58,488 nt of DNA, filler included, from Candidatus Hydrogenedentota bacterium (GCA_040752395.1; 4 parts of 4 records of this genome joined end to end with filler, not necessarily neighbours in it); one strand, 5' to 3'. Shown: positions 1 to 58,488, counted from the first letter of the whole stretch. The notes: generated by a model from the letters alone, not told the origin. A program made the numbers and translations.

Positions 1-232
1 TTTCCTTTAAATATTTAATGATTAAATCGACATCGGTTAATTCGCCAGTGGTTAAATTGCTTATTATTTTATTATCTTCAAAATAATAAAAAAAATAATC
101 ATCCATAGCTTCCCGCACTGTTTCATCAGAATACAAATTTCGGTAAGACTGTAGCGTAGCTTTAAAATGATTAAAATAAAATTTTTCTTCTTGCGTATTC
201 TGATTTCTATTGGAAAAGAATAAGATTTTCAT
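1..232 (-). CDS. 5' part of the GNAT (WecD-like) acetyltransferase that continues at 10736-11957
   Basis: ATG at 232 just after the neuB stop; reads MKILFFSNRNQNTQEEKFYFNHF…; reverse complement of 1-191 equals 10736-10926 with one mismatch. Confidence 0.85.
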   Translation of the reverse strand, partial: MKILFFSNRNQNTQEEKFYFNHFKATLQSYRNLYSDETVREAMDDYFFYYFEDNKIISNLTTGELTDVDLIIKYLKE

Positions 233-234
233 AA

Positions 235-1083
235 TTAAAGCCGTGTAACCCTTCTATATTTTAAAATATCTTTTTCAGCATCAATAGGTCCATCAACAAC
301 ATCCCCTAACATCTCCTCAACCTTTCTAATCTCAGAGATCATCAATTTCATATCCTTTGGTTCTGTGCTTAAAGTATGATCAGGCCCTTTCATCGCTTTA
401 GACAATGTAAAATGTTTTTCAATTAATTTAGCCCCACATGCAACAGCGATAATTGATGCTTCGATACCGATAGTATGGTCTGAAAACCCAGCTGGACAAT
501 TATATAGCAGTTCTAAACTATGAATAGTCTTCAGGTTCAGGTCTTTTATTAATTTTACAGGATACGCAGAGATACAATGAAGGATAGCATAAGAAGATGT
601 ATGTCTCTTAATGATTTCTAAAGCTTTGTTAATCTCTTTTCTTGTTGTCATACCCCGTGAAAGAATTATTGGTCTTTTAGTCTTTGCTATTTTATTGACC
701 AGTTTGATGTTAGTAACATCAAATGAGGCTATTTTAAAAGAGGCGACATTAATGGTATTTAAAAAATCTACTGATTCATCATCAAAAGGCGTTGAATAAA
801 TTATTATTCCGAGTGAATCTGCATAATCAAATAATTCCTTTTGCTGTTTAAAAGATAGTTCACACTTTTTCAATATCCCATAAATCGGTGAATCTTTTGG
901 TACCCTCTTTTCTGTTATATAGGTCTGAAGTTTAACCGCGTCAGCTCCGCTCTCTTTCACAGCTTTGATTAGTTTTTTTGCTACTTTAAAATCTCCGTTA
1001 TGATTTATACCAACCTCTGCTGTTACAAAAACTCTTTTACCTTCCCCAATCGCCCTTTCCCCGATACTTATAACCTTACTCAT
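235..1083 (-). CDS. neuB: N-acetylneuraminate/nonulosonate synthase family protein (NeuB/SpsE-like), lacking the C-terminal SAF domain
   Basis: AEVGINHNGD, KIASFD, LHCISAYP, GFSDHT and IEKHFTL motifs; only 282 aa. Confidence 0.9.
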   Translation of the reverse strand: MSKVISIGERAIGEGKRVFVTAEVGINHNGDFKVAKKLIKAVKESGADAVKLQTYITEKRVPKDSPIYGILKKCELSFKQQKELFDYADSLGIIIYSTPFDDESVDFLNTINVASFKIASFDVTNIKLVNKIAKTKRPIILSRGMTTRKEINKALEIIKRHTSSYAILHCISAYPVKLIKDLNLKTIHSLELLYNCPAGFSDHTIGIEASIIAVACGAKLIEKHFTLSKAMKGPDHTLSTEPKDMKLMISEIRKVEEMLGDVVDGPIDAEKDILKYRRVTRL

Positions 1084-1090
1084 AAATAAT

Positions 1091-1305
1091 CTCCTCTGAA
1101 AAACATTGTAACTCTAATAATTCGGGCTACAGGCTACAGGCTACGGACTACAGCCGGCTGGAGCCCGAAGCCCGGAGCCTGAAGCCCGGAGCCTGCTGAA
1201 AAGTCTTGAGTCTCGAGTCCTGTTTTGACTCACGACTCTTTTCATATCATCTTTAGTTTTTCATACTTTGTGTAGAGCGCAAACCGCGCTCATGTTGACT
1301 CCTCT
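1091..1305. repeat. Composite SD-anchored intergenic element, copy 1
   Basis: CTCCTCT direct repeat at both ends; nested TGAAAA…TGAAAA…TTTTCA…TTTTCA; GGCTACA/GAGCCCG heptamers; near-identical to 6440-6675 and 41583-41842. Confidence 0.9.
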
Positions 1306-1329
1306 CTATCTCTATCTCTATCTCTTATC

Positions 1330-2130
1330 TTACCAGCAACTCATCCCGCCATCGATAATTAAATTCTGGCCAGTAACATACTGTGAAGCATCAGAAGATA
1401 AATATAAAACGCCGCCAACTATATCATCAGTCATTGCCATACGTCCAAGCGGACACCTATATGAATACTTCTTTACAAAATCTTTGCCCTGCGGATTTTG
1501 TGGATTAAATACTCCGCCAGGCGATACACAGTTTACACGGATACCATATCGGGATAGATGAACAGCATAGTATCGTGTCATCTGAATAATAGCTGCTTTA
1601 GTAGCACCATATACCTCAGAATTCTTTCTTTTGCAATCGGTGTATATTCTATAATCAGGACTTATCACTCCATAGATCGACCCTATGTTGACTATAACAC
1701 CCCTGGTTCTACTTTTAATTAATTCTCTGGCATATTTCTGTATACAAAAGAATGTCCCTTTTAAATTCACATCCATTACCCAATTAAATCTTTTCTCGCT
1801 TCTTTCTAAAAAAGGTTCGAAGGTGCTGGCACCGGCATTGTTGATTAAAACATCGAGCTTTCTATGTTCTCTAAATATCTTCCCAAACATCTTTGAGACA
1901 GATTCCTTTTTCCTGATATCAACAGTATATAGAAACAATGTATCATAAGTATTTGTTAAATTTTTTAAATTTTTCTTGAGGTTTTTAATATCTAAATCTG
2001 CAGCTAATACAATCGCTCCACACTCTAAAAATGTTCCAACTAATGCTTTACCTATCTGTCCAGCAGCACCGGTAATTAAAACCCTCTTCTTTTCAAGATT
2101 GAACAATTTTTCAATATAATTCTTATTCAT
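1330..2130 (-). CDS. SDR family oxidoreductase (PtmA-like, nonulosonate pathway)
   Basis: TGAAGQIG, NNAG and YGATKAA motifs. Confidence 0.9.
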   Translation of the reverse strand: MNKNYIEKLFNLEKKRVLITGAAGQIGKALVGTFLECGAIVLAADLDIKNLKKNLKNLTNTYDTLFLYTVDIRKKESVSKMFGKIFREHRKLDVLINNAGASTFEPFLERSEKRFNWVMDVNLKGTFFCIQKYARELIKSRTRGVIVNIGSIYGVISPDYRIYTDCKRKNSEVYGATKAAIIQMTRYYAVHLSRYGIRVNCVSPGGVFNPQNPQGKDFVKKYSYRCPLGRMAMTDDIVGGVLYLSSDASQYVTGQNLIIDGGMSCW

Positions 2131-2903
2131 ACTTTCTTAATTAAGTTTTTAACCTCTTTAATAATATTAAAAAGAGTATCAATAGATTTATAATACTCTA
2201 TTGTTAAATATTTCACATTATTATAATCTTTTAAAATATCAAGCAACAACTTATAAATTTCATTATCTGGTCTATTGTGATTATCTCTTGCAATACCGTC
2301 TTTAATAGAATATCTGGAAATATGAACCTGTATACACTTTTCTAATGGCAGGTTCTTAATATAGTAATGATAGCTAATCTTTTTATTATATGAGGAGATA
2401 ATGGCATGTGAGATATCAAATAAAAAATTAATTTTGTTATCGTATACGATCTCTAATAAAAAAGAGCTGTCTGTTATTATATCGTATGCTTCTGATGGAT
2501 AATAATTGTTATTTTCAATAGCTATCAATATATCATTGCTTAAAATCTCTTTTAGAATCTTAAGGTTGTCTTTTGCATTTCTTAACATTTCTTTTTTAGT
2601 AAACTTTTTCCCATTAGACTGAAATATACCATTTTTTATAATAGGGTTACTGTAACAGGATGGTATGTGGAAACTGATTAATTTTAAGTCTTTCTTAAAA
2701 TTTTTTATCAGATATAAATGCTTTATCTCTTCGTTTTCTTCCCAGTTTTTAACTATGCTTATATCTGAATGATATAAATATTGACGATTTATATCAGAAT
2801 GAAATGATGCATCTCTGCATTCAAAACAATTGGATATATTGACTACTTTGGCTATCGCTTTTTTATGCCTGAATAAATGAGAAAGCGGAGTAGCAATTAA
2901 CAT
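2127..2903 (-). CDS. TIM-barrel metalloprotein, DUF692/xylose-isomerase-like
   Basis: ENNNYY, FDISHA, QVHIS, RDNH and TIEYY metal-ligand pattern. Confidence 0.55.
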   Translation of the reverse strand: MLIATPLSHLFRHKKAIAKVVNISNCFECRDASFHSDINRQYLYHSDISIVKNWEENEEIKHLYLIKNFKKDLKLISFHIPSCYSNPIIKNGIFQSNGKKFTKKEMLRNAKDNLKILKEILSNDILIAIENNNYYPSEAYDIITDSSFLLEIVYDNKINFLFDISHAIISSYNKKISYHYYIKNLPLEKCIQVHISRYSIKDGIARDNHNRPDNEIYKLLLDILKDYNNVKYLTIEYYKSIDTLFNIIKEVKNLIKKV

Positions 2904-4051
2904 AAAATTTGTCGAAGAGTAGAGATCACATCATCGACATCAGTCTCTGTTAGTTTCGGCGATAAAGGTAAACTTACTGTTGTCTCACCAATATAAAAGC
3001 TATTTGAATAATCTTCTGGTTTCCAACCATATGTTTCTCTGTAATACCTGTGAGTAGGTATACTTCTATAATGCACGCCGATACCGATATTGTGGTCTGT
3101 CATTCTTTTTAAAAATTCATCACGGCATAAACCGCATCTTTTTTTATCAATTAATATTGTATATAAATGCAGAGAATGTTTTGTATTAGCTTCAATAGGG
3201 GAGGGTAGTTCTATGTGTAAATCAGATAAAGCAGAATTGTATCTTTCCCATATCTCTTTCCTCCTCTCCCAGTATTTATCTATTCGTTTTATTTGATGTA
3301 TCCCAAGCGATGCCTGTAAATCTGTCATATTATATTTAAAACCAGGTGATATAACCTCGTAATGTTTAAATCCCTCATCTGAAAACCTTTTCCAGGCATC
3401 CTTGCTCATACCATGCAGGGCAAGGACCTTTATTTTATTCGCATACTCTTCATTATTAGTTATAACCATACCGCCTTCAGCTGTTATAATGTTTTTTGTT
3501 ACATAAAAACTAAAACAACCCATTTCGCCGAACGTCCCTGTCTTTCTGTTTTTATATTCTCCCTCAATCGCATGCGCACAATCCTCAATTATTTTTATAT
3601 TATGTTCTTTTGCTATATCACAAATTTCATCCATATTACAGGGTCTGCCTGCAAAATGAACAGGTAAAATTGCTTTTGTTTTTTTAGTAATTTTTTTTAG
3701 TATTTCAGCTGGATCAATATTCATTGTGTGGCGATCACAATCTGCTAAAACCGGTGTTGCACCTGAATGTATTATAGCATTTATCGTGGCGCAAAACGTC
3801 ATAGGTGTGGTTATCACTTCATCATCTTTCCCTATCCCTGCTGCTAATAATGATAAATGGAGTGCTGCGGTGCAGGAACCTAAAGCAATAGCATATTTTG
3901 CCTTTTTATATTCTCTGAATAATTCCTCAAACCTCGCCACTTTAGGTCCTGTCCCTATCCAGCCTGATTTAAGTGTTTCTAATACCTCGTCTATCTCTTC
4001 TTCCTCAATTAATGGGCTTCCAAAAATTAAAAAATTATTTTTATCTCTCAT
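2897..4051 (-). CDS. DegT/DnrJ/EryC1/StrS PLP-dependent sugar aminotransferase
   Basis: SCTAALHL, IEDCAHA, SFYVTKNIITAEGG, GFKYNMTD. Confidence 0.95.
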   Translation of the reverse strand: MRDKNNFLIFGSPLIEEEEIDEVLETLKSGWIGTGPKVARFEELFREYKKAKYAIALGSCTAALHLSLLAAGIGKDDEVITTPMTFCATINAIIHSGATPVLADCDRHTMNIDPAEILKKITKKTKAILPVHFAGRPCNMDEICDIAKEHNIKIIEDCAHAIEGEYKNRKTGTFGEMGCFSFYVTKNIITAEGGMVITNNEEYANKIKVLALHGMSKDAWKRFSDEGFKHYEVISPGFKYNMTDLQASLGIHQIKRIDKYWERRKEIWERYNSALSDLHIELPSPIEANTKHSLHLYTILIDKKRCGLCRDEFLKRMTDHNIGIGVHYRSIPTHRYYRETYGWKPEDYSNSFYIGETTVSLPLSPKLTETDVDDVISTLRQILC

Positions 4052-4132
4052 TTGGTGCCTTTGTGCCTGTGTAAAATTTATTCAATTGGTATTAATCGGG
4101 GCCGAAACACCCTTTTAATACGTAACGCTACT

Positions 4133-4684
4133 CTATCTTACCTCAAAGATACATAAATCTACTAATCGATTCACACCTAAAAACTTTAACTCTACTTTCA
4201 CCCGATTCTTTCTTTTGTTAATCCCTCTTATTATACCTTCGTAACCCTTTAATGGTCCCTCAATTATCTTTACTATCTCACCCTCTCTGTAAAACCTTGA
4301 TTCCTCGACAATACCCTCCCTGTTTACTAAATCAAAAACTACCTTCATCTCTTCTCTTTCACAGAAAAAAGGACGATCCTCCTTCATAAGAATTTTAATA
4401 AACCCCTGTAATATGCTCTTTTTTCTATATATAGTTTTGCATAAATCAAGATTGTATAAAGAATCATCCTCGCCTTTAATAAATAAATATCCCGGATATA
4501 ATGCCTTGATATTATATAAATACTCGCCTTTCTTCCTTATATATAATTTCCGCCTTGGGAAAAATAGTCTCGCCGGCTCTTTGATTAAATCCAAAAGAAC
4601 ATCTGTTATCCGGCCTTCTTTACCCGCATATGTCTGAATAACAAACCAATTGCTACAGTTATCAGTCATTATATCTATAGCCAT
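4133..4684 (-). CDS. NusG-paralog transcription antiterminator (LoaP/UpxY/RfaH class)
   Basis: NGN domain (WFVIQTYAGKE, LYPGYLF) plus KOW domain (VKIIEGPLKGYEG); directly upstream of the glycan operon. Confidence 0.85.
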   Translation of the reverse strand: MAIDIMTDNCSNWFVIQTYAGKEGRITDVLLDLIKEPARLFFPRRKLYIRKKGEYLYNIKALYPGYLFIKGEDDSLYNLDLCKTIYRKKSILQGFIKILMKEDRPFFCEREEMKVVFDLVNREGIVEESRFYREGEIVKIIEGPLKGYEGIIRGINKRKNRVKVELKFLGVNRLVDLCIFEVR

Positions 4685-5265
4685 ACTATAATACCCTCTT
4701 TATCCATCTCTCTTATATTTTCAGCAATGTAACTTTTCAACAATACGCTGTTTGCAATAATAAGATAATTACTACCTTTATTCTTTTTTTCTATTATTTC
4801 CTGGAAACTGAAAACCTTATAACCTAATTTTTCATTTATTTCTTCTTCATCCTTGATAAATCCTATGAAATTAAAGCCATAATTTTTTACCCCTAAAAAT
4901 ATCATCTCTGCCCAGAGATCCGTACCGTAAATATAAATTTCTCTGCTGTTTACCTGTATCTCATTCAATTTATGAAGTATAATATCCCTCACACTCATAA
5001 AATAATCTATACTGCCTTTTAATATATTATAATTATATCTTAATCTTTCATTAAATCCATAGGGTGTCAGTACATATTTAAGCATTTGCTTATTCTTTAA
5101 TTTTTTTATTTTGATTAATCCTTTTTCTGCTAATTTATTTATAAAAAGATTCACCATTCCAAGAGAGAGATTTAACTCTTTTGCTAAAGCCCTCTGGGTT
5201 ACATTCTCTCTCTTGTATATCTCATTTAGTATCTCGACTTCTTCTCTTCTTATCTCTTCAGTCAT
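4675..5265 (-). CDS. MarR-type winged-HTH regulator, EPS-associated
   Basis: TQRALAKELNLSLGMVN…KGLIK…YVLTPYG; Rossmann-like C-terminal domain. Confidence 0.8.
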   Translation of the reverse strand: MTEEIRREEVEILNEIYKRENVTQRALAKELNLSLGMVNLFINKLAEKGLIKIKKLKNKQMLKYVLTPYGFNERLRYNYNILKGSIDYFMSVRDIILHKLNEIQVNSREIYIYGTDLWAEMIFLGVKNYGFNFIGFIKDEEEINEKLGYKVFSFQEIIEKKNKGSNYLIIANSVLLKSYIAENIREMDKEGIIVWL

Positions 5266-5270
5266 AACGA

Positions 5271-5381
5271 CTCCCTATGAAAAGTCTTTAGTCTCAAGTC
5301 GTAAATCAAAAACTAATGACTCAAGACTGATTTATTGACTCACGACTCTGTGACTTTTAGACTGATTTCATATCATCTCCT
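5271..5381. repeat. SD-anchored intergenic module (GACTC-heptamer type)
   Basis: CTCC at both ends; TGAAAAGTC…GATTTCATATCATCT shared with 1196-1252 and 41667-41743; contains the RBS of the 5265 gene. Confidence 0.75.
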
Positions 5382-5441
5382 ATATCTTGCCTCTACCTAC
5401 CATCTCCTGATGAAAGATAAAATACCCACTGAAAATGGTTT

Positions 5442-5511
5442 CTGTTCAATTATTGAACAGTATATCTATTTTTTTATTTTTGTCAAGTCCAAAATGTTCA
5501 TTTTTTGAACA
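5442..5511 (-). promoter_or_regulatory. Sigma70-type promoter flanked by two TGTTCA-N5-TGAACA operators
   Basis: Minus-strand TTGACA (5481-5486), N16, TATACT (5459-5464); palindromes at 5442-5460 and 5495-5511. Confidence 0.7.
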
Positions 5512-5605
5512 CCCTTATTTTAATATTCACAAAGATTTAGTCAAATAGCTAAGCCCTAAACCAAACAGGCATCATAACCCTTACCCCTTTACCAAATGAT
5601 ACTTC

Positions 5606-6259
5606 TCACTTCTTAGTTCTTACTTTTGTATCCTCTGTCTCCTGTCTCCTGTCTTCTATATATCCTTTAGCTATTAAATATTTCATAATTTTACTCTGTG
5701 ATTCTTCTATTGTCTCATTTTCAGTATCAAGTATAAGTTCAGGGTTTAATGGTTCTTCATAGGGGGCAGAGATACCTGTAAACTCTTTTACTTCACCTCG
5801 CCTTGCCCTGCCCCACAAACCTTTGGTATCCCTCTTTTCACAACACTCTATACTACATCTTACGTAACACTCTATAAAATCACCTTCTTTCACAATCGAC
5901 CTTACTCTATCTCTGTCTTTTCTGTATGGTGATATAAATGCTGTTATTGCGATTATACCTGCATCTACGAATAGTTTTGCCACCTCACCTATGCGTCTTA
6001 TATTTTCTTCTCTATCTTCTTTTGAAAATCCCAAATTTTTATTTAACCCCTGCCTTATATTGTCACCATCAAGCACATAACTTCTCACTCCTCTCTGGAA
6101 AAGTTTTTCTTCAAGTTTGTATGCTATTGTTGTTTTTCCCGAACCCGATAACCCGCTCAACCAGATGATACAGCTTTTATGTCTGTTTGTGTGTTCGCGG
6201 TCGGTGCGTGTAATCGCGCCGTGGTGCCAGAATACATTTGTTGTTCTTGTATCAATCAT
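5606..6259 (-). CDS. cysC: Adenylyl-sulfate (APS) kinase
   Basis: WLSGLSGSGKTT, LDGDNIR, DREENIRR, FTGISAPYEEP. Confidence 0.97.
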   Translation of the reverse strand: MIDTRTTNVFWHHGAITRTDREHTNRHKSCIIWLSGLSGSGKTTIAYKLEEKLFQRGVRSYVLDGDNIRQGLNKNLGFSKEDREENIRRIGEVAKLFVDAGIIAITAFISPYRKDRDRVRSIVKEGDFIECYVRCSIECCEKRDTKGLWGRARRGEVKEFTGISAPYEEPLNPELILDTENETIEESQSKIMKYLIAKGYIEDRRQETEDTKVRTKK

Positions 6260-6266
6260 AATTAAC

Positions 6267-6675
6267 CTCCTCTGAAAAACATTGTAACTATAATAATATC
6301 AAGTAGAAACAAGAAGCAAGAAGCAAGATAAACAAACATCTGGTTTTTCATACGTTGTGTAGAGCGCAAAAACCCAAAAACGCAATAACCCAATAACCCA
6401 ATAACCCAATAGTGTAGAGCGCAAACGCGCTCATGGGTACTCCTCTGAAAAACGCTGTAACTCTAATAATTCGGGGTACAGGCTACAGGCTACGGACTAC
6501 AGCCGGCTGGAGCCCNNNNNNNNNNNNNNNNNNNNNNNNNNNNNNNNNNNNNNNNNNNNNNNNNNNNNNNNNNNNNNNNNNNNNNNNNNNNNNNNNNNNN
6601 NNNNNNNNNNNNNNNGAGTCCTGTTTTGACTCACGACTTGCGACTTGTGACTCACGACTGTTTTTATATCATCTA
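6267..6675. repeat. Two tandem SD-anchored elements sharing a CTCCTCT junction at 6440-6446; spans the scaffold gap
   Basis: AAGCAAG and CAATAAC heptamers; GAGCGC/GCGCTC palindrome; second unit matches 1091-1252. Confidence 0.85.
6516..6615. other. Scaffold gap (100 N) inside a repeat element
   Basis: Both flanks match copy 1 (about 1140-1230). Confidence 0.95.
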
Positions 6676-8004
6676 CTTCTTGCTTCTTGCTTCTATTATA
6701 TCACCATAGAGATCCAAACCATTGCTATCTGTAATTTTGACTTTTATAAATTTGTCAATATATTCCTCTGAAAAATTATTATCTATTACAACACATCCTT
6801 CTATTTCAGGTGCATTGCGGTAGCATCTGCCAACAAGTTCTTCTCCAACCTTCCTCTCAACCAACACCTCTATCTCTTCCCCTATCATCTTTTTCTGTAG
6901 TTTATCTTCAATCTTGAATTGAATATTTCTCGCTACATCATATCTTTTCTCGATCTCTTTTTTAGATATCTTGTTTTTATAGTTAGCTGAGACCGTACCC
7001 TCTTCTCTGGAATAAGGAAAAAATGTTATTCTATCAAGTTTTGCTTCATTTAAAAAATCTAAAAGTCTTTCAAATAATTTAGAAGTCTCATAGGGATGAC
7101 CCACTATTAAACTCGTTTTTATATAACTATCATCAAAATTAGCCCTTATCTTATTTATTAAATTTAAAAATATAGTTTTATCACCTTCTCTATTCATTAA
7201 TCTTAACATCTTTTTTTCAGAATGCTGAAGAGGTATATCAAAATACGGATATATCTTTTTATTCTCTTTTATTAAATATATTAACTCATCATCGATATCC
7301 TGCCAGAAGCCGTATAAAAATCTTATTCTAAAATCTCCATTTAGTATTGTTAAATCTTTTAGCAAATTTTTAAAGTTATAATCTTTATATCTATCAACGC
7401 CGTAATTTGTGGTCTCCTGTCCAACCAATATTAATTCTTTTATCCCCGAGTTTATCATTATCTTCGCTTCTTGAATTATTATCTCTTTTTTTCTGCTTCT
7501 ATATCCACCTTTTAACTCAGGTATTTTACAGAACGCGCATTTTCGTGAGCATCCCTCTGATATCTTTATATAATGATACAATTCAGTTTCTCGAATTGGT
7601 GTTTGTAACGGCTTATTATACAAATATCCTCTCACATTAAAATCACTTCTGGTTCTACCTTTTGTTATATCAACAATTTTATCAATCTCCCCTGTCCCTG
7701 AAATAGAATCTATTTCTGGTATCTCTTTTATTAACTCATCTTTATAATATTGTGGCAAACACCCTGTAACAATGAGTTTCTTGATTTTACCTCTGTTTTT
7801 TAATTCACCATATTCAAGTATTGTATCAATTGATTCCTGTCTTGCTTGTTCAATAAAAGAGCAGGTATTTATAATGATTATGTCTGATTTATTAATATCT
7901 CCTGTAATTTCATAGCCATTGCTAATTAATATCTCTCTTAATGTAGCTGTATCAACCTCATTTCTTACACAACCGAGTGTCTCTATAAAAACCCTACTCT
8001 TCAC
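6673..8004 (-). CDS. rimO: Ribosomal protein S12 methylthiotransferase
   Basis: LGCVRNEVD, NTCSFIEQARQESID, EGCSRKCAFC, C-terminal TRAM domain (NAPEIEG). Confidence 0.92.
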   Translation of the reverse strand: MKSRVFIETLGCVRNEVDTATLREILISNGYEITGDINKSDIIIINTCSFIEQARQESIDTILEYGELKNRGKIKKLIVTGCLPQYYKDELIKEIPEIDSISGTGEIDKIVDITKGRTRSDFNVRGYLYNKPLQTPIRETELYHYIKISEGCSRKCAFCKIPELKGGYRSRKKEIIIQEAKIMINSGIKELILVGQETTNYGVDRYKDYNFKNLLKDLTILNGDFRIRFLYGFWQDIDDELIYLIKENKKIYPYFDIPLQHSEKKMLRLMNREGDKTIFLNLINKIRANFDDSYIKTSLIVGHPYETSKLFERLLDFLNEAKLDRITFFPYSREEGTVSANYKNKISKKEIEKRYDVARNIQFKIEDKLQKKMIGEEIEVLVERKVGEELVGRCYRNAPEIEGCVVIDNNFSEEYIDKFIKVKITDSNGLDLYGDIIEARSKK

Positions 8005-8663
8005 TTTATTTCTACTATCTCCTTATCCTTTGTATCCAGTTTAAATTTACTCGGCTTAATTTCAGTAAAGATTACAAAATCTTTTATTATTGCTTCAATT
8101 GGTCTATCATTATTACCATTTATATATATATCAATTTTTTTGATGATCAAATCTTCAGTGATTAATACCTTAATTTTTTTTATCTCGTCTTGTTCATCTG
8201 GTATCAATAAAATTTCAAAAAAATTATTTTTTTTAAAATAACTGACATTATATTCTTTTTCGAGTGGTTCGTTTAAGATACCTATAAATATTTTAAAATC
8301 TCTACTTGTAAAAAGCTCTTTATCTACTTTTTGTACATAGATATATTTATCGCCTTTAGTATTAGTAAAAATATTTTCTCCATCACATACAGTGATAACA
8401 GTTTGTAATCCTGATTTATATTCGGTTCTAAAAAAATAGGGTTTCTGAAAGAGTAGTTTTAATTTTACAATCTCATACCTATCTTCTTGATGCAACTTAT
8501 CTTTTAGCGGAATTTTTATATTTGCTACTATTGAAAAGACTTTTATATCTTTTTTAAAAGCCTCGAACTTATCAATTATTGAGACTTCTTCTGCAAACAA
8601 AAAAGAATTAAAAATTAAAAAGTAAATAATAAAAAATAATAATCTATAACTCACAACTCTCAA
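8001..8663 (-). CDS. LolA-like outer-membrane lipoprotein carrier protein
   Basis: Signal peptide; FQKPYFFRTEY…VCDGENI pattern; adjacent to rimO. Confidence 0.7.
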   Translation of the reverse strand: MRVVSYRLLFFIIYFLIFNSFLFAEEVSIIDKFEAFKKDIKVFSIVANIKIPLKDKLHQEDRYEIVKLKLLFQKPYFFRTEYKSGLQTVITVCDGENIFTNTKGDKYIYVQKVDKELFTSRDFKIFIGILNEPLEKEYNVSYFKKNNFFEILLIPDEQDEIKKIKVLITEDLIIKKIDIYINGNNDRPIEAIIKDFVIFTEIKPSKFKLDTKDKEIVEIK

Positions 8664-8707
8664 CTTGTTAACTCACAACTGATTTATGAAGTCTTTTTTA
8701 GTAAAGC

Positions 8708-8935
8708 CTCAGAACGTGTGAAATAATCATCATTAATACCAGGTAACTCTTTTATTATCACTCCCTGTTTTCTAAAAAAGTCTAATTTTTTCACACGTTC
8801 TCAGTTATAGGTGGAATTGTAATTCCTCAGTCTTCGGTGGAAACCCTACTGCCATTAGGCACAAAGTAGCAAAGGCAAAAGAGGCACAAAGAAGAAAAAA
8901 CTTTGTGCCTTTGTCACTCTGTGCCTTTGTGCCTC
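8708..8935. mobile_element. CTCAG-bounded MITE-like unit followed by related partial units and an AGGCACAA/TTGTGCCT palindromic block
   Basis: CTCAG-AACGTGTGAAA…TTTCACACGTT-CTCAG (8708-8804); same ends at 24515-24651 and 46707-46738. Confidence 0.7.
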
Positions 8936-8953
8936 AAACCAAAAGAGACCTCT

Positions 8954-10390
8954 TTATATAAGGCTGACACCTGGTTCTATCCTCATTTTTCTTGCTATAC
9001 CTGTTTTTATACTGGTATCAGCGACTGCTCTTGCCACCTGTTCTACTACATCTTTATTAAATACGCTCGGGATAATGTATTCAGGGGAAAGCTCTTTCTC
9101 TTTTACGATTTTAGCGATCGCATAAGCAGCTGCTACTTTCATAGGTTCATTTATCTCACTTGCTCTTACTTTTAAAGCACCTTTAAACAAGCCTGGAAAA
9201 CAAAGCACGTTATTTATCTGATTCGGATAATCAGATCTGCCTGTTGCTACAATTTCAGCAGATTTCCAGGCTTCTTCTGGCATAATTTCAGGAACAGGGT
9301 TAGCAAGCGCGAAAACTATCGCATGTTTGTTCATTTTTTTTATGTCTTTTAGCGAAACAAGGCCTGGCCCGGATACGCCAATGAACACATCAGCACCTCT
9401 TAATGCTTCGGAAATGTTTCCCCGCGCATTATCAGGATTTGTCACTTTAGCAAACCATTCCCTATAGGGATCCAATTTTTCAGTCATTCCTCTATAAATA
9501 ATTCCTGCTCTGTCACAGCCAATAATATTTTTCACCCCAACCCTTCTTAATATTTTAGTACAGGCTATTCCTGCAGCACCTATACCAAGTATTGCAACTT
9601 TTATTTTTCTGATATCTTTTTTTACAATTTTTAAAGCATTATATAACGCTGCAAGTACGACTACTGCAGTGCCATGCTGGTCATCATGGAAAACAGGGAT
9701 ATCGAGTTCTTTCTTTAATCTATCCTCAATCTCGAAACATCGCGGGGCTGAGATATCTTCTAAATTAATACCACCAAAAGCTGTTGAAATCCTTTTTACA
9801 GTATTGACTATCTCCCCAACATCTTTTGTATTTAAACAGATTGGAAACGCATCAACGCCACCAAACTCTTTAAATAACTGGGCTTTACCCTCCATCACGG
9901 GTAAAGCGGCCTCGGGCCCTATATCACCCAACCCAAGAACCGCACTCCCATCAGTAACAACAGCGACTGTATTTTTCTTTATAGTCAGCTGAAAAATTTT
10001 TCTTTTATCCTCTGCTATAGCATTACAAACACGTGCAACGCCAGGAGTATATGCCATAGAGAGCTGTGCCCTTGTTCTTAACGGCACTTTAGAGATAACC
10101 TCGAGTTTGCCACCAAGATGTAAAAGAAATGTTCTATCTGAAACATTTATTATCTCAAAACCTTTTAGTTTCATTAATGCAGAGACTATCTCCTGTTCGT
10201 GTTTATTAGACGTTGCTTCGATAGTAACATCTCTTGTAAAAAAATCTCGCCGCGCTTCTATTAAATCGACCGCCCCAAGACTGCCACCTGCTTTACTTAT
10301 AGCAGTCGCTAATTTAGCAAACATCCCAATCTTATTAGGTATCTTAACCCTTATTGTAAAACTATAACTCGCACTTGGACTTATTGGCAT
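8954..10390 (-). CDS. NAD(P)-dependent malic enzyme with N-terminal ACT domain
   Basis: AYTPGVA, LPVMEGKA, NLEDISAPRCF, FHDDQHGTA, ATGRSDYPNQINN. Confidence 0.95.
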   Translation of the reverse strand: MPISPSASYSFTIRVKIPNKIGMFAKLATAISKAGGSLGAVDLIEARRDFFTRDVTIEATSNKHEQEIVSALMKLKGFEIINVSDRTFLLHLGGKLEVISKVPLRTRAQLSMAYTPGVARVCNAIAEDKRKIFQLTIKKNTVAVVTDGSAVLGLGDIGPEAALPVMEGKAQLFKEFGGVDAFPICLNTKDVGEIVNTVKRISTAFGGINLEDISAPRCFEIEDRLKKELDIPVFHDDQHGTAVVVLAALYNALKIVKKDIRKIKVAILGIGAAGIACTKILRRVGVKNIIGCDRAGIIYRGMTEKLDPYREWFAKVTNPDNARGNISEALRGADVFIGVSGPGLVSLKDIKKMNKHAIVFALANPVPEIMPEEAWKSAEIVATGRSDYPNQINNVLCFPGLFKGALKVRASEINEPMKVAAAYAIAKIVKEKELSPEYIIPSVFNKDVVEQVARAVADTSIKTGIARKMRIEPGVSLI

Positions 10391-10394
10391 AAAA

Positions 10395-10635
10395 ACCTCC
10401 TGGTTTCCTGTCTCCTGGCTTCAGGCTCCAGGCTACGGGCCACTGGCCCCAGCCGGCTGGAGCCCGAAGCCAACTTATCATCTCCTCTGAAAAACATTGT
10501 AACTCTATTAATCAGGCTTCAGACCCCAGGCTACGGGCTACAGCCGGCTGAAGCCTATAGTCTGTAGCCTGAAACCAACATCCTTTAAAAATTCAGAATG
10601 CGGAAATCTGTAGTCAGCAGCCAGAATTTAGAACG
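10395..10635. repeat. SD-anchored element with GGCTAC/GAAGCC heptamers at the contig end
   Basis: CTCCTCTGAAAAACATTGTAACTCT at 10482; CAGCCGGCTG palindromic cores. Confidence 0.8.
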
Positions 10636-10735
10636 NNNNNNNNNNNNNNNNNNNNNNNNNNNNNNNNNNNNNNNNNNNNTTAATTAATTAANNNNNNNNN
10701 NNNNNNNNNNNNNNNNNNNNNNNNNNNNNNNNNNN
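10636..10735. other. Artificial contig-joining linker
   Basis: N44-TTAATTAATTAA-N44, which has stops in all six frames. Confidence 0.97.
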
Positions 10736-11957
10736 AGAAGAAAAATTTTATTTTAATCATTTTAAAGCTACGCTACAGTCTTACCGAAATTTGTATTCTA
10801 ATGAAACAGTGCGGGAAGCTATGGATGATTATTTTTTTTATTATTTTGAAGATAATAAAATAATAAGCAATTTAACCACTGGCGAATTAACCGATGTCGA
10901 TTTAATCATTAAATATTTAAAGGAAAAAAAGATTAAAACAATAGTGATTACTAAAAATATCAATCCGGTTCTTTTGTATGTTTTCAGAGCGCTGAATCTT
11001 ATTATTATATCTTTCGGTTATATAAAAGATCTCGATGAAATAGTAGATATTTTTATAGATCCATTGCTGCCACCGGATTATAGATATTTCTCTGGTAAAA
11101 AGTATCTTCTTGTATCTGCTCTAAATCAGGAATTGGTAGAATTTGTTGAAAAAGGGTATAATCAAAGATTTGAAGATATAATCTTAGAAACGAGATTATT
11201 AGAATCAGATATAGATGACATCCCTGAAATTATTCGTTTAGTCAGAAAACTTGAATGGGATTCAAATTTTTTCGGGTTTAATGTCGGATATTTAAGTTGT
11301 TTAAAATTAACAGAGACCATAGCTGAATATGTCGAAAGCTATTGTAAAAAAGAAAAAATAAGGGTTCTTGAATATTTGTGTAATTGTCATGACAGAAGGA
11401 GTGTACGGATAGCCGAGAAATTTGGTTATAATTTTGTAGATATAAGATTGACATATGAAAATAATATAACAAATTTCAATTTAATGGTTGAATTGGGTTC
11501 AGGTTATAGTGTGTCAAAAGGTGAAAGAAAGGATGTTTCCCACTTACGCAGCATAGCATCAAAGAGTTATCTTGATAGCAGATATTATTATGACGTGAAT
11601 TTCCCCGTAGATAAAGTAAGTGAATTTTATCAGAGCTGGGTAGAGAAAGCGGTCTACGGTAGTTTTGATGATTTTGCTTATGTATTATATTATAATAAAG
11701 AACCCGTCGGTTTTTGCACTATAAAGATATTAAAAGATAACCGGGCAAGAATAGGGATAGTTGGTATTTCTGAAAAATATAGTGGCCGGGGGCTTGGCAG
11801 ACAATTACTTATTTACTCTCTAAATAATTTAAAAGACAAAGGGATAAAAAATGTTTTAGTAGTTACACAGGGAAGAAATTATGCTGCTCAAAGATTATAT
11901 CAGCGCGTAGGTTTTATAACTAAATCAACAGAACTCTGGTATCATAAATGGTTTTAA
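10736..11957 (+). CDS. GNAT acetyltransferase with a WecD/RffC-like C-terminal region (5' end lies at 232, minus strand)
   Basis: LEWDSNFFG, SGRGLG, VVTQGRNYAAQRLYQRVGF. Confidence 0.85.
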
Positions 11958-12949
11958 AATCACAGATTAAAGTTCTTATTGATACATATCCGTTTTCAGT
12001 AACATCACCTACCCCATTAGAAACGCTAAAAAAAGCCAACTGTGAGATTATAAATCCAGCTGCAACAAAAAAGATAAAATTAAATCGTGATGAGATTAAA
12101 AAATATATAAAAGATGTAGATGCAGTCATTGCAGGAACTGAAAAGTATGATGATGAGATATTAAGGGAAGCTAATAAATTGAAGGTCATCTCGCGTGTTG
12201 GCGTTGGAATAGATAATATTGATTTCAAAGCCACCAATAGAAAAAATATCGCTGTTTACACTACACCTGATGCACCATCGCTCGCAGTCGCAGAATTAAC
12301 CATAGGATTAATTATTAATTGTGCACGTCAGGTCTTAAATGCAGATAGAAAAATGCGCCAAAAAAAATGGCATAGATATATAGGTCTGGATTTAGAAGAT
12401 AGAGTATGTGGCGTCATCGGTATCGGACGTATAGGCAAAAATGTGGTTAGACTTCTGCAACCCTTCAATATGAAAATATTAGTTAATGATATAAAACCTG
12501 ATTATGAATTCATAAAAAAATACAACGTAAAATTAACTGATAAAAGTACTATTTATAAAAAATCTGATATCATTACTCTACATATCCCATTAACAAGATA
12601 TACAGATAATTTAATAAATAAAAAATCATTACAGAAGATGAAAAAGAGATGTATTTTTATTAATACTTCACGTGGCAGCATAGTTAATGAAAATGATTTA
12701 TTTATTCATCTCAAAAGAAATAAAGAATTTTATGCAGCTTTAGATGTTTATGAAAGAGAGCCATATTATGGCGATTTAAGAAAATTAGAAAACATAATTT
12801 TAACACCGCATCTTGGTTCTTGTTCGGAAAAGAGTAGATCAGGGATGGAGCTGACTGCTGTTTTAAATATTATAAATTATTTTAAACACAATTCCAGCCA
12901 TCCACACCAATCCAGCAGAGATCGTGCAGGTGTAGCACAGCAACGGTAG
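11948..12949 (+). CDS. D-isomer-specific 2-hydroxyacid dehydrogenase (PGDH-like)
   Basis: SRVGVGIDNID, GIGRIG, INTSRG, LDVYEREP, TPHLGS. Confidence 0.9.
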   Translation: MVLKSQIKVLIDTYPFSVTSPTPLETLKKANCEIINPAATKKIKLNRDEIKKYIKDVDAVIAGTEKYDDEILREANKLKVISRVGVGIDNIDFKATNRKNIAVYTTPDAPSLAVAELTIGLIINCARQVLNADRKMRQKKWHRYIGLDLEDRVCGVIGIGRIGKNVVRLLQPFNMKILVNDIKPDYEFIKKYNVKLTDKSTIYKKSDIITLHIPLTRYTDNLINKKSLQKMKKRCIFINTSRGSIVNENDLFIHLKRNKEFYAALDVYEREPYYGDLRKLENIILTPHLGSCSEKSRSGMELTAVLNIINYFKHNSSHPHQSSRDRAGVAQQR

Positions 12950-12968
12950 CACATTTAGAGAGGCGACT

Positions 12969-15068
12969 ATGAAGAGAGTTGGTTTTATACAGGCAAGGAT
13001 GGGGTCCTCAAGGCTCCCTGGCAAAGTTTTGAAAAAAGTTGGTGATGCTACCTTGCTGGAGATACTGATTGATAGGGTATCTCAAAGTAAGTCTCTTGAT
13101 GAGATTGTTATCTTAACAACAGGCCGACCTGATGATGATCCTATATATAATCTTTGTGAAAATAGACGTATTAGATGCTGCCGAGGTTCACAACGCGATG
13201 TCCTTGATAGATTTTATAGAGGAGCCACTGAAATAAAGGCTGATTTAATAGTAAGAATAACAGCAGATTGCCCATTAATAGACCCTGCAGTGATTGATAG
13301 AGTGGTCAATAAATATCTGGAATCAAAAAATTATGATTTTGTTGCTAATACAGTACCGCCACCAGGTACATTCCCAGATGGTATGGATGTAGAAGTTTTT
13401 TCGTTTAATGTACTTGAGAAGGTCTGGAAAGAGGCAACGAGATTTTCAGATAGAGAACATGTAACTTTTTATATCTGGAAAAATCCAGGACTATTTAAAA
13501 TCTATAGGGTCGATAATGACAGGGATTTATCGTTGTATAGATTAACTGTTGATTATGAGGAAGATTTTAAATTAATTAAAGTACTATTAAATATTTTGAA
13601 AGAAAATGATAAATTTGGTAGCCTCAACGAACTTATTGAAATCATTGATAAATACCCAGAATTAAAGAAGTTGAATCAGAAATATAAATCTGGTGAAGGC
13701 TGGAAGCCAGCTTTAGCTAAAGATAAATTACTAAAAAAGAAATCTTTTGCAAGAGCCGAACCATTAAACCGGCGACTGGGGAATAGATCCTGGAGAAAAG
13801 CAATAAAACTTATTCCTGGCGGTGCTCAAACTTTTTCCAAGGGACCAGGTCAATATGTTGACGGTGTGGCACCGAAAATGTTACATCGTGGTATAGGCTG
13901 CCGAGTATGGGACATAGATGGGAATGAGTTTATAGATTATGTTTTAGGATTGGGACCGATAATTCTTGGTCATTCAAACAAAGAGGTCAATGATGCGGTC
14001 TTTTCTTGTGCAGACGATTTATTTGTTGCACCCTCACTACCACATACTTTAGAGACTAAACTTTCAGAAAAATTAGTAAAACTTATACCGTGTGCTGAGA
14101 TGGTTAAATTTGGCAAGAACGGTTCTGACGTAACTGCTGGCGCGGTCCGTTTAGCAAGAGCCATAACAAAACGAAACGTAATCGCCTGTTGCGGATATCA
14201 TGGCTGGCAGGATTGGTACATAGGTTCAACAACAAGAAATCTCGGTGTCCCTCAATGTATTAGAAAACTTACTATACCATTTCAGTATAATAATATTGAA
14301 AGTATTGAAAAAATATTTAAAGATAAAAAAGATAATGTTGCATGTGTAATAATTGAACCTGTTACATTTTATCCACCCAAAAATGATTTTTTACACAGAT
14401 TAAGAGATTTATGTAATAAACATAAAACAATCTTAATATTTGATGAAATTATCACTGGTTTCAGGGCGCATATTGGCGGAGCACAGAGCTTGTTTGGTGT
14501 CAAACCTGATTTAGCTACTTTTGGTAAGGCGATGGCTAATGGTTATCCGATCTCAGCGATTTGTGGCAAAGCTTTGTATATGAGAAGATTCAAGGATGTC
14601 TTCTTCTCATTTACATTTGGCGGTGAACTACCTGCTATATCAGCAGCTATCACTACGATTGATATATTAGAAAGAGATAATGTTCTCTGGCATATTAATC
14701 AGATGGGAGAGAGATTTATTAAAGGATACAGAGACATAAAAAAGGATTTAGATATATCGTTTACCAATATAATTGGGTATGGATGGTGGCCTGAGTATGA
14801 GTTTAAACCTACCCACGGATATACTTCTCGTGAAATCTTGACCTTATTTCAGCAGGAGTTAGTAAAGCGCGGCATACTTACAAGACCCGCACCATTTATT
14901 TCATTCGCACATAAAGGATCAGATATCCATGAAACCCTGACAGCTATGGCTCAGGCTTTAGCAGTTGTAAAATACGCAGTTACAAAGAAAAAATTAAAGA
15001 AATTATTAGAAGGCAGAATAATTCAGCCTGTTATCCGGGCAAAAGAGGAGATGACAAAAAAACAATGA
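12969..15068 (+). CDS. SpsF-like cytidylyltransferase fused to a class III (GSA-like) aminotransferase
   Basis: QARMGSSRLPGK…RITADCP…REHVT, then IPGGAQTFSK, YHGWQDW, FDEIITGFR, TFGKAMANG. Confidence 0.9.
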   Translation: MKRVGFIQARMGSSRLPGKVLKKVGDATLLEILIDRVSQSKSLDEIVILTTGRPDDDPIYNLCENRRIRCCRGSQRDVLDRFYRGATEIKADLIVRITADCPLIDPAVIDRVVNKYLESKNYDFVANTVPPPGTFPDGMDVEVFSFNVLEKVWKEATRFSDREHVTFYIWKNPGLFKIYRVDNDRDLSLYRLTVDYEEDFKLIKVLLNILKENDKFGSLNELIEIIDKYPELKKLNQKYKSGEGWKPALAKDKLLKKKSFARAEPLNRRLGNRSWRKAIKLIPGGAQTFSKGPGQYVDGVAPKMLHRGIGCRVWDIDGNEFIDYVLGLGPIILGHSNKEVNDAVFSCADDLFVAPSLPHTLETKLSEKLVKLIPCAEMVKFGKNGSDVTAGAVRLARAITKRNVIACCGYHGWQDWYIGSTTRNLGVPQCIRKLTIPFQYNNIESIEKIFKDKKDNVACVIIEPVTFYPPKNDFLHRLRDLCNKHKTILIFDEIITGFRAHIGGAQSLFGVKPDLATFGKAMANGYPISAICGKALYMRRFKDVFFSFTFGGELPAISAAITTIDILERDNVLWHINQMGERFIKGYRDIKKDLDISFTNIIGYGWWPEYEFKPTHGYTSREILTLFQQELVKRGILTRPAPFISFAHKGSDIHETLTAMAQALAVVKYAVTKKKLKKLLEGRIIQPVIRAKEEMTKKQ

Positions 15069-16198
15069 GATACTGCACTAAATGTGTTCTGCCGGAAACT
15101 CATGAAACCATAATGTTTGATAAAGAGGGTGTGTGTAATATCTGTAGACAGCATGAATATAAAAAAGAGAAGATCGATTGGGAGAAGAGAGAAAAAGAAC
15201 TTGTTAAACTTATTGATACATATAGAGGCACGGGTCAATATGATTGTCTGATACCTTTTAGTGGTGGGAAAGATAGTACATTTACAGTTTATTATTTGGT
15301 TACAAAATATAAGGTTAAGCCGCTTGTTATATCATTTGATCATGGTTTTTTTAGACCTAATTGTTTAAAAAACAACACAAAGACATTACGGAGATTAGGG
15401 GTAGATTTTTTAAAATTTACGCCTGATTGGAAAGTTATCAAAAAAACAATGCTTGAATCATTAAAGAGAAAGGGTGATTTTTGCTGGCATTGTCACACAG
15501 GTATTTTTGCCTATCCTATGCAGGTCGCTATAAAATATAAAATACCGCTTATATTCTGGGGTGAACATAGCGCTGAATATACCGCATATTTTAGCTATGA
15601 AACAGAGGACGAGGTTGATGAAAAAAGATTTAATCGCTGGGTCAATTTAGGAATAACTGCTGAGGATATGGTAGGGTTTCTTGATGGCTCAGTCACATTA
15701 AAAGACCTCGAACCATTCAAATATCCGTCTCTAAAAGAATTACGAGCGATAAATTACAGGTCTGTTTGTCTTGGGACATATATACCCTGGGACGTGAAAA
15801 AACAGGCTCAAATTATAAGACAGGAACTTGGCTGGCAGGGTGATGATGTTGAAGGCAGGCCGCCAGAATACTGGTACGAAAAAATAGAATGTATGATGCA
15901 GGGTGTAAGAGACTATCTGAGATTTATCAAACGTGGTTATGGAAGGACTGCACATCTTGTAACACTTGATATTAGAAACAGCAGGATCACTCGTTGTGAT
16001 GGACTTAAATTAGTGGAACAATATGATGGTAAACGGCCGGAAAGCCTTGATGTTTTTTTAAAATATGTAGGTATAACAGAAGATGAATTTATGGATATAG
16101 CATTGAGTCATATTATCAGTCCGCACATACCTGATTTAACTAAAATAAAACACGGACCTAAATTACATGACCAGGATGAATGGTGGGTTCCTGAATGA
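15065..16198 (+). CDS. N-acetyl sugar amidotransferase (WbuX/PseA-like, PP-loop)
   Basis: CTKC…CNIC, SGGKDS PP-loop, KRGYGR; followed by hisH/hisF-like genes. Confidence 0.9.
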   Translation: MRYCTKCVLPETHETIMFDKEGVCNICRQHEYKKEKIDWEKREKELVKLIDTYRGTGQYDCLIPFSGGKDSTFTVYYLVTKYKVKPLVISFDHGFFRPNCLKNNTKTLRRLGVDFLKFTPDWKVIKKTMLESLKRKGDFCWHCHTGIFAYPMQVAIKYKIPLIFWGEHSAEYTAYFSYETEDEVDEKRFNRWVNLGITAEDMVGFLDGSVTLKDLEPFKYPSLKELRAINYRSVCLGTYIPWDVKKQAQIIRQELGWQGDDVEGRPPEYWYEKIECMMQGVRDYLRFIKRGYGRTAHLVTLDIRNSRITRCDGLKLVEQYDGKRPESLDVFLKYVGITEDEFMDIALSHIISPHIPDLTKIKHGPKLHDQDEWWVPE

Positions 16199-16827
16199 AA
16201 AAATTGGACTCCCCTTTAATTGTTGTAGTTGATTATGGGATGGGGAATTTAAGGTCTGTTGCTAAATCAATTGAGGCAGTTGGAGGGAGCGTAATTGTTT
16301 CAAATAAAAGAGAGGAGATTAAAAACGCTGATAAAATAGTACTGCCCGGGGTAGGTGCCTTTGCAGAGGGGATGAATAATTTGAATAAACTCGGGGTAAT
16401 AGAGACTTTATATGAAGAGGTGAAATTAAAGAAAAAACCGTTTTTAGGGATTTGTCTCGGCATGCAGTTACTTGCTACTGAAAGTTATGAACATGGGATC
16501 TATAAAGGACTTAACTGGATTTCAGGTAAAGTAAAGTTGCTTGGAGCAGATGGAATAAAGGTCAAAATACCTCATATTGGATGGGATGACGTTAAGATTA
16601 TAAAAAAACATAAAATCTTCAATACTTTTAGTGAGAACACTATATTTTATTTTGTTCATTCATACTATTTTGAGTGCGATGACAAAGAATTCGTTATAGC
16701 AACCTGTAATTATGGTATAGAGTTCCCGGCAGCTATTTGTAGAGACACTATTATGGCCACCCAATTTCATCCTGAAAAAAGTCAAAGTTCAGGATTAAAA
16801 TTATTACGTAATTTTATAAATGCTTAA
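16195..16827 (+). CDS. HisH-like glutamine amidotransferase (WbuY-like)
   Basis: LPGVGAF, GICLGMQ, FVHSY, QFHPEKS. Confidence 0.92.
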   Translation: MKKLDSPLIVVVDYGMGNLRSVAKSIEAVGGSVIVSNKREEIKNADKIVLPGVGAFAEGMNNLNKLGVIETLYEEVKLKKKPFLGICLGMQLLATESYEHGIYKGLNWISGKVKLLGADGIKVKIPHIGWDDVKIIKKHKIFNTFSENTIFYFVHSYYFECDDKEFVIATCNYGIEFPAAICRDTIMATQFHPEKSQSSGLKLLRNFINA

Positions 16828-17587
16828 AAAAAGATTAATACCTGTACTTCTGTTAAAGAACGGCAGAATGATTAAGACGATACAGTTTGAAAAATGGCGT
16901 GACGTAGGACATCCTATAACAGCTGCTAAAATATACGATGCTCAGGGAGCTGATGAATTAATTTTTCTTGATATAAGTGCAAGTAACGAGAATCGTGAGA
17001 TATTGTTTGATATAATTAGTACTGTTGCTGAGGAATGTTTTATGCCGCTTACTGTTGGCGGTGGTGTTCGAACAATAGAGGATATACGAAGGCTTTTATC
17101 CTCCGGAGCCGATAAAGTCTCTATTAATACACAAGCAGTTGAGTGCCCGGAGTTTATAAAAGAAGCGGCTTTAAATTTTGGGTCTGCAAATATTGTGGTT
17201 TCTATTGATGTCAGGATAAAAGAAAATGGGAACTATGAGGTCTATACGCACAGCGGTAAAAAAGCCACGGGTCTAAATGCTATTGACTGGGCTGTTACTA
17301 TGGCTAAATATGGTGCAGGTGAGATATTAATTACATCTATTGATAGAGAGGGAACAATGCAAGGATATGACTTAAAACTCATAAGCTCTATTGCTGATAA
17401 TGTGAATGTTTCGACGATAGCTCATGGCGGTGCCGGAACTTTACAACATTTTGTTGAAGCAATTAAAATAGGGAATGCATCTGCAGTAGCTGCCGGTAGT
17501 ATCTTTCATTTTACTGATCAAAATTTAATCAAGGCAAGAACTTATATGAAAGAAGCAAATATCGATGTTAAAACAGTATGGGATTGA
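16820..17587 (+). CDS. HisF-like cyclase-fold subunit (WbuZ-like)
   Basis: KRLIPVLL, GADELIFLDI, PLTVGGG, SIDREGT. Confidence 0.92.
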   Translation: MLKKRLIPVLLLKNGRMIKTIQFEKWRDVGHPITAAKIYDAQGADELIFLDISASNENREILFDIISTVAEECFMPLTVGGGVRTIEDIRRLLSSGADKVSINTQAVECPEFIKEAALNFGSANIVVSIDVRIKENGNYEVYTHSGKKATGLNAIDWAVTMAKYGAGEILITSIDREGTMQGYDLKLISSIADNVNVSTIAHGGAGTLQHFVEAIKIGNASAVAAGSIFHFTDQNLIKARTYMKEANIDVKTVWD

Positions 17588-17590
17588 ATT

Positions 17591-18133
17591 ATGATAAAGC
17601 ATTACATAGAGGGTAAACGAATATATTTACGTAATGTAACATTGAGTGATGTAACTGATAGATATTGTTCCTGGATGAATGATGAACAAGTCGTTCAATA
17701 CCTTGAGAGTAGATTTTCTAAATATACAAAAAAAGATTTAATTTTATATGTAAAAAAGATAGCCGCTAATCCTGATATATTATTTTTAGCAATAATTGTT
17801 AAAAAGGGTAATCTACATATAGGTAATGTGAAACTAGGGCCTATAAACAGAATGCATTTTTTTGCTGATATGGGGATTATGATAGGGGATAAACGACATT
17901 GGGGTAAGGGATATGCAACAGAGACAATCAAACTTATAGTTAATTATGCGTTTAAAAAATTAAACCTTCATAAAATAACTGCTGGTATATACGATGTGAA
18001 CGTTGGTTCAGAAAAAGTATTTTTAAAAGCAGGGTTTCGCAAAGAAGGCGTCTTGAAGAAACATTATTTATATAAAAATAAATTTATAGATGGCACTTTA
18101 TGGGGAATAATTAATAAAAATTTTAAAAGATGA
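17591..18133 (+). CDS. RimJ/PseH-like GNAT N-acetyltransferase
   Basis: HIGNVKLG, WGKGYATE, FLKAGF. Confidence 0.85.
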   Translation: MIKHYIEGKRIYLRNVTLSDVTDRYCSWMNDEQVVQYLESRFSKYTKKDLILYVKKIAANPDILFLAIIVKKGNLHIGNVKLGPINRMHFFADMGIMIGDKRHWGKGYATETIKLIVNYAFKKLNLHKITAGIYDVNVGSEKVFLKAGFRKEGVLKKHYLYKNKFIDGTLWGIINKNFKR

Positions 18134-18134
18134 T

Positions 18135-19556
18135 ATGAAATTACTTTTTATAAATCTTTGCATCAGAGAAAGTTGTAAACCGATACCGCCTGTTGGACTT
18201 GGCTATATAATGACCTCAGTTCATAGAGCAGGTTGGAAGTTTGATTTTATTGATATAGACCTTTACAGAATCAAAGAAAATGAGATAAAGAGCATTCTTT
18301 ATAAAGAGAGATACGATGTTATTGCTATGGGATGTATTGTTACAGGCTACAAGTATGTGAAAGAGATGTGTGATTTAATAAAAGATGCGAGAGAAGATAC
18401 AATTATTATTGTTGGTAATACTGTTGCTTCCTCTATACCGCACATTTTACTTAATAAAACAAAAGCAGATATAGCGGTTATGGGAGAGGGAGATATCACT
18501 ATAATTGAATTACTTGATGCTATTAAGTGTAAAAGAGATTTAGGTAATGTTAAGGGGATATGTTATAGAGATGGTTATAAGATTGTAAAAACAGAAGAAA
18601 GAGCGGTAATTAAAAATATAGATGAGATACCATCTGTAAACTGGGATTTATTTGATATCGAAAAATATCTTGAAATAAGTAAGTTTAACACCGCTAAACC
18701 ATATCCAATAGAATTTGATAAGATTAGAATGATGCCATTAAATGTTGCACGCGGATGTGCATTTAAGTGTACATTTTGTTATCATGCTTTTAAAGGGAAA
18801 AAGTATCGTGTCCGCTCGCCAGAAGTGGTTATAAAAGAGATGGAGAGTTTAAAAATAAAATATAATGTAAACATAATCTGTTTCTGGGATGAATTGACTT
18901 TTTATTCAAAAAAACAGTGTGAGGAATTTGTGGATTGTATTATAAAAGCAGATTTGGGTATCTATTATACAGCCTGCTGCAGACCCAACCTCTTTAATGA
19001 AGATGATTATGAACTTGCTTTAAAATTAAAAGAATCAGGTTGTTATGGGCTTGAATTCTCCCTTGAATCAGCTGATCCAGAGATATTAAAAGCTATGAAA
19101 AAAGGAACAAACGCAGATGATTTTAAAAGACAGACTATGGTGTTACAGAAAGCAGGGATTATATGCTGGACGAGCCTTGTTATAGGATATCCGCAGGAAA
19201 CAGAAGAAACTATTAGAAAAACCTATGAATGTTGCTTAGAATGTAATATATATCCAAGCACAGGTTATTTGCTGCCACAACCTGGTACACCAATGTATGA
19301 TTATGCAAAGGAGCGTGGTATAATAACAGATGAAGAGCAATATTTACTTTTATCAGGTGATAGACAGGATTTACGAATAAATCTTACTAATATCTCAGAC
19401 GAAAAATTAAAAGAGACTGTAAAATATTACTGCAAGATAGTAGCTGATAAACTGAACTTAGGGTTAGACGAAAAAAAACTTATTAAAACAGATGGCGCTT
19501 TTATCGGGATTAAATCCGAACAAAAAAGCTCACCTGCCCGAGCGAAACGAGGGTAA
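18135..19556 (+). CDS. B12-binding radical SAM protein
   Basis: PPVGLGY, GEGD, RGCAFKCTFC, PGTPMY. Confidence 0.9.
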   Translation: MKLLFINLCIRESCKPIPPVGLGYIMTSVHRAGWKFDFIDIDLYRIKENEIKSILYKERYDVIAMGCIVTGYKYVKEMCDLIKDAREDTIIIVGNTVASSIPHILLNKTKADIAVMGEGDITIIELLDAIKCKRDLGNVKGICYRDGYKIVKTEERAVIKNIDEIPSVNWDLFDIEKYLEISKFNTAKPYPIEFDKIRMMPLNVARGCAFKCTFCYHAFKGKKYRVRSPEVVIKEMESLKIKYNVNIICFWDELTFYSKKQCEEFVDCIIKADLGIYYTACCRPNLFNEDDYELALKLKESGCYGLEFSLESADPEILKAMKKGTNADDFKRQTMVLQKAGIICWTSLVIGYPQETEETIRKTYECCLECNIYPSTGYLLPQPGTPMYDYAKERGIITDEEQYLLLSGDRQDLRINLTNISDEKLKETVKYYCKIVADKLNLGLDEKKLIKTDGAFIGIKSEQKSSPARAKRG

Positions 19557-19565
19557 AGATAAAAT

Positions 19566-21080
19566 ATGGAAGACACAGTAAGAAAAAGATATTTTTTTAA
19601 ATTACTCACTAATTTTACCGCCTTATTACTGGGTATACTCTCTGTAACGATTATTCCAAGAGCTTTAGGTGTGGCTTTATATGGTGATTACAATTTTCTT
19701 TTAACCTCATTATTAGCGATACTTGTTTTTTTAGATTTTAATACCTCAACAGCTTTTTATACATATTCGGCACGTGATACCAAAGCTGATATAAAAGAAT
19801 TTACTTTTATTATTGTTTTTTTATTGGTTTTTTTTATTTTTATCACAGGAATTGTATTATTGGTTTCTGTAGATTTTTATAAATACATATTTCCAGGACA
19901 AAAACCTGATAATATAATATTAATGACGATACTTGTTACCACAATTATCATAGTAAGGGTTATTAGCGGTTATAGTGATGCTAAAGCCTTAACAGTTACA
20001 ACGGAAAAAATAAATGTCATTGTCAGGATAATTACTTTTATAATCATTCTCATACTTTTTTTGAGTTTAAATCTAAATTTACAAACTTATGTTTTAACCC
20101 AGATTATCAGTTTCTTTGTAATCGCATCCTGTGCTGTATGCTGTATTAATCGAAAGATTTTAATCAAGAATATAATAAAATTTAATAATATTGATTTCAG
20201 ATTTTTTGTGGATTACTGGTACAGATTCAGTGGCCCCTTATTTATATATAATATTTTCGGTTTTATTATTGCTTTCTTTGATAGGTGGATATTACAATTT
20301 GCTTCAGGCTCAAGAGAGCAGGGTTACTATTCTTTCGCATTTCAGATAGGTACTGTGATTAATACTCTGGTAGTATCGTTTACCCCTATATTCAGACGCG
20401 AAGTCGTAAAATACAATTATATAAATGATGTAGGAAATATAAAGAGGTTGTTTGTAAAATATACTTATTTTTTTTTTACTTTAAGTACTTTTCTATCCTT
20501 AATTATGTTTTTTTTAGCCAGGCAGATATTGAAATTGGCTGGTAGTGATTTTAAAGATGCTTTACTACCCTTTTTAATAATATGTTTCTATCCGATGTAT
20601 CAGGTCTATGGACATATGTGCGGTGAGATGTTTATTGCTACGGAGAGAACGAAAATTTATACAAAACTCGGAATGTTTACTAATACCATCGGATTGCTTG
20701 CTGCTTATTTTATACTTGCACCAAAAAAATTATTGATTCCCGGCTTAGAATTAGGAGCGATTGGGTTGGCGTTAAAAATGGTATTGGTGAATATTTTTCA
20801 TATACATATCCTTCTTTATTTTTGTTGTTTAATATTTAACCTGAATTTTTTCGATTTCATTATCCATCAATTAAAAGTTTTATCTTTATTTTTTATTATT
20901 GGGTGTCTCTCTTATTATATAAGTTATAATACCTTTATAAATAATGATATCCTAAATATCATAACATTTATTTTTCTTTTTTCTCTGATAATTATTACAC
21001 TTGTTCTAAAAAAATCTACAATTGTTGGTATAACTATAGATAAAGAATTTGTTTATAGTTTTATAAATAAAATATTTTGA
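19566..21080 (+). CDS. Wzx-like polysaccharide flippase
   Basis: Many TM segments; IPRALGVALYG, DRWILQ, GYYSFA, LGAIGLA. Confidence 0.8.
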   Translation: MEDTVRKRYFFKLLTNFTALLLGILSVTIIPRALGVALYGDYNFLLTSLLAILVFLDFNTSTAFYTYSARDTKADIKEFTFIIVFLLVFFIFITGIVLLVSVDFYKYIFPGQKPDNIILMTILVTTIIIVRVISGYSDAKALTVTTEKINVIVRIITFIIILILFLSLNLNLQTYVLTQIISFFVIASCAVCCINRKILIKNIIKFNNIDFRFFVDYWYRFSGPLFIYNIFGFIIAFFDRWILQFASGSREQGYYSFAFQIGTVINTLVVSFTPIFRREVVKYNYINDVGNIKRLFVKYTYFFFTLSTFLSLIMFFLARQILKLAGSDFKDALLPFLIICFYPMYQVYGHMCGEMFIATERTKIYTKLGMFTNTIGLLAAYFILAPKKLLIPGLELGAIGLALKMVLVNIFHIHILLYFCCLIFNLNFFDFIIHQLKVLSLFFIIGCLSYYISYNTFINNDILNIITFIFLFSLIIITLVLKKSTIVGITIDKEFVYSFINKIF

Positions 21081-21089
21081 TTTTGTTTT

Positions 21090-22880
21090 ATGTTTTTAGC
21101 ATTAACACCGCATCATCAATTCTGGGAATATGAGAATAATTCAATAACATTGCTTGGAGAATGGTGTCTTACTGATGAAACACGCAATATACTAAAAAAT
21201 AAGAAATACAAAATAGTGACTACACCATGGAAAAATAAAAGAATCTCTGACGAGATACTCTATATCTTTGATTTTTTAAGATTTCTAATCCCGCATTTTA
21301 CTAAAATACTAAATGAGGTCCATAATGTAGATAAATCACAAAAATACTGGAAAACCATATTATCAGCCTGGCTTTATGATTATATCAGTGTGATATATGA
21401 TGGCTATTTAAGATTAAAGAAATCAAAGGACGAACTCGGTGAATTTAAAACATATTTTACCGATGAAAATTTGTACTATCCTATCCTGAATCATTTATAT
21501 TTCTTATATCTTTTAAATAAAGACAATTATCGCTTATATCTTTTTTCAATAATAGGTAGAGAGATGGGATTAGAGGGAGGCAGAGTAAATCTTGTCAAAC
21601 AAGATTATTTTGGTGAGTATGTATCGTTTTTTTTAAAACATAAAAAGGATAGAGATTTAAAAAGGATATTTATGAAGAAATTGCTGATATTTTTGAGCGT
21701 TATTAATCCATTCCTTAAAAAGAAAATAATTGTTGATGGTATCTCTTCTTATGATAAATTTATACTCTCTTTTAAAACTGGACTTAATTTACATACTGAT
21801 ATTCCCTGGCGCGAGCTTGATAATCTACTTTTAAATAGAATAAATAAGGAAAATATTATAAACCAGACATCAAGAGATGTCTTCGAAAAATTACCATACC
21901 GTAATAAATTTGAAGAGATATTATGCAAAACAATGAAATTTAATTTTCCGGTTTATTATTTAGAAAAATATAAAAAAATGTTAGACCTGTTAAAGTCACA
22001 TATGAATAAAAATATAAGGTCCATAATGACTGTAAACTGGAACAATATTGAATCACTTAAATTTACCGCTGCTTCAATAGCTGATAACAATGGAAAATTA
22101 ATAGCACTCCAGCACGGCGGTGCAGCAGGCGTTACTATGAATTTCCCAGAGGAATTAATTGATAGATATATAACAGATATTTATGTAAGTTCAGGCTGGA
22201 TGGAAGAAAAAAATATTGATAGTGAACTTTGCAAAGTTGTTCCACTACCCCGAACCGCATATGGCAGACTTAATAATACATGGCTAAATAAATCTGATGA
22301 ATGTGTTTTAGTGGGGAATGCGATACTAAGATATATTTATAGAATCCAGCCATTTTATAGCCCTGAAGATATGGAAGAATATTTTGAGTGGAAATATGTG
22401 TTTTTCAATTCATTAGACCAGAATATCTTAAACAAATTTTGCTATAGACCATACCCTTATGAATTTGGGTATAACGAGATTGAAAGAATAAAAGAAAAAT
22501 TTCCCAAGATGAAATTTTTAACAGACGTAAATCTTATAGAGTTTATGAAAGGATGTAGACTGGTTGTATCAGACCATCTTGCAACATCGTATCTCGAATC
22601 ATTAATTATTAATGTACCAACGGTTTTATTCTGGGATAAAGAAATTTTTAGAATCAGACCATCTGCTTGCAGCTATTTTAATAATTTTCAAAGTGTCAAG
22701 ATTTTACATTATACACCAGATGACGCTGCACACCATATAAATCAAATCTTTGATAATATTGAGAGTTGGTGGCTGGATGAAAGGGTTCAGAAAGCACGAT
22801 TAGATTTTGTTAATTATCTTGGTTTTTCGTCTCCGGATTGGAGCACTAAATGGAAGCAATTTATTAAACAAGAGTTATGA
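21090..22880 (+). CDS. Putative surface-carbohydrate transferase (LIC12162-like family)
   Basis: LGEWC, QHGG, SGW, TSYLESL…PTVLFW, WWLDERVQKAR. Confidence 0.65.
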   Translation: MFLALTPHHQFWEYENNSITLLGEWCLTDETRNILKNKKYKIVTTPWKNKRISDEILYIFDFLRFLIPHFTKILNEVHNVDKSQKYWKTILSAWLYDYISVIYDGYLRLKKSKDELGEFKTYFTDENLYYPILNHLYFLYLLNKDNYRLYLFSIIGREMGLEGGRVNLVKQDYFGEYVSFFLKHKKDRDLKRIFMKKLLIFLSVINPFLKKKIIVDGISSYDKFILSFKTGLNLHTDIPWRELDNLLLNRINKENIINQTSRDVFEKLPYRNKFEEILCKTMKFNFPVYYLEKYKKMLDLLKSHMNKNIRSIMTVNWNNIESLKFTAASIADNNGKLIALQHGGAAGVTMNFPEELIDRYITDIYVSSGWMEEKNIDSELCKVVPLPRTAYGRLNNTWLNKSDECVLVGNAILRYIYRIQPFYSPEDMEEYFEWKYVFFNSLDQNILNKFCYRPYPYEFGYNEIERIKEKFPKMKFLTDVNLIEFMKGCRLVVSDHLATSYLESLIINVPTVLFWDKEIFRIRPSACSYFNNFQSVKILHYTPDDAAHHINQIFDNIESWWLDERVQKARLDFVNYLGFSSPDWSTKWKQFIKQEL

Positions 22881-24373
22881 ATAAACCAAAAAACTTTAAA
22901 TTACTCTTTATTTTTCCCAATATAGCAATGGCTAATCCACCACCAATGAGTCTTTCAATCTTTAATGCTTTACTAAGAGACCTTCCAGTTGAAATTAGAT
23001 TATTCGATACAACCGCATATTTTGGTTTGGGAAAAAAGTTTTTTGATAAAATGAAAGAAGATTTATTACAGGTCAAACCTTTTGATTTTCAAGAAAGAAA
23101 TATCAAGATAAAAGAGACAGACCCGATTAATGACTTACAAAACCTGGTGGAAGAATATAAACCTGATTTAATAGCACTCTCCTGTAATGAGGTTACATTT
23201 AAACAGGGTATCGAGCTGTTAAATAGTATAAAAGATTTTAAATCCAAGAATAATGTTAAAGTTATAGTGGGTGGTATTTTAGTGACTTCTGCACCTGAGT
23301 TCGTATTGAGTTATGATATTATTGATATGGTTTGTATTGGCGAAGGAGAACACGTCATAACAGAATTAATAGACAGGATGATAAATGGCCAGGCTATAGA
23401 TAATATAAAGAATATATATATAAAATCCGATGGTAAAATTATTAAAAATTCGATTAGAGAATTAGTGGATTTAAATGAGCTACCGATACCTGATTTCAGT
23501 ATTTTTGAAGAAAATAGGTTTTACAGACCTATGGGTGGAAAAGTCTGGCGCTTATTCCCCATAGAAACAGATAGAGGATGCCCTTATAAATGTACATATT
23601 GCGGTTCCCCAATGTTGAATAAAATATATTTAAATAGATTTTATAGAAAAAAAAGTATGGAAAAGATAGATATGGAATTACATAACTTAGTGTATAATTG
23701 GGATGCAGAGTACATTTTTTTCCCTTCTGACAATTTTTTAATTGCATCAGATGATGAATTTAATAATTTTATCAGAATATATAAGAAGTATCAGAAACCG
23801 TTCTGGATTCAGAGCAGAGCCGAGACCTGCAATCTCGAGAGATTGAAGAAATTAAGAGATGTGGGTTGTGACCGGATGTCGTTAGGACTGGAACATGGCA
23901 ATGAAGAATTTAGAAAGAATGTTTTGCAAAAAACTTTTACTAATGAACAATTTCTTAAGGCGGTTGAAGCTGTTAATGAAGCAGGCATTATACTTACAGT
24001 AAATAATATGATTGGGTTTCCAGATGAGACACGAGAACTTGCTTTTGATACAATTAAATTTAATCGTAGAATTAAGAGTGATTCTATCAATGCTTTTACC
24101 TTTGCCCCTTTCCGAGGAACTAAACTTTATGATATCTGTATAGAAAAAGGCTACCTATCACGCGATATTTTAGCCGGTGTCTTTCAGGAGACCTCTGTAT
24201 TGAATATGCCTTTTTTCACAAAAGAGGAGATTATGGGCTTGATTAAAACTTTTGTATTATACGTAAAAATGCCTGAAAAATACTGGCCATTGATTAAAGA
24301 AGCAGAAAAAAATGATCCACGAGGCAAAGAATGTCTCGAAGAATTAAAAAAAGAATATAAGAGATTATTTTGA
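22877..24373 (+). CDS. B12-binding radical SAM protein
   Basis: GEGE, RGCPYKCTYC, GLEHGNE, PFRGTKL. Confidence 0.9.
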   Translation: MNKPKNFKLLFIFPNIAMANPPPMSLSIFNALLRDLPVEIRLFDTTAYFGLGKKFFDKMKEDLLQVKPFDFQERNIKIKETDPINDLQNLVEEYKPDLIALSCNEVTFKQGIELLNSIKDFKSKNNVKVIVGGILVTSAPEFVLSYDIIDMVCIGEGEHVITELIDRMINGQAIDNIKNIYIKSDGKIIKNSIRELVDLNELPIPDFSIFEENRFYRPMGGKVWRLFPIETDRGCPYKCTYCGSPMLNKIYLNRFYRKKSMEKIDMELHNLVYNWDAEYIFFPSDNFLIASDDEFNNFIRIYKKYQKPFWIQSRAETCNLERLKKLRDVGCDRMSLGLEHGNEEFRKNVLQKTFTNEQFLKAVEAVNEAGIILTVNNMIGFPDETRELAFDTIKFNRRIKSDSINAFTFAPFRGTKLYDICIEKGYLSRDILAGVFQETSVLNMPFFTKEEIMGLIKTFVLYVKMPEKYWPLIKEAEKNDPRGKECLEELKKEYKRLF

Positions 24374-24447
24374 GCCTGTTGCACAAGTCTTTTGATAAAT
24401 AAATTTTTTGAAAAAATCAAGAGAAATTTTTCTGAAGTGGTAATCCG

Positions 24448-24860
24448 TCAGTTATTGGTGCAGTAGAATTTACTTAAGAAGCAAGAAGCAAGATTAAGGA
24501 AACTCCACCAAAGACTGAGAACGTGTGAAAAAATACGGCAAATGTAGTGAGGGACTTCAGTCCCGTAAAATAATTCATTGATAGTTTTATAATTAAAGAA
24601 CCCAAAGACGCACCTAAAGGTGCTCACTACAATTTTTTCACACGTTCTGAGGGAATACGAGGTCTCTTTTAAACCCCCTTTATCGCATCTAAAGATGCTC
24701 ATTACATTTTTTATTTTTTTGTAATTTCAATATAATCAATATAATGTAAAGAGGGTCACAAGACCCGTTCTTTAGTCTTTATGCCTGTTTTTAAAGAATT
24801 TTGTAGAACTAATTGATGAACATATACTTCTTACTTTTGACTTTTGACTTGTCATAGGAG
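24448..24860. mobile_element. Tandem MITE-like units (24448-24519, 24515-24651), a block shared with 46630-46706, and an SD-anchored module
   Basis: TIRs AGAACGTGTGAAAAAAT/ATTTTTTCACACGTTCT with inner TGTAGTGAG/CTCACTACA; ends GACTTGTCATAGGAG before ATG 24870. Confidence 0.75.
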
Positions 24861-24869
24861 ATATTATAA

Positions 24870-25712
24870 ATGAGTATAAAATTGAAAGTTTATAAATTTT
24901 TTGTTAATGTGTTAAAGCAAGGGGTAGAATTTTTTGGACGCTCAAAAGCAACGCATATATATGCAAGCTTAATCGAAGAACTATCTCCGGTTTTGATGAC
25001 AGATACTCCATCAGGGATGATAAAATTTTTTTGTCCAAATAGAGTAATTGAATGGCGTGCAAATACTTTATTAACAAAAGAACCAGAAACCATTGAATGG
25101 ATAGATACATTTGCAAATAATGAGACCTTATGGGATATAGGAGCTAATATAGGTGTTTATTCTTTGTATGCAGCATTGAAAGGCTTGCGAGTTCTCGCCT
25201 TCGAACCAGCTGCCTGTAACTATTATATCCTCAATAAGAATATCGAGATAAATAAAATGAGCGATCGGATTTCAAGCTTTTGTTTTGCATTTAATGACCT
25301 AACAAAAATCGATAATTTTTATATGAGTAACGTAGAATTTGGGGGAGCAGAACATGTCTTTGCTCAGGAGATCGACTGGAAAGGAGAGAAATTTTTACCT
25401 GTATTTAAACAAGCTACCATTGGTTTTACCATGGATGAATTTATTGATTATTTTAACCCGCAATTCCCCAATTATATAAAAATCGATGTTGATGGCATAG
25501 AAGATAAGATTATTAAAGGAGCTTATAAAACATTAAAAGATGACAGGGTAAAGTCGATATTAGTTGAATTGAACATAGCAAAAAAAGAGGTTTATAATGA
25601 GATAACAGATATTTTAAAAAACGCAGGTTTTAGTTTAGTTAAAAGGTCTCATTCACCAGATTTTGATAATACTAAATATTCAGATATTTATAATTGTATT
25701 TTCAGCCGCTAA
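24870..25712 (+). CDS. FkbM family methyltransferase
   Basis: KEPETIEWI, DIGANIG, AFEP, IKIDVDG. Confidence 0.9.
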   Translation: MSIKLKVYKFFVNVLKQGVEFFGRSKATHIYASLIEELSPVLMTDTPSGMIKFFCPNRVIEWRANTLLTKEPETIEWIDTFANNETLWDIGANIGVYSLYAALKGLRVLAFEPAACNYYILNKNIEINKMSDRISSFCFAFNDLTKIDNFYMSNVEFGGAEHVFAQEIDWKGEKFLPVFKQATIGFTMDEFIDYFNPQFPNYIKIDVDGIEDKIIKGAYKTLKDDRVKSILVELNIAKKEVYNEITDILKNAGFSLVKRSHSPDFDNTKYSDIYNCIFSR

Positions 25713-25796
25713 ACCAGATTTATTGGCCCCTGCCTTAATAATGAAATTTGCAGGCTCTATATCATTTTTCCATAATCTTTTAATCTTTCAATAATT

Positions 25797-27638
25797 ATGT
25801 CAGATATACATACAGAGAAGTTAATATTAGCAGATTCGTTTCTTTCAGCTGAAAGAATTGTTAGTAAGATTAAAAATAAAGAGAAGTTTAAGTGGACATA
25901 TATAGGCAGAGATTATGTTAGATATCAAAAATTTAGTTTAAAATTCGGGGAAAAAGGTAGCTTTATAAGTCTTTCTAAAAAATTAGATGAGGTTTCTGAT
26001 TCTTTAAGAAAACCATTTATGGAGTGGTTAGATGAATTAAATTATAGATATGAGAGTGATATTATATGGTGGTTTACTTCGGTTTCGGGTCGTAATACAT
26101 TAGGCAGTGATTTATTTTTAAATATATGTTATTTATTTATAATTGAGGAACTTATTAAATCGAATAATTTGCCAGCTGTAATCATATATGAAGATAAAAA
26201 AGTTATAAAAGAGGCTGAAAAGATTTTTCAAAAACATAACATAGATTTTAGAAGAATTTGGTCTTTTCCCTTTGCAGGCCACTTAAAAAATGTTTTAAGA
26301 CCATTTTGTCTTTATATTAAATTTATTTTCAATCTTTTAATTATAAAGTTTTCGGCTTTTATAACGAGATGTTTTATTCATAAAGAATATAGTCACAACA
26401 ATAGCTCTATAATGGTTTTAACTTATTTAACAGATAAAGATTTTGATAAAGACGGCATATTTAAAGATAAATATTTTCCTTTTTTATATGAATGGTTAAA
26501 AAATAATGGATATAATTTTTGTTTATTGCCACATTTATTTAATATAAAAAATTATTGGAGGGTTTTTCAGTGTATTAGAAAATCGAATATCAGGTTTATT
26601 GTCGAGTATGATTATATAAACATATTTGATTATATAGCTATTTTCTTGTATTCTTTTAAAATATTTGTTAAAAATTTTGTATTTCCTGTTTTTATTGATA
26701 AAGATATATCAGCGCTGTGTAAATCAGAGTTAAAGAGTATTAATAACATTTTATCTATTGTAAGCGGTATTACTAAGTACAGACTGGCTATGAAATTATT
26801 TAAAAGCAATATAAAACCAGAAATATTTATACTCTGGTATGAAAATCAGATAAAAGACAAGGCTATTATTTATGGGATAAGAAAATTTTTACCAGATACA
26901 AAAATCACAGGACTCCAGTCTTTTGTCTATTGCCCTAATTATTTATTTTTATACCCTCTTCAATCTGAAGTAAAATTTAAAATAGTGCCTGATAAGATTC
27001 TGGTTACAGGAAAATTATTTTGCGACATTGCCAAAAATTATAGTTCAGATGTAAAATGTGGTGTTGCACCAGCTTTGAGATATTCATATCTTTATAAAAA
27101 CAACACAACTCTTAAGATCTCCAGGGATAAAAAAATAGTATTAGTATTGTCTCCATATTCTACTCTGGAAGCCAGCGAGTTTTTATTACAGCTATCAGAG
27201 GCAATAGATGGTAGAAATGAATTGTATCTATTAAAGGTTCACCCGGATATTAATCAGGACAAATTTATAGATATTCTAAAAAAATTAAGAATATTAAATA
27301 ATTATAGAATATTTGGAGAAAATTTAACTGATGGTTTTAGGATGGCGGATGTTGTGATATCAACTGCTTCTGGAACCGCACTTGAAGCCCTAACTTTTGG
27401 TATCCCTGTTATTCTTATTGCTAAATTATTGTCTCTGACTTTTAATCCATTAGTTTATGTTAGAGAGGATATCTGGAGAGTTTGTTATACTCCAGAAGAA
27501 ATAAATAAAACACTGGATTATTATTTAAGGATTGACGAAGCTGTGAAAAGAAGTTTTATTCAAATTGGTAAAAATATCAGACAGGACTATTTTGAACCCA
27601 TTAATGATGAAGGTTTAAAAGAGTTTGTAACTTTTTAA
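25797..27638 (+). CDS. Surface carbohydrate biosynthesis protein (GT-B-like C-terminus)
   Basis: WYENQ, PDKILVTG, KVHP, TALEALTFGIPVI. Confidence 0.55.
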   Translation: MSDIHTEKLILADSFLSAERIVSKIKNKEKFKWTYIGRDYVRYQKFSLKFGEKGSFISLSKKLDEVSDSLRKPFMEWLDELNYRYESDIIWWFTSVSGRNTLGSDLFLNICYLFIIEELIKSNNLPAVIIYEDKKVIKEAEKIFQKHNIDFRRIWSFPFAGHLKNVLRPFCLYIKFIFNLLIIKFSAFITRCFIHKEYSHNNSSIMVLTYLTDKDFDKDGIFKDKYFPFLYEWLKNNGYNFCLLPHLFNIKNYWRVFQCIRKSNIRFIVEYDYINIFDYIAIFLYSFKIFVKNFVFPVFIDKDISALCKSELKSINNILSIVSGITKYRLAMKLFKSNIKPEIFILWYENQIKDKAIIYGIRKFLPDTKITGLQSFVYCPNYLFLYPLQSEVKFKIVPDKILVTGKLFCDIAKNYSSDVKCGVAPALRYSYLYKNNTTLKISRDKKIVLVLSPYSTLEASEFLLQLSEAIDGRNELYLLKVHPDINQDKFIDILKKLRILNNYRIFGENLTDGFRMADVVISTASGTALEALTFGIPVILIAKLLSLTFNPLVYVREDIWRVCYTPEEINKTLDYYLRIDEAVKRSFIQIGKNIRQDYFEPINDEGLKEFVTF

Positions 27639-27660
27639 TATGGCTGATATGCCATAAAGC

Positions 27661-27773
27661 CTCAGTTATTGCTGCAGTAGAATTTACTTAAGAAGCAAGA
27701 GGCAAGGTAACGGAAAAGAAAGATAACGAAAGAGGCAAGAAGCAAGATTACGGAATCCCACTACAAGACTGAG
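27661..27773. mobile_element. MITE-like unit with AAGCAAG/GAGGCAA heptamer interior
   Basis: CTCAG-TTATTGCTGCAGTAG…CTACAAGA-CTGAG; homologous to 24448-24519. Confidence 0.75.
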
Positions 27774-27819
27774 GGAATACCCTCTCAATTATTTTTAGCT
27801 TTTTCTAAGGTGGTTTGTT

Positions 27820-28590
27820 ATGATAAATAGACTAAAAAAGAAACTGCAAGGTAACAGATTAACCATAGGCTCATGGATAACTCTTGGGGATACATCAGTT
27901 GCTGAGATAATGGCTGATGCTGGTTTTGAGTGGCTGGTCATTGATATGGAGCACAGTGTCATAGATTATGGGTTATGTCAAAATTTAATCTCAGTAATTG
28001 AGAGTAAAAAATGCGTTCCTCTTGTAAGGGTTGGAGCAAATGACCCTCTTATTATTAAAAGAGTGATGGATGCAGGTGCTTATGGCGTTATTGTTCCAAT
28101 GGTTAATAATAGAGATGACGCAGAAAAAGCAGTAAAATCTGTAAAATATCCGCCGATCGGAACAAGAGGAGTGGGATTATACAGGGCTCAGGGATATGGT
28201 ACTCGATTTACTGAATACGCCAAGTTCATAAATAGTAATTCTATAGTGATTGTGCAAATAGAGCATATTGAAGCTGTAGAAAATCTCGAAGAGATTTTAG
28301 GTGTGGAGGGGATAGATGGTTGTATTATAGGACCGTATGATTTATCGGGTTCTATGGGTATCCCTGGTAAATTTAATCATCCAAAGATGAAAAAAAACAT
28401 TGTTAAGATTGAGAGCGTATGCAAAAGAATGAAAAAGGTGCTCGGTATGCATATAATTAAACCTGATATTAAAGAGGCTATAATCAAAATAAAAAGAGGT
28501 TACTCTTTTATAGCATTTAGTTTAGATTTTTATTTTCTTGGCGAGAGTTGTAGAAACCATTTAAAAGAGTTAAGAAAATCATATAATTAA
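27820..28590 (+). CDS. HpcH/HpaI family aldolase
   Basis: IDMEHS, MDAGAYGVIVPMV, YPPIGTRG, QIEH, GPYDLS. Confidence 0.92.
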   Translation: MINRLKKKLQGNRLTIGSWITLGDTSVAEIMADAGFEWLVIDMEHSVIDYGLCQNLISVIESKKCVPLVRVGANDPLIIKRVMDAGAYGVIVPMVNNRDDAEKAVKSVKYPPIGTRGVGLYRAQGYGTRFTEYAKFINSNSIVIVQIEHIEAVENLEEILGVEGIDGCIIGPYDLSGSMGIPGKFNHPKMKKNIVKIESVCKRMKKVLGMHIIKPDIKEAIIKIKRGYSFIAFSLDFYFLGESCRNHLKELRKSYN

Positions 28591-28595
28591 ATTTT

Positions 28596-29360
28596 ATGAT
28601 TATAATCGGCATTATACCAGCAAGAATGGGGTCTTCGAGGTTTTGGGGTAAACCTATGGCAAAGATACTCGGCATACCAATGATAGGTCATGTCTATATG
28701 AAAAGTAAGAAATGTAAAACACTGAATGAAGTTTATGTAGCGACCTGTGATAAAGAAATATTTGATTATATTAATACTCTTGATGGTAAAGCCATTATGA
28801 CATCGGATAAACATCAGCGATGTACTGATAGGATTGCTGAAGCGCTTTTGTATATAGAAAAAGATTTAAACTGTAAAATAGATATTGTAGTTAATATACA
28901 GGGTGATGAACCGATGATTTATCCTGAGATGATAGATGAAGCATTAAAACCAATGATAGAGGATGTTAATATTGTTACAACCAATCTTATGGCGCCTATT
29001 AAAACAATAGAAGAATTCAATGACCCCAATACTGTAAAAGTTGTTGTTGATAAAAAGAATTACGCATTGTATTTTTCAAGGGAACCGATACCATCGCTAA
29101 AGAAGGGGGCTGAATCAGTCCAGATGTCAAAGCAGGTATGTGTGATACCTTTTAGACGCGATTTCCTGATTAAGTTCAATGACCTGCCGAGCACACCGCT
29201 TGAAATAGCTGAATCTGTTGATATGCTGCGTGTGATTGAACACGGATATAAAGTTAAAATGGTAATGACGAGGTATGAAACTTATAGCGTTGATACACGG
29301 GATGATTTATTAAAAGTTGAAAGAATTATGATGAAAGAATTTGAGGGAGGTAAATTATGA
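28596..29360 (+). CDS. KdsB-like CMP-ulosonate cytidylyltransferase
   Basis: IPARMGSSRF, TDRIAEA, NIQGDEP, ALYFSR, SVDT. Confidence 0.9.
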   Translation: MIIIGIIPARMGSSRFWGKPMAKILGIPMIGHVYMKSKKCKTLNEVYVATCDKEIFDYINTLDGKAIMTSDKHQRCTDRIAEALLYIEKDLNCKIDIVVNIQGDEPMIYPEMIDEALKPMIEDVNIVTTNLMAPIKTIEEFNDPNTVKVVVDKKNYALYFSREPIPSLKKGAESVQMSKQVCVIPFRRDFLIKFNDLPSTPLEIAESVDMLRVIEHGYKVKMVMTRYETYSVDTRDDLLKVERIMMKEFEGGKL

Positions 29361-30247
29361 AAAAAATAATGGTTATAGGCGGCTCGGGATTTTTAGGTAA
29401 AGCTATCTCTGATGTTTTAGCAGAGAAAAATAATAAAGTAATAATATATGATCTTACAGAACCAGAGAAATTATATAAAAATCAATGTTATATCTATGGA
29501 GATATTATGGATTATAAAAATTTAATGAAGAATATGAAGGGGGTTGATTATGTATATAATTTTGCAGCTGTATCAAATATAGAATATGCACATTTTCACC
29601 CTGTTGAAACAATCAAAATAAATGTTATAGGTAATACATATGTTCTTGATTTATGCGTTAAAAATAAGGTAAAAAGATATGTATTTGCAAGTTCGATATA
29701 TGTCTATGCTGACAAGGGCTCATTTTACAGGGTAAGCAAACAATCCTGTGAACTTCTTATAGAAGCGTATAGCGAGGTATATAATTTACCCTATACTATA
29801 TTAAGATTCGGCTCGATTTATGGTCCTGTAGACGGCCGAAATAACTGGTTATATAAGATTATTAAAGAAGCACTTAAAAAGGGTGTAATAACAAGGCTCG
29901 GGGACGGTGAAGAACTGAGAGAATACATTCATTTATATGATGCTGCTTTAGCAAGTGTGGAGATATTATCTAAAAAATATGAGAATAAAAATGTGTTAAT
30001 CACAGGGAACCAAAAAATGAAAATAAAAGATATTTTAAATATGATTAATGAAATGATGGGAAACAAGATTAAAATCATTTATAAACCAATAAAAGATAAA
30101 CTTCATTATGAAATAACACCTTTTGTATTTAAACCGAAGTTAGCTGAAAGACTTTTGGTTAGCTCGCATATTGATTTAGGGGAAGGGATTCTTGATTGTG
30201 CTTATAAAATTTATAGTCAATTAAGAACAGCTTCAGAAAAAAAGTAA
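29357..30247 (+). CDS. NAD-dependent epimerase/dehydratase
   Basis: GGSGFLG, YRVSK, LRFGSIYGP. Confidence 0.9.
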   Translation: MKKIMVIGGSGFLGKAISDVLAEKNNKVIIYDLTEPEKLYKNQCYIYGDIMDYKNLMKNMKGVDYVYNFAAVSNIEYAHFHPVETIKINVIGNTYVLDLCVKNKVKRYVFASSIYVYADKGSFYRVSKQSCELLIEAYSEVYNLPYTILRFGSIYGPVDGRNNWLYKIIKEALKKGVITRLGDGEELREYIHLYDAALASVEILSKKYENKNVLITGNQKMKIKDILNMINEMMGNKIKIIYKPIKDKLHYEITPFVFKPKLAERLLVSSHIDLGEGILDCAYKIYSQLRTASEKK

Positions 30248-30322
30248 TATTATTGTTGATATTATTTTTTCATTGTAATAAATAATAGGTTGTGTTTTAT
30301 AGCTTATGTAGAGGTTTGAGAT

Positions 30323-31327
30323 ATGATTAAAGTTGGAGTTATAGGATATGGGTATTGGGGTCCTAATATAGCAAGGAATTTTAATATCATTGAGTCTGCG
30401 AAACTTATTGCGATATGTGATAGTGATAAAAAAGCAAGAGAAAGAGCAAGAAAAATGTATCCTTATGTTAATATTGTTGCTAATAGTGATGATATTATCA
30501 AATCTAAAGATATAGATGTTATTGCGATAGTTACTCCTGTTAGTAGTCACTTTAATCTTGCCAAGAAAGCATTACAGAATGGTAAGCATATATTTATAGA
30601 AAAACCATTCATATCTAACTCTGTTCAGGGAGAAGAACTTATCCAGATTGCAGAAAAGAAAAAATTAACAATTATGGTTGACCATACATATATCTTTACC
30701 GGTTCAATCAAAAAAATTAAAGAACTTATTGATAATAAAATAGTTGGTAATTTATTTTATTATGACTCAACAAGGGTAAATTTAGGACTTTTTCAACACG
30801 ATGTGAATGTCATCTGGGATCTTGCGGTCCATGATGTAGCTATTATGGACTTTTTAATTAATAAAAAGCCGGTTGCTGTATCAGCTACTGGTTCAAAACA
30901 CTTTTGTCGCGACCTTGAGGACGTCGCTTTTTTAACATTGTACTTCAATGATAATTTTATAGCTCATTTTAATGTTAACTGGCTTTCTCCTGTAAAGATA
31001 AGGTTAACATTAATTGGCGGTGATAAAAAAATGGTATTATGGAATGATCTTGAATCAGATGAGAAAATTAAAATATATGATAAAGGAGTCGATATTAAAA
31101 CTGTTGAAGGAAAATATAAATTACTTGTAGATTACAGGTCAGGCGATATGTATGCACCTAAACTTGAGCGCAAGGAGGCATTAAAAACAGAAATAGAATA
31201 TTTTATTGAATGTATAGAAAAAAACAAAAGAGTAATAAATGATGGTTATGCTGGTTTAAGAGTTATAAAGATTTTAGAAGCATCTAATAAATCTCTTAAA
31301 AAATTTGGGAGATATATAAAACTATAA
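30323..31327 (+). CDS. Gfo/Idh/MocA oxidoreductase
   Basis: GYGYWG, EKP, WDLAVHD. Confidence 0.92.
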   Translation: MIKVGVIGYGYWGPNIARNFNIIESAKLIAICDSDKKARERARKMYPYVNIVANSDDIIKSKDIDVIAIVTPVSSHFNLAKKALQNGKHIFIEKPFISNSVQGEELIQIAEKKKLTIMVDHTYIFTGSIKKIKELIDNKIVGNLFYYDSTRVNLGLFQHDVNVIWDLAVHDVAIMDFLINKKPVAVSATGSKHFCRDLEDVAFLTLYFNDNFIAHFNVNWLSPVKIRLTLIGGDKKMVLWNDLESDEKIKIYDKGVDIKTVEGKYKLLVDYRSGDMYAPKLERKEALKTEIEYFIECIEKNKRVINDGYAGLRVIKILEASNKSLKKFGRYIKL

Positions 31328-31369
31328 TAATACTGAGATATTCTCCAACAGGGATATGCAGGGTATATT

Positions 31370-32143
31370 ATGTTGGAAAAAAGATTAAATAAACCAACTT
31401 TTATTATTGCTGGCGCACCAAGATGTGGCACCGGATATTTATATCATATATTAGATTCCAATAAAGAGATATATATGTCTAAACCGGAGAAACCCGAACC
31501 TAAATTTTTTTTAGTTGATGAAGAGTATAATAAAGGATTTGAATATTATCTTAAAAAATATTTTAGTAATGTAAAGAGCGAGACGGCGATAGGTGAGAAA
31601 TCAACTAATTATATGGAAAGTACGGTGGTCCCCGAGCGGATTAAAAAGCATTTACCCGATGTGAAACTTATTTTTATATTTAGAAATCCTATAAAGAGAG
31701 CATTCTCTAATTATTTATGGTCAAAAAAAAATGGGTTAGAAAAATTAGATTTTTATGAAGCCTTGTTAAAAGAAGAAGAAAGAGAAAAAACATTAGATCA
31801 AAAGTACAGATATGCACGGCCATATTCTTATATCTCTCGCGGGTTTTACGCAAGATATATAAAAAATTATTTAAAGTATTTTGATAAAAAAAACATTTTA
31901 TTTTTACTTTTCGAAGAATTTATAACTGAACGAGATGTTATCTGTAAGAGGATTTATAAATTTTTAAATGTGTCTTATAGGATACCGGATTTAGAGCAAA
32001 ATATAAAGATTAATCAAGCTAATGATGGAACCCAGGAAATGTCTGAGCACGAATATAATTATTTAAAAGAAATTTATAAAAACGAAAATAAAGAATTAGC
32101 ATTAATAGCAGGGCTTGATTTAACTATATGGGATACGATATGA
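31370..32143 (+). CDS. Sulfotransferase domain protein
   Basis: GAPRCGT (5'-PSB), GEKSTNY, RNPIKRAFS (3'-PB). Confidence 0.88.
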   Translation: MLEKRLNKPTFIIAGAPRCGTGYLYHILDSNKEIYMSKPEKPEPKFFLVDEEYNKGFEYYLKKYFSNVKSETAIGEKSTNYMESTVVPERIKKHLPDVKLIFIFRNPIKRAFSNYLWSKKNGLEKLDFYEALLKEEEREKTLDQKYRYARPYSYISRGFYARYIKNYLKYFDKKNILFLLFEEFITERDVICKRIYKFLNVSYRIPDLEQNIKINQANDGTQEMSEHEYNYLKEIYKNENKELALIAGLDLTIWDTI

Positions 32144-33081
32144 ACACTAATAAAACAAGACCTCTGATATCAATTGTAACGCCTGTGTTTAATGAAGAAG
32201 ATAGTTTGTTAATATATAAAGATGAGGTATCAAGAATATTTTTATCCAGAGATGATTTAGAATTCGAGTTTATATTAATTGATGATGGCAGCACAGACCG
32301 TAGCTGGTCAATTATAAAATCTATTTGTAATGAGAATAAATTTTTTAAAGGGATTCGGCTTTCAAGAAATTTCGGATCACATACAGCTTTATCTGCTGGT
32401 CTCCAAAAATGTAGAGGGGATGCTGTTGCGATTTTAGCCTGCGATTTACAGGACCCCCCTGAAGTGGTATTACAATTTGTTGAATTATGGAACAAGGGTT
32501 TTCATGTTATCTGGGGGAAAAGAAATAAAAGAAAAGATTCATTATGGAAGATAGTTACAAGCGATCTTTTTAAATATTTATTAAGAAAATTCGCTATACC
32601 TGCAAACTCGAAATTTACAACAGGAAGTTTTTTATTAATGGATAGAAAAGTGGTTGATTGGTATAATACTTTTAAAGAGCATAATAGAATTACATTTGCA
32701 ATAGTAGCCTGGATGGGATTCACTCAAGAGGTTGTTGAATACGATAGAAGGGAAAGAAAAATAGGCAAATCAGGATGGACATTATTAAAAATGATAAAAA
32801 CTTTCTATGATGGTATTATAGGGTTTTCGTATATGCCTATTAGATTACTGAGTACAATGGGTATCCTCGTCTCACTTTTTAACGTATTTTTTGCTTTGTA
32901 TGTTATGATTAATTGGCTTGTAAGAGATGTTAAATCCGGCTGGACGAGTATGGTTTTACTTATCTCTTTTTTGGGGGGACTGCAACTTTTAATATTAGGT
33001 TTTATTACTGAATTTCTTTATCGAATATATATTGAAACCACTAATCGACCACTTTATTGTATATTAGAAGAGACAAAATAA
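32128..33081 (+). CDS. GT2 glycosyltransferase, GtrB/DPM1-like polyprenol-phosphate type
   Basis: PVFNEE, DDGSTD, SRNFG, DLQDPP; two C-terminal TM segments. Confidence 0.9.
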   Translation: MGYDMNTNKTRPLISIVTPVFNEEDSLLIYKDEVSRIFLSRDDLEFEFILIDDGSTDRSWSIIKSICNENKFFKGIRLSRNFGSHTALSAGLQKCRGDAVAILACDLQDPPEVVLQFVELWNKGFHVIWGKRNKRKDSLWKIVTSDLFKYLLRKFAIPANSKFTTGSFLLMDRKVVDWYNTFKEHNRITFAIVAWMGFTQEVVEYDRRERKIGKSGWTLLKMIKTFYDGIIGFSYMPIRLLSTMGILVSLFNVFFALYVMINWLVRDVKSGWTSMVLLISFLGGLQLLILGFITEFLYRIYIETTNRPLYCILEETK

Positions 33082-33090
33082 AATTTAATA

Positions 33091-34269
33091 TTGATGAACA
33101 CTAATTTAGCCAAAGTAAAATTTTTAGAAATTAATATAAGAGACCCAGATATTTTGTGGCTGGGAAATAAGTATTTTTTTTTGACTGATGATATTATTGA
33201 TTTACTTTATAATAATAAAGGTGATATCTTTGCAATAATAGAATATAAAAATAAAAAGATACCTTTAAGAAAATCCCCTTTAAAAATTATTGAACACTTT
33301 AGTAAAACAAGGAAAAATTTTTTATATAATGAGAAAATGCCGTTTTCAGCTATGCTCCCTTTTTCTTATCAAAAAGTTGATTATAGGATACGATGGTTTA
33401 TCGCCTCTTTATTAGCCAGGATGAATTATTTGAAATTTAAAATTAGACCAGTGTTTCCTGATTGGCCTTTGGATTTAAGTGCTGATTGTATCGAAGATTT
33501 AGATAGATTTTTAAACCACTCTGATAGAGTTAAAAATAAGGGTGTTAAAACCCCTGTTATTTTAACACATGATATTGATAATCCTGAAAGCTTAAAGAAG
33601 CTGAATGATTTTTTAAATATAGAAGAAAAATTCGATATTCCTTCAACTATTTTTATAGTACCCAAAGGATGGAAATTAGAAGATATTATTCTGGATGAAG
33701 CATTAGCAAAGGGGAATGAGTTAGGTGTTCACGGTTATAATCATGACAATAAAACACCCTTTCTTAAAGACGACCTTATTCGTAAAAGAATGGAAGAGAT
33801 ACTTCCATTTATTAAAAGATATAATATTAAGGGATATCGCTCCCCTTCTTTACTTAGAACAGAAAATCTCTTTAGAATATTAAAAGAATATTTTATTTAT
33901 GATTCGAGCATACCTAATTCAGGTACTATGCTTTCTTTACAAAGTAACGGATGTGCCTCCGCGCGCTCATTTATTATTAACGAAGGATTTAAAGAGGTCC
34001 CTATTACACTTCCATCAGATGCTTCTTTATTATTTTTAGGTTATTCTCCGTCTGAAATTCTGAAAATGTGGATTGAGTTAAGTGAGTTAATTTCAGAATC
34101 TGGGGGTATTGTTGTTCTTCTTACACATTGCGAAAAAAGATATTCAGGGAATTCTGCAATGTTGAATATTTATGAAAAATATTTAACTTATTTGAAAAAT
34201 TTTGAAAAATATAGATTTTTTACAATTTATGATTATATTGATAAATATCTAAATAATCAAATTTTTTAG
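33091..34269 (+). CDS. Polysaccharide deacetylase family protein
   Basis: LTHDID, GVHGYNH, GYRSP, YDSS. Confidence 0.8.
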   Translation: MMNTNLAKVKFLEINIRDPDILWLGNKYFFLTDDIIDLLYNNKGDIFAIIEYKNKKIPLRKSPLKIIEHFSKTRKNFLYNEKMPFSAMLPFSYQKVDYRIRWFIASLLARMNYLKFKIRPVFPDWPLDLSADCIEDLDRFLNHSDRVKNKGVKTPVILTHDIDNPESLKKLNDFLNIEEKFDIPSTIFIVPKGWKLEDIILDEALAKGNELGVHGYNHDNKTPFLKDDLIRKRMEEILPFIKRYNIKGYRSPSLLRTENLFRILKEYFIYDSSIPNSGTMLSLQSNGCASARSFIINEGFKEVPITLPSDASLLFLGYSPSEILKMWIELSELISESGGIVVLLTHCEKRYSGNSAMLNIYEKYLTYLKNFEKYRFFTIYDYIDKYLNNQIF

Positions 34270-34275
34270 CTTGAT

Positions 34276-35814
34276 ATGGTTTTGAATAAGGTTTTATTAA
34301 TAAATCCGTTTATTAATCCTAAAACGCAAAAAAAATTTGTAACTGATGTTATAAATATCTCATTTCCTTTAAGTTTAGGTCATTTAATAGGATATTTATT
34401 AAGAAATGGGCCTTTTCCTGTTGGCATTATAGATGAACAAATAGAACCGATTAATAATGTTGAGGGAGTATTATCCTCTATGGAATCTCCAAAAATTATT
34501 GGTATCTCGACATTAACAAGTACTTCCAGAAGAGCTTTCCAATTAGCAGAAGAAATAAAAAAGATAGATGAGAAGGTTTTAATAATATTAGGTGGAGTTC
34601 ATCCAACTGTTACTGCTGAGGATTGTTTAAAAAATAAGTATATAGATATAGTAGTAAAAGGTGAGGGTGAGGAAACACTTGATGAGTTGATAAATAGAGT
34701 TTTTAATGAAAAAGATTACAGAGATATCGCGGGTATTTCATATAAGGCTGATGGAAAAATTATACACAATAAAGATAGAAAATTAGTTACTGATCTTGAT
34801 ATTTTCCCTTCTTTTCCATATTTTATTTTTGAAAAAAACAAGGACAGGTATCCCGGTTTCGCATCGATCCAGAGTTCACGTGGTTGTCCATACGGATGTA
34901 TTTTTTGCTCACAAAGAAGTGTATCAGGAAGAACATATAGATATCAAAGCATCCCAAGAACAATATCAGACATAAAAAGTTTAATAGATAAGTATCACCC
35001 CAAAACAATTCGTATTATGGATGATAACATTGGAGCTAATAAAAGCAGGCTTATAGATTTACTTGATGCTATAATTAGTAATAAGCTGCATAAAGGGATT
35101 TCTTTTACAGCAGCTCTACGTGGCGATAACATCGATGAAGATATTGCCTGTAAACTCAAGATGGCTAATTTTAATTTTTTATCTTTTGGTCTTGAGACAG
35201 CAAGCAATTCGTTAATGAAAATAATTAATAAAGGAGAGACCGTGGAGGACGTTATTAGAGCCATTCATTTAACTAAATCTAAAGGGATCACTACGGCGAC
35301 CACTGTTATTTTCGGGTTACCCACCGAGAAAAGTAAAGATAGATGGGATGCGATTAAATTAGTTAATTCACTTAAGCTTGATAGCGTAAGATTCAATATT
35401 TTAACGCCTTATCCAGGTACCCCTGTATATGAGAGATTAAAAAAAGAAAATAAAATTCATATAAAGAAAGACTGGGAAAACTTTTCAGTGCAGTACATCT
35501 GGGAAGGGGAAGAGTTACCTTATGTACCAGCTGGAACAGACAAATACGAATTAATATTTATGATTATGTTCGCGAATTTATCATTTTATCTCAGTCCACA
35601 TGGTTTATGGAAGATTTTAACTACTCCACTTGCAGGCGGTAATGTAGTTGCTCTTCCTAAAAAATGGTATCTTTCAAATTATTTTTTTAAAATATTAAGA
35701 GTCGGGATATATCTTGTAACAAGATTTTTGCTTATTTTCTTTAAGATGATTGCAGTGAAAATGAGTATAATTAAGTCTGATGCAAGAATTTCTAAAACTT
35801 TAGACGAATGGTGA
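34276..35814 (+). CDS. B12-binding radical SAM protein
   Basis: GGVHPT, GEGE, RGCPYGCIFC, PYPGT. Confidence 0.92.
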   Translation: MVLNKVLLINPFINPKTQKKFVTDVINISFPLSLGHLIGYLLRNGPFPVGIIDEQIEPINNVEGVLSSMESPKIIGISTLTSTSRRAFQLAEEIKKIDEKVLIILGGVHPTVTAEDCLKNKYIDIVVKGEGEETLDELINRVFNEKDYRDIAGISYKADGKIIHNKDRKLVTDLDIFPSFPYFIFEKNKDRYPGFASIQSSRGCPYGCIFCSQRSVSGRTYRYQSIPRTISDIKSLIDKYHPKTIRIMDDNIGANKSRLIDLLDAIISNKLHKGISFTAALRGDNIDEDIACKLKMANFNFLSFGLETASNSLMKIINKGETVEDVIRAIHLTKSKGITTATTVIFGLPTEKSKDRWDAIKLVNSLKLDSVRFNILTPYPGTPVYERLKKENKIHIKKDWENFSVQYIWEGEELPYVPAGTDKYELIFMIMFANLSFYLSPHGLWKILTTPLAGGNVVALPKKWYLSNYFFKILRVGIYLVTRFLLIFFKMIAVKMSIIKSDARISKTLDEW

Positions 35815-36560
35815 ATTATATAAAATCTAACGATACACAATTTAAGCTACACTATGAATTAGGGAAAATTCACTGGTGGTTGAGAACCACCAATGAATTA
35901 TTTTTTAAAACAATACGACATTATTTACCATGGGGGAACTCTATACTTGATGCAGGCTGCGGTGTTGGTAATTTATTATTTAAAATTGATAATGAATATG
36001 TTACCTTTGGTGTTGACTTATCAGAGAGCGCACTTAAGTTCTGTAAAAATAATGTTTTAAAATCTAAGCTTATATGCGGTAATACTGAAAGACTCCCGTT
36101 TTGCAAAGATATATTCAATGCTGTTTTATCATTGGATGTATTATATCATCTCAACGTTAAGGACGATGAAAATGCTCTAAAAGAGATCTATAGAGTGCTT
36201 TTACCCGGAGGATATTTATTTCTTCATTTACCCGCTTATAATTTTATGTATTCATCTCATGATAAAATAGCACATTCGGTAAGACGATATACTATCAATC
36301 AAGTAAAAGAGTTATTAACCAGATCAGATTTTGAAATCATTAGATTAACTTACAGGGTTTGTTTTTTATTTCCTTTTGCATTTTTTAAAAGAAAAATCTT
36401 AAGGTCTGATGAAACATCTGATTTAAAATCAGTTCCTCGCTGGTTAAATTTTTTACTTGAGAAAATAATGTATTTTGAGAATATACTGGTTTTGAGGTAT
36501 AATTTACCTTTTGGCTTATCTGTTTTTTCTGTAGCGAGAAAAAAAGGACAAAGGTTATGA
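35808..36560 (+). CDS. Class I SAM-dependent methyltransferase
   Basis: HWW, LDAGCGVG, DVLYH, HD…RRY, PFGLS. Confidence 0.88.
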   Translation: MVNYIKSNDTQFKLHYELGKIHWWLRTTNELFFKTIRHYLPWGNSILDAGCGVGNLLFKIDNEYVTFGVDLSESALKFCKNNVLKSKLICGNTERLPFCKDIFNAVLSLDVLYHLNVKDDENALKEIYRVLLPGGYLFLHLPAYNFMYSSHDKIAHSVRRYTINQVKELLTRSDFEIIRLTYRVCFLFPFAFFKRKILRSDETSDLKSVPRWLNFLLEKIMYFENILVLRYNLPFGLSVFSVARKKGQRL

Positions 36561-37606
36561 AAAGCAAGAACGTATATATTGATTGTTTATTAATATTAAT
36601 CTTGGTACTCTTATGCATAATGTATAATTACAATTTTATATTTTATGGAAACACTGTTGCTGAAATCCATCTTTTTCATTTAATTTCTTATAGGGTTAAT
36701 GATGTTTTATTTCCATTTAAAAATTCTTTAGCGATTAATCCTGAATTAAAAAATACCGCTCTATGCCCTGCTAATGTTATTTTCTTACCCCCGGGGATGC
36801 ATATTATTACGAAATTAGTCAGTTCTTATATAAGCAGAAGTCACACAACTATGAATATTATTTTACTTATAATACGTATAATTGAAACTATATTAATTTT
36901 TTTAATATTAAAAAAGATAACTAAAAGAGTAGCTGCATTTTCTTTTACCTTATTTATGATTTCTTTATATTCAATATATTTTCTTAATGATAGTTTTGTT
37001 CAGCCTCTTTTAATCCTAACTTGTTTTTTATTGGTATTAGACATTAATTCAGTGAGTCTAATGAGGTATTTTTTCTGCGGATTGGTTACAGGGTTAACGT
37101 GGATATTCAGGCAGAATGTTGGTTTATTTTTGACTTCTTCTATTATTGCTTTTATATTTTTATCTCATTTAGAAAATACTGAGAACCCTTCTAAAAAAGA
37201 TAGAATAACTCTAATAGCTTTTCTTTTTGCAGTTATGGTATGTGGTGTTATAGCGTTGAAAACTATGAGGTATGTTGATGATGAAATCTGGTATTTCTTG
37301 CCATTTTTTATATTATTTATTTCTCTTTATATTTTTTCGGTAAAAAACAAGAATTTATATATTAATTTAAAATCTGCAATAAAAGATTTATCAATATTTA
37401 TAATACCCAATATTTCAATAATTTTATTGTGGATTCTTTATTTTGGAGCGGTTATAGGTTTTGATGAATATCTTTATAATATATTTTTAGTACCATTTAA
37501 ACACAGGACACTTTATGAATATTCTTTTTTATTTCACATTAAACGCGGGGTCGAACATTTAGTTGGTTTTATATCAAATCTAAATTTAGCGGAGATCTAT
37601 GGTTTT
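36557..37606 (+). CDS. Polytopic membrane protein (possible GT-C transferase), 3'-truncated at the contig end
   Basis: Multiple TM segments; FLPPG and RQNVG loops. Confidence 0.5.
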
Positions 37607-37706
37607 NNNNNNNNNNNNNNNNNNNNNNNNNNNNNNNNNNNNNNNNNNNNTTAATTAATTAANNNNNNNNNNNNNNNNNNNNNNNNNNNNNNNNNNNNNN
37701 NNNNNN
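37607..37706. other. Artificial contig-joining linker
   Basis: N44-TTAATTAATTAA-N44. Confidence 0.97.
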
Positions 37707-37745
37707 AAATCAGTAATTATACTCATAATCATCTGAACGGAATAC

Positions 37746-37889
37746 CTAAATCCTTTCAACGGCTTCTTTTAAGTTTTCACGGGCCTGTTTCAGCGTTTTA
37801 CCCTGAGTATTAGCGCCCGGTAATTCCTCAACATAGCCTATCCACCATTTCCCATCCTTTTCGAATACTGCAGTAAATTCGTTTGTCAT
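37746..37889 (-). pseudogene. Truncated HicB-family antitoxin (47 aa)
   Basis: MTNEFTAVFEKDGKWWIGYVEELPGANTQGKTLKQARENLKEAVERI*; not in the ORF track. Confidence 0.75.
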
Positions 37890-38113
37890 AAAAGCATACC
37901 TCTCAGTAAAATTTGATCATTTATTATGATACCGGCGCCGAAAATATGGGCAGTATATTTCACACACTCACCTCCTCAAACGTGAATGGTTCTGGTTTCC
38001 AGTTTGTTAAACAGACAAACAAAATAGTTCATAAATTATCTTACTTTAATAATTTCTATCCCTAAATGTTCAAAAAAATGAAATCGGATCAAAATACTCA
38101 TAAACTCATAAAA

Positions 38114-38341
38114 TCATTTTTTTAATAATTCGATAAATTCATCTATTGACAATCCTGTCTGACGTATAATGGCGCGCGATGTTCCGCGATCAAGTTCATT
38201 ATGTTCAGGAACAACCACCTGGCTGAACGGTTCATTCCGGCGCAATGTAATGTGACTACCTTCCTGACGTTTGAAACAAAACCCGGCTTTAGCTAATGCT
38301 TTGATGCATTCCTTACCGGAAACCACCGGCAGTTTACTCAT
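38114..38341 (-). CDS. hicA: HicA-family toxin
   Basis: LAKAGF…RQEGSHITL…VVPEHNEL..GT…IIRQTGL. Confidence 0.9.
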   Translation of the reverse strand: MSKLPVVSGKECIKALAKAGFCFKRQEGSHITLRRNEPFSQVVVPEHNELDRGTSRAIIRQTGLSIDEFIELLKK

Positions 38342-38544
38342 ACCGCAACCACCATAATGTCAAAACGTTCTTCAGGCACCGGGAGATTGTCTTGTTCAAG
38401 CGCATGGATATAACAGGATATTGCCTCCTTAATATTTTTAATAGCGTCTTCCCTGTTCTTTCCTTGGCTGACGCAGCCTGGAAGACTCGGGCATTCCGCA
38501 ACCCAGTAGCTGTTCTCTCCCTGATAAATTATAACTTCTCTCAT
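38338..38544 (-). CDS. hicB: HicB-family antitoxin (likely start 38544, not 38652)
   Basis: WVAECPSLPGCVSQGKNREDAIKNIKEAI; AAAGGAGG SD upstream; ATGA overlap with hicA. Confidence 0.88.
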   Translation of the reverse strand: MREVIIYQGENSYWVAECPSLPGCVSQGKNREDAIKNIKEAISCYIHALEQDNLPVPEERFDIMVVAV

Positions 38545-38664
38545 TGAAATAATTCCTCCTTTACACGGTGTCAGGCATTGAATTATTAAAGTTATTAAAA
38601 TCGTGACGGTTCTTATTTTCAGTTTGTTAAACGAATCAATAAAAATACTCATAGCAAATTCCTG

Positions 38665-39072
38665 TTAAACATCAACCTCATACTTCTCTTTTAATATTCG
38701 TTTAATTTCATTGATAAAAATTTCAGCATTTTTTATCTGATGTTCCGCATCATCTTTTGATGCAACATAGAATTTTGTGTAATCCGCATCAATTCTTATA
38801 TAAAAAGCATCACTAAAAATTCGGGAGAACGTTCTATCTATAATCCCTTGTTTTACAAACTCTTTATCAAGCAAAGCCATAATTCCACTATGTCTCCTGC
38901 TCGATAAATCCTTAACTGTTAACAATGCAGTAGCTGCATTAAAGATTGCGTAATATGACATTGATAAACTGTATCTATAACTACCATCCTCAAGAAGATT
39001 TTTTGCAGTTTTAATCCTTTCTTCTGCTTCTTCTAAATGATACTTGATATAATCTATACAATTCTGTTTCAT
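38665..39072 (-). CDS. HEPN domain protein
   Basis: SYYAIF…ALL…HSG…FVKQG…RIDADY; coupled to an MNT. Confidence 0.88.
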   Translation of the reverse strand: MKQNCIDYIKYHLEEAEERIKTAKNLLEDGSYRYSLSMSYYAIFNAATALLTVKDLSSRRHSGIMALLDKEFVKQGIIDRTFSRIFSDAFYIRIDADYTKFYVASKDDAEHQIKNAEIFINEIKRILKEKYEVDV

Positions 39073-39392
39073 AGATTTATACTTTGTTTCAGCACATTCT
39101 TAATAAACGGTGTCTCAAAATACATGTTTTTATCGTATTCATATTTAGAAAAAATGTTTAGTGCCAGGATAATACCGTATTTCAGATTAATATCAACGGC
39201 TATGTCTGCAATTTTCTCTCTGATTTGCGGGTTCTTATCTTTCAGTACTATCATAATATCAATATCTGACTCTTGTGTATCATCGCCCCGGACTTTTGAG
39301 CCATAGAGTTTGATTTCAAGAAGATTATCACCAAGAAGTTCTTTAACCTTTTTAGAAAACTCTTCTATACTTTGTTTCTCAATACTGTTCAT
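39069..39392 (-). CDS. Minimal nucleotidyltransferase (MNT)
   Basis: LYGSKVRGDDTQESDID. Confidence 0.9.
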   Translation of the reverse strand: MNSIEKQSIEEFSKKVKELLGDNLLEIKLYGSKVRGDDTQESDIDIMIVLKDKNPQIREKIADIAVDINLKYGIILALNIFSKYEYDKNMYFETPFIKNVLKQSINL

Positions 39393-39404
39393 AGCAAATT
39401 CCTG

Positions 39405-39812
39405 TTAAACATCAACCTCATACTTCTCTTTTAATATTCGTTTAATTTCATTGATAAAAATTTCAGCATTTTTTATCTGAATATCAGCAATTTCTTTTGA
39501 GGCAATGAAAAAATCTTTATAATCTGCATCAATACGGTTATAAAAAGCATCACGTATGATTTCTAAAAACATGGTATCAATAATACCTTCTTTTACAAAT
39601 TGTTTATCAAATAAAAACAAAACATCTTTATGGGTTCTGGCAGACAAATTTCTTACAACAAATAAAGCCAGCACTGCGTTAAACATTGCATAATAAGTTC
39701 TTGATAAACTATCTTTATAACCTCCCTCTTTAATAAGAATTCTTGAATATTTAAGTTTCTCGTAAGCTTGTTCTAACCGATACTTAATATAATCGATGTT
39801 ATTTTGTTTCAT
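39405..39812 (-). CDS. HEPN domain protein
   Basis: YYAMF…FVKEG…RIDADY; paralog of 38665-39072. Confidence 0.88.
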   Translation of the reverse strand: MKQNNIDYIKYRLEQAYEKLKYSRILIKEGGYKDSLSRTYYAMFNAVLALFVVRNLSARTHKDVLFLFDKQFVKEGIIDTMFLEIIRDAFYNRIDADYKDFFIASKEIADIQIKNAEIFINEIKRILKEKYEVDV

Positions 39813-40132
39813 AATGATATACCTTCCTTCAAAACATTGGTAATAAACGGTCCTTCAAAATATAAATTTTTTTCGTATTCATATTCAGAAAAAATATTGA
39901 GTGCTGTAAAAGTTCCATATTTCGAATCAACATTAACTGCTATTTTTGTAATTTTCATTCTGATGTCTGGATTTTTGTCTTTCAACACCAGCATAATATC
40001 TATATCTGATTCTTCGGTATCGTCACCGCGTGCTTTGGAGCCGTAGAGCTTAATCTGTAACAGCTTATCACCGAGCAGCTCTCTCACTCTTCTTACAAAT
40101 TCTTCTATAGCTTGTTTTTCATCTGGCTTCAT
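39809..40132 (-). CDS. Minimal nucleotidyltransferase (MNT)
   Basis: LYGSKARGDDTEESDID. Confidence 0.9.
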   Translation of the reverse strand: MKPDEKQAIEEFVRRVRELLGDKLLQIKLYGSKARGDDTEESDIDIMLVLKDKNPDIRMKITKIAVNVDSKYGTFTALNIFSEYEYEKNLYFEGPFITNVLKEGISL

Positions 40133-40562
40133 AAATAGTCTCAGACATTGAATTATTAAAATTATTAAAACCCTGACATTTCATTATCTTCCTGCAATCT
40201 GATGTTGCAGCAATAATTTTAAGTGGTTTCAGTTTGCGTTTCAATGGGTCGAGAAAAAGCCCCATTATTTTAAGCGTCACTGCACCGAGCAGATTAGTAT
40301 CTCCAGGCTCGCCGAATATAACCGTAGAGTCTCTGCGTTTGCCTGCAATTGTGAATGCCACTTCGCCTATCATTCGTTTGACCTCGCTGCCATGCGCAAG
40401 AGATAGAATGATTTCGTCATCCGGTCGTATACCTATTTTAGTTAAAATTTTTTTATCAATCATAGAATATGTCGCACTGCTGTCAACTAAACACCTGACT
40501 CTTTTTTCGAGTTTGGATTTTTTCGGGTTCGAGACTGAAACCACTAAATACGTTATGCCCAT
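40119..40562 (-). CDS. Retropepsin-like (clan AA) aspartic protease, degenerate DSS motif
   Basis: LVDSSATYS, LLGAVTL, LDP. Confidence 0.75.
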   Translation of the reverse strand: MGITYLVVSVSNPKKSKLEKRVRCLVDSSATYSMIDKKILTKIGIRPDDEIILSLAHGSEVKRMIGEVAFTIAGKRRDSTVIFGEPGDTNLLGAVTLKIMGLFLDPLKRKLKPLKIIAATSDCRKIMKCQGFNNFNNSMSETIYEAR

Positions 40563-40590
40563 AATAAAACCTCTTATGACGACTTAGAAG

Positions 40591-41031
40591 TTAAGACCAA
40601 AAATCGGGTTCTGAATAATAACAATCCACAATCCATTTACCGTCATTGGCAGGATTGGGAATTATTTTGTGCGACCTGGGTTCCACAACAAAATCCATCT
40701 CCTCTAAAACCAGGTATCCTATTAACGGCGGCGTGGTCCCGTCATTTTCCATTACATCCATTTGTATAGTCCGACCATTTATAGTTATAGCTGCAACTGA
40801 GAAAATCCGTCTTTTTACAATCCCATTTGCAGTTTTTACGGGTTTGGTATCGGTATGTAATAATCCGAGATTCTCTATTACTTTTGGCGGCAGACATAAA
40901 TATGCCGCTCCGGTATCCACAATCGCATCCACCTCCACCTTTCTTATTTTCCCTTTTTTAAGAATCCCTTCTTTGTTTTTTAAAATATCACCGAAATTTT
41001 TTAGAATTACTTTCTGATATGTTTTACCCAT
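40591..41031 (-). CDS. Retropepsin-like (clan AA) aspartic protease
   Basis: IVDTGAAYL, LIGYLVLE. Confidence 0.85.
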   Translation of the reverse strand: MGKTYQKVILKNFGDILKNKEGILKKGKIRKVEVDAIVDTGAAYLCLPPKVIENLGLLHTDTKPVKTANGIVKRRIFSVAAITINGRTIQMDVMENDGTTPPLIGYLVLEEMDFVVEPRSHKIIPNPANDGKWIVDCYYSEPDFWS

Positions 41032-41057
41032 TGACTAATTACTCCTCTGAAAAGTCT

Positions 41058-41198
41058 CTAGTGGCTTGTGACATAAATTTCAGCACATTGTCATTCCCCG
41101 GCTTGACCGTGAAATCTAGTAAAAGCGTATGGATTCCCGCTTTCGCGGGAATGACATAAAAAAATCTACGGTCAGAAATTAATGTCACAATGTTCTAG
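41058..41198. mobile_element. CTAG-flanked MITE-like element enclosing a GTCATTCCC…GGGAATGAC palindrome
   Basis: TIR TTGTGACATAAATTTC (41066-41081) / GAAATTAATGTCACAA (41175-41190); core 41090-41155. Confidence 0.75.
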
Positions 41199-41572
41199 AA
41201 TGTTCGTAATTGCTTCAATCTTACCGCAGGAAGACGTTTCAGTCGTTGATTTTGAGGATCAATCTCAATGCCTACTGACTCTAATGCTGTTACCCCAAGA
41301 ATCGGTTCTACGTCGTCTTTGCCGAAAATTACCGTTGCTCCAACAAATTCTCCCATAAATTCTATCTTTGCAACCGCGATATCTAAGGCTACTTCAGTTC
41401 CGTCTGCCAACTCATACGTTCGTTTACCTTCGGGTTTTATACCTAAATCTCTGAGTTTATTGCCCGGAACTATGCAATCAATGGCTCCTGTATCAACCAA
41501 AAATAATCCTTCATAGCGACGTTCTGAATCTGCCGGATTACAAACCGCAGCCGTTACTTTTGTAATTCCCAT
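41195..41572 (-). CDS. Retropepsin-like (clan AA) aspartic protease
   Basis: LVDTGAID, LADG, ILGVTALE. Confidence 0.88.
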   Translation of the reverse strand: MGITKVTAAVCNPADSERRYEGLFLVDTGAIDCIVPGNKLRDLGIKPEGKRTYELADGTEVALDIAVAKIEFMGEFVGATVIFGKDDVEPILGVTALESVGIEIDPQNQRLKRLPAVRLKQLRTF

Positions 41573-41582
41573 TGCTTTAATC

Positions 41583-41975
41583 CTCCTCTGAAAAACGCTG
41601 TAACTCTAATAATTCGGGGTACAGGCTACGGACTACAGCCAGCTGGAGCAAAAAGCCCAAAGCCTGCTGAAAAGTCTTGAGTCTTGAGTCTCGAGTCCTG
41701 TTTTGACTCACGACTTGCGACTTGTGACTCTTTTCATATCATCTTTAGTTTTTCATATATTGTGTAGAGCGCAAAAACGCAAGAACGCAATAACCCAAGA
41801 ACGCAATAGTGTAGAGCGCAAAGTGCGCTCATGAGTACTCCTTCGAACAAGTTCGAAGTTCGGAGTTCAAAGCTCGGAGCTCGGATCTATTATTACGAAC
41901 TCCTAACCCCTATCTTTTTCATACTTTGTGCCTCTGTGCCTACTCTGAAAAGTAAGAAGTAAGAAGTGAGAAGCA
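41583..41975. repeat. Stack of SD-anchored modules with at least five different short-repeat types
   Basis: 41583-41842 is homologous to 1091-1305; then GAAGTTC/GGAGCTC, TTGTGCCT and AAGAAGT blocks delimited by GAAAA/TTTTCA. Confidence 0.85.
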
Positions 41976-42344
41976 TCAGAAAATAGAAGCAAGAAGCATA
42001 GGTAAAGGTTTTAATTGGCGTTTCAGCGGATCAAGAATTAAACCTAAAGCTTCAAGCGTAAAAGCGCCGAGAAGCGTGCTGTCGTCATGTTCGCCGAAAA
42101 TAACGTCAGCACCGCCGATTTTATCCTGATACTTAAAGAGCGCTATCCCTTTCTTCCTTTTTATAATCTCTCCGTTTGCCAGTCTGAATTCTTCTTCAGC
42201 TAAAGGCTTAATCCCGAGTTTCTTTAAAATATTGCGAGGAACCACAGAATAAATCGCGCCGGAATCAACTAAAAAATCCACGGTTTCAGTAACCTCGGGT
42301 TTCGCCGGGTTGCCTACTTCAATTTTTAAAATCGTAAGTCCCAT
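41976..42344 (-). CDS. Retropepsin-like (clan AA) aspartic protease
   Basis: LVDSGAIYS, LANG, LLGAFTLE. Confidence 0.88.
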   Translation of the reverse strand: MGLTILKIEVGNPAKPEVTETVDFLVDSGAIYSVVPRNILKKLGIKPLAEEEFRLANGEIIKRKKGIALFKYQDKIGGADVIFGEHDDSTLLGAFTLEALGLILDPLKRQLKPLPMLLASIF

Positions 42345-42409
42345 TTTCTTGCCTCCAAAAAACTGTTAATTAACACTTCCCAAAGCAACAACACCTAAAA
42401 TCAGTTTTG

Positions 42410-42688
42410 TTAAGACTTTCTGCTTGTTTTGGGCAGAGTTTTATCTAAAGTATCTTTAATTTTATGCTCTATACCTTCTTTGAGCATAACAGATACTACT
42501 CGATAATGCTCAGCAATCACCTGTATAGGTGTCCAGTCTTTTAAAGCCCGTCCGTTCCATGCCCAATGAAGTAATGTATGCGCAAATTTTATTTGTCTGG
42601 GATTCTTAATCTCCATAGGGTTTGGAACCTTCACTTTTTTTAGTTCTGAAGGTTTGTAGTTTCTAATCTTTGGCTTTTTACCTTTCAT
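42410..42688 (-). CDS. Small basic hypothetical protein
   Basis: 92-aa ORF with a strong GAGGAGG SD lying inside a repeat module. Confidence 0.6.
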   Translation of the reverse strand: MKGKKPKIRNYKPSELKKVKVPNPMEIKNPRQIKFAHTLLHWAWNGRALKDWTPIQVIAEHYRVVSVMLKEGIEHKIKDTLDKTLPKTSRKS

Positions 42689-42789
42689 TTAATAATACCT
42701 CCTCTGAAAAACATTCTAACTCTAATGATATCAAGTAGAAGCAAGATAACGGAAAAAGAAAGAAGTAAGAAGTTTGGGTTTAGTTAGTT

Positions 42790-43824
42790 TCAGTGGTCAG
42801 CAATATACTTTTCTGCTTCTTTTTTTAAATCAGTATCAGGATATCTTTTAAGTAGTTCTTTATACATATATTTTGCTTTTTCTGTTTCGTTGTTTTTGTC
42901 ATAATATTTAGCCAGGGTTTCAATCGCTGTCATCTGGTAATAACTCATATCTTTTGATTCTACTAAATCACTATAATACTTTACTGCTTCTTCTATTCTG
43001 TTTTTACTTTCAAGTATTTTAGCTAATTTAAAGATTGCTTCAGAGTAGTACTTACCTTCTGGATAAGATACAACGTACATTTCCAGAGTCATTAATAAAT
43101 CTTTTTCTAACTTCAACACATCATAACAGCTTGTTATAGTGTATAGTGCTTCCTCTGCTTCTTCATATTCTTTAGTTAAATTGTTAAATGCCTCTCTTAA
43201 CTCAAGCACGGCCTCTGCCGGATTATCCTTTAGTTTAATCATACCATTATAATATGCCTGCAATCCTTTAGCTATAGGTCCTGTAGAATATATCTCTAAT
43301 TCATCAACAACTTTTTTCAGGGTCTCATAATCCTTTCTTTTTAATAATACTGCTGCTTTTAGTTTTAAGACGTCTTTAATCAATTTTGATGTCGGATAAT
43401 TTTTAACAAATAAATCGCAGGCATTCATAAAAGAATCTATCTGGTTTAATTTTTCATAACATACAATTTTCAGATATGGTGTTAAATCTTTATATTTAAA
43501 ATCCGAATAATTTTCCTCAAAATTTGTCAATTTGGTCAGTGCGTCTTTGTATTTTTTCTTCATTAATAATCCCTGGATCAGGCCGAGTTCTGCTCCTGCA
43601 TTTAAGTTGCTTACGGGATATGCTTTTATAAATTTCTCATATCCTTCAACGCCTTTGTCATACTCTGCCTTTTTTAATTGTTTTTCATATCTGACATAAC
43701 TTTTTTCTTCGTAACATCCAGTAATTAGCAAGAGGCAAGAAGCGAGGAGCAAGAAGCAAGATATTTGTTGCCTTTTCTTGCCTCTTGCATCCTTTGTTAT
43801 CTTGCTTCTTTCGTTATCTTGCAT
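42790..43824 (-). CDS. TPR-repeat lipoprotein (BamD/YbgF-like repeats)
   Basis: Lipobox ITGC; YP-S/YPEG/YPDT TPR turns; probable ATG at 43824 after GAGGTG. Confidence 0.8.
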   Translation of the reverse strand: MQDNERSKITKDARGKKRQQISCFLLLASCLLLITGCYEEKSYVRYEKQLKKAEYDKGVEGYEKFIKAYPVSNLNAGAELGLIQGLLMKKKYKDALTKLTNFEENYSDFKYKDLTPYLKIVCYEKLNQIDSFMNACDLFVKNYPTSKLIKDVLKLKAAVLLKRKDYETLKKVVDELEIYSTGPIAKGLQAYYNGMIKLKDNPAEAVLELREAFNNLTKEYEEAEEALYTITSCYDVLKLEKDLLMTLEMYVVSYPEGKYYSEAIFKLAKILESKNRIEEAVKYYSDLVESKDMSYYQMTAIETLAKYYDKNNETEKAKYMYKELLKRYPDTDLKKEAEKYIADH

Positions 43825-43890
43825 CTTGCTCACCTCTTTTTTGTCTCTTTTACCTCTCTTCTTGATCTTGCATCTTGCCTCTTTCGTTAT

Positions 43891-46518
43891 CTAAAATATC
43901 CTTTGAAGATTTACACTGAATATATCAGCTTTATAATCAAGTTCTGATGATGCCGGTATGTATTTGTCTTTTGAATACTTATATTTTAATAATATAGTAC
44001 TCGTCGATGAAAAATAGTATTGTGCGGTTAAACCATATTCATCCTTGTCTTCTTTCTGAGACGTTGAGTTTATGCGCATAATATTAAACTCTCCTTTTAA
44101 TCTGAATTTACCAGGAAACATATTGTAATCTATGTTCCCGGTATAAAATTCGCTATTCTGTTTAGTAGTCGTAAATTTTATTTTTAAGCTGTTATACGTA
44201 AAAAAAGCAGTTACATTCTTTATCTGTGAAGATGATAAAGTCAGCATCCAGCCATCGCTCTCAAATGAGCTTCTTGTGGTTGTAGTAGAATATAAATTCT
44301 TATCTTTATAATCTGTATTTATAAACATAACACCTATGGAATTTTTTGCGAAAGGCTGCGTCAATCCAATCCAGAATGTAGTATTAGTAATATCAACTTC
44401 CTGAATAGTTGAGGTTGGGTCTTTTGATCGGTTCGAATCATCTTTACGGTAATTATATCCTGCATTAAAAAATGGTAGTTTCTTTCCTATTCTGAAAGAT
44501 AGATTCGTATATAGTTCATCAGTATTGGTCTTGTAGCTCAATTTATGATTCAAATCATTATGATATATTTTATATTCATAATTAAAATTATATTTTTCTT
44601 TAAATACATAACTCTGTTTCAAATAAATGCCCTCTCTGTCTTTTATTGATTTAATACTTAAATTACCTGCATCATCAAAATCCGGGTTAATGCGCTCATA
44701 AGTTAGTTTTGATTTAATCGATTTTATCCTGTGGTTTACTACAACGTTTCCTGCATAATCAGACAATTTTCTGTCAAATGCGCTTCGGACATCGTTATCG
44801 TATAGAGAGCGAGCAAGCTCAGTATGTAGCTCTGTTCTTCCAGTAGGTGAACTCAATCTTCCGTCAATGCTCCACACATAATTTTTTAGCGGTTTCACGC
44901 TTGTCCCTGCATCAGCTATGGAATTTTCATCATCTTCAACAAGTATCAGGCTTGAATTGAAATATGTATAATATGTTGGTTTAGTAACTAATCGCAAGCC
45001 GTAACCGAATTGCTCATAAACGCCATAGGTTGCGAAATCACCGTTCTGAAATGGTATCCTCTCATTTAAGCCCACAGGTCTTGCAAGTCTTCCAGCTACG
45101 ACAGACAAATCTATCTGATTGAAGTTCCTTGTATCTCTTCCTTTTAGTCTATAAAATTCAGCAAGATTAAACTGGTTCTTTGTTACCAGAGCAATGTCAT
45201 CAGGTGATAATCTGTATAAGGCTTTTCTTCTGAATAAATAATCGATCTGAACTCCTCTCATACTCCTATTGTACAACGTATAAGGCGTAAACCTCGGATA
45301 TATATCACCAAAATTAAACTCTAAATTATCTCTATGTATCTCTATTGCAATGGTTTTAGCCTCCCATTTGTCCCAATTGTCATAACCAAGATTTAGATTC
45401 ATTGAGAAATTTGTTCCAAAACTCCTGCCGATGGCAACTAATTCTAGTGCTTCAGCTGAACCAGGTATTAAATTAACAATTTTCCGATTATCTATATCGA
45501 TATATCTGTAGGTAAATCCCATAGAGCCACGAAACTCAGGTGCAAATGTTTTAAGAAATGATACTTTCTTCTTTTCTTTTGTTGGTTCTATGACTTTTTC
45601 TTCTTTTGGTCTGAAAGTTTTGAATCTGAATGTTGAGTCAATTCTGTGTGTTGTACCTATGTCACCATAAGGTACGTATGCATAAGCTATCTCTAAATTC
45701 TCTGTCTTAAACCCTATGCCACCAGTTAATGCGTCTTTCTTTTCACCGTCATAATTTATCCTGTATCCTGCTCTTAAACATAATAAATCATTGAGCCAGA
45801 ATTCAGCCCCGAGATTCTCTCTGAATTTTTTATCGCCTTTTTCTTTTAAGAAATCACAGGCCGCAGTAAACCTGCGGCCTGGGCTAATATAAGATACTCC
45901 ATAAACCTGCATTTCAGGTAAAGGATCGCCTTCCTGAATAAATTTGATATCCCCGGAGATATTTCGGAACGCCACCCCTACCCTGAAATGCGGCTCAAAT
46001 GGCAAAGTAAATAAGAGACCTGCATCATATGATATTGTAGAATCTTTATATGTATAGAGCTTCTGTTGAACCCATTTCACAGTCCCACCTAAAGATATGC
46101 TATCCATTACTTTAAACCCTAAAGATAAATTAGCTGCGAAATCTGTATTGTGAAATGGGTATAATGTTTGGGTTTGAGTTCTCACCTCATCCTCTGTACG
46201 CGATAAAATAAAACTCGTTTGTAATCCTATGCTCTTTGTTAATGACACACCATAACCAAGATAGTTATATTTCGTTGCACCTAAATATTCCATATGTAGA
46301 GCGGTTATTTCATGCTTTGTTAGATATGGCAGGCCTGCGGGATTATAGAAAGCACCGATACCGCCTTCAGCTACGCCGGTATAAGCCTCACCCATACCCG
46401 AGGCTCGTGCACCCACACCAATGGTCAAAAATCGTGCTGAAGTAGTTCCGACGCCAGCACTGGTTTTAGACTGGAGTAATACTAAAAATATACTCCCAAT
46501 AATCAAACTTTTTTTCAA
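43891..46518 (-). CDS. PorV/PorQ-like barrel domain fused to a second large beta-barrel domain
   Basis: FLTIGVGARASGMGEA…YNPAGL…LRAGY…YAYVPYGDIGTTHR; C-terminal Phe. Confidence 0.75.
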   Translation of the reverse strand: MKKSLIIGSIFLVLLQSKTSAGVGTTSARFLTIGVGARASGMGEAYTGVAEGGIGAFYNPAGLPYLTKHEITALHMEYLGATKYNYLGYGVSLTKSIGLQTSFILSRTEDEVRTQTQTLYPFHNTDFAANLSLGFKVMDSISLGGTVKWVQQKLYTYKDSTISYDAGLLFTLPFEPHFRVGVAFRNISGDIKFIQEGDPLPEMQVYGVSYISPGRRFTAACDFLKEKGDKKFRENLGAEFWLNDLLCLRAGYRINYDGEKKDALTGGIGFKTENLEIAYAYVPYGDIGTTHRIDSTFRFKTFRPKEEKVIEPTKEKKKVSFLKTFAPEFRGSMGFTYRYIDIDNRKIVNLIPGSAEALELVAIGRSFGTNFSMNLNLGYDNWDKWEAKTIAIEIHRDNLEFNFGDIYPRFTPYTLYNRSMRGVQIDYLFRRKALYRLSPDDIALVTKNQFNLAEFYRLKGRDTRNFNQIDLSVVAGRLARPVGLNERIPFQNGDFATYGVYEQFGYGLRLVTKPTYYTYFNSSLILVEDDENSIADAGTSVKPLKNYVWSIDGRLSSPTGRTELHTELARSLYDNDVRSAFDRKLSDYAGNVVVNHRIKSIKSKLTYERINPDFDDAGNLSIKSIKDREGIYLKQSYVFKEKYNFNYEYKIYHNDLNHKLSYKTNTDELYTNLSFRIGKKLPFFNAGYNYRKDDSNRSKDPTSTIQEVDITNTTFWIGLTQPFAKNSIGVMFINTDYKDKNLYSTTTTRSSFESDGWMLTLSSSQIKNVTAFFTYNSLKIKFTTTKQNSEFYTGNIDYNMFPGKFRLKGEFNIMRINSTSQKEDKDEYGLTAQYYFSSTSTILLKYKYSKDKYIPASSELDYKADIFSVNLQRIF

Positions 46519-46629
46519 TTTTTGCTCCGGGGCACTTAAGTAAACCCACGCGCCTGGCCGCCGCGTGTGGGTAAAATTATCTGTATCTATCTACAATATT
46601 ATTATACATTTCTAATATTCAGTCAAATA

Positions 46630-46741
46630 TTTTTTAAGAGTCTAAAGTCTAAAGAACAGCTCTTGTGACCCTCTTTACATTATATTGATTATATTGAAAT
46701 TACAAAGTGCTCACTACAATTTTTTCACACGTTCTGAGGGA
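46630..46741. repeat. Repeat block: inverted copy of about 24718-24780 fused to a MITE right end
   Basis: 46661-46706 is the exact reverse complement of 24718-24763; GTGCTCACTACAATTTTTTCACACGTTCTGAGGG is also at 24620-24653. Confidence 0.85.
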
Positions 46742-47755
46742 TTACATTTTTACTTTATTAAGAATATAACCTATATAAAATGAAACTATTATTAAAAATA
46801 AATAGATACCCAAAGCTGTAAAACGGTTAACCTGGACTATACATAAAGCAAGTAAACCAAAACCCGTTTCTAATAAATAGAATAAATTTACGATTGTATT
46901 TTTATCCATACCTGATTTAAGCATCCGCAAACCAAGATGGTCAGGACTGCCAAGTAGTATTGATTTTCCTTGAGAAAATCGCAAGATTATAACATAAATC
47001 GTATCATAAAGCGGGATACCTAATATTAGAAGCGGGATAAAAAAGCCTAAATCGTTGACTTTAGTATAACTCATCTCCAGACTCATAATACCAAAGACGA
47101 CACCAAGAAATAAACTACCTGTATTACCCATATAAATTTTAGCATCTCTATAATTATATGTGAGAAACCCAAGAAGACTTAAAGCAAGAAAAATAGCTGT
47201 GATCGATAAAAAATAATTATCAGAGAGAATCCCGAGTAAACTGAAAGTTATTGCAATAATTACAGAGACACCGGCTGCTAAACCATCCATTATATCTATA
47301 ATATTTATCGAATTTATAACACCTATAAGCCAGAATATAGATAAAACTATGTTTAGCCAGTACGGAAACATTACCAATCTCATTCTTATATCTATTTTTA
47401 TTATTATTACAAAAATAATTACAAGTTCTAATATAAGTTTTGTTATTGCCTTTAAATGTTTTATATCATCAATTATTCCTATAATAGTTATATATATCCC
47501 ACTATATAATAATGCATTAAAATAATTCGTAGTTCGTTCATCTTTTAGTTTCAAATTAATAAATAAATAGATGATTGTCACAAGGAAAGTAATGATAAAA
47601 CTCAAACCACCGATTGTAGGTACTGGTTTTTTATGGGTTTTAAGCTTATCATCTGGTATATCAAGAATGCGATATTTATAAAATGTTTTTATAAATATAT
47701 TTGTCAGTATGAGGCTTATAAAAAAATTTAAAATGCTAATAATAATATAAATCAT
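46742..47755 (-). CDS. wecA: Undecaprenyl-phosphate GlcNAc-1-phosphate transferase (WecA/TagO, MraY family)
   Basis: HKKPVPTIGG, GIIDD, NIIDIMDGLA, IYMGNTGS, DHL. Confidence 0.85.
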   Translation of the reverse strand: MIYIIISILNFFISLILTNIFIKTFYKYRILDIPDDKLKTHKKPVPTIGGLSFIITFLVTIIYLFINLKLKDERTTNYFNALLYSGIYITIIGIIDDIKHLKAITKLILELVIIFVIIIKIDIRMRLVMFPYWLNIVLSIFWLIGVINSINIIDIMDGLAAGVSVIIAITFSLLGILSDNYFLSITAIFLALSLLGFLTYNYRDAKIYMGNTGSLFLGVVFGIMSLEMSYTKVNDLGFFIPLLILGIPLYDTIYVIILRFSQGKSILLGSPDHLGLRMLKSGMDKNTIVNLFYLLETGFGLLALCIVQVNRFTALGIYLFLIIVSFYIGYILNKVKM

Positions 47756-48049
47756 AACTTACCAAATATAGGTATTACATTGAAATAGTCTATATTTAAG
47801 CCCTCATGGTTCAATGGTATAGCATTAAAAAAAGCATCTTTCAGGGCTGATTTTTGAAACAAAGATATTGTGCATCTGCAATTTATATGAAACGGTGGCA
47901 GAATTTTCAATATGGTTTCATCATTAAAATCAATATACTTACAATGTATGTGTTTACAAAGGCTGCAGGTTTGAAAATCATCAAATGAGATATAAACAAA
48001 GACATATTCATCACCCTGTTTTATAGTTTCTTTTAATGCTAGCAATTTT
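47752..48049 (-). CDS. 5'-truncated protein with a CxxC…PPFHINCRC (MuF-like) motif
   Basis: TCSLC and LPPFHINCRC; runs into the contig end. Confidence 0.5.
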
Positions 48050-48149
48050 NNNNNNNNNNNNNNNNNNNNNNNNNNNNNNNNNNNNNNNNNNNNTTAATTA
48101 ATTAANNNNNNNNNNNNNNNNNNNNNNNNNNNNNNNNNNNNNNNNNNNN
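48050..48149. other. Artificial contig-joining linker
   Basis: N44-TTAATTAATTAA-N44. Confidence 0.97.
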
Positions 48150-48285
48150 AGTTTTTCATCCTTTGTGTAGAACGCAAAAACGCAATAACCCAATAACACA
48201 AGAACCCAATAACACAATAGTGTAGAGCGCAACCCGCGCTTATGTTGACTCCTTCGAAAAAGTAAGAAGTAAGAAGTATCAGAAA
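48150..48285. repeat. SD-anchored element (CAATAAC-type plus AAGAAGT block), cut by the contig end
   Basis: Homologous to 6342-6446 and 41748-41845. Confidence 0.85.
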
Positions 48286-48322
48286 AAATTTTAATCTTTT
48301 AATCTCTCAATTTTTAAACATA

Positions 48323-48395
48323 AGCCATCGAAGGGACTTGAACCCCCGACCTAGTGATTACAAATCACTTGCTCTACCCACTGAGCTACGATGGC
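48323..48395 (-). tRNA. tRNA-Thr(UGU), CCA not encoded
   Basis: GCCATCG acceptor stem, TAGCTCAGTGGGTAGAGC D-arm, AGTGA-TTTGTAA-TCACT anticodon arm, GGTTCAAGTCC T-loop. Confidence 0.95.
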
Positions 48396-48518
48396 ACGAA
48401 ACTATTTCTATAATTTTTTATTTTTTATTGTCAAGAATTTTCAAAATCTTTATACTTAATAAAAACCGTAATGAACTTCATTACGTTCTATACAATATAC
48501 TTTTTCAAAGGATATTAT

Positions 48519-48869
48519 ATGCCTTCTAAATATGCTAAAAAGCTTAAATGTTTTCAAAACCCACAAAAAAATAGAGATTATGAAATATTTATTGATACCA
48601 CTGAATTCACTTGCCTCTGCCCTTTGACCGGACAACCTGATTTCGCAAGGATTATTATTAAATATATCCCTGATAAATTGTGTGTTGAACTTAAATCGTT
48701 GAAATTGTACCTTGGCTCATACAGAAATCAAGGCGCTTTTCACGAAAAAGTTGTTAATCAAATCTTAAATGATATCATAAAAACTATCTCGCCAAGAAAA
48801 ATTAATGTTATCGGTATCTTTAATATCCGCGGTGGCATTAAAACCACCGTGAAAGTATCTTACCCATAA
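48519..48869 (+). CDS. queF: NADPH-dependent 7-cyano-7-deazaguanine reductase
   Basis: EFTCLCPLTGQPDFA, ELKSLKLYL, FHE, RGGI. Confidence 0.95.
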   Translation: MPSKYAKKLKCFQNPQKNRDYEIFIDTTEFTCLCPLTGQPDFARIIIKYIPDKLCVELKSLKLYLGSYRNQGAFHEKVVNQILNDIIKTISPRKINVIGIFNIRGGIKTTVKVSYP

Positions 48870-48964
48870 TTTGGAACTAATTTTGCTCCTTTCATAAAGA
48901 TTTGGCAGTTATTAGTCGATATTTATACTAATATTATTATAATTTACTATTTATATCACTTATA

Positions 48965-50719
48965 ATGAAACCAATTATTTGTATATTTTTTTCTACACTC
49001 ATAGTTAATTTTTTCTCCTTTAACTATCTTAATGCTAAGGATTTTTATATTAAAGGCAAAACTGACATTAGATTAATAAATACAGGCATAGATAATGAAA
49101 ATATTAGTGGTTACCCACCTGATTTTTCCTCTGAGGTAATGATTGATCTATATGGGAAATTTGCTGAACTTGATTTTAAAAGTAAATTTGAGGTTATTTA
49201 CGATAGATTTGATTCAACAAAAATTAAAAGAATGAACCTTTGTTTCTCTAAAGAAAACCTTCTTGTTGAACTCGGTGATGTTAGGGCATCTTTCTCCGAA
49301 TTCACTCTCTTAAATAGAGAACTACTCGGTATCTTATATTCCCAGGACTTTTTTAGGGGCGGACTTGTTATCGATGAAGATTATAAAAATAATATCAGAC
49401 TCCAATTACTTAAAATCCCTCTTAAACGTAGAGAAAATCTTGAAGAAATACTTCATCTAAGTAGAATTAATATACCTTACTTTTATAAAAATCGATTGAT
49501 GCTTGTACTTGGCCAGACTGAAGAAGATGTGGAACTCGGTGAAAAAATTGATTTCCAGAATGGTAGACTCTCTGAAAGGGTCATCTTCCAGCAGGCCGGC
49601 TATGGATTACGATTTGAATCTTGTGTAACAAGTTATGTCGAACTCGCTCTTAACCTTTTCGCAGTTGAAGACGATGAAAAATCGCTTACTCGAAGAATCG
49701 GACCTAATAATCCTATCACCCCAATCTTAGCTAAAGTCGGAAGTCTTGAAACACGATGGAAATTCTTAAATGATAGATGGGAATTTAGAACTGAAACCGC
49801 ACGTAATGAGTATAATCCCAATCTCTATCTCGGAGCCTCTAATAAACGTCGGGATAACGCTTATAAAGCTGAATTGTTGTCTAATACTAAAATCGTTGAT
49901 TGCGATATAGAACTAAAAAGAATTGAACCGAATTTCTATACCGCCGGAAATCAAAGCACACTCGGTACTAACGATAGACAAGGACTCTATTCGCTCTTTA
50001 ATATCCGACCCACTAAATATAATAACTTTAGATTACGTATAAATCGTTATCGAGATAACCTCGATGCCAATCTTAATTACACAACTACTACTTCGTTATA
50101 TGAACTGAATTGGTATCTAAATATCCCCCTCTGGCCATCACTCACTTTTACTCTGAGACATAATAGAGAAAACTCAACTTTCGCTCCATCACAGATTACT
50201 CAGACTAAAAAAAATTATACGAATTTTTACGGAATAAATATCTCTTATCCAATCCAATATGTTACTTTTAATACTTTCTTCTCTTATGTGGATTATAATG
50301 ATAGAAATTTATATTCAATTAATCTGGCAAGGTCAGATTATGATAATAGAAATTTTTACACCTCGCTATCGCTAACACCAATTAAAGATTTAAATCTTCA
50401 AATAAAATATTACAGAAATAGTATAAACTTTGGTTATACTAATTTCAAATCTATTGATAGACGTGGTGGCATCTTTGCCTCCTATAATATCTATCCTGAT
50501 AAATTAAATGCAACACTTGAAACTAACTACGGTAAAACTAATAGCCAATCTTATAAAATTACTCATAAGAATTTACGATTAGGCTTTGACCTCATTCTAA
50601 GTGAAAATGATAAAATTTTACTTGAAGTAAAAAAAGATGAAGATGATTATACTCCAGATGATAACATTAGAGAATATTCCGCTACAGTTGGACAGATAAG
50701 ATACCAGAGGAAGTTTTAA
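48965..50719 (+). CDS. Outer-membrane beta-barrel protein, paralog of the C-terminal domain of 43891-46518
   Basis: Signal peptide; shared FQNG…GYGLR…VEDDE…RIxPxFxxAGN blocks; C-terminal Phe. Confidence 0.7.
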   Translation: MKPIICIFFSTLIVNFFSFNYLNAKDFYIKGKTDIRLINTGIDNENISGYPPDFSSEVMIDLYGKFAELDFKSKFEVIYDRFDSTKIKRMNLCFSKENLLVELGDVRASFSEFTLLNRELLGILYSQDFFRGGLVIDEDYKNNIRLQLLKIPLKRRENLEEILHLSRINIPYFYKNRLMLVLGQTEEDVELGEKIDFQNGRLSERVIFQQAGYGLRFESCVTSYVELALNLFAVEDDEKSLTRRIGPNNPITPILAKVGSLETRWKFLNDRWEFRTETARNEYNPNLYLGASNKRRDNAYKAELLSNTKIVDCDIELKRIEPNFYTAGNQSTLGTNDRQGLYSLFNIRPTKYNNFRLRINRYRDNLDANLNYTTTTSLYELNWYLNIPLWPSLTFTLRHNRENSTFAPSQITQTKKNYTNFYGINISYPIQYVTFNTFFSYVDYNDRNLYSINLARSDYDNRNFYTSLSLTPIKDLNLQIKYYRNSINFGYTNFKSIDRRGGIFASYNIYPDKLNATLETNYGKTNSQSYKITHKNLRLGFDLILSENDKILLEVKKDEDDYTPDDNIREYSATVGQIRYQRKF

Positions 50720-51828
50720 TGAAAAAAATTTACACCCTTTGTTTGCTGATTTTAGTTTCCTGTACACCACCTAAAATTTATACTGCAAGACACCATTTCA
50801 AAAATCAAGACTTCGATAAAAGTTTTAATGATTATAACTCCATTTTAAAAAATAGATTAGCTTACCCTACAAGATTTCAAGCTGAAATAGGACTTATCTG
50901 GAGCGCATATAACAAGAATGATTATAAAAAAGTCATAGAAGAAATTAATAAAGTTAGAATAGATTTTAAATCTACTATACCAGAAGATTGGCTGCTTGTC
51001 ATCGAGGCATTCTCATATTTCCACCTTAATAATTACTCATATACTGTTACCATCGCTGATAAATTGATTAATAAATATCCTGATTCTTACTTTGTTGAAG
51101 ATGCTTATTATCTTAAAGGCCGGGCTAATGAAGAATTGAAAAAATATGAAGAAGCTGAATTGGCTTATGAACGATTTTTGAAAATTTATTCCTCTCCCTT
51201 ATACTTGAAAGATGTTTTGTTTGGCTATTATTCCTCACTATATGCTCTGAAAAAATATGAAAGAGCAATCCAGATACTCCTTACTTATCTCGAGTATTTC
51301 AAAGAAGAAAAAGAAAAAAATATTGAATATATTTACGATCTCGGTTATATGTCAAGCGAATTGGGAAGATTCATAGAAGCTGTTAATTATTATGAAGAAT
51401 ATTTAAGAGCTAATGGACAATTCCATAAATATGAGATTATCTACTATCTCGCAAAATATTACGCAGATACCGATGAAGAAGATAAAGCCGCAAGATATTT
51501 TAATACCATCCTCAAAGATATAACTGATTTCTCTGAAGAAGATTATATCCACCTCTGGCTGGGAACCCATTATTTAAGAAAAGATAAAAAAAATCTCGCT
51601 ATGCAACATTTTAAAACCCTCTTTCTTAAAGGTCTCAATTGTAACTATTTTGAAGATGCATTGTTCTTTATACCTCAAATTGAAGAACTACAGGGTGAAT
51701 ATAATGAAGCTATCCTCGATTATGCAAGATATTTGACTTATTTCCCAAAAGGTAAATTCGCCGATACCGTTAACCGTAAAATTACTGATTTGAGCTTGAA
51801 AAATGTTGAAAATAAAAAATCTCCTTGA
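50719..51828 (+). CDS. TPR-repeat lipoprotein
   Basis: Lipobox LVSC; YPDS/FPKG TPR turns; translationally coupled to the barrel gene. Confidence 0.8.
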   Translation: MKKIYTLCLLILVSCTPPKIYTARHHFKNQDFDKSFNDYNSILKNRLAYPTRFQAEIGLIWSAYNKNDYKKVIEEINKVRIDFKSTIPEDWLLVIEAFSYFHLNNYSYTVTIADKLINKYPDSYFVEDAYYLKGRANEELKKYEEAELAYERFLKIYSSPLYLKDVLFGYYSSLYALKKYERAIQILLTYLEYFKEEKEKNIEYIYDLGYMSSELGRFIEAVNYYEEYLRANGQFHKYEIIYYLAKYYADTDEEDKAARYFNTILKDITDFSEEDYIHLWLGTHYLRKDKKNLAMQHFKTLFLKGLNCNYFEDALFFIPQIEELQGEYNEAILDYARYLTYFPKGKFADTVNRKITDLSLKNVENKKSP

Positions 51829-53836
51829 TAGTAACTGGGATTATCTCTGTTATCCATACATCCTTTCTATCGCCTTCCTTACACCACTTGTTTTCTCTAA
51901 TGATACCATTAGAGTTAGACTCTTCAAAACTACTTATTTTATTACCTCAGTGTTCATTGCTCTGTTGATATTTTTATTCTGCTCTAATCAAAAAATAAAA
52001 ATAATAAAACTATACTACGGTTTGACCCTTTATATTTTTATTTCCATTATCTCGGCAGTTATCTCACCTTATTATCCATACTCCTTTGATGAGGTGTTGA
52101 ATACTCTCGCTTTCTCCATCTTTATGATAATGATTATCAATTTGACAATATCCGTAGATAAATTTTTAATTGATCTCGGTGTAATTGTCTTCATAACTCT
52201 ATCCTTCGCTATATTAGAAAAATTTGGGTTCAACCCTTTAAATCTACCTTCTTTCGAACCCGGTAGAATATCTGGAACACTTATTAACCCCAACTTCTTC
52301 GCTGATTTCCTCTCAGGAATCATCCCTTTATTCCTCTTTATGTCTTTACTCCATAATAATATAAAAAAGTCTGTTTACTTCTTTCTTGTATCCATTTCAT
52401 CTATTGTCTGTCTGCTCTTAAGTAAATCAAGGACAGGCGTAATCGCGGTAGGGGTTTCTATAGTTTTTTATATTTTGATCGGCTTGGTTTTAAGCTCTTT
52501 TAAAGTAAACCCTTTCTCACGAAAAAAATTCATAACAGGTATAATAATTTTATTTGTAGTTATTGATTCATTACATTTTACAAATCTCACTAAAACCCTG
52601 ATCAAACGATTTGAAACAGCTTTGTCCTTCCAAGAAAATGAACCTTTTATGCAACGCATCTCTATCTGGGAAAGCGCTACTAATATATGCCGCGACTACT
52701 TTTGGTTCGGATCAGGACCCGGAACATTTAAACTTTATTACCCAATGTATAAATTGCCTCTTATGTGGAAAATTAGTTCACCTCTCTTTGCTGAAAAAGC
52801 CCATCAACAATACCTCGAATTTATCTCCGAAAAAGGACTCGCCGGCCTCCTCTCTTTCACCCTCTTCTTTATTGTCTTCTTTATAGAATGCTCTAAACTC
52901 TTTTATTCTAATATCAATAAAAGACCGATTGTGTTTTCATCACTCACCGCTATTACCGCTCTCTCAATATCAGGACTCGCTAGCACCGTAGGACAAACTG
53001 AACCACCTCGAATGGTCTTCGCTATCTTATTGGCTTTACCATTTGTTAATACATATCCCAAACATTCTTTAAAAAAAACTAACATAGGTGTTGGCATCGC
53101 TCCCATTCTTACTCTTATTGTCTTAATAGCTATATTAGCTACATCAAAGTACTTCTACGCTGATGTCTATGGATATAAAGCCTCTAAAAATAGATTAATT
53201 AATAAACAAAATAATAACAATACCCTGACTATTAAAATGCTTAAAATCGCTAAATCTTTTAATCCCTATAAACCTAATTTTACTAATGACCTCGATGAAG
53301 TTTATGGCTATGATAACGATTATAAAAACCAAATTGATAATTTTGATTCTGCTTTTAAATGCTATTTCACTTTCCCTTTGTATCTTCTTAATCAAGCTAA
53401 TATTTATTTGAATCTGAACCAATTTGATATGGCTGAAAAATTATATAAAAAATCTATCCGAATAAATTGTTTTTATCCAAACCCCTATTTTATGCTCGGT
53501 AGCACCTATCTTAGATTAAAAAAATATAAAGAAGCTCTCAAACCATCTCTCCATTATATCTCTCTACAAGGAGATAATACCCTTATTTATAAAATGATAG
53601 CTGATATATATATGTTGAACGAAGATTATGAAAATGTTGTAAAATGGATAACTTATTCCCGTACACATAATGCATGGTTCCCTGATTTCTCCTTCTCGAA
53701 TGTATATGCTTATTACAAATTAAACCGTAAAAATCTCGCTTATTCTGTACTAAAACAAGAACTTAATTTTTTCCCTCAAGACCAGAGACTAAAAGATATT
53801 GAAATTGCTCTAAAAAAAGAACTTAATATCCAATAA
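51803..53836 (+). CDS. O-antigen ligase/O-oligosaccharyltransferase family (Wzy_C) protein with C-terminal TPRs
   Basis: GTLINPNF, SKSRTG, RISIW, GSGPGTF, AHQQYLE. Confidence 0.85.
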   Translation: MLKIKNLLDSNWDYLCYPYILSIAFLTPLVFSNDTIRVRLFKTTYFITSVFIALLIFLFCSNQKIKIIKLYYGLTLYIFISIISAVISPYYPYSFDEVLNTLAFSIFMIMIINLTISVDKFLIDLGVIVFITLSFAILEKFGFNPLNLPSFEPGRISGTLINPNFFADFLSGIIPLFLFMSLLHNNIKKSVYFFLVSISSIVCLLLSKSRTGVIAVGVSIVFYILIGLVLSSFKVNPFSRKKFITGIIILFVVIDSLHFTNLTKTLIKRFETALSFQENEPFMQRISIWESATNICRDYFWFGSGPGTFKLYYPMYKLPLMWKISSPLFAEKAHQQYLEFISEKGLAGLLSFTLFFIVFFIECSKLFYSNINKRPIVFSSLTAITALSISGLASTVGQTEPPRMVFAILLALPFVNTYPKHSLKKTNIGVGIAPILTLIVLIAILATSKYFYADVYGYKASKNRLINKQNNNNTLTIKMLKIAKSFNPYKPNFTNDLDEVYGYDNDYKNQIDNFDSAFKCYFTFPLYLLNQANIYLNLNQFDMAEKLYKKSIRINCFYPNPYFMLGSTYLRLKKYKEALKPSLHYISLQGDNTLIYKMIADIYMLNEDYENVVKWITYSRTHNAWFPDFSFSNVYAYYKLNRKNLAYSVLKQELNFFPQDQRLKDIEIALKKELNIQ

Positions 53837-53970
53837 TAAAGTAATAATTTCGCTTCTTAAAATAACCTCGAATCTTAATTTTAATAATACCAGATTGTAA
53901 ATTATCGTAAAAAATGGTACGTTTTTTGTTAGATAAATAATTTTAGCTTTATTACCGATATAAAGTTTAT

Positions 53971-55539
53971 ATGAGATTTCTATTTATTATTTTTATACTT
54001 ACACTATTTTTTACCCATACTGCTTTCGCTGACATCTCCTCTCAAGCAGGACGAGCAGCAGCCCCTTTCCTTAAAATTAGTCTCGGTGCCCGGCCAACCG
54101 GCCTCGGTGAATCCTTTGTCGCTATCTCTGATGATGTAGATGCTATTAACTGGAACCCAGCAGGACTCGCTTATCTTAAGTACCCACAACTATCTACCTC
54201 ACATATCGAATTTTTTCAGGATATTAATTTTGAAGCCATTAATTATGCTCACCCTGTAAAAAATATCGGCGTCACTGGTATCGGATTTATTCTAATGTAT
54301 ATGCCACCTATAACTAAAACTATTTTGACTCAAAATAAATCTGATGTCATCGAAGTAGGTACTTTTATTGTTCGTGATATGGCACTTAGTTTATCACTCG
54401 CTCGCTCCCTGACTGATAATTTGTCCATGGGTACCTCACTCAAACTCGTACAACAAAGAATAGATGTCGCCACTAATAATGGCATCCTATTTGATGTCGG
54501 CCTCTTGTATAAAAATAAATCTCGTAGATTCTCCATCGGAGCTAATTTACAAAACTTTGGTGAATTTGAAATCGATAGAGCACCGATTACATTACGACTC
54601 GGCACCGCTTATTATATAATCCCTTATAAATTACTCATCGCCGCTGGCTCTAATATATTTTTTGATAATAACCCTGTTTACTCTGTTGGCATTGAATATA
54701 ATGTCGCTACCGCTCTTACTCTAAGAGCCGGTTATAATTATAAATATAAATCTAAATCTGATAGATTAATCCTGAATGAATTTACCGCCGGAGCAGGCTT
54801 TAGATACGAAAATTTCTACCTCGATTATGCTTATGTCCCTTATGGCGTCCTCGGTGATTCCCATAGACTCTCCGCTAAATTCGCTTTCGGTAAACCTGTA
54901 ACACCTAAATTAATCATTAAAGACATCTTTACACCACAATTTGAATCAAAAAAGAGAATAGGAGACTCGTATAAAGATATTGATTGGGAAGCAGGTAAAA
55001 TCGGAGTCCTTAGAGGACTACCACCTGAAGGTAATAAACTAACTTTTGTCTTCTTACCACAAAAGAAAATTATAGAACCAGAACAAACCATTATCTCCCC
55101 TGAAATTGAACCACTTAAACCTTTAAAAAATGAAAAACTCCAAAGTATTCAAAAAAATCTCCAGGATTTGCTTGAAGATGAATTATCAATAGAAATGAAT
55201 AAACAAGCTAACTTTTGCTTCCTTAATGGTAACTATTATGAAGCTATTGATTTGTACTTGAAAATATTAAAGAAATATCCCTCTACCTATATAATAAAAT
55301 ATAACATAGCGGGTATTTATTATTCACTCGGACTATTTGATGAAGCTATCAAATGGTATAAAGATGCTATTAATGATAACCCTTTTGACCCTGACTCTTT
55401 TTTCTGGCTCGGATTTTCTTATTATAAGATAAAAGATATTGAAAATGCTAAAATTATATGGCGGAAAACAATAGAGATTGACCCCGAAAATATTATCTGT
55501 AAACTTAATCTAAAAGCTCTGGAAAATACTAATAATTAA
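53971..55539 (+). CDS. PorV/PorQ-like barrel protein with C-terminal TPRs
   Basis: FLKISLGARPTGLGESF…WNPAGL…LRAGY…DYAYVPYGVLGDSHR; TPR tail. Confidence 0.8.
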   Translation: MRFLFIIFILTLFFTHTAFADISSQAGRAAAPFLKISLGARPTGLGESFVAISDDVDAINWNPAGLAYLKYPQLSTSHIEFFQDINFEAINYAHPVKNIGVTGIGFILMYMPPITKTILTQNKSDVIEVGTFIVRDMALSLSLARSLTDNLSMGTSLKLVQQRIDVATNNGILFDVGLLYKNKSRRFSIGANLQNFGEFEIDRAPITLRLGTAYYIIPYKLLIAAGSNIFFDNNPVYSVGIEYNVATALTLRAGYNYKYKSKSDRLILNEFTAGAGFRYENFYLDYAYVPYGVLGDSHRLSAKFAFGKPVTPKLIIKDIFTPQFESKKRIGDSYKDIDWEAGKIGVLRGLPPEGNKLTFVFLPQKKIIEPEQTIISPEIEPLKPLKNEKLQSIQKNLQDLLEDELSIEMNKQANFCFLNGNYYEAIDLYLKILKKYPSTYIIKYNIAGIYYSLGLFDEAIKWYKDAINDNPFDPDSFFWLGFSYYKIKDIENAKIIWRKTIEIDPENIICKLNLKALENTNN

Positions 55540-55743
55540 TATTTTTTATATTTATTACTCTTAATGGTTAAAAATTACCCATTACTCCTAACCACTTCCT
55601 TAAAATATTTCTTTTATAAATTATTACTAAATTTATACTTGAATCTATTGAAGTTATAAATTAAAAATTTTACCACGCAAATATATTATAAGGAATACTT
55701 ATTGCTCTCTTAATAGTAATTTTTGTAATGATTATGTATTAAA

Positions 55744-58488
55744 ATGATTGACATTATTGATATTATAAAGGTAAACAAAACTAAAATTTTATGGTTATCT
55801 CTAATATCCATTTTCACCTCCATTTACCCACTTAATGCCGCTTTAAAAATTCCAGGCGATACTGATAATTATTCAGTTCTAAACCCTTTTATGGCCCAAG
55901 CACCCTGTACCGCTGTATTTAAACTGTCTAATTATTATGACTCCGGTCCTTTATCTGATACTGATTCCGCTGATTTCTCCGAAGATTCACCCAATATTAT
56001 CTTCTGTGATACTTTCGCTAACCCATATTCCCCTATCTCTTCTGCTTATATCGGCGATACACTCTATATCGTTTTAAGTGATAGAGATGAAAATAACTCC
56101 TTTATGTTCAACGGAATTGATACATCTTCTGATTTCCAAGATACCGTCTATGTTACTATAACAAGCACTATAGGCAATGATACTATTATTAAACTCATCT
56201 TAGAAGAAGCTATTAATACAGCCGTCTTTAGAGACTCTATTATTTTATCATCTCAATTATCTAATGACACTTATTTATTAGTCGGTGATGGTGATACTGT
56301 TATACTTCGCTATGAATCTGATATAAAACCTTCACTCGAATTCGATACTTATTTGCTTACAGTTATTAATTGTCCACAAACTTTTGGAGTGTTAAGATTT
56401 ACAAGAAGTAATAATCAATCAACTGATACCTATAATATAGCTGATTTTATTTATCTGACTTTAACTGACCTCGATAGAAATAATAATCCAAAAATTAAAG
56501 ATACCGTCGTCATTACTATAACAAGTGCTATCGCCAAAGATACTGCTATAATTACTCTCGTCGAAACTACTGAAACTAGCGCATTCTTTACTAACGCACC
56601 TGATACCGGCGTAATCTCTACTGACTCAACTTCAACTACTTCAACTGATACAATTATTCTTGTCGCAAATGGGGATACTATCACAGCCTATTTTAATGAT
56701 ACTGAAAATGGCGATACACCTACTGATACCGCTATTATGTATCAACTCCGGACTAACTCAAATGTAGAGTTCATCCGAAGTGATTGGAGTTTAGCAGATA
56801 CATATTTATTAGGAAGTGAGATAGTATATGTAGTAGTGACTGATGCAGACCGAAACAATAATCCAATAGTAGTGGAAAGTGTAGTAGTGACAGTATATAG
56901 CACATATACGAGTGATAGCGTAATAATAGTATTAAATGAGACCAGTGATCGTGGTGGTGTATTTGTAGGAAGTATGGATATAACAGACAGTAAGCCAGTA
57001 GTGTATGGAGATACAGAGTTATTAGTAAGCGATGGGGACACAATAACAGTCTGGGACACAGACAATCGAGCACCGATAGATAGCGATATAGACACAGCAG
57101 TGATAAAAAGAAAACAAACCTATGTTGATGTGGAATTTATTAATGAACTTAATATAAGAGTAGATACATATCTTATTGGGACCAAAGCTTATGTTATAGT
57201 GACAGATTATGACCAAAATATAAATCCTATAGAAACACAAGTGATAACCGTAACGTTATATAGCCAGATAACTGGTGACACAGCAATATTAGTCCTAACA
57301 GAAACAACTGATAGAAGTGGTATATTTAGTGGTGGAGTCGGTGTAATATTAAGTGATACTTTATATTTAATTGGCGGAGACAGTGTATTATTAGTTGGTG
57401 ATGGTGATACAATTAGTGTTTGGGATACTGATTACTATCATAATGATAGTGAGTATGATACCGCCATAATGATTCAACCACTTACTCCATCTCAAATATT
57501 AATGGTTAATTTAAATGAAATTGATACAGATATAATTTATATAAGCTATGATAAAGTTTTTATTATTTTAACAGACCTTAATAGAAATAATAATCCAATT
57601 TTGCAAGAACTAATTCAGATTACAATTTATTCACGAGATTCAAAAGATACTGAGATAATTTATTTAACTGAAACAGGGGAGCGAACTGGAATATTTAAAA
57701 ATTTACCATCTGTCCCTGGTGGTAACGGTTTACGAACCTCTGATACAACTGGTTTGTTGTTAAATGATAATATTCTTGCCTTAAATGATGATGATTCTCT
57801 AACTGCTAAATATGTAGACATAGAAGATACACTGGACCTCTCGTTTGATACCTCGTCAGCCGAACAGGTATCTACACTATCAAAAGTCTTAATAATGGAT
57901 TCTTATGGTTTTGATGCTGTAATTGTTTTTATAGGCGATTCTATATATATCATTGTTACTGACATAGACCAAAATAATAATGTAAGAACACCTGATACTA
58001 TTCAGATAACCATTATTAGCGATATAGGTGAAGACACCGTTATTGTAACTTTAACCGAAACATCTGATACAAGTGGTGTGTTTGGAGATAGCAATGTTTG
58101 GAATAATGGTTTTGCAATTATTACAAGCGATTCTTTGGGGAGCTCATTAAATGACCTAATTCTTTTGTTGGGTGATAATGATACCATCACATTAGAATAT
58201 GAAGATGATGAACCTGAACAATGGATTGATACTGCTCTTGATTCTGTACCAGTAAGACAAAAAATTTCTTTAGGAGAGATAGATTTTATAGATAGAAATA
58301 ATAAGAAAATAGATACATATATAATAGGAGATAGTCTGATATACATAATAGTGACAGATATAGACAAGAACAATCAGCCAAGGATGCGGGATACAGTAGT
58401 AGTAACTTTATGGAGTACAATCGGGCAAGATACAGAGATAGTAGTATTAACTGAAGTTTATGATACAGCAGGAGTATTTAGTGACACG
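55744..58488 (+). CDS. Large secreted/surface protein with at least 7 tandem ~120-aa beta-rich repeats, 3'-truncated
   Basis: Open frame of 915 codons from ATG 55744, absent from the ORF track because it has no stop; signal peptide; repeat DTYxIGxxxYIxVTDxDxNNNP…DTxxVT…LxET…GxF…LLVxDGDTI. Confidence 0.88.
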   Translation, partial: MIDIIDIIKVNKTKILWLSLISIFTSIYPLNAALKIPGDTDNYSVLNPFMAQAPCTAVFKLSNYYDSGPLSDTDSADFSEDSPNIIFCDTFANPYSPISSAYIGDTLYIVLSDRDENNSFMFNGIDTSSDFQDTVYVTITSTIGNDTIIKLILEEAINTAVFRDSIILSSQLSNDTYLLVGDGDTVILRYESDIKPSLEFDTYLLTVINCPQTFGVLRFTRSNNQSTDTYNIADFIYLTLTDLDRNNNPKIKDTVVITITSAIAKDTAIITLVETTETSAFFTNAPDTGVISTDSTSTTSTDTIILVANGDTITAYFNDTENGDTPTDTAIMYQLRTNSNVEFIRSDWSLADTYLLGSEIVYVVVTDADRNNNPIVVESVVVTVYSTYTSDSVIIVLNETSDRGGVFVGSMDITDSKPVVYGDTELLVSDGDTITVWDTDNRAPIDSDIDTAVIKRKQTYVDVEFINELNIRVDTYLIGTKAYVIVTDYDQNINPIETQVITVTLYSQITGDTAILVLTETTDRSGIFSGGVGVILSDTLYLIGGDSVLLVGDGDTISVWDTDYYHNDSEYDTAIMIQPLTPSQILMVNLNEIDTDIIYISYDKVFIILTDLNRNNNPILQELIQITIYSRDSKDTEIIYLTETGERTGIFKNLPSVPGGNGLRTSDTTGLLLNDNILALNDDDSLTAKYVDIEDTLDLSFDTSSAEQVSTLSKVLIMDSYGFDAVIVFIGDSIYIIVTDIDQNNNVRTPDTIQITIISDIGEDTVIVTLTETSDTSGVFGDSNVWNNGFAIITSDSLGSSLNDLILLLGDNDTITLEYEDDEPEQWIDTALDSVPVRQKISLGEIDFIDRNNKKIDTYIIGDSLIYIIVTDIDKNNQPRMRDTVVVTLWSTIGQDTEIVVLTEVYDTAGVFSDT

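Follow-up and report, generated by a model that had tools for sequence, protein, structure and literature searches.

Intergenic DNA of a Candidatus Hydrogenedentota genome (GCA_040752395.1) harbours composite elements that are mosaics of three short boxes, designated R, H and L, and of interiors built from repeat arrays (X). With about even confidence, these elements are interpreted as genome-specific, non-coding and non-autonomous mosaic units that reside in mRNA leaders and intercistronic spacers and are gained or lost blockwise at Shine-Dalgarno (SD) boxes. This reading builds on their anatomy and orientation, a sharp right boundary, length variation in heptamer steps, and block gain or loss at AGGAGAAA in a look-alike family of other genomes. 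In the analyzed stretch of 58,488 nucleotides (the window), N/TTAATTAATTAA linkers string four contigs into a pseudomolecule; the neighbourhood across positions 10636-10735, 37607-37706 and 48050-48149 is artificial, and a 100-N gap lies within the element at 6260-6672.

The right box R, of the form ...ATTAGAGTTACA(AT/GC)GTTTTTCAGAGGAG, bears the SD, its final six bases representing a strong one, and its segment GTTTTTCA is complementary to the left box L (TATGAAAAAC). GCG takes the place of ATG in three of seven R boxes. The H box is a small GC hairpin starting at an ATG that stands 5 nt behind an SD-like box (SD-N5-ATG), and X is a hypervariable interior in which complementary 7- or 8-nt arrays form long imperfect hairpins. 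The units are non-coding and orientation-specific. Copy-to-copy identity breaks off just past GAGGAG at 8/8 right ends, and an SD-like box occupies both edges in all five complete composite units. Removal of a unit would leave a normal ribosome-binding site (RBS) behind. Predicted folding of the dyads reached z-values of -3 to -6. Copies at unrelated loci are 78–96% alike across 76 nt, a contig from another assembly carries an element at 95–97% identity minus one whole inner module, and indels among copies measure 7, 14, 21 and 47 nt. The nested TGAAAA/TTTTCA pairs and 7/8-mer dyads described in the original prediction are real, as are the CTCCTCT direct repeats at 1091-1097 and 1299-1305 and at 6267 and 6440; the junction said to be common to tandem units is the R box at 6440, which joins E4a and E4b.

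All ten positions at which recurring ends had been reported carry the motifs as claimed. Exact copies of TTTTCAGAGGAG occur seven times in the window (1091, 6267, 6440, 10482, 41042, 41583 and 42699), all on the minus strand and all read in the direction of the gene, and position 5271 holds the variant TTTTCATAGGGAG. When up to one mismatch was allowed, ten matches to TTTTCAGAGGAG were obtained against 0.45 expected, a number reached in 0/100 shuffles. Furthermore, GCGCTCTACAC was found seven times in the window (0.14 expected), and the L box four times in exact form (0.62 expected), three times within elements and once inside an ORF at 43680. A looser left-end 13-mer at up to two mismatches gave 11 matches versus 6.0 expected, which is not significant; four of its copies are exact, including one where a real gene begins (18128). 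H heads point in gene direction in 7/7 cases, and gene-direction R cores and H heads are spread over three separately assembled contigs and L001. Rfam 15 returned for the window only tRNA, plus a sub-threshold FtrB match on an unrelated inverted-repeat element, and an 875-aa window protein had no relative above 33% identity among 5.8 billion proteins.

Composite element E1 (1084-1329, minus strand) separates an SDR gene from neuB. Read in the direction of the genes, it comprises (GATAGA)n and the SD-like AGAGGAG at 1299-1305, followed by the H box with a GAGCGC hairpin (1270-1298), the L box (1256-1265), the linker AGATGATATGAAA (1240-1252), heptamer dyads of the types GAGTC/GACTC (1196-1250) and GGCTYCR/GGCTGTA (1127-1195), and an R/S box (1091-1126) ahead of the neuB ATG at 1083. 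E2 (5266-5400, minus strand) lies within the 5' leader of a wHTH gene and shows the left end AGGAGATGATATGAAA, a GAGTC-type dyad and the right end GACTTTTCATAGGGAG at 5271-5286, with the ATG at 5265; with a strong sigma-70-like promoter (TTGACA-16-TATACT, 5486-5459) on its upstream side, E2 would form part of the transcribed leader. Between rimO and cysC, E4a and E4b are arranged in tandem (6260-6672, minus strand). E4a comprises an AAGCAAG array, a left end and a GAGTC dyad (6616-6672), the 100-N gap (6516-6615), a GGCT dyad (6476-6515) and the R box at 6440-6475, and E4b comprises an H box, an (CAATAACC)n octamer array, a second GCGCTCTACAC and an L box (6343-6439), then a CTTGCTT array and the R box at 6267-6302 before the cysC ATG at 6259. 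E8 (10391-10635, minus strand), upstream of a malic-enzyme gene, is cut off at the contig end 10635 and contains a GGCT-type dyad and an R box (10482-10515), directly followed by ATGATAAGTT and a second GGCT dyad, the last heptamers of which run into the gene's own SD (CCAGGAGG).

The sole copy on the plus strand is a short right end before FkbM, (ACTTTTG)n GACTTGTCATAGGAG at 24833-24869, with the ATG at 24870. Another short right end, GACTTTTCAGAGGAG (41032-41056, minus strand), belongs to a retropepsin-like gene (40591-41031) and is preceded by an unrelated inverted-repeat element at 41054-41190. Composite E5 (41573-41975, minus strand), between two retropepsin-like genes, begins with ACTTCTT arrays and a degenerate right end (41940-41975) and an L-like box (41916-41930), continues with a TTCGAA-type dyad (41836-41905), an SD-like GAAGGAG, and an H box, octamer array and L box (41748-41847), and proceeds through a linker and GAGTC dyad (41664-41747) and a GGCT dyad (41619-41663) to a GCG-variant R box at 41583-41618, the ATG being at 41572. 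E6 (42689-42789, minus strand) precedes a 92-aa ORF starting at 42688 and is composed of ACTTCTT and CTTGCTT arrays and an R box of the variant TTAGAATG at 42699-42734. Finally, E9 (48150-48322, minus strand), downstream of a tRNA gene and cut off at the contig start 48150, contains an ACTTCTT array, an R-like TTTTTCGAAGGAG, an H box with ATA where the start codon would stand, an octamer array and an L box.

As predicted, the right end is the RBS of the next gene in seven cases. It lies 7 nt from the ATG of neuB and of cysC, 10 nt from that of the two retropepsin-like genes and the 92-aa ORF, 5 nt from that of the wHTH gene and 9 nt from that of FkbM; five of these right ends are exact TTTTCAGAGGAG copies, 7-10 nt ahead of the ATG. 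Behind the right end at 6440 stands the ATG of the hairpin box itself, behind that at 10482 another dyad module, and at 48150 a contig begins within an element. In most other window genes, the SD is weak or absent.

A family with the same arrangement but different sequence, (R-H-L-X)n-R-gene, was detected in three genomes of another lineage than the window's organism, with 14, 95 and 99 R-H matches in G001, G004 and G006, respectively. The reversed control pattern gave no match, and no other genome among the 400 scanned had more than one. Common to both families is an SD-bearing R box, N5-6, an ATG-footed hairpin, a CA-rich foot and an ATGAAAA left box complementary to R, followed by a variable interior, the next R box and the gene; in the window, E4b, E1, E5 and E9 follow the same part order. 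The L/R pair differs (TGAAAAAC/GTTTTTCA in the window, TGAAAATA/TATTTTCA in G001), its complementarity being preserved through two compensating changes. G-type clusters consist of units arranged head to tail. Their H stems covary, with 94.2% of cells paired versus 70.2% in shuffles (0/500 shuffles as high) and 26 double-change cells versus 9.5. In G001, the R box is the last box before a long ORF in 7/7 clusters examined, at a spacing of 2-5 nt (four) or 23-34 nt (three). The RBS rule is not universal, since a long ORF begins no more than 70 nt from the last R box in only 4/9 sampled G004 and G006 clusters. Rfam searches of seven G-type loci returned RNase P, tRNA and two chance miRNA matches only. 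Two covariance models derived from 24 G-type units, R1 with 51 and R2 with 32 positions, were run with filters off; they recovered 0/4 window H boxes at E <= 10 and gave R-only partial matches at 42687-42711 (E 2.6) and 6433-6452 (E 9). Because both models fail to retrieve the window copies, the likeness is architectural and not demonstrated homology. The window RimO is only 36–39% identical to that of every genome of the G-type phylum.

Evidence for movement of whole units originates from G004 and G006, both of them draft assemblies and as such prone to errors at repeats; two of the four G006 loci compared with G004 were informative. At one orthologous site of the two genomes, 2 units stand against 6(+1), with flanks 97–98% identical, and a second site is empty in one genome and filled with three units in the other. 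The empty form carries AGGAGAAA (8 nt) once, and the filled form has it at both insert ends. The 7-8 nt that empty target and element end have in common are too few for ordinary homologous recombination. The difference between the two genomes could also represent precise loss rather than gain.

In the preferred explanation, units stack head to tail and co-directionally with the next gene, the SD box serving as their common junction and the last R box as the RBS of that gene. Whole units would come and go as blocks at an SD-type purine box and, since each incoming block brings such a box at its end, the RBS would be regenerated and the downstream gene would still be translatable. Interiors may lengthen and shorten by 7-nt slippage. 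The window's own family probably moves, by analogy, like that of G004 and G006, and its units are probably transcribed and folded in sense RNA. The agent of gain and loss could be an enzyme acting on the junction-side hairpin or, alternatively, microhomology-mediated template switching.

Concerning an enzyme, a trans-acting recombinase or transposase encoded elsewhere might recognize the junction hairpin box and integrate H-L-X-R units, possibly in circular or single-stranded form, at an SD-type core site, an alternative considered rather unlikely. It would account for AGGAGAAA occurring once in the empty and at both ends of the filled site, with an overlap of only 7-8 nt, for G004 and G006 each having approximately 100 copies, and for conserved G-type hairpin feet combined with freely covarying stems. 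The latter is the pattern of structure-recognized sites such as REP, IS200/IS605 ends and attC. However, terminal inverted repeats do not bracket the inserted block, and none of the 40 scanned window ORFs encodes a transposase (Y1_Tnp included) or recombinase, as the original prediction had stated. Y1_Tnp is present in 18/25 genomes of the G-type phylum, many of them element-free, so that its presence does not track the element, and an R box flanks 0/12 of the best Y1_Tnp loci. G001 contains two Y1_Tnp fragments lacking flanking hairpins, and its sole IS110-type match, to PF01548, is fragmentary, lies where a contig ends and has no link to elements. IS110/IS1111 elements possess short subterminal inverted repeats and a specific short insertion sequence, the target not being lost. 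The proposed resemblance to them consists only in short A/T-rich inverted repeats, 8-nt A/T runs, and no DEDD transposase bounded by the ends was found in the window or G001. The original reading as a site-specific insertion system is partly supported, namely by non-coding, oriented units ending exactly at the SD and, by analogy, by the G004/G006 block difference; no enzyme was linked to the elements.

It also appears unlikely that the elements are immobile, cis-acting RNA leaders under selection, with hairpins that stabilize the mRNA or process polycistronic transcripts, the R box as a portable translation-initiation module, and copies arising through nothing but local duplication, slippage and gene conversion. 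The ATG-variant R box would then be a natural bicistronic design, with a mini-ORF running through the SD and stopping at the gene start. Indeed, a mini-ORF MFFRG... runs through the SD in 3/3 gene-adjacent ACAATG-variant R boxes and is coupled to the gene start: its stop overlaps the start codon of neuB and of the 92-aa ORF as ATGA and, at cysC, is a TAA located 2 nt ahead of the ATG. In E4b, a relay of two mini-ORFs leads from the upstream SD to cysC. Strict sense orientation fits as well, as do 26 G-U pairs in the sense versus 6 in the antisense strand of eight heptamer dyads, and heptamer arrays close upstream of start codons are documented for other bacteria in PMC4679880. On the other hand, the downstream genes have nothing in common, the three GCG-variant R boxes (of seven) lack the ATG, and H-box ORFs vary in frame and are not conserved. 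Predicted SD accessibility exceeded shuffled controls in only 1/5 cases, and with A at +4 in 34/53 genes, three stop/start couplings by chance are estimated at ~0.01-0.04. Moreover, gene conversion hardly yields an empty site sharing just 8 nt with the insert. The G-U excess might reflect strand-biased C-to-T mutation rather than selection on RNA structure.

A primary role of the R box as a repeated promoter cassette, with the SD as passenger, is very improbable: ACAATG-variant boxes do have a TACAAT hexamer 7 nt upstream of the SD, and Neisseria REP2 repeats are described with promoter, RBS and ATG (PMC3184786), but 0/81 sigma-70-like sites (positions 1-10635 and 40500-48049) fall inside any R box, three of seven copies have TACAGC instead, the -35 position lands in hypervariable heptamers, and several elements sit within operon-like gene strings. 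Promoter, SD-insulator and REP/RAYT membership readings of the elements were tried, and their tests failed.

Compared with described systems, the window elements are of a kind with known RBS-bearing repeats (Neisseria REP2, MIRU, BIME-like). Neisseria REP2 and Borrelia IR-A/IR-B are repeated intergenic elements of 120-150 bp with internal stem-loops (PMC3184786, Delihas 2011). Window R boxes resemble REP2 in acting as RBS, five of them 7-10 nt before an ATG. REP2 carries a promoter by its description in PMC3184786, whereas window R boxes hold no promoter-like site, and that description does not present REP2 as modular, tandemly stacked or built from heptamer arrays, unlike the window units. 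The ATG that follows the last R box of a window element is the gene's own, an element ATG occurring inside the H box only. MIRUs, as portrayed in PMC12548453 and PMC3184786, are 40-100 bp units in tandem inside operons and in a single orientation, are thought to be mobile and to enter at gene starts so that the downstream gene stays translated, and show empty and filled sites and short direct repeats. In these accounts, expression is kept by an ORF coupled at -4 nt and heptamer-array interiors do not feature, in contrast to the window units with a full SD at their end; compared with MIRUs by description, mini-ORF coupling in the window is confined to the ATG variant (3/3), and the H box one is not conserved.

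REP/BIME sequences, known together with their RAYT transposases (PMC2817692, Nunvar 2010), are likewise mosaics, and they share the short GC palindrome headed by a GTAG/GTG-type motif and stem pairing kept by compensatory change; the copy number of about 100 in each of G004 and G006 is a further likeness. Window H boxes read TGTAG-AGCGC-loop-GCGCT on the plus strand, with (T)GTAGAGCGC-loop-GCGCT(C/T) in 4/4 complete boxes, and therefore display the imperfect palindrome with a conserved GTAG/GTGG-type head of the REP forms in PMC2817692; G-type copies read TTGTG-stem-loop-stem-CAT. However, REP/BIME orientation alternates and REP is mostly placed at 3' ends in that source, whereas 7/7 window heads and the G-type clusters run one way, head to tail, and H boxes are found at gene starts with an SD. 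A rayt gene flanked by inverted palindromes was absent from the 40 window ORFs, from G001 and from the best 12 Y1_Tnp loci of the phylum. Pneumococcal BOX elements (Streptococcus pneumoniae) have the structure boxA-(boxB)n-boxC, are co-transcribed with neighbours and can form ORFs (PMC3049150, Croucher 2011), and they resemble the window units in modular build and variable length. According to the same account, they possess terminal inverted repeats and target-site duplications, are not start-codon-anchored, and form ORFs without a good SD, unlike the window R boxes.

A wider claim can be put forward with little confidence: the elements may exemplify a class of operon-compatible mobile DNA, in which enzyme-less, hairpin-defined units would enter SD-type purine boxes and recreate the box at the unit's 3' terminus, driven by a structure-recognizing enzyme, the design being common to unrelated uncultured lineages. 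If true, such units could pile up before genes without silencing them.

Regarding the interiors, TAACTGA heptamer repeats of Beggiatoaceae, cyanobacteria and Bacteroidetes (PMC4679880, MacGregor 2015) and long simple-sequence repeats (Mrazek 2007, as cited there) are comparable in intergenic enrichment, in a position often few nt before start codons and in 7-nt length steps between strains; their mechanism of spread is given as not known in PMC4679880. In the TAACTGA class, as characterized there, one heptamer dominates and 169/170 sets are direct repeats, whereas in the window many heptamers and octamers occur in complementary pairs, producing long hairpins in the interior of larger R/H/L units. 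Intergenic enrichment of tandem 7-nt units, the trait of long simple-sequence repeats, was found in the window as well: intergenic DNA, 8.2% of its bases, holds 23 of 36 period-7/8 arrays (p = 9e-17). In the G001 loci (40.8 kb), tandem 7-nt units are likewise enriched in intergenic DNA.

The recurrence of element ends in the window is real and far above chance. The window has a G+C content of 32.5% and is a pseudomolecule of four contigs, in which linkers composed of 44 N, TTAATTAATTAA and another 44 N occupy positions 10636-10735, 37607-37706 and 48050-48149; a further gap of 100 N lies inside at 6516-6615. The motifs named in the original prediction were recovered at all ten positions assigned to them. 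Seven exact copies of TTTTCAGAGGAG are present, all on the minus strand, as is every gene neighbouring them. With up to one mismatch, TTTTCAGAGGAG matched ten times compared to 0.45 expected occurrences, and GCGCTCTACAC (7 vs. 0.14 expected) and TATGAAAAAC (4 vs. 0.62 expected) were likewise enriched. Five long copies of the right box (R), which bears a Shine-Dalgarno (SD) sequence, stand ahead of start codons: the distance to the ATG is 7 nt for neuB and cysC and 10 nt for a 92-aa ORF as well as for two retropepsin-like genes. Shorter right ends were observed 5 nt ahead of a wHTH gene and 9 nt ahead of the FkbM gene. GAGGAG forms a sharp limit, since identity between copies ends right behind it. 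SD sequences are weak or absent before most other genes of the window.

The elements are mosaics, described here along the direction of the genes. R, the right end of the original prediction, follows the scheme CCCGAATTATTAGAGTTACA(AT/GC)GTTTTTCAGAGGAG, and a second subtype with a different 5' half stands behind CTTGCTT arrays. The GC hairpin box (H) consists of an SD-like [AG]AGGAG, 5 nt, AT(G/A), a 6-7-bp GC hairpin (GAGCGC-loop-GCGCTC) and TACAC; three of its four copies additionally contain an octamer array together with another copy of GCGCTCTACAC. The left box (L) reads AA.(G/T)TATGAAAAAC, and its TGAAAAAC is complementary to GTTTTTCA within R. A linker, AGATGATATGAAA, occurs in four exact copies, one of which lies at the real start of gene 18135. 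The variable interiors (X) comprise two kinds of long imperfect hairpins built from complementary heptamers (GAGTCNN/NNGACTC and GGCTYCR/YGTAGCC) as well as arrays of AAGCAAG, ACTTCTT and TTCGAAC. Modules are arranged as SD-H-L-(interiors)-R-gene in the copies E1 and E5, and as R-H-L-X-R-cysC in copy E4. Indels between copies measure 7, 14, 21 and 47 nt, and no target-site duplications were seen at the inner TGAAAA/TTTTCA pairs of the window elements. Among the 36 period-7/8 arrays, 23 are intergenic, where only 8.2% of the window bases lie, and some extend into ORF ends, among them the CysC tail and a lipoprotein signal peptide.

In the former case, CAGGAGA and AAGAAGT heptamer arrays at 5606-5660 encode the final ~39 residues of CysC; the APS-kinase domain stops at residue 178 of 217, and the array-encoded tail lies beyond it. 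In the latter, a heptamer dyad at 43690-43833 encodes the N-terminus of a TPR lipoprotein ORF, its GCAAGAT-type arm giving rise to a K/R-rich region and its TCTTGCT-type arm to a hydrophobic core with a lipobox-like LITGC at its end. Here, repeat DNA would have been co-opted into a signal peptide, unless the start codon is mis-called.

Genome, metagenome and mobile-element sequences were screened for the window-type element. Among the matches listed for a 22-nt R pattern in genome contigs, the only locus was L001, a 2.2-kb contig (G001:C128) of the MAG G001. The contig start falls inside the element, of which L, the GGCT dyad and R are present at 95-97% identity and the whole GAGTC module is absent; R is located 9 nt ahead of a small ORF. 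Because G001 is distant from the window organism (RimO 38% identical) and the window R 14-mer occurs there once, L001 probably stems from a co-occurring window-like organism and was mis-binned. Furthermore, no malic enzyme was found in G001 with the window query, and the other G001 contigs carry a box of another type (G-type) only. A 24-nt R pattern yielded no match in JGI metagenome contigs, viral contigs contained no match to the R pattern, and blastn against plasmids and phages retrieved nothing. The H pattern matched 86 metagenome loci, all with 45-72% GC and mostly representing one conserved coding sequence; none of the 86 runs on into an element, and these matches are unrelated GC-rich DNA only. 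A search of 5.8 billion proteins with an 875-aa window protein gave no relative more than 33% identical.

The G-type boxes belong to a look-alike R-H-L family of different sequence in G001, G004 and G006, genomes of another lineage. Intergenic regions of G001 are rich in heptamer and octamer dyads, and its TATTTTCAGGAGAA box was matched 48 times (at most one mismatch), compared to 4 times for the reversed control. Within the retrieved G001 loci, 38 TATTTTCAGGAGAA sites were classified: behind 15 of them stand N5-6, A[TG-stem-loop-stem-CA]CAA, N6-9 and ATGAAAAT; at 5 sites an ORF of at least 145 aa begins 2-5 nt downstream; and the remaining 18 precede other sequence, several being one-mismatch variants within genes. 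All seven G001 clusters examined have the structure (R-H-L-X)n-R followed by a long ORF, with distances of 2, 4, 4, 5, 23, 25 and 34 nt between the last R and the ORF. In two cases the G-type L box doubles as the start codon of a gene. The pattern R-N4-7-ATG-N11-20-YACA matched 14 times in G001, 95 times in G004 and 99 times in G006 (control: 0), and at most once in each of the remaining 397 genomes searched.

Stem covariation was evaluated on 24 distinct G-type units of 51-55 nt with five stem pairs. Paired cells accounted for 94.2% vs. 70.2% after shuffling, a value reached by none of 500 shuffles, and double-change cells numbered 26 vs. 9.5; slid controls paired at 21-51%. The complementarity of the L/R pair is kept between both families via two compensating changes (TGAAAAAC/GTTTTTCA in the window, TGAAAATA/TATTTTCA in G001). 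No Rfam family was matched by the window elements or by seven G-type loci. The likeness between the window and G-type families is one of design only, because neither of two covariance models derived from G-type units retrieved any of the window's four H boxes and the window RimO is 36-39% identical to that of every genome of G001's phylum. Common descent, transfer or convergence may lie behind it.

G001 also harbors (AGTAGAG)n/(CTCTACT)n dyads, represented by G001:C18 ~17660-17870 (L108), at ~45 loci (92 BLAST matches on both strands). In many of these loci, the CTCTACT arm adjoins the SD of the next gene. One dyad begins directly behind a promoter-like site (TTGCCT-17-TATAGT), and its loop contains AGGGAG-N4-ATGAAAAT.

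Gain or loss of units was studied by aligning four G006 loci with G004, a close relative with flanks 92-99% identical; both genomes are draft assemblies. At the first locus (flanks 98% and 97% identical, same last junction and same gene), G006 features 1010 nt with six R boxes and one degenerate box, and G004 552 nt with two R boxes. At the second, the empty form in G004 (G004:C167, ~10.13 kb) reads ...GAAACGGAGAATAGGAGAA/AGAAGAATCAAAAAAT..., and the filled form in G006 (G006:C1, ~73.8 kb) contains three H-L-X-R units (~400 nt) exactly at the slash, ending in CTATTTTCAGGAGAA. A single AGGAGAAA is present in the empty form, whereas in the filled form the box brackets the insert, with one copy at either end. 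Target and insert end have just 7-8 nt in common, which argues against ordinary homologous recombination. The other two loci were uninformative, one offering a single flank and the other having its flanks split between two contigs. An empty site, as anticipated by the original prediction, was thus found in the look-alike family of these drafts and not for the window's own family.

No transposase or recombinase was detected among the 40 window ORFs scanned. Of 25 genomes from the phylum of G001, 18 contained Y1_Tnp, with or without the element alike, and none of the 12 best Y1_Tnp loci had an R box nearby. G001 contains Y1 and IS110-type genes as fragments only, and neither a RAYT nor an IS110 link to the elements emerged. 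Insertion of the window elements at the SD is partly supported, by analogy with the look-alike family.

Two kinds of arrays, (GCAGARGG)n and (TCCGAATRG)n, are present at the G004 locus empty of R-H-L units (G004:C167 ~9940-10130; L213). Two GAAACGGAGAATAGGAGAA copies enclose the (TCCGAATRG)n arrays, so gain of arrays alone, flanked by direct repeats of this purine box, may occur as well.

Regarding possible functions, folding of whole elements gave z-scores between -2 and -6 for four of the six long ones, and z-scores for strand asymmetry were mixed. In eight heptamer dyads, G-U pairs numbered 26 on the sense strand vs. 6 on the antisense strand. This excess fits either sense transcription with folding or a C-to-T bias on the non-template strand, and both readings point to sense transcription. 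A near-consensus promoter-like site was identified upstream of copy E2.

A translational relay via mini-ORFs in R boxes was also considered. All three ACAATG-type copies of R contain an ORF that starts MFFRG and crosses the SD. Its end overlaps neuB and the 92-aa ORF by ATGA, and in front of cysC it stops 2 nt short of the ATG; in E4b, the whole unit is bridged by two mini-ORFs. The probability of this arrangement by chance was estimated at roughly 0.01-0.04. Evidence for the relay is weak, because three of seven R boxes have GCG instead of ATG and position +4 is frequently A (34 of 53 genes). The arrangement resembles MIRU coupling (PMC12548453). It also resembles engineered bicistronic cassettes.

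Other functions were rejected. Hairpin stacks acting as insulators that free the SD are disfavored by accessibility above shuffled controls in only one of five cases (P(unpaired) 0.77, 0.27, 0.10, 0.19 and 0.38 vs. 0.52, 0.37, 0.23, 0.14 and 0.37 with shuffled upstream sequence). Sigma-70-like consensus sites were found, none of them inside any R box, which speaks against R as a promoter. ORF frames and lengths vary among copies, so the elements are not small protein genes. Terminator-like sites were absent from the elements, save one weak opposite-strand match at 41676-41695.

The window elements are a new form of RBS-bearing mosaic intergenic repeats. Closest in position and effect are Neisseria REP2 and Borrelia IR, repeats supplying RBS and ATG to unrelated genes; a promoter is described for them, and they are not described as modular or stacked (PMC3184786). 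MIRUs are closest in behavior, their tandem units entering gene starts without polar damage, but they depend on a coupled ORF, whereas window units end in an SD (PMC3184786, PMC12548453). In build, REP/BIME elements come closest (PMC2817692); alternating orientation and a RAYT link, two of their traits, were not found here. Intergenic heptamer repeats share the heptamer arrays, which serve here as interiors, but are described as direct repeats of one unit and not as paired arms within larger units (PMC4679880). An element with R-H-L-X grammar was not found in the open-access literature searched.

The units would equip an uncultured lineage with a stock from which both structured leaders and strong ribosome-binding sites could be copied and pasted, a natural counterpart to engineered portable RBS and bicistronic cassettes. 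Moreover, selfish or semi-selfish DNA could then colonise the last bases before start codons in compact genomes without polar damage. The origin of identical heptamer arrays before many unrelated genes is left unexplained in MacGregor 2015 (PMC4679880); a testable route for their spread would be that arrays ride as the interior of larger units entering at the SD.

Repeats also fragment short-read assemblies: three of the four breaks (6516-6615, 10636-10735 and 48050-48149) lie inside or at the edge of repeat elements, and the fourth (37607-37706) separates a glycan-cluster gene from a HicB-like gene.

Another small repeat, unrelated to the mosaic elements, is delimited by 18-nt terminal inverted repeats (CAGAACGTGTGAAAAAAT). 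It is present at 8710-8802, 24517-24649 and 46719-46736, where two complete MITE-like copies of 93 and 133 nt are joined by a solo end, giving 5 ends vs. 0.02 expected. Related flanking repeats were noticed at 24441-24519 and 27655-27773. Upstream of a retropepsin-like gene, a 137-nt element (41054-41190) whose long inverted arms enclose a GGGAAT/ATTCCC hairpin folds at -42.6 kcal/mol and has a sub-threshold Rfam match to FtrB (E 0.13). Furthermore, positions 37707-42344 harbor a dense run of small defence- or selfish-looking genes, including HicA/HicB-like genes, two HEPN-plus-partner pairs whose duplicates are 76% identical, and four consecutive paralogous retropepsin-like aspartic protease genes. 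A 27-kb glycan cluster (10791-37606), all on one strand, encodes three B12-binding radical SAM proteins, CMP-sugar cytidylyltransferases, a sulfotransferase, FkbM and other methyltransferases, and the neighbouring contig carries neuB, an aminotransferase gene and an MbnB/TglH-like gene.
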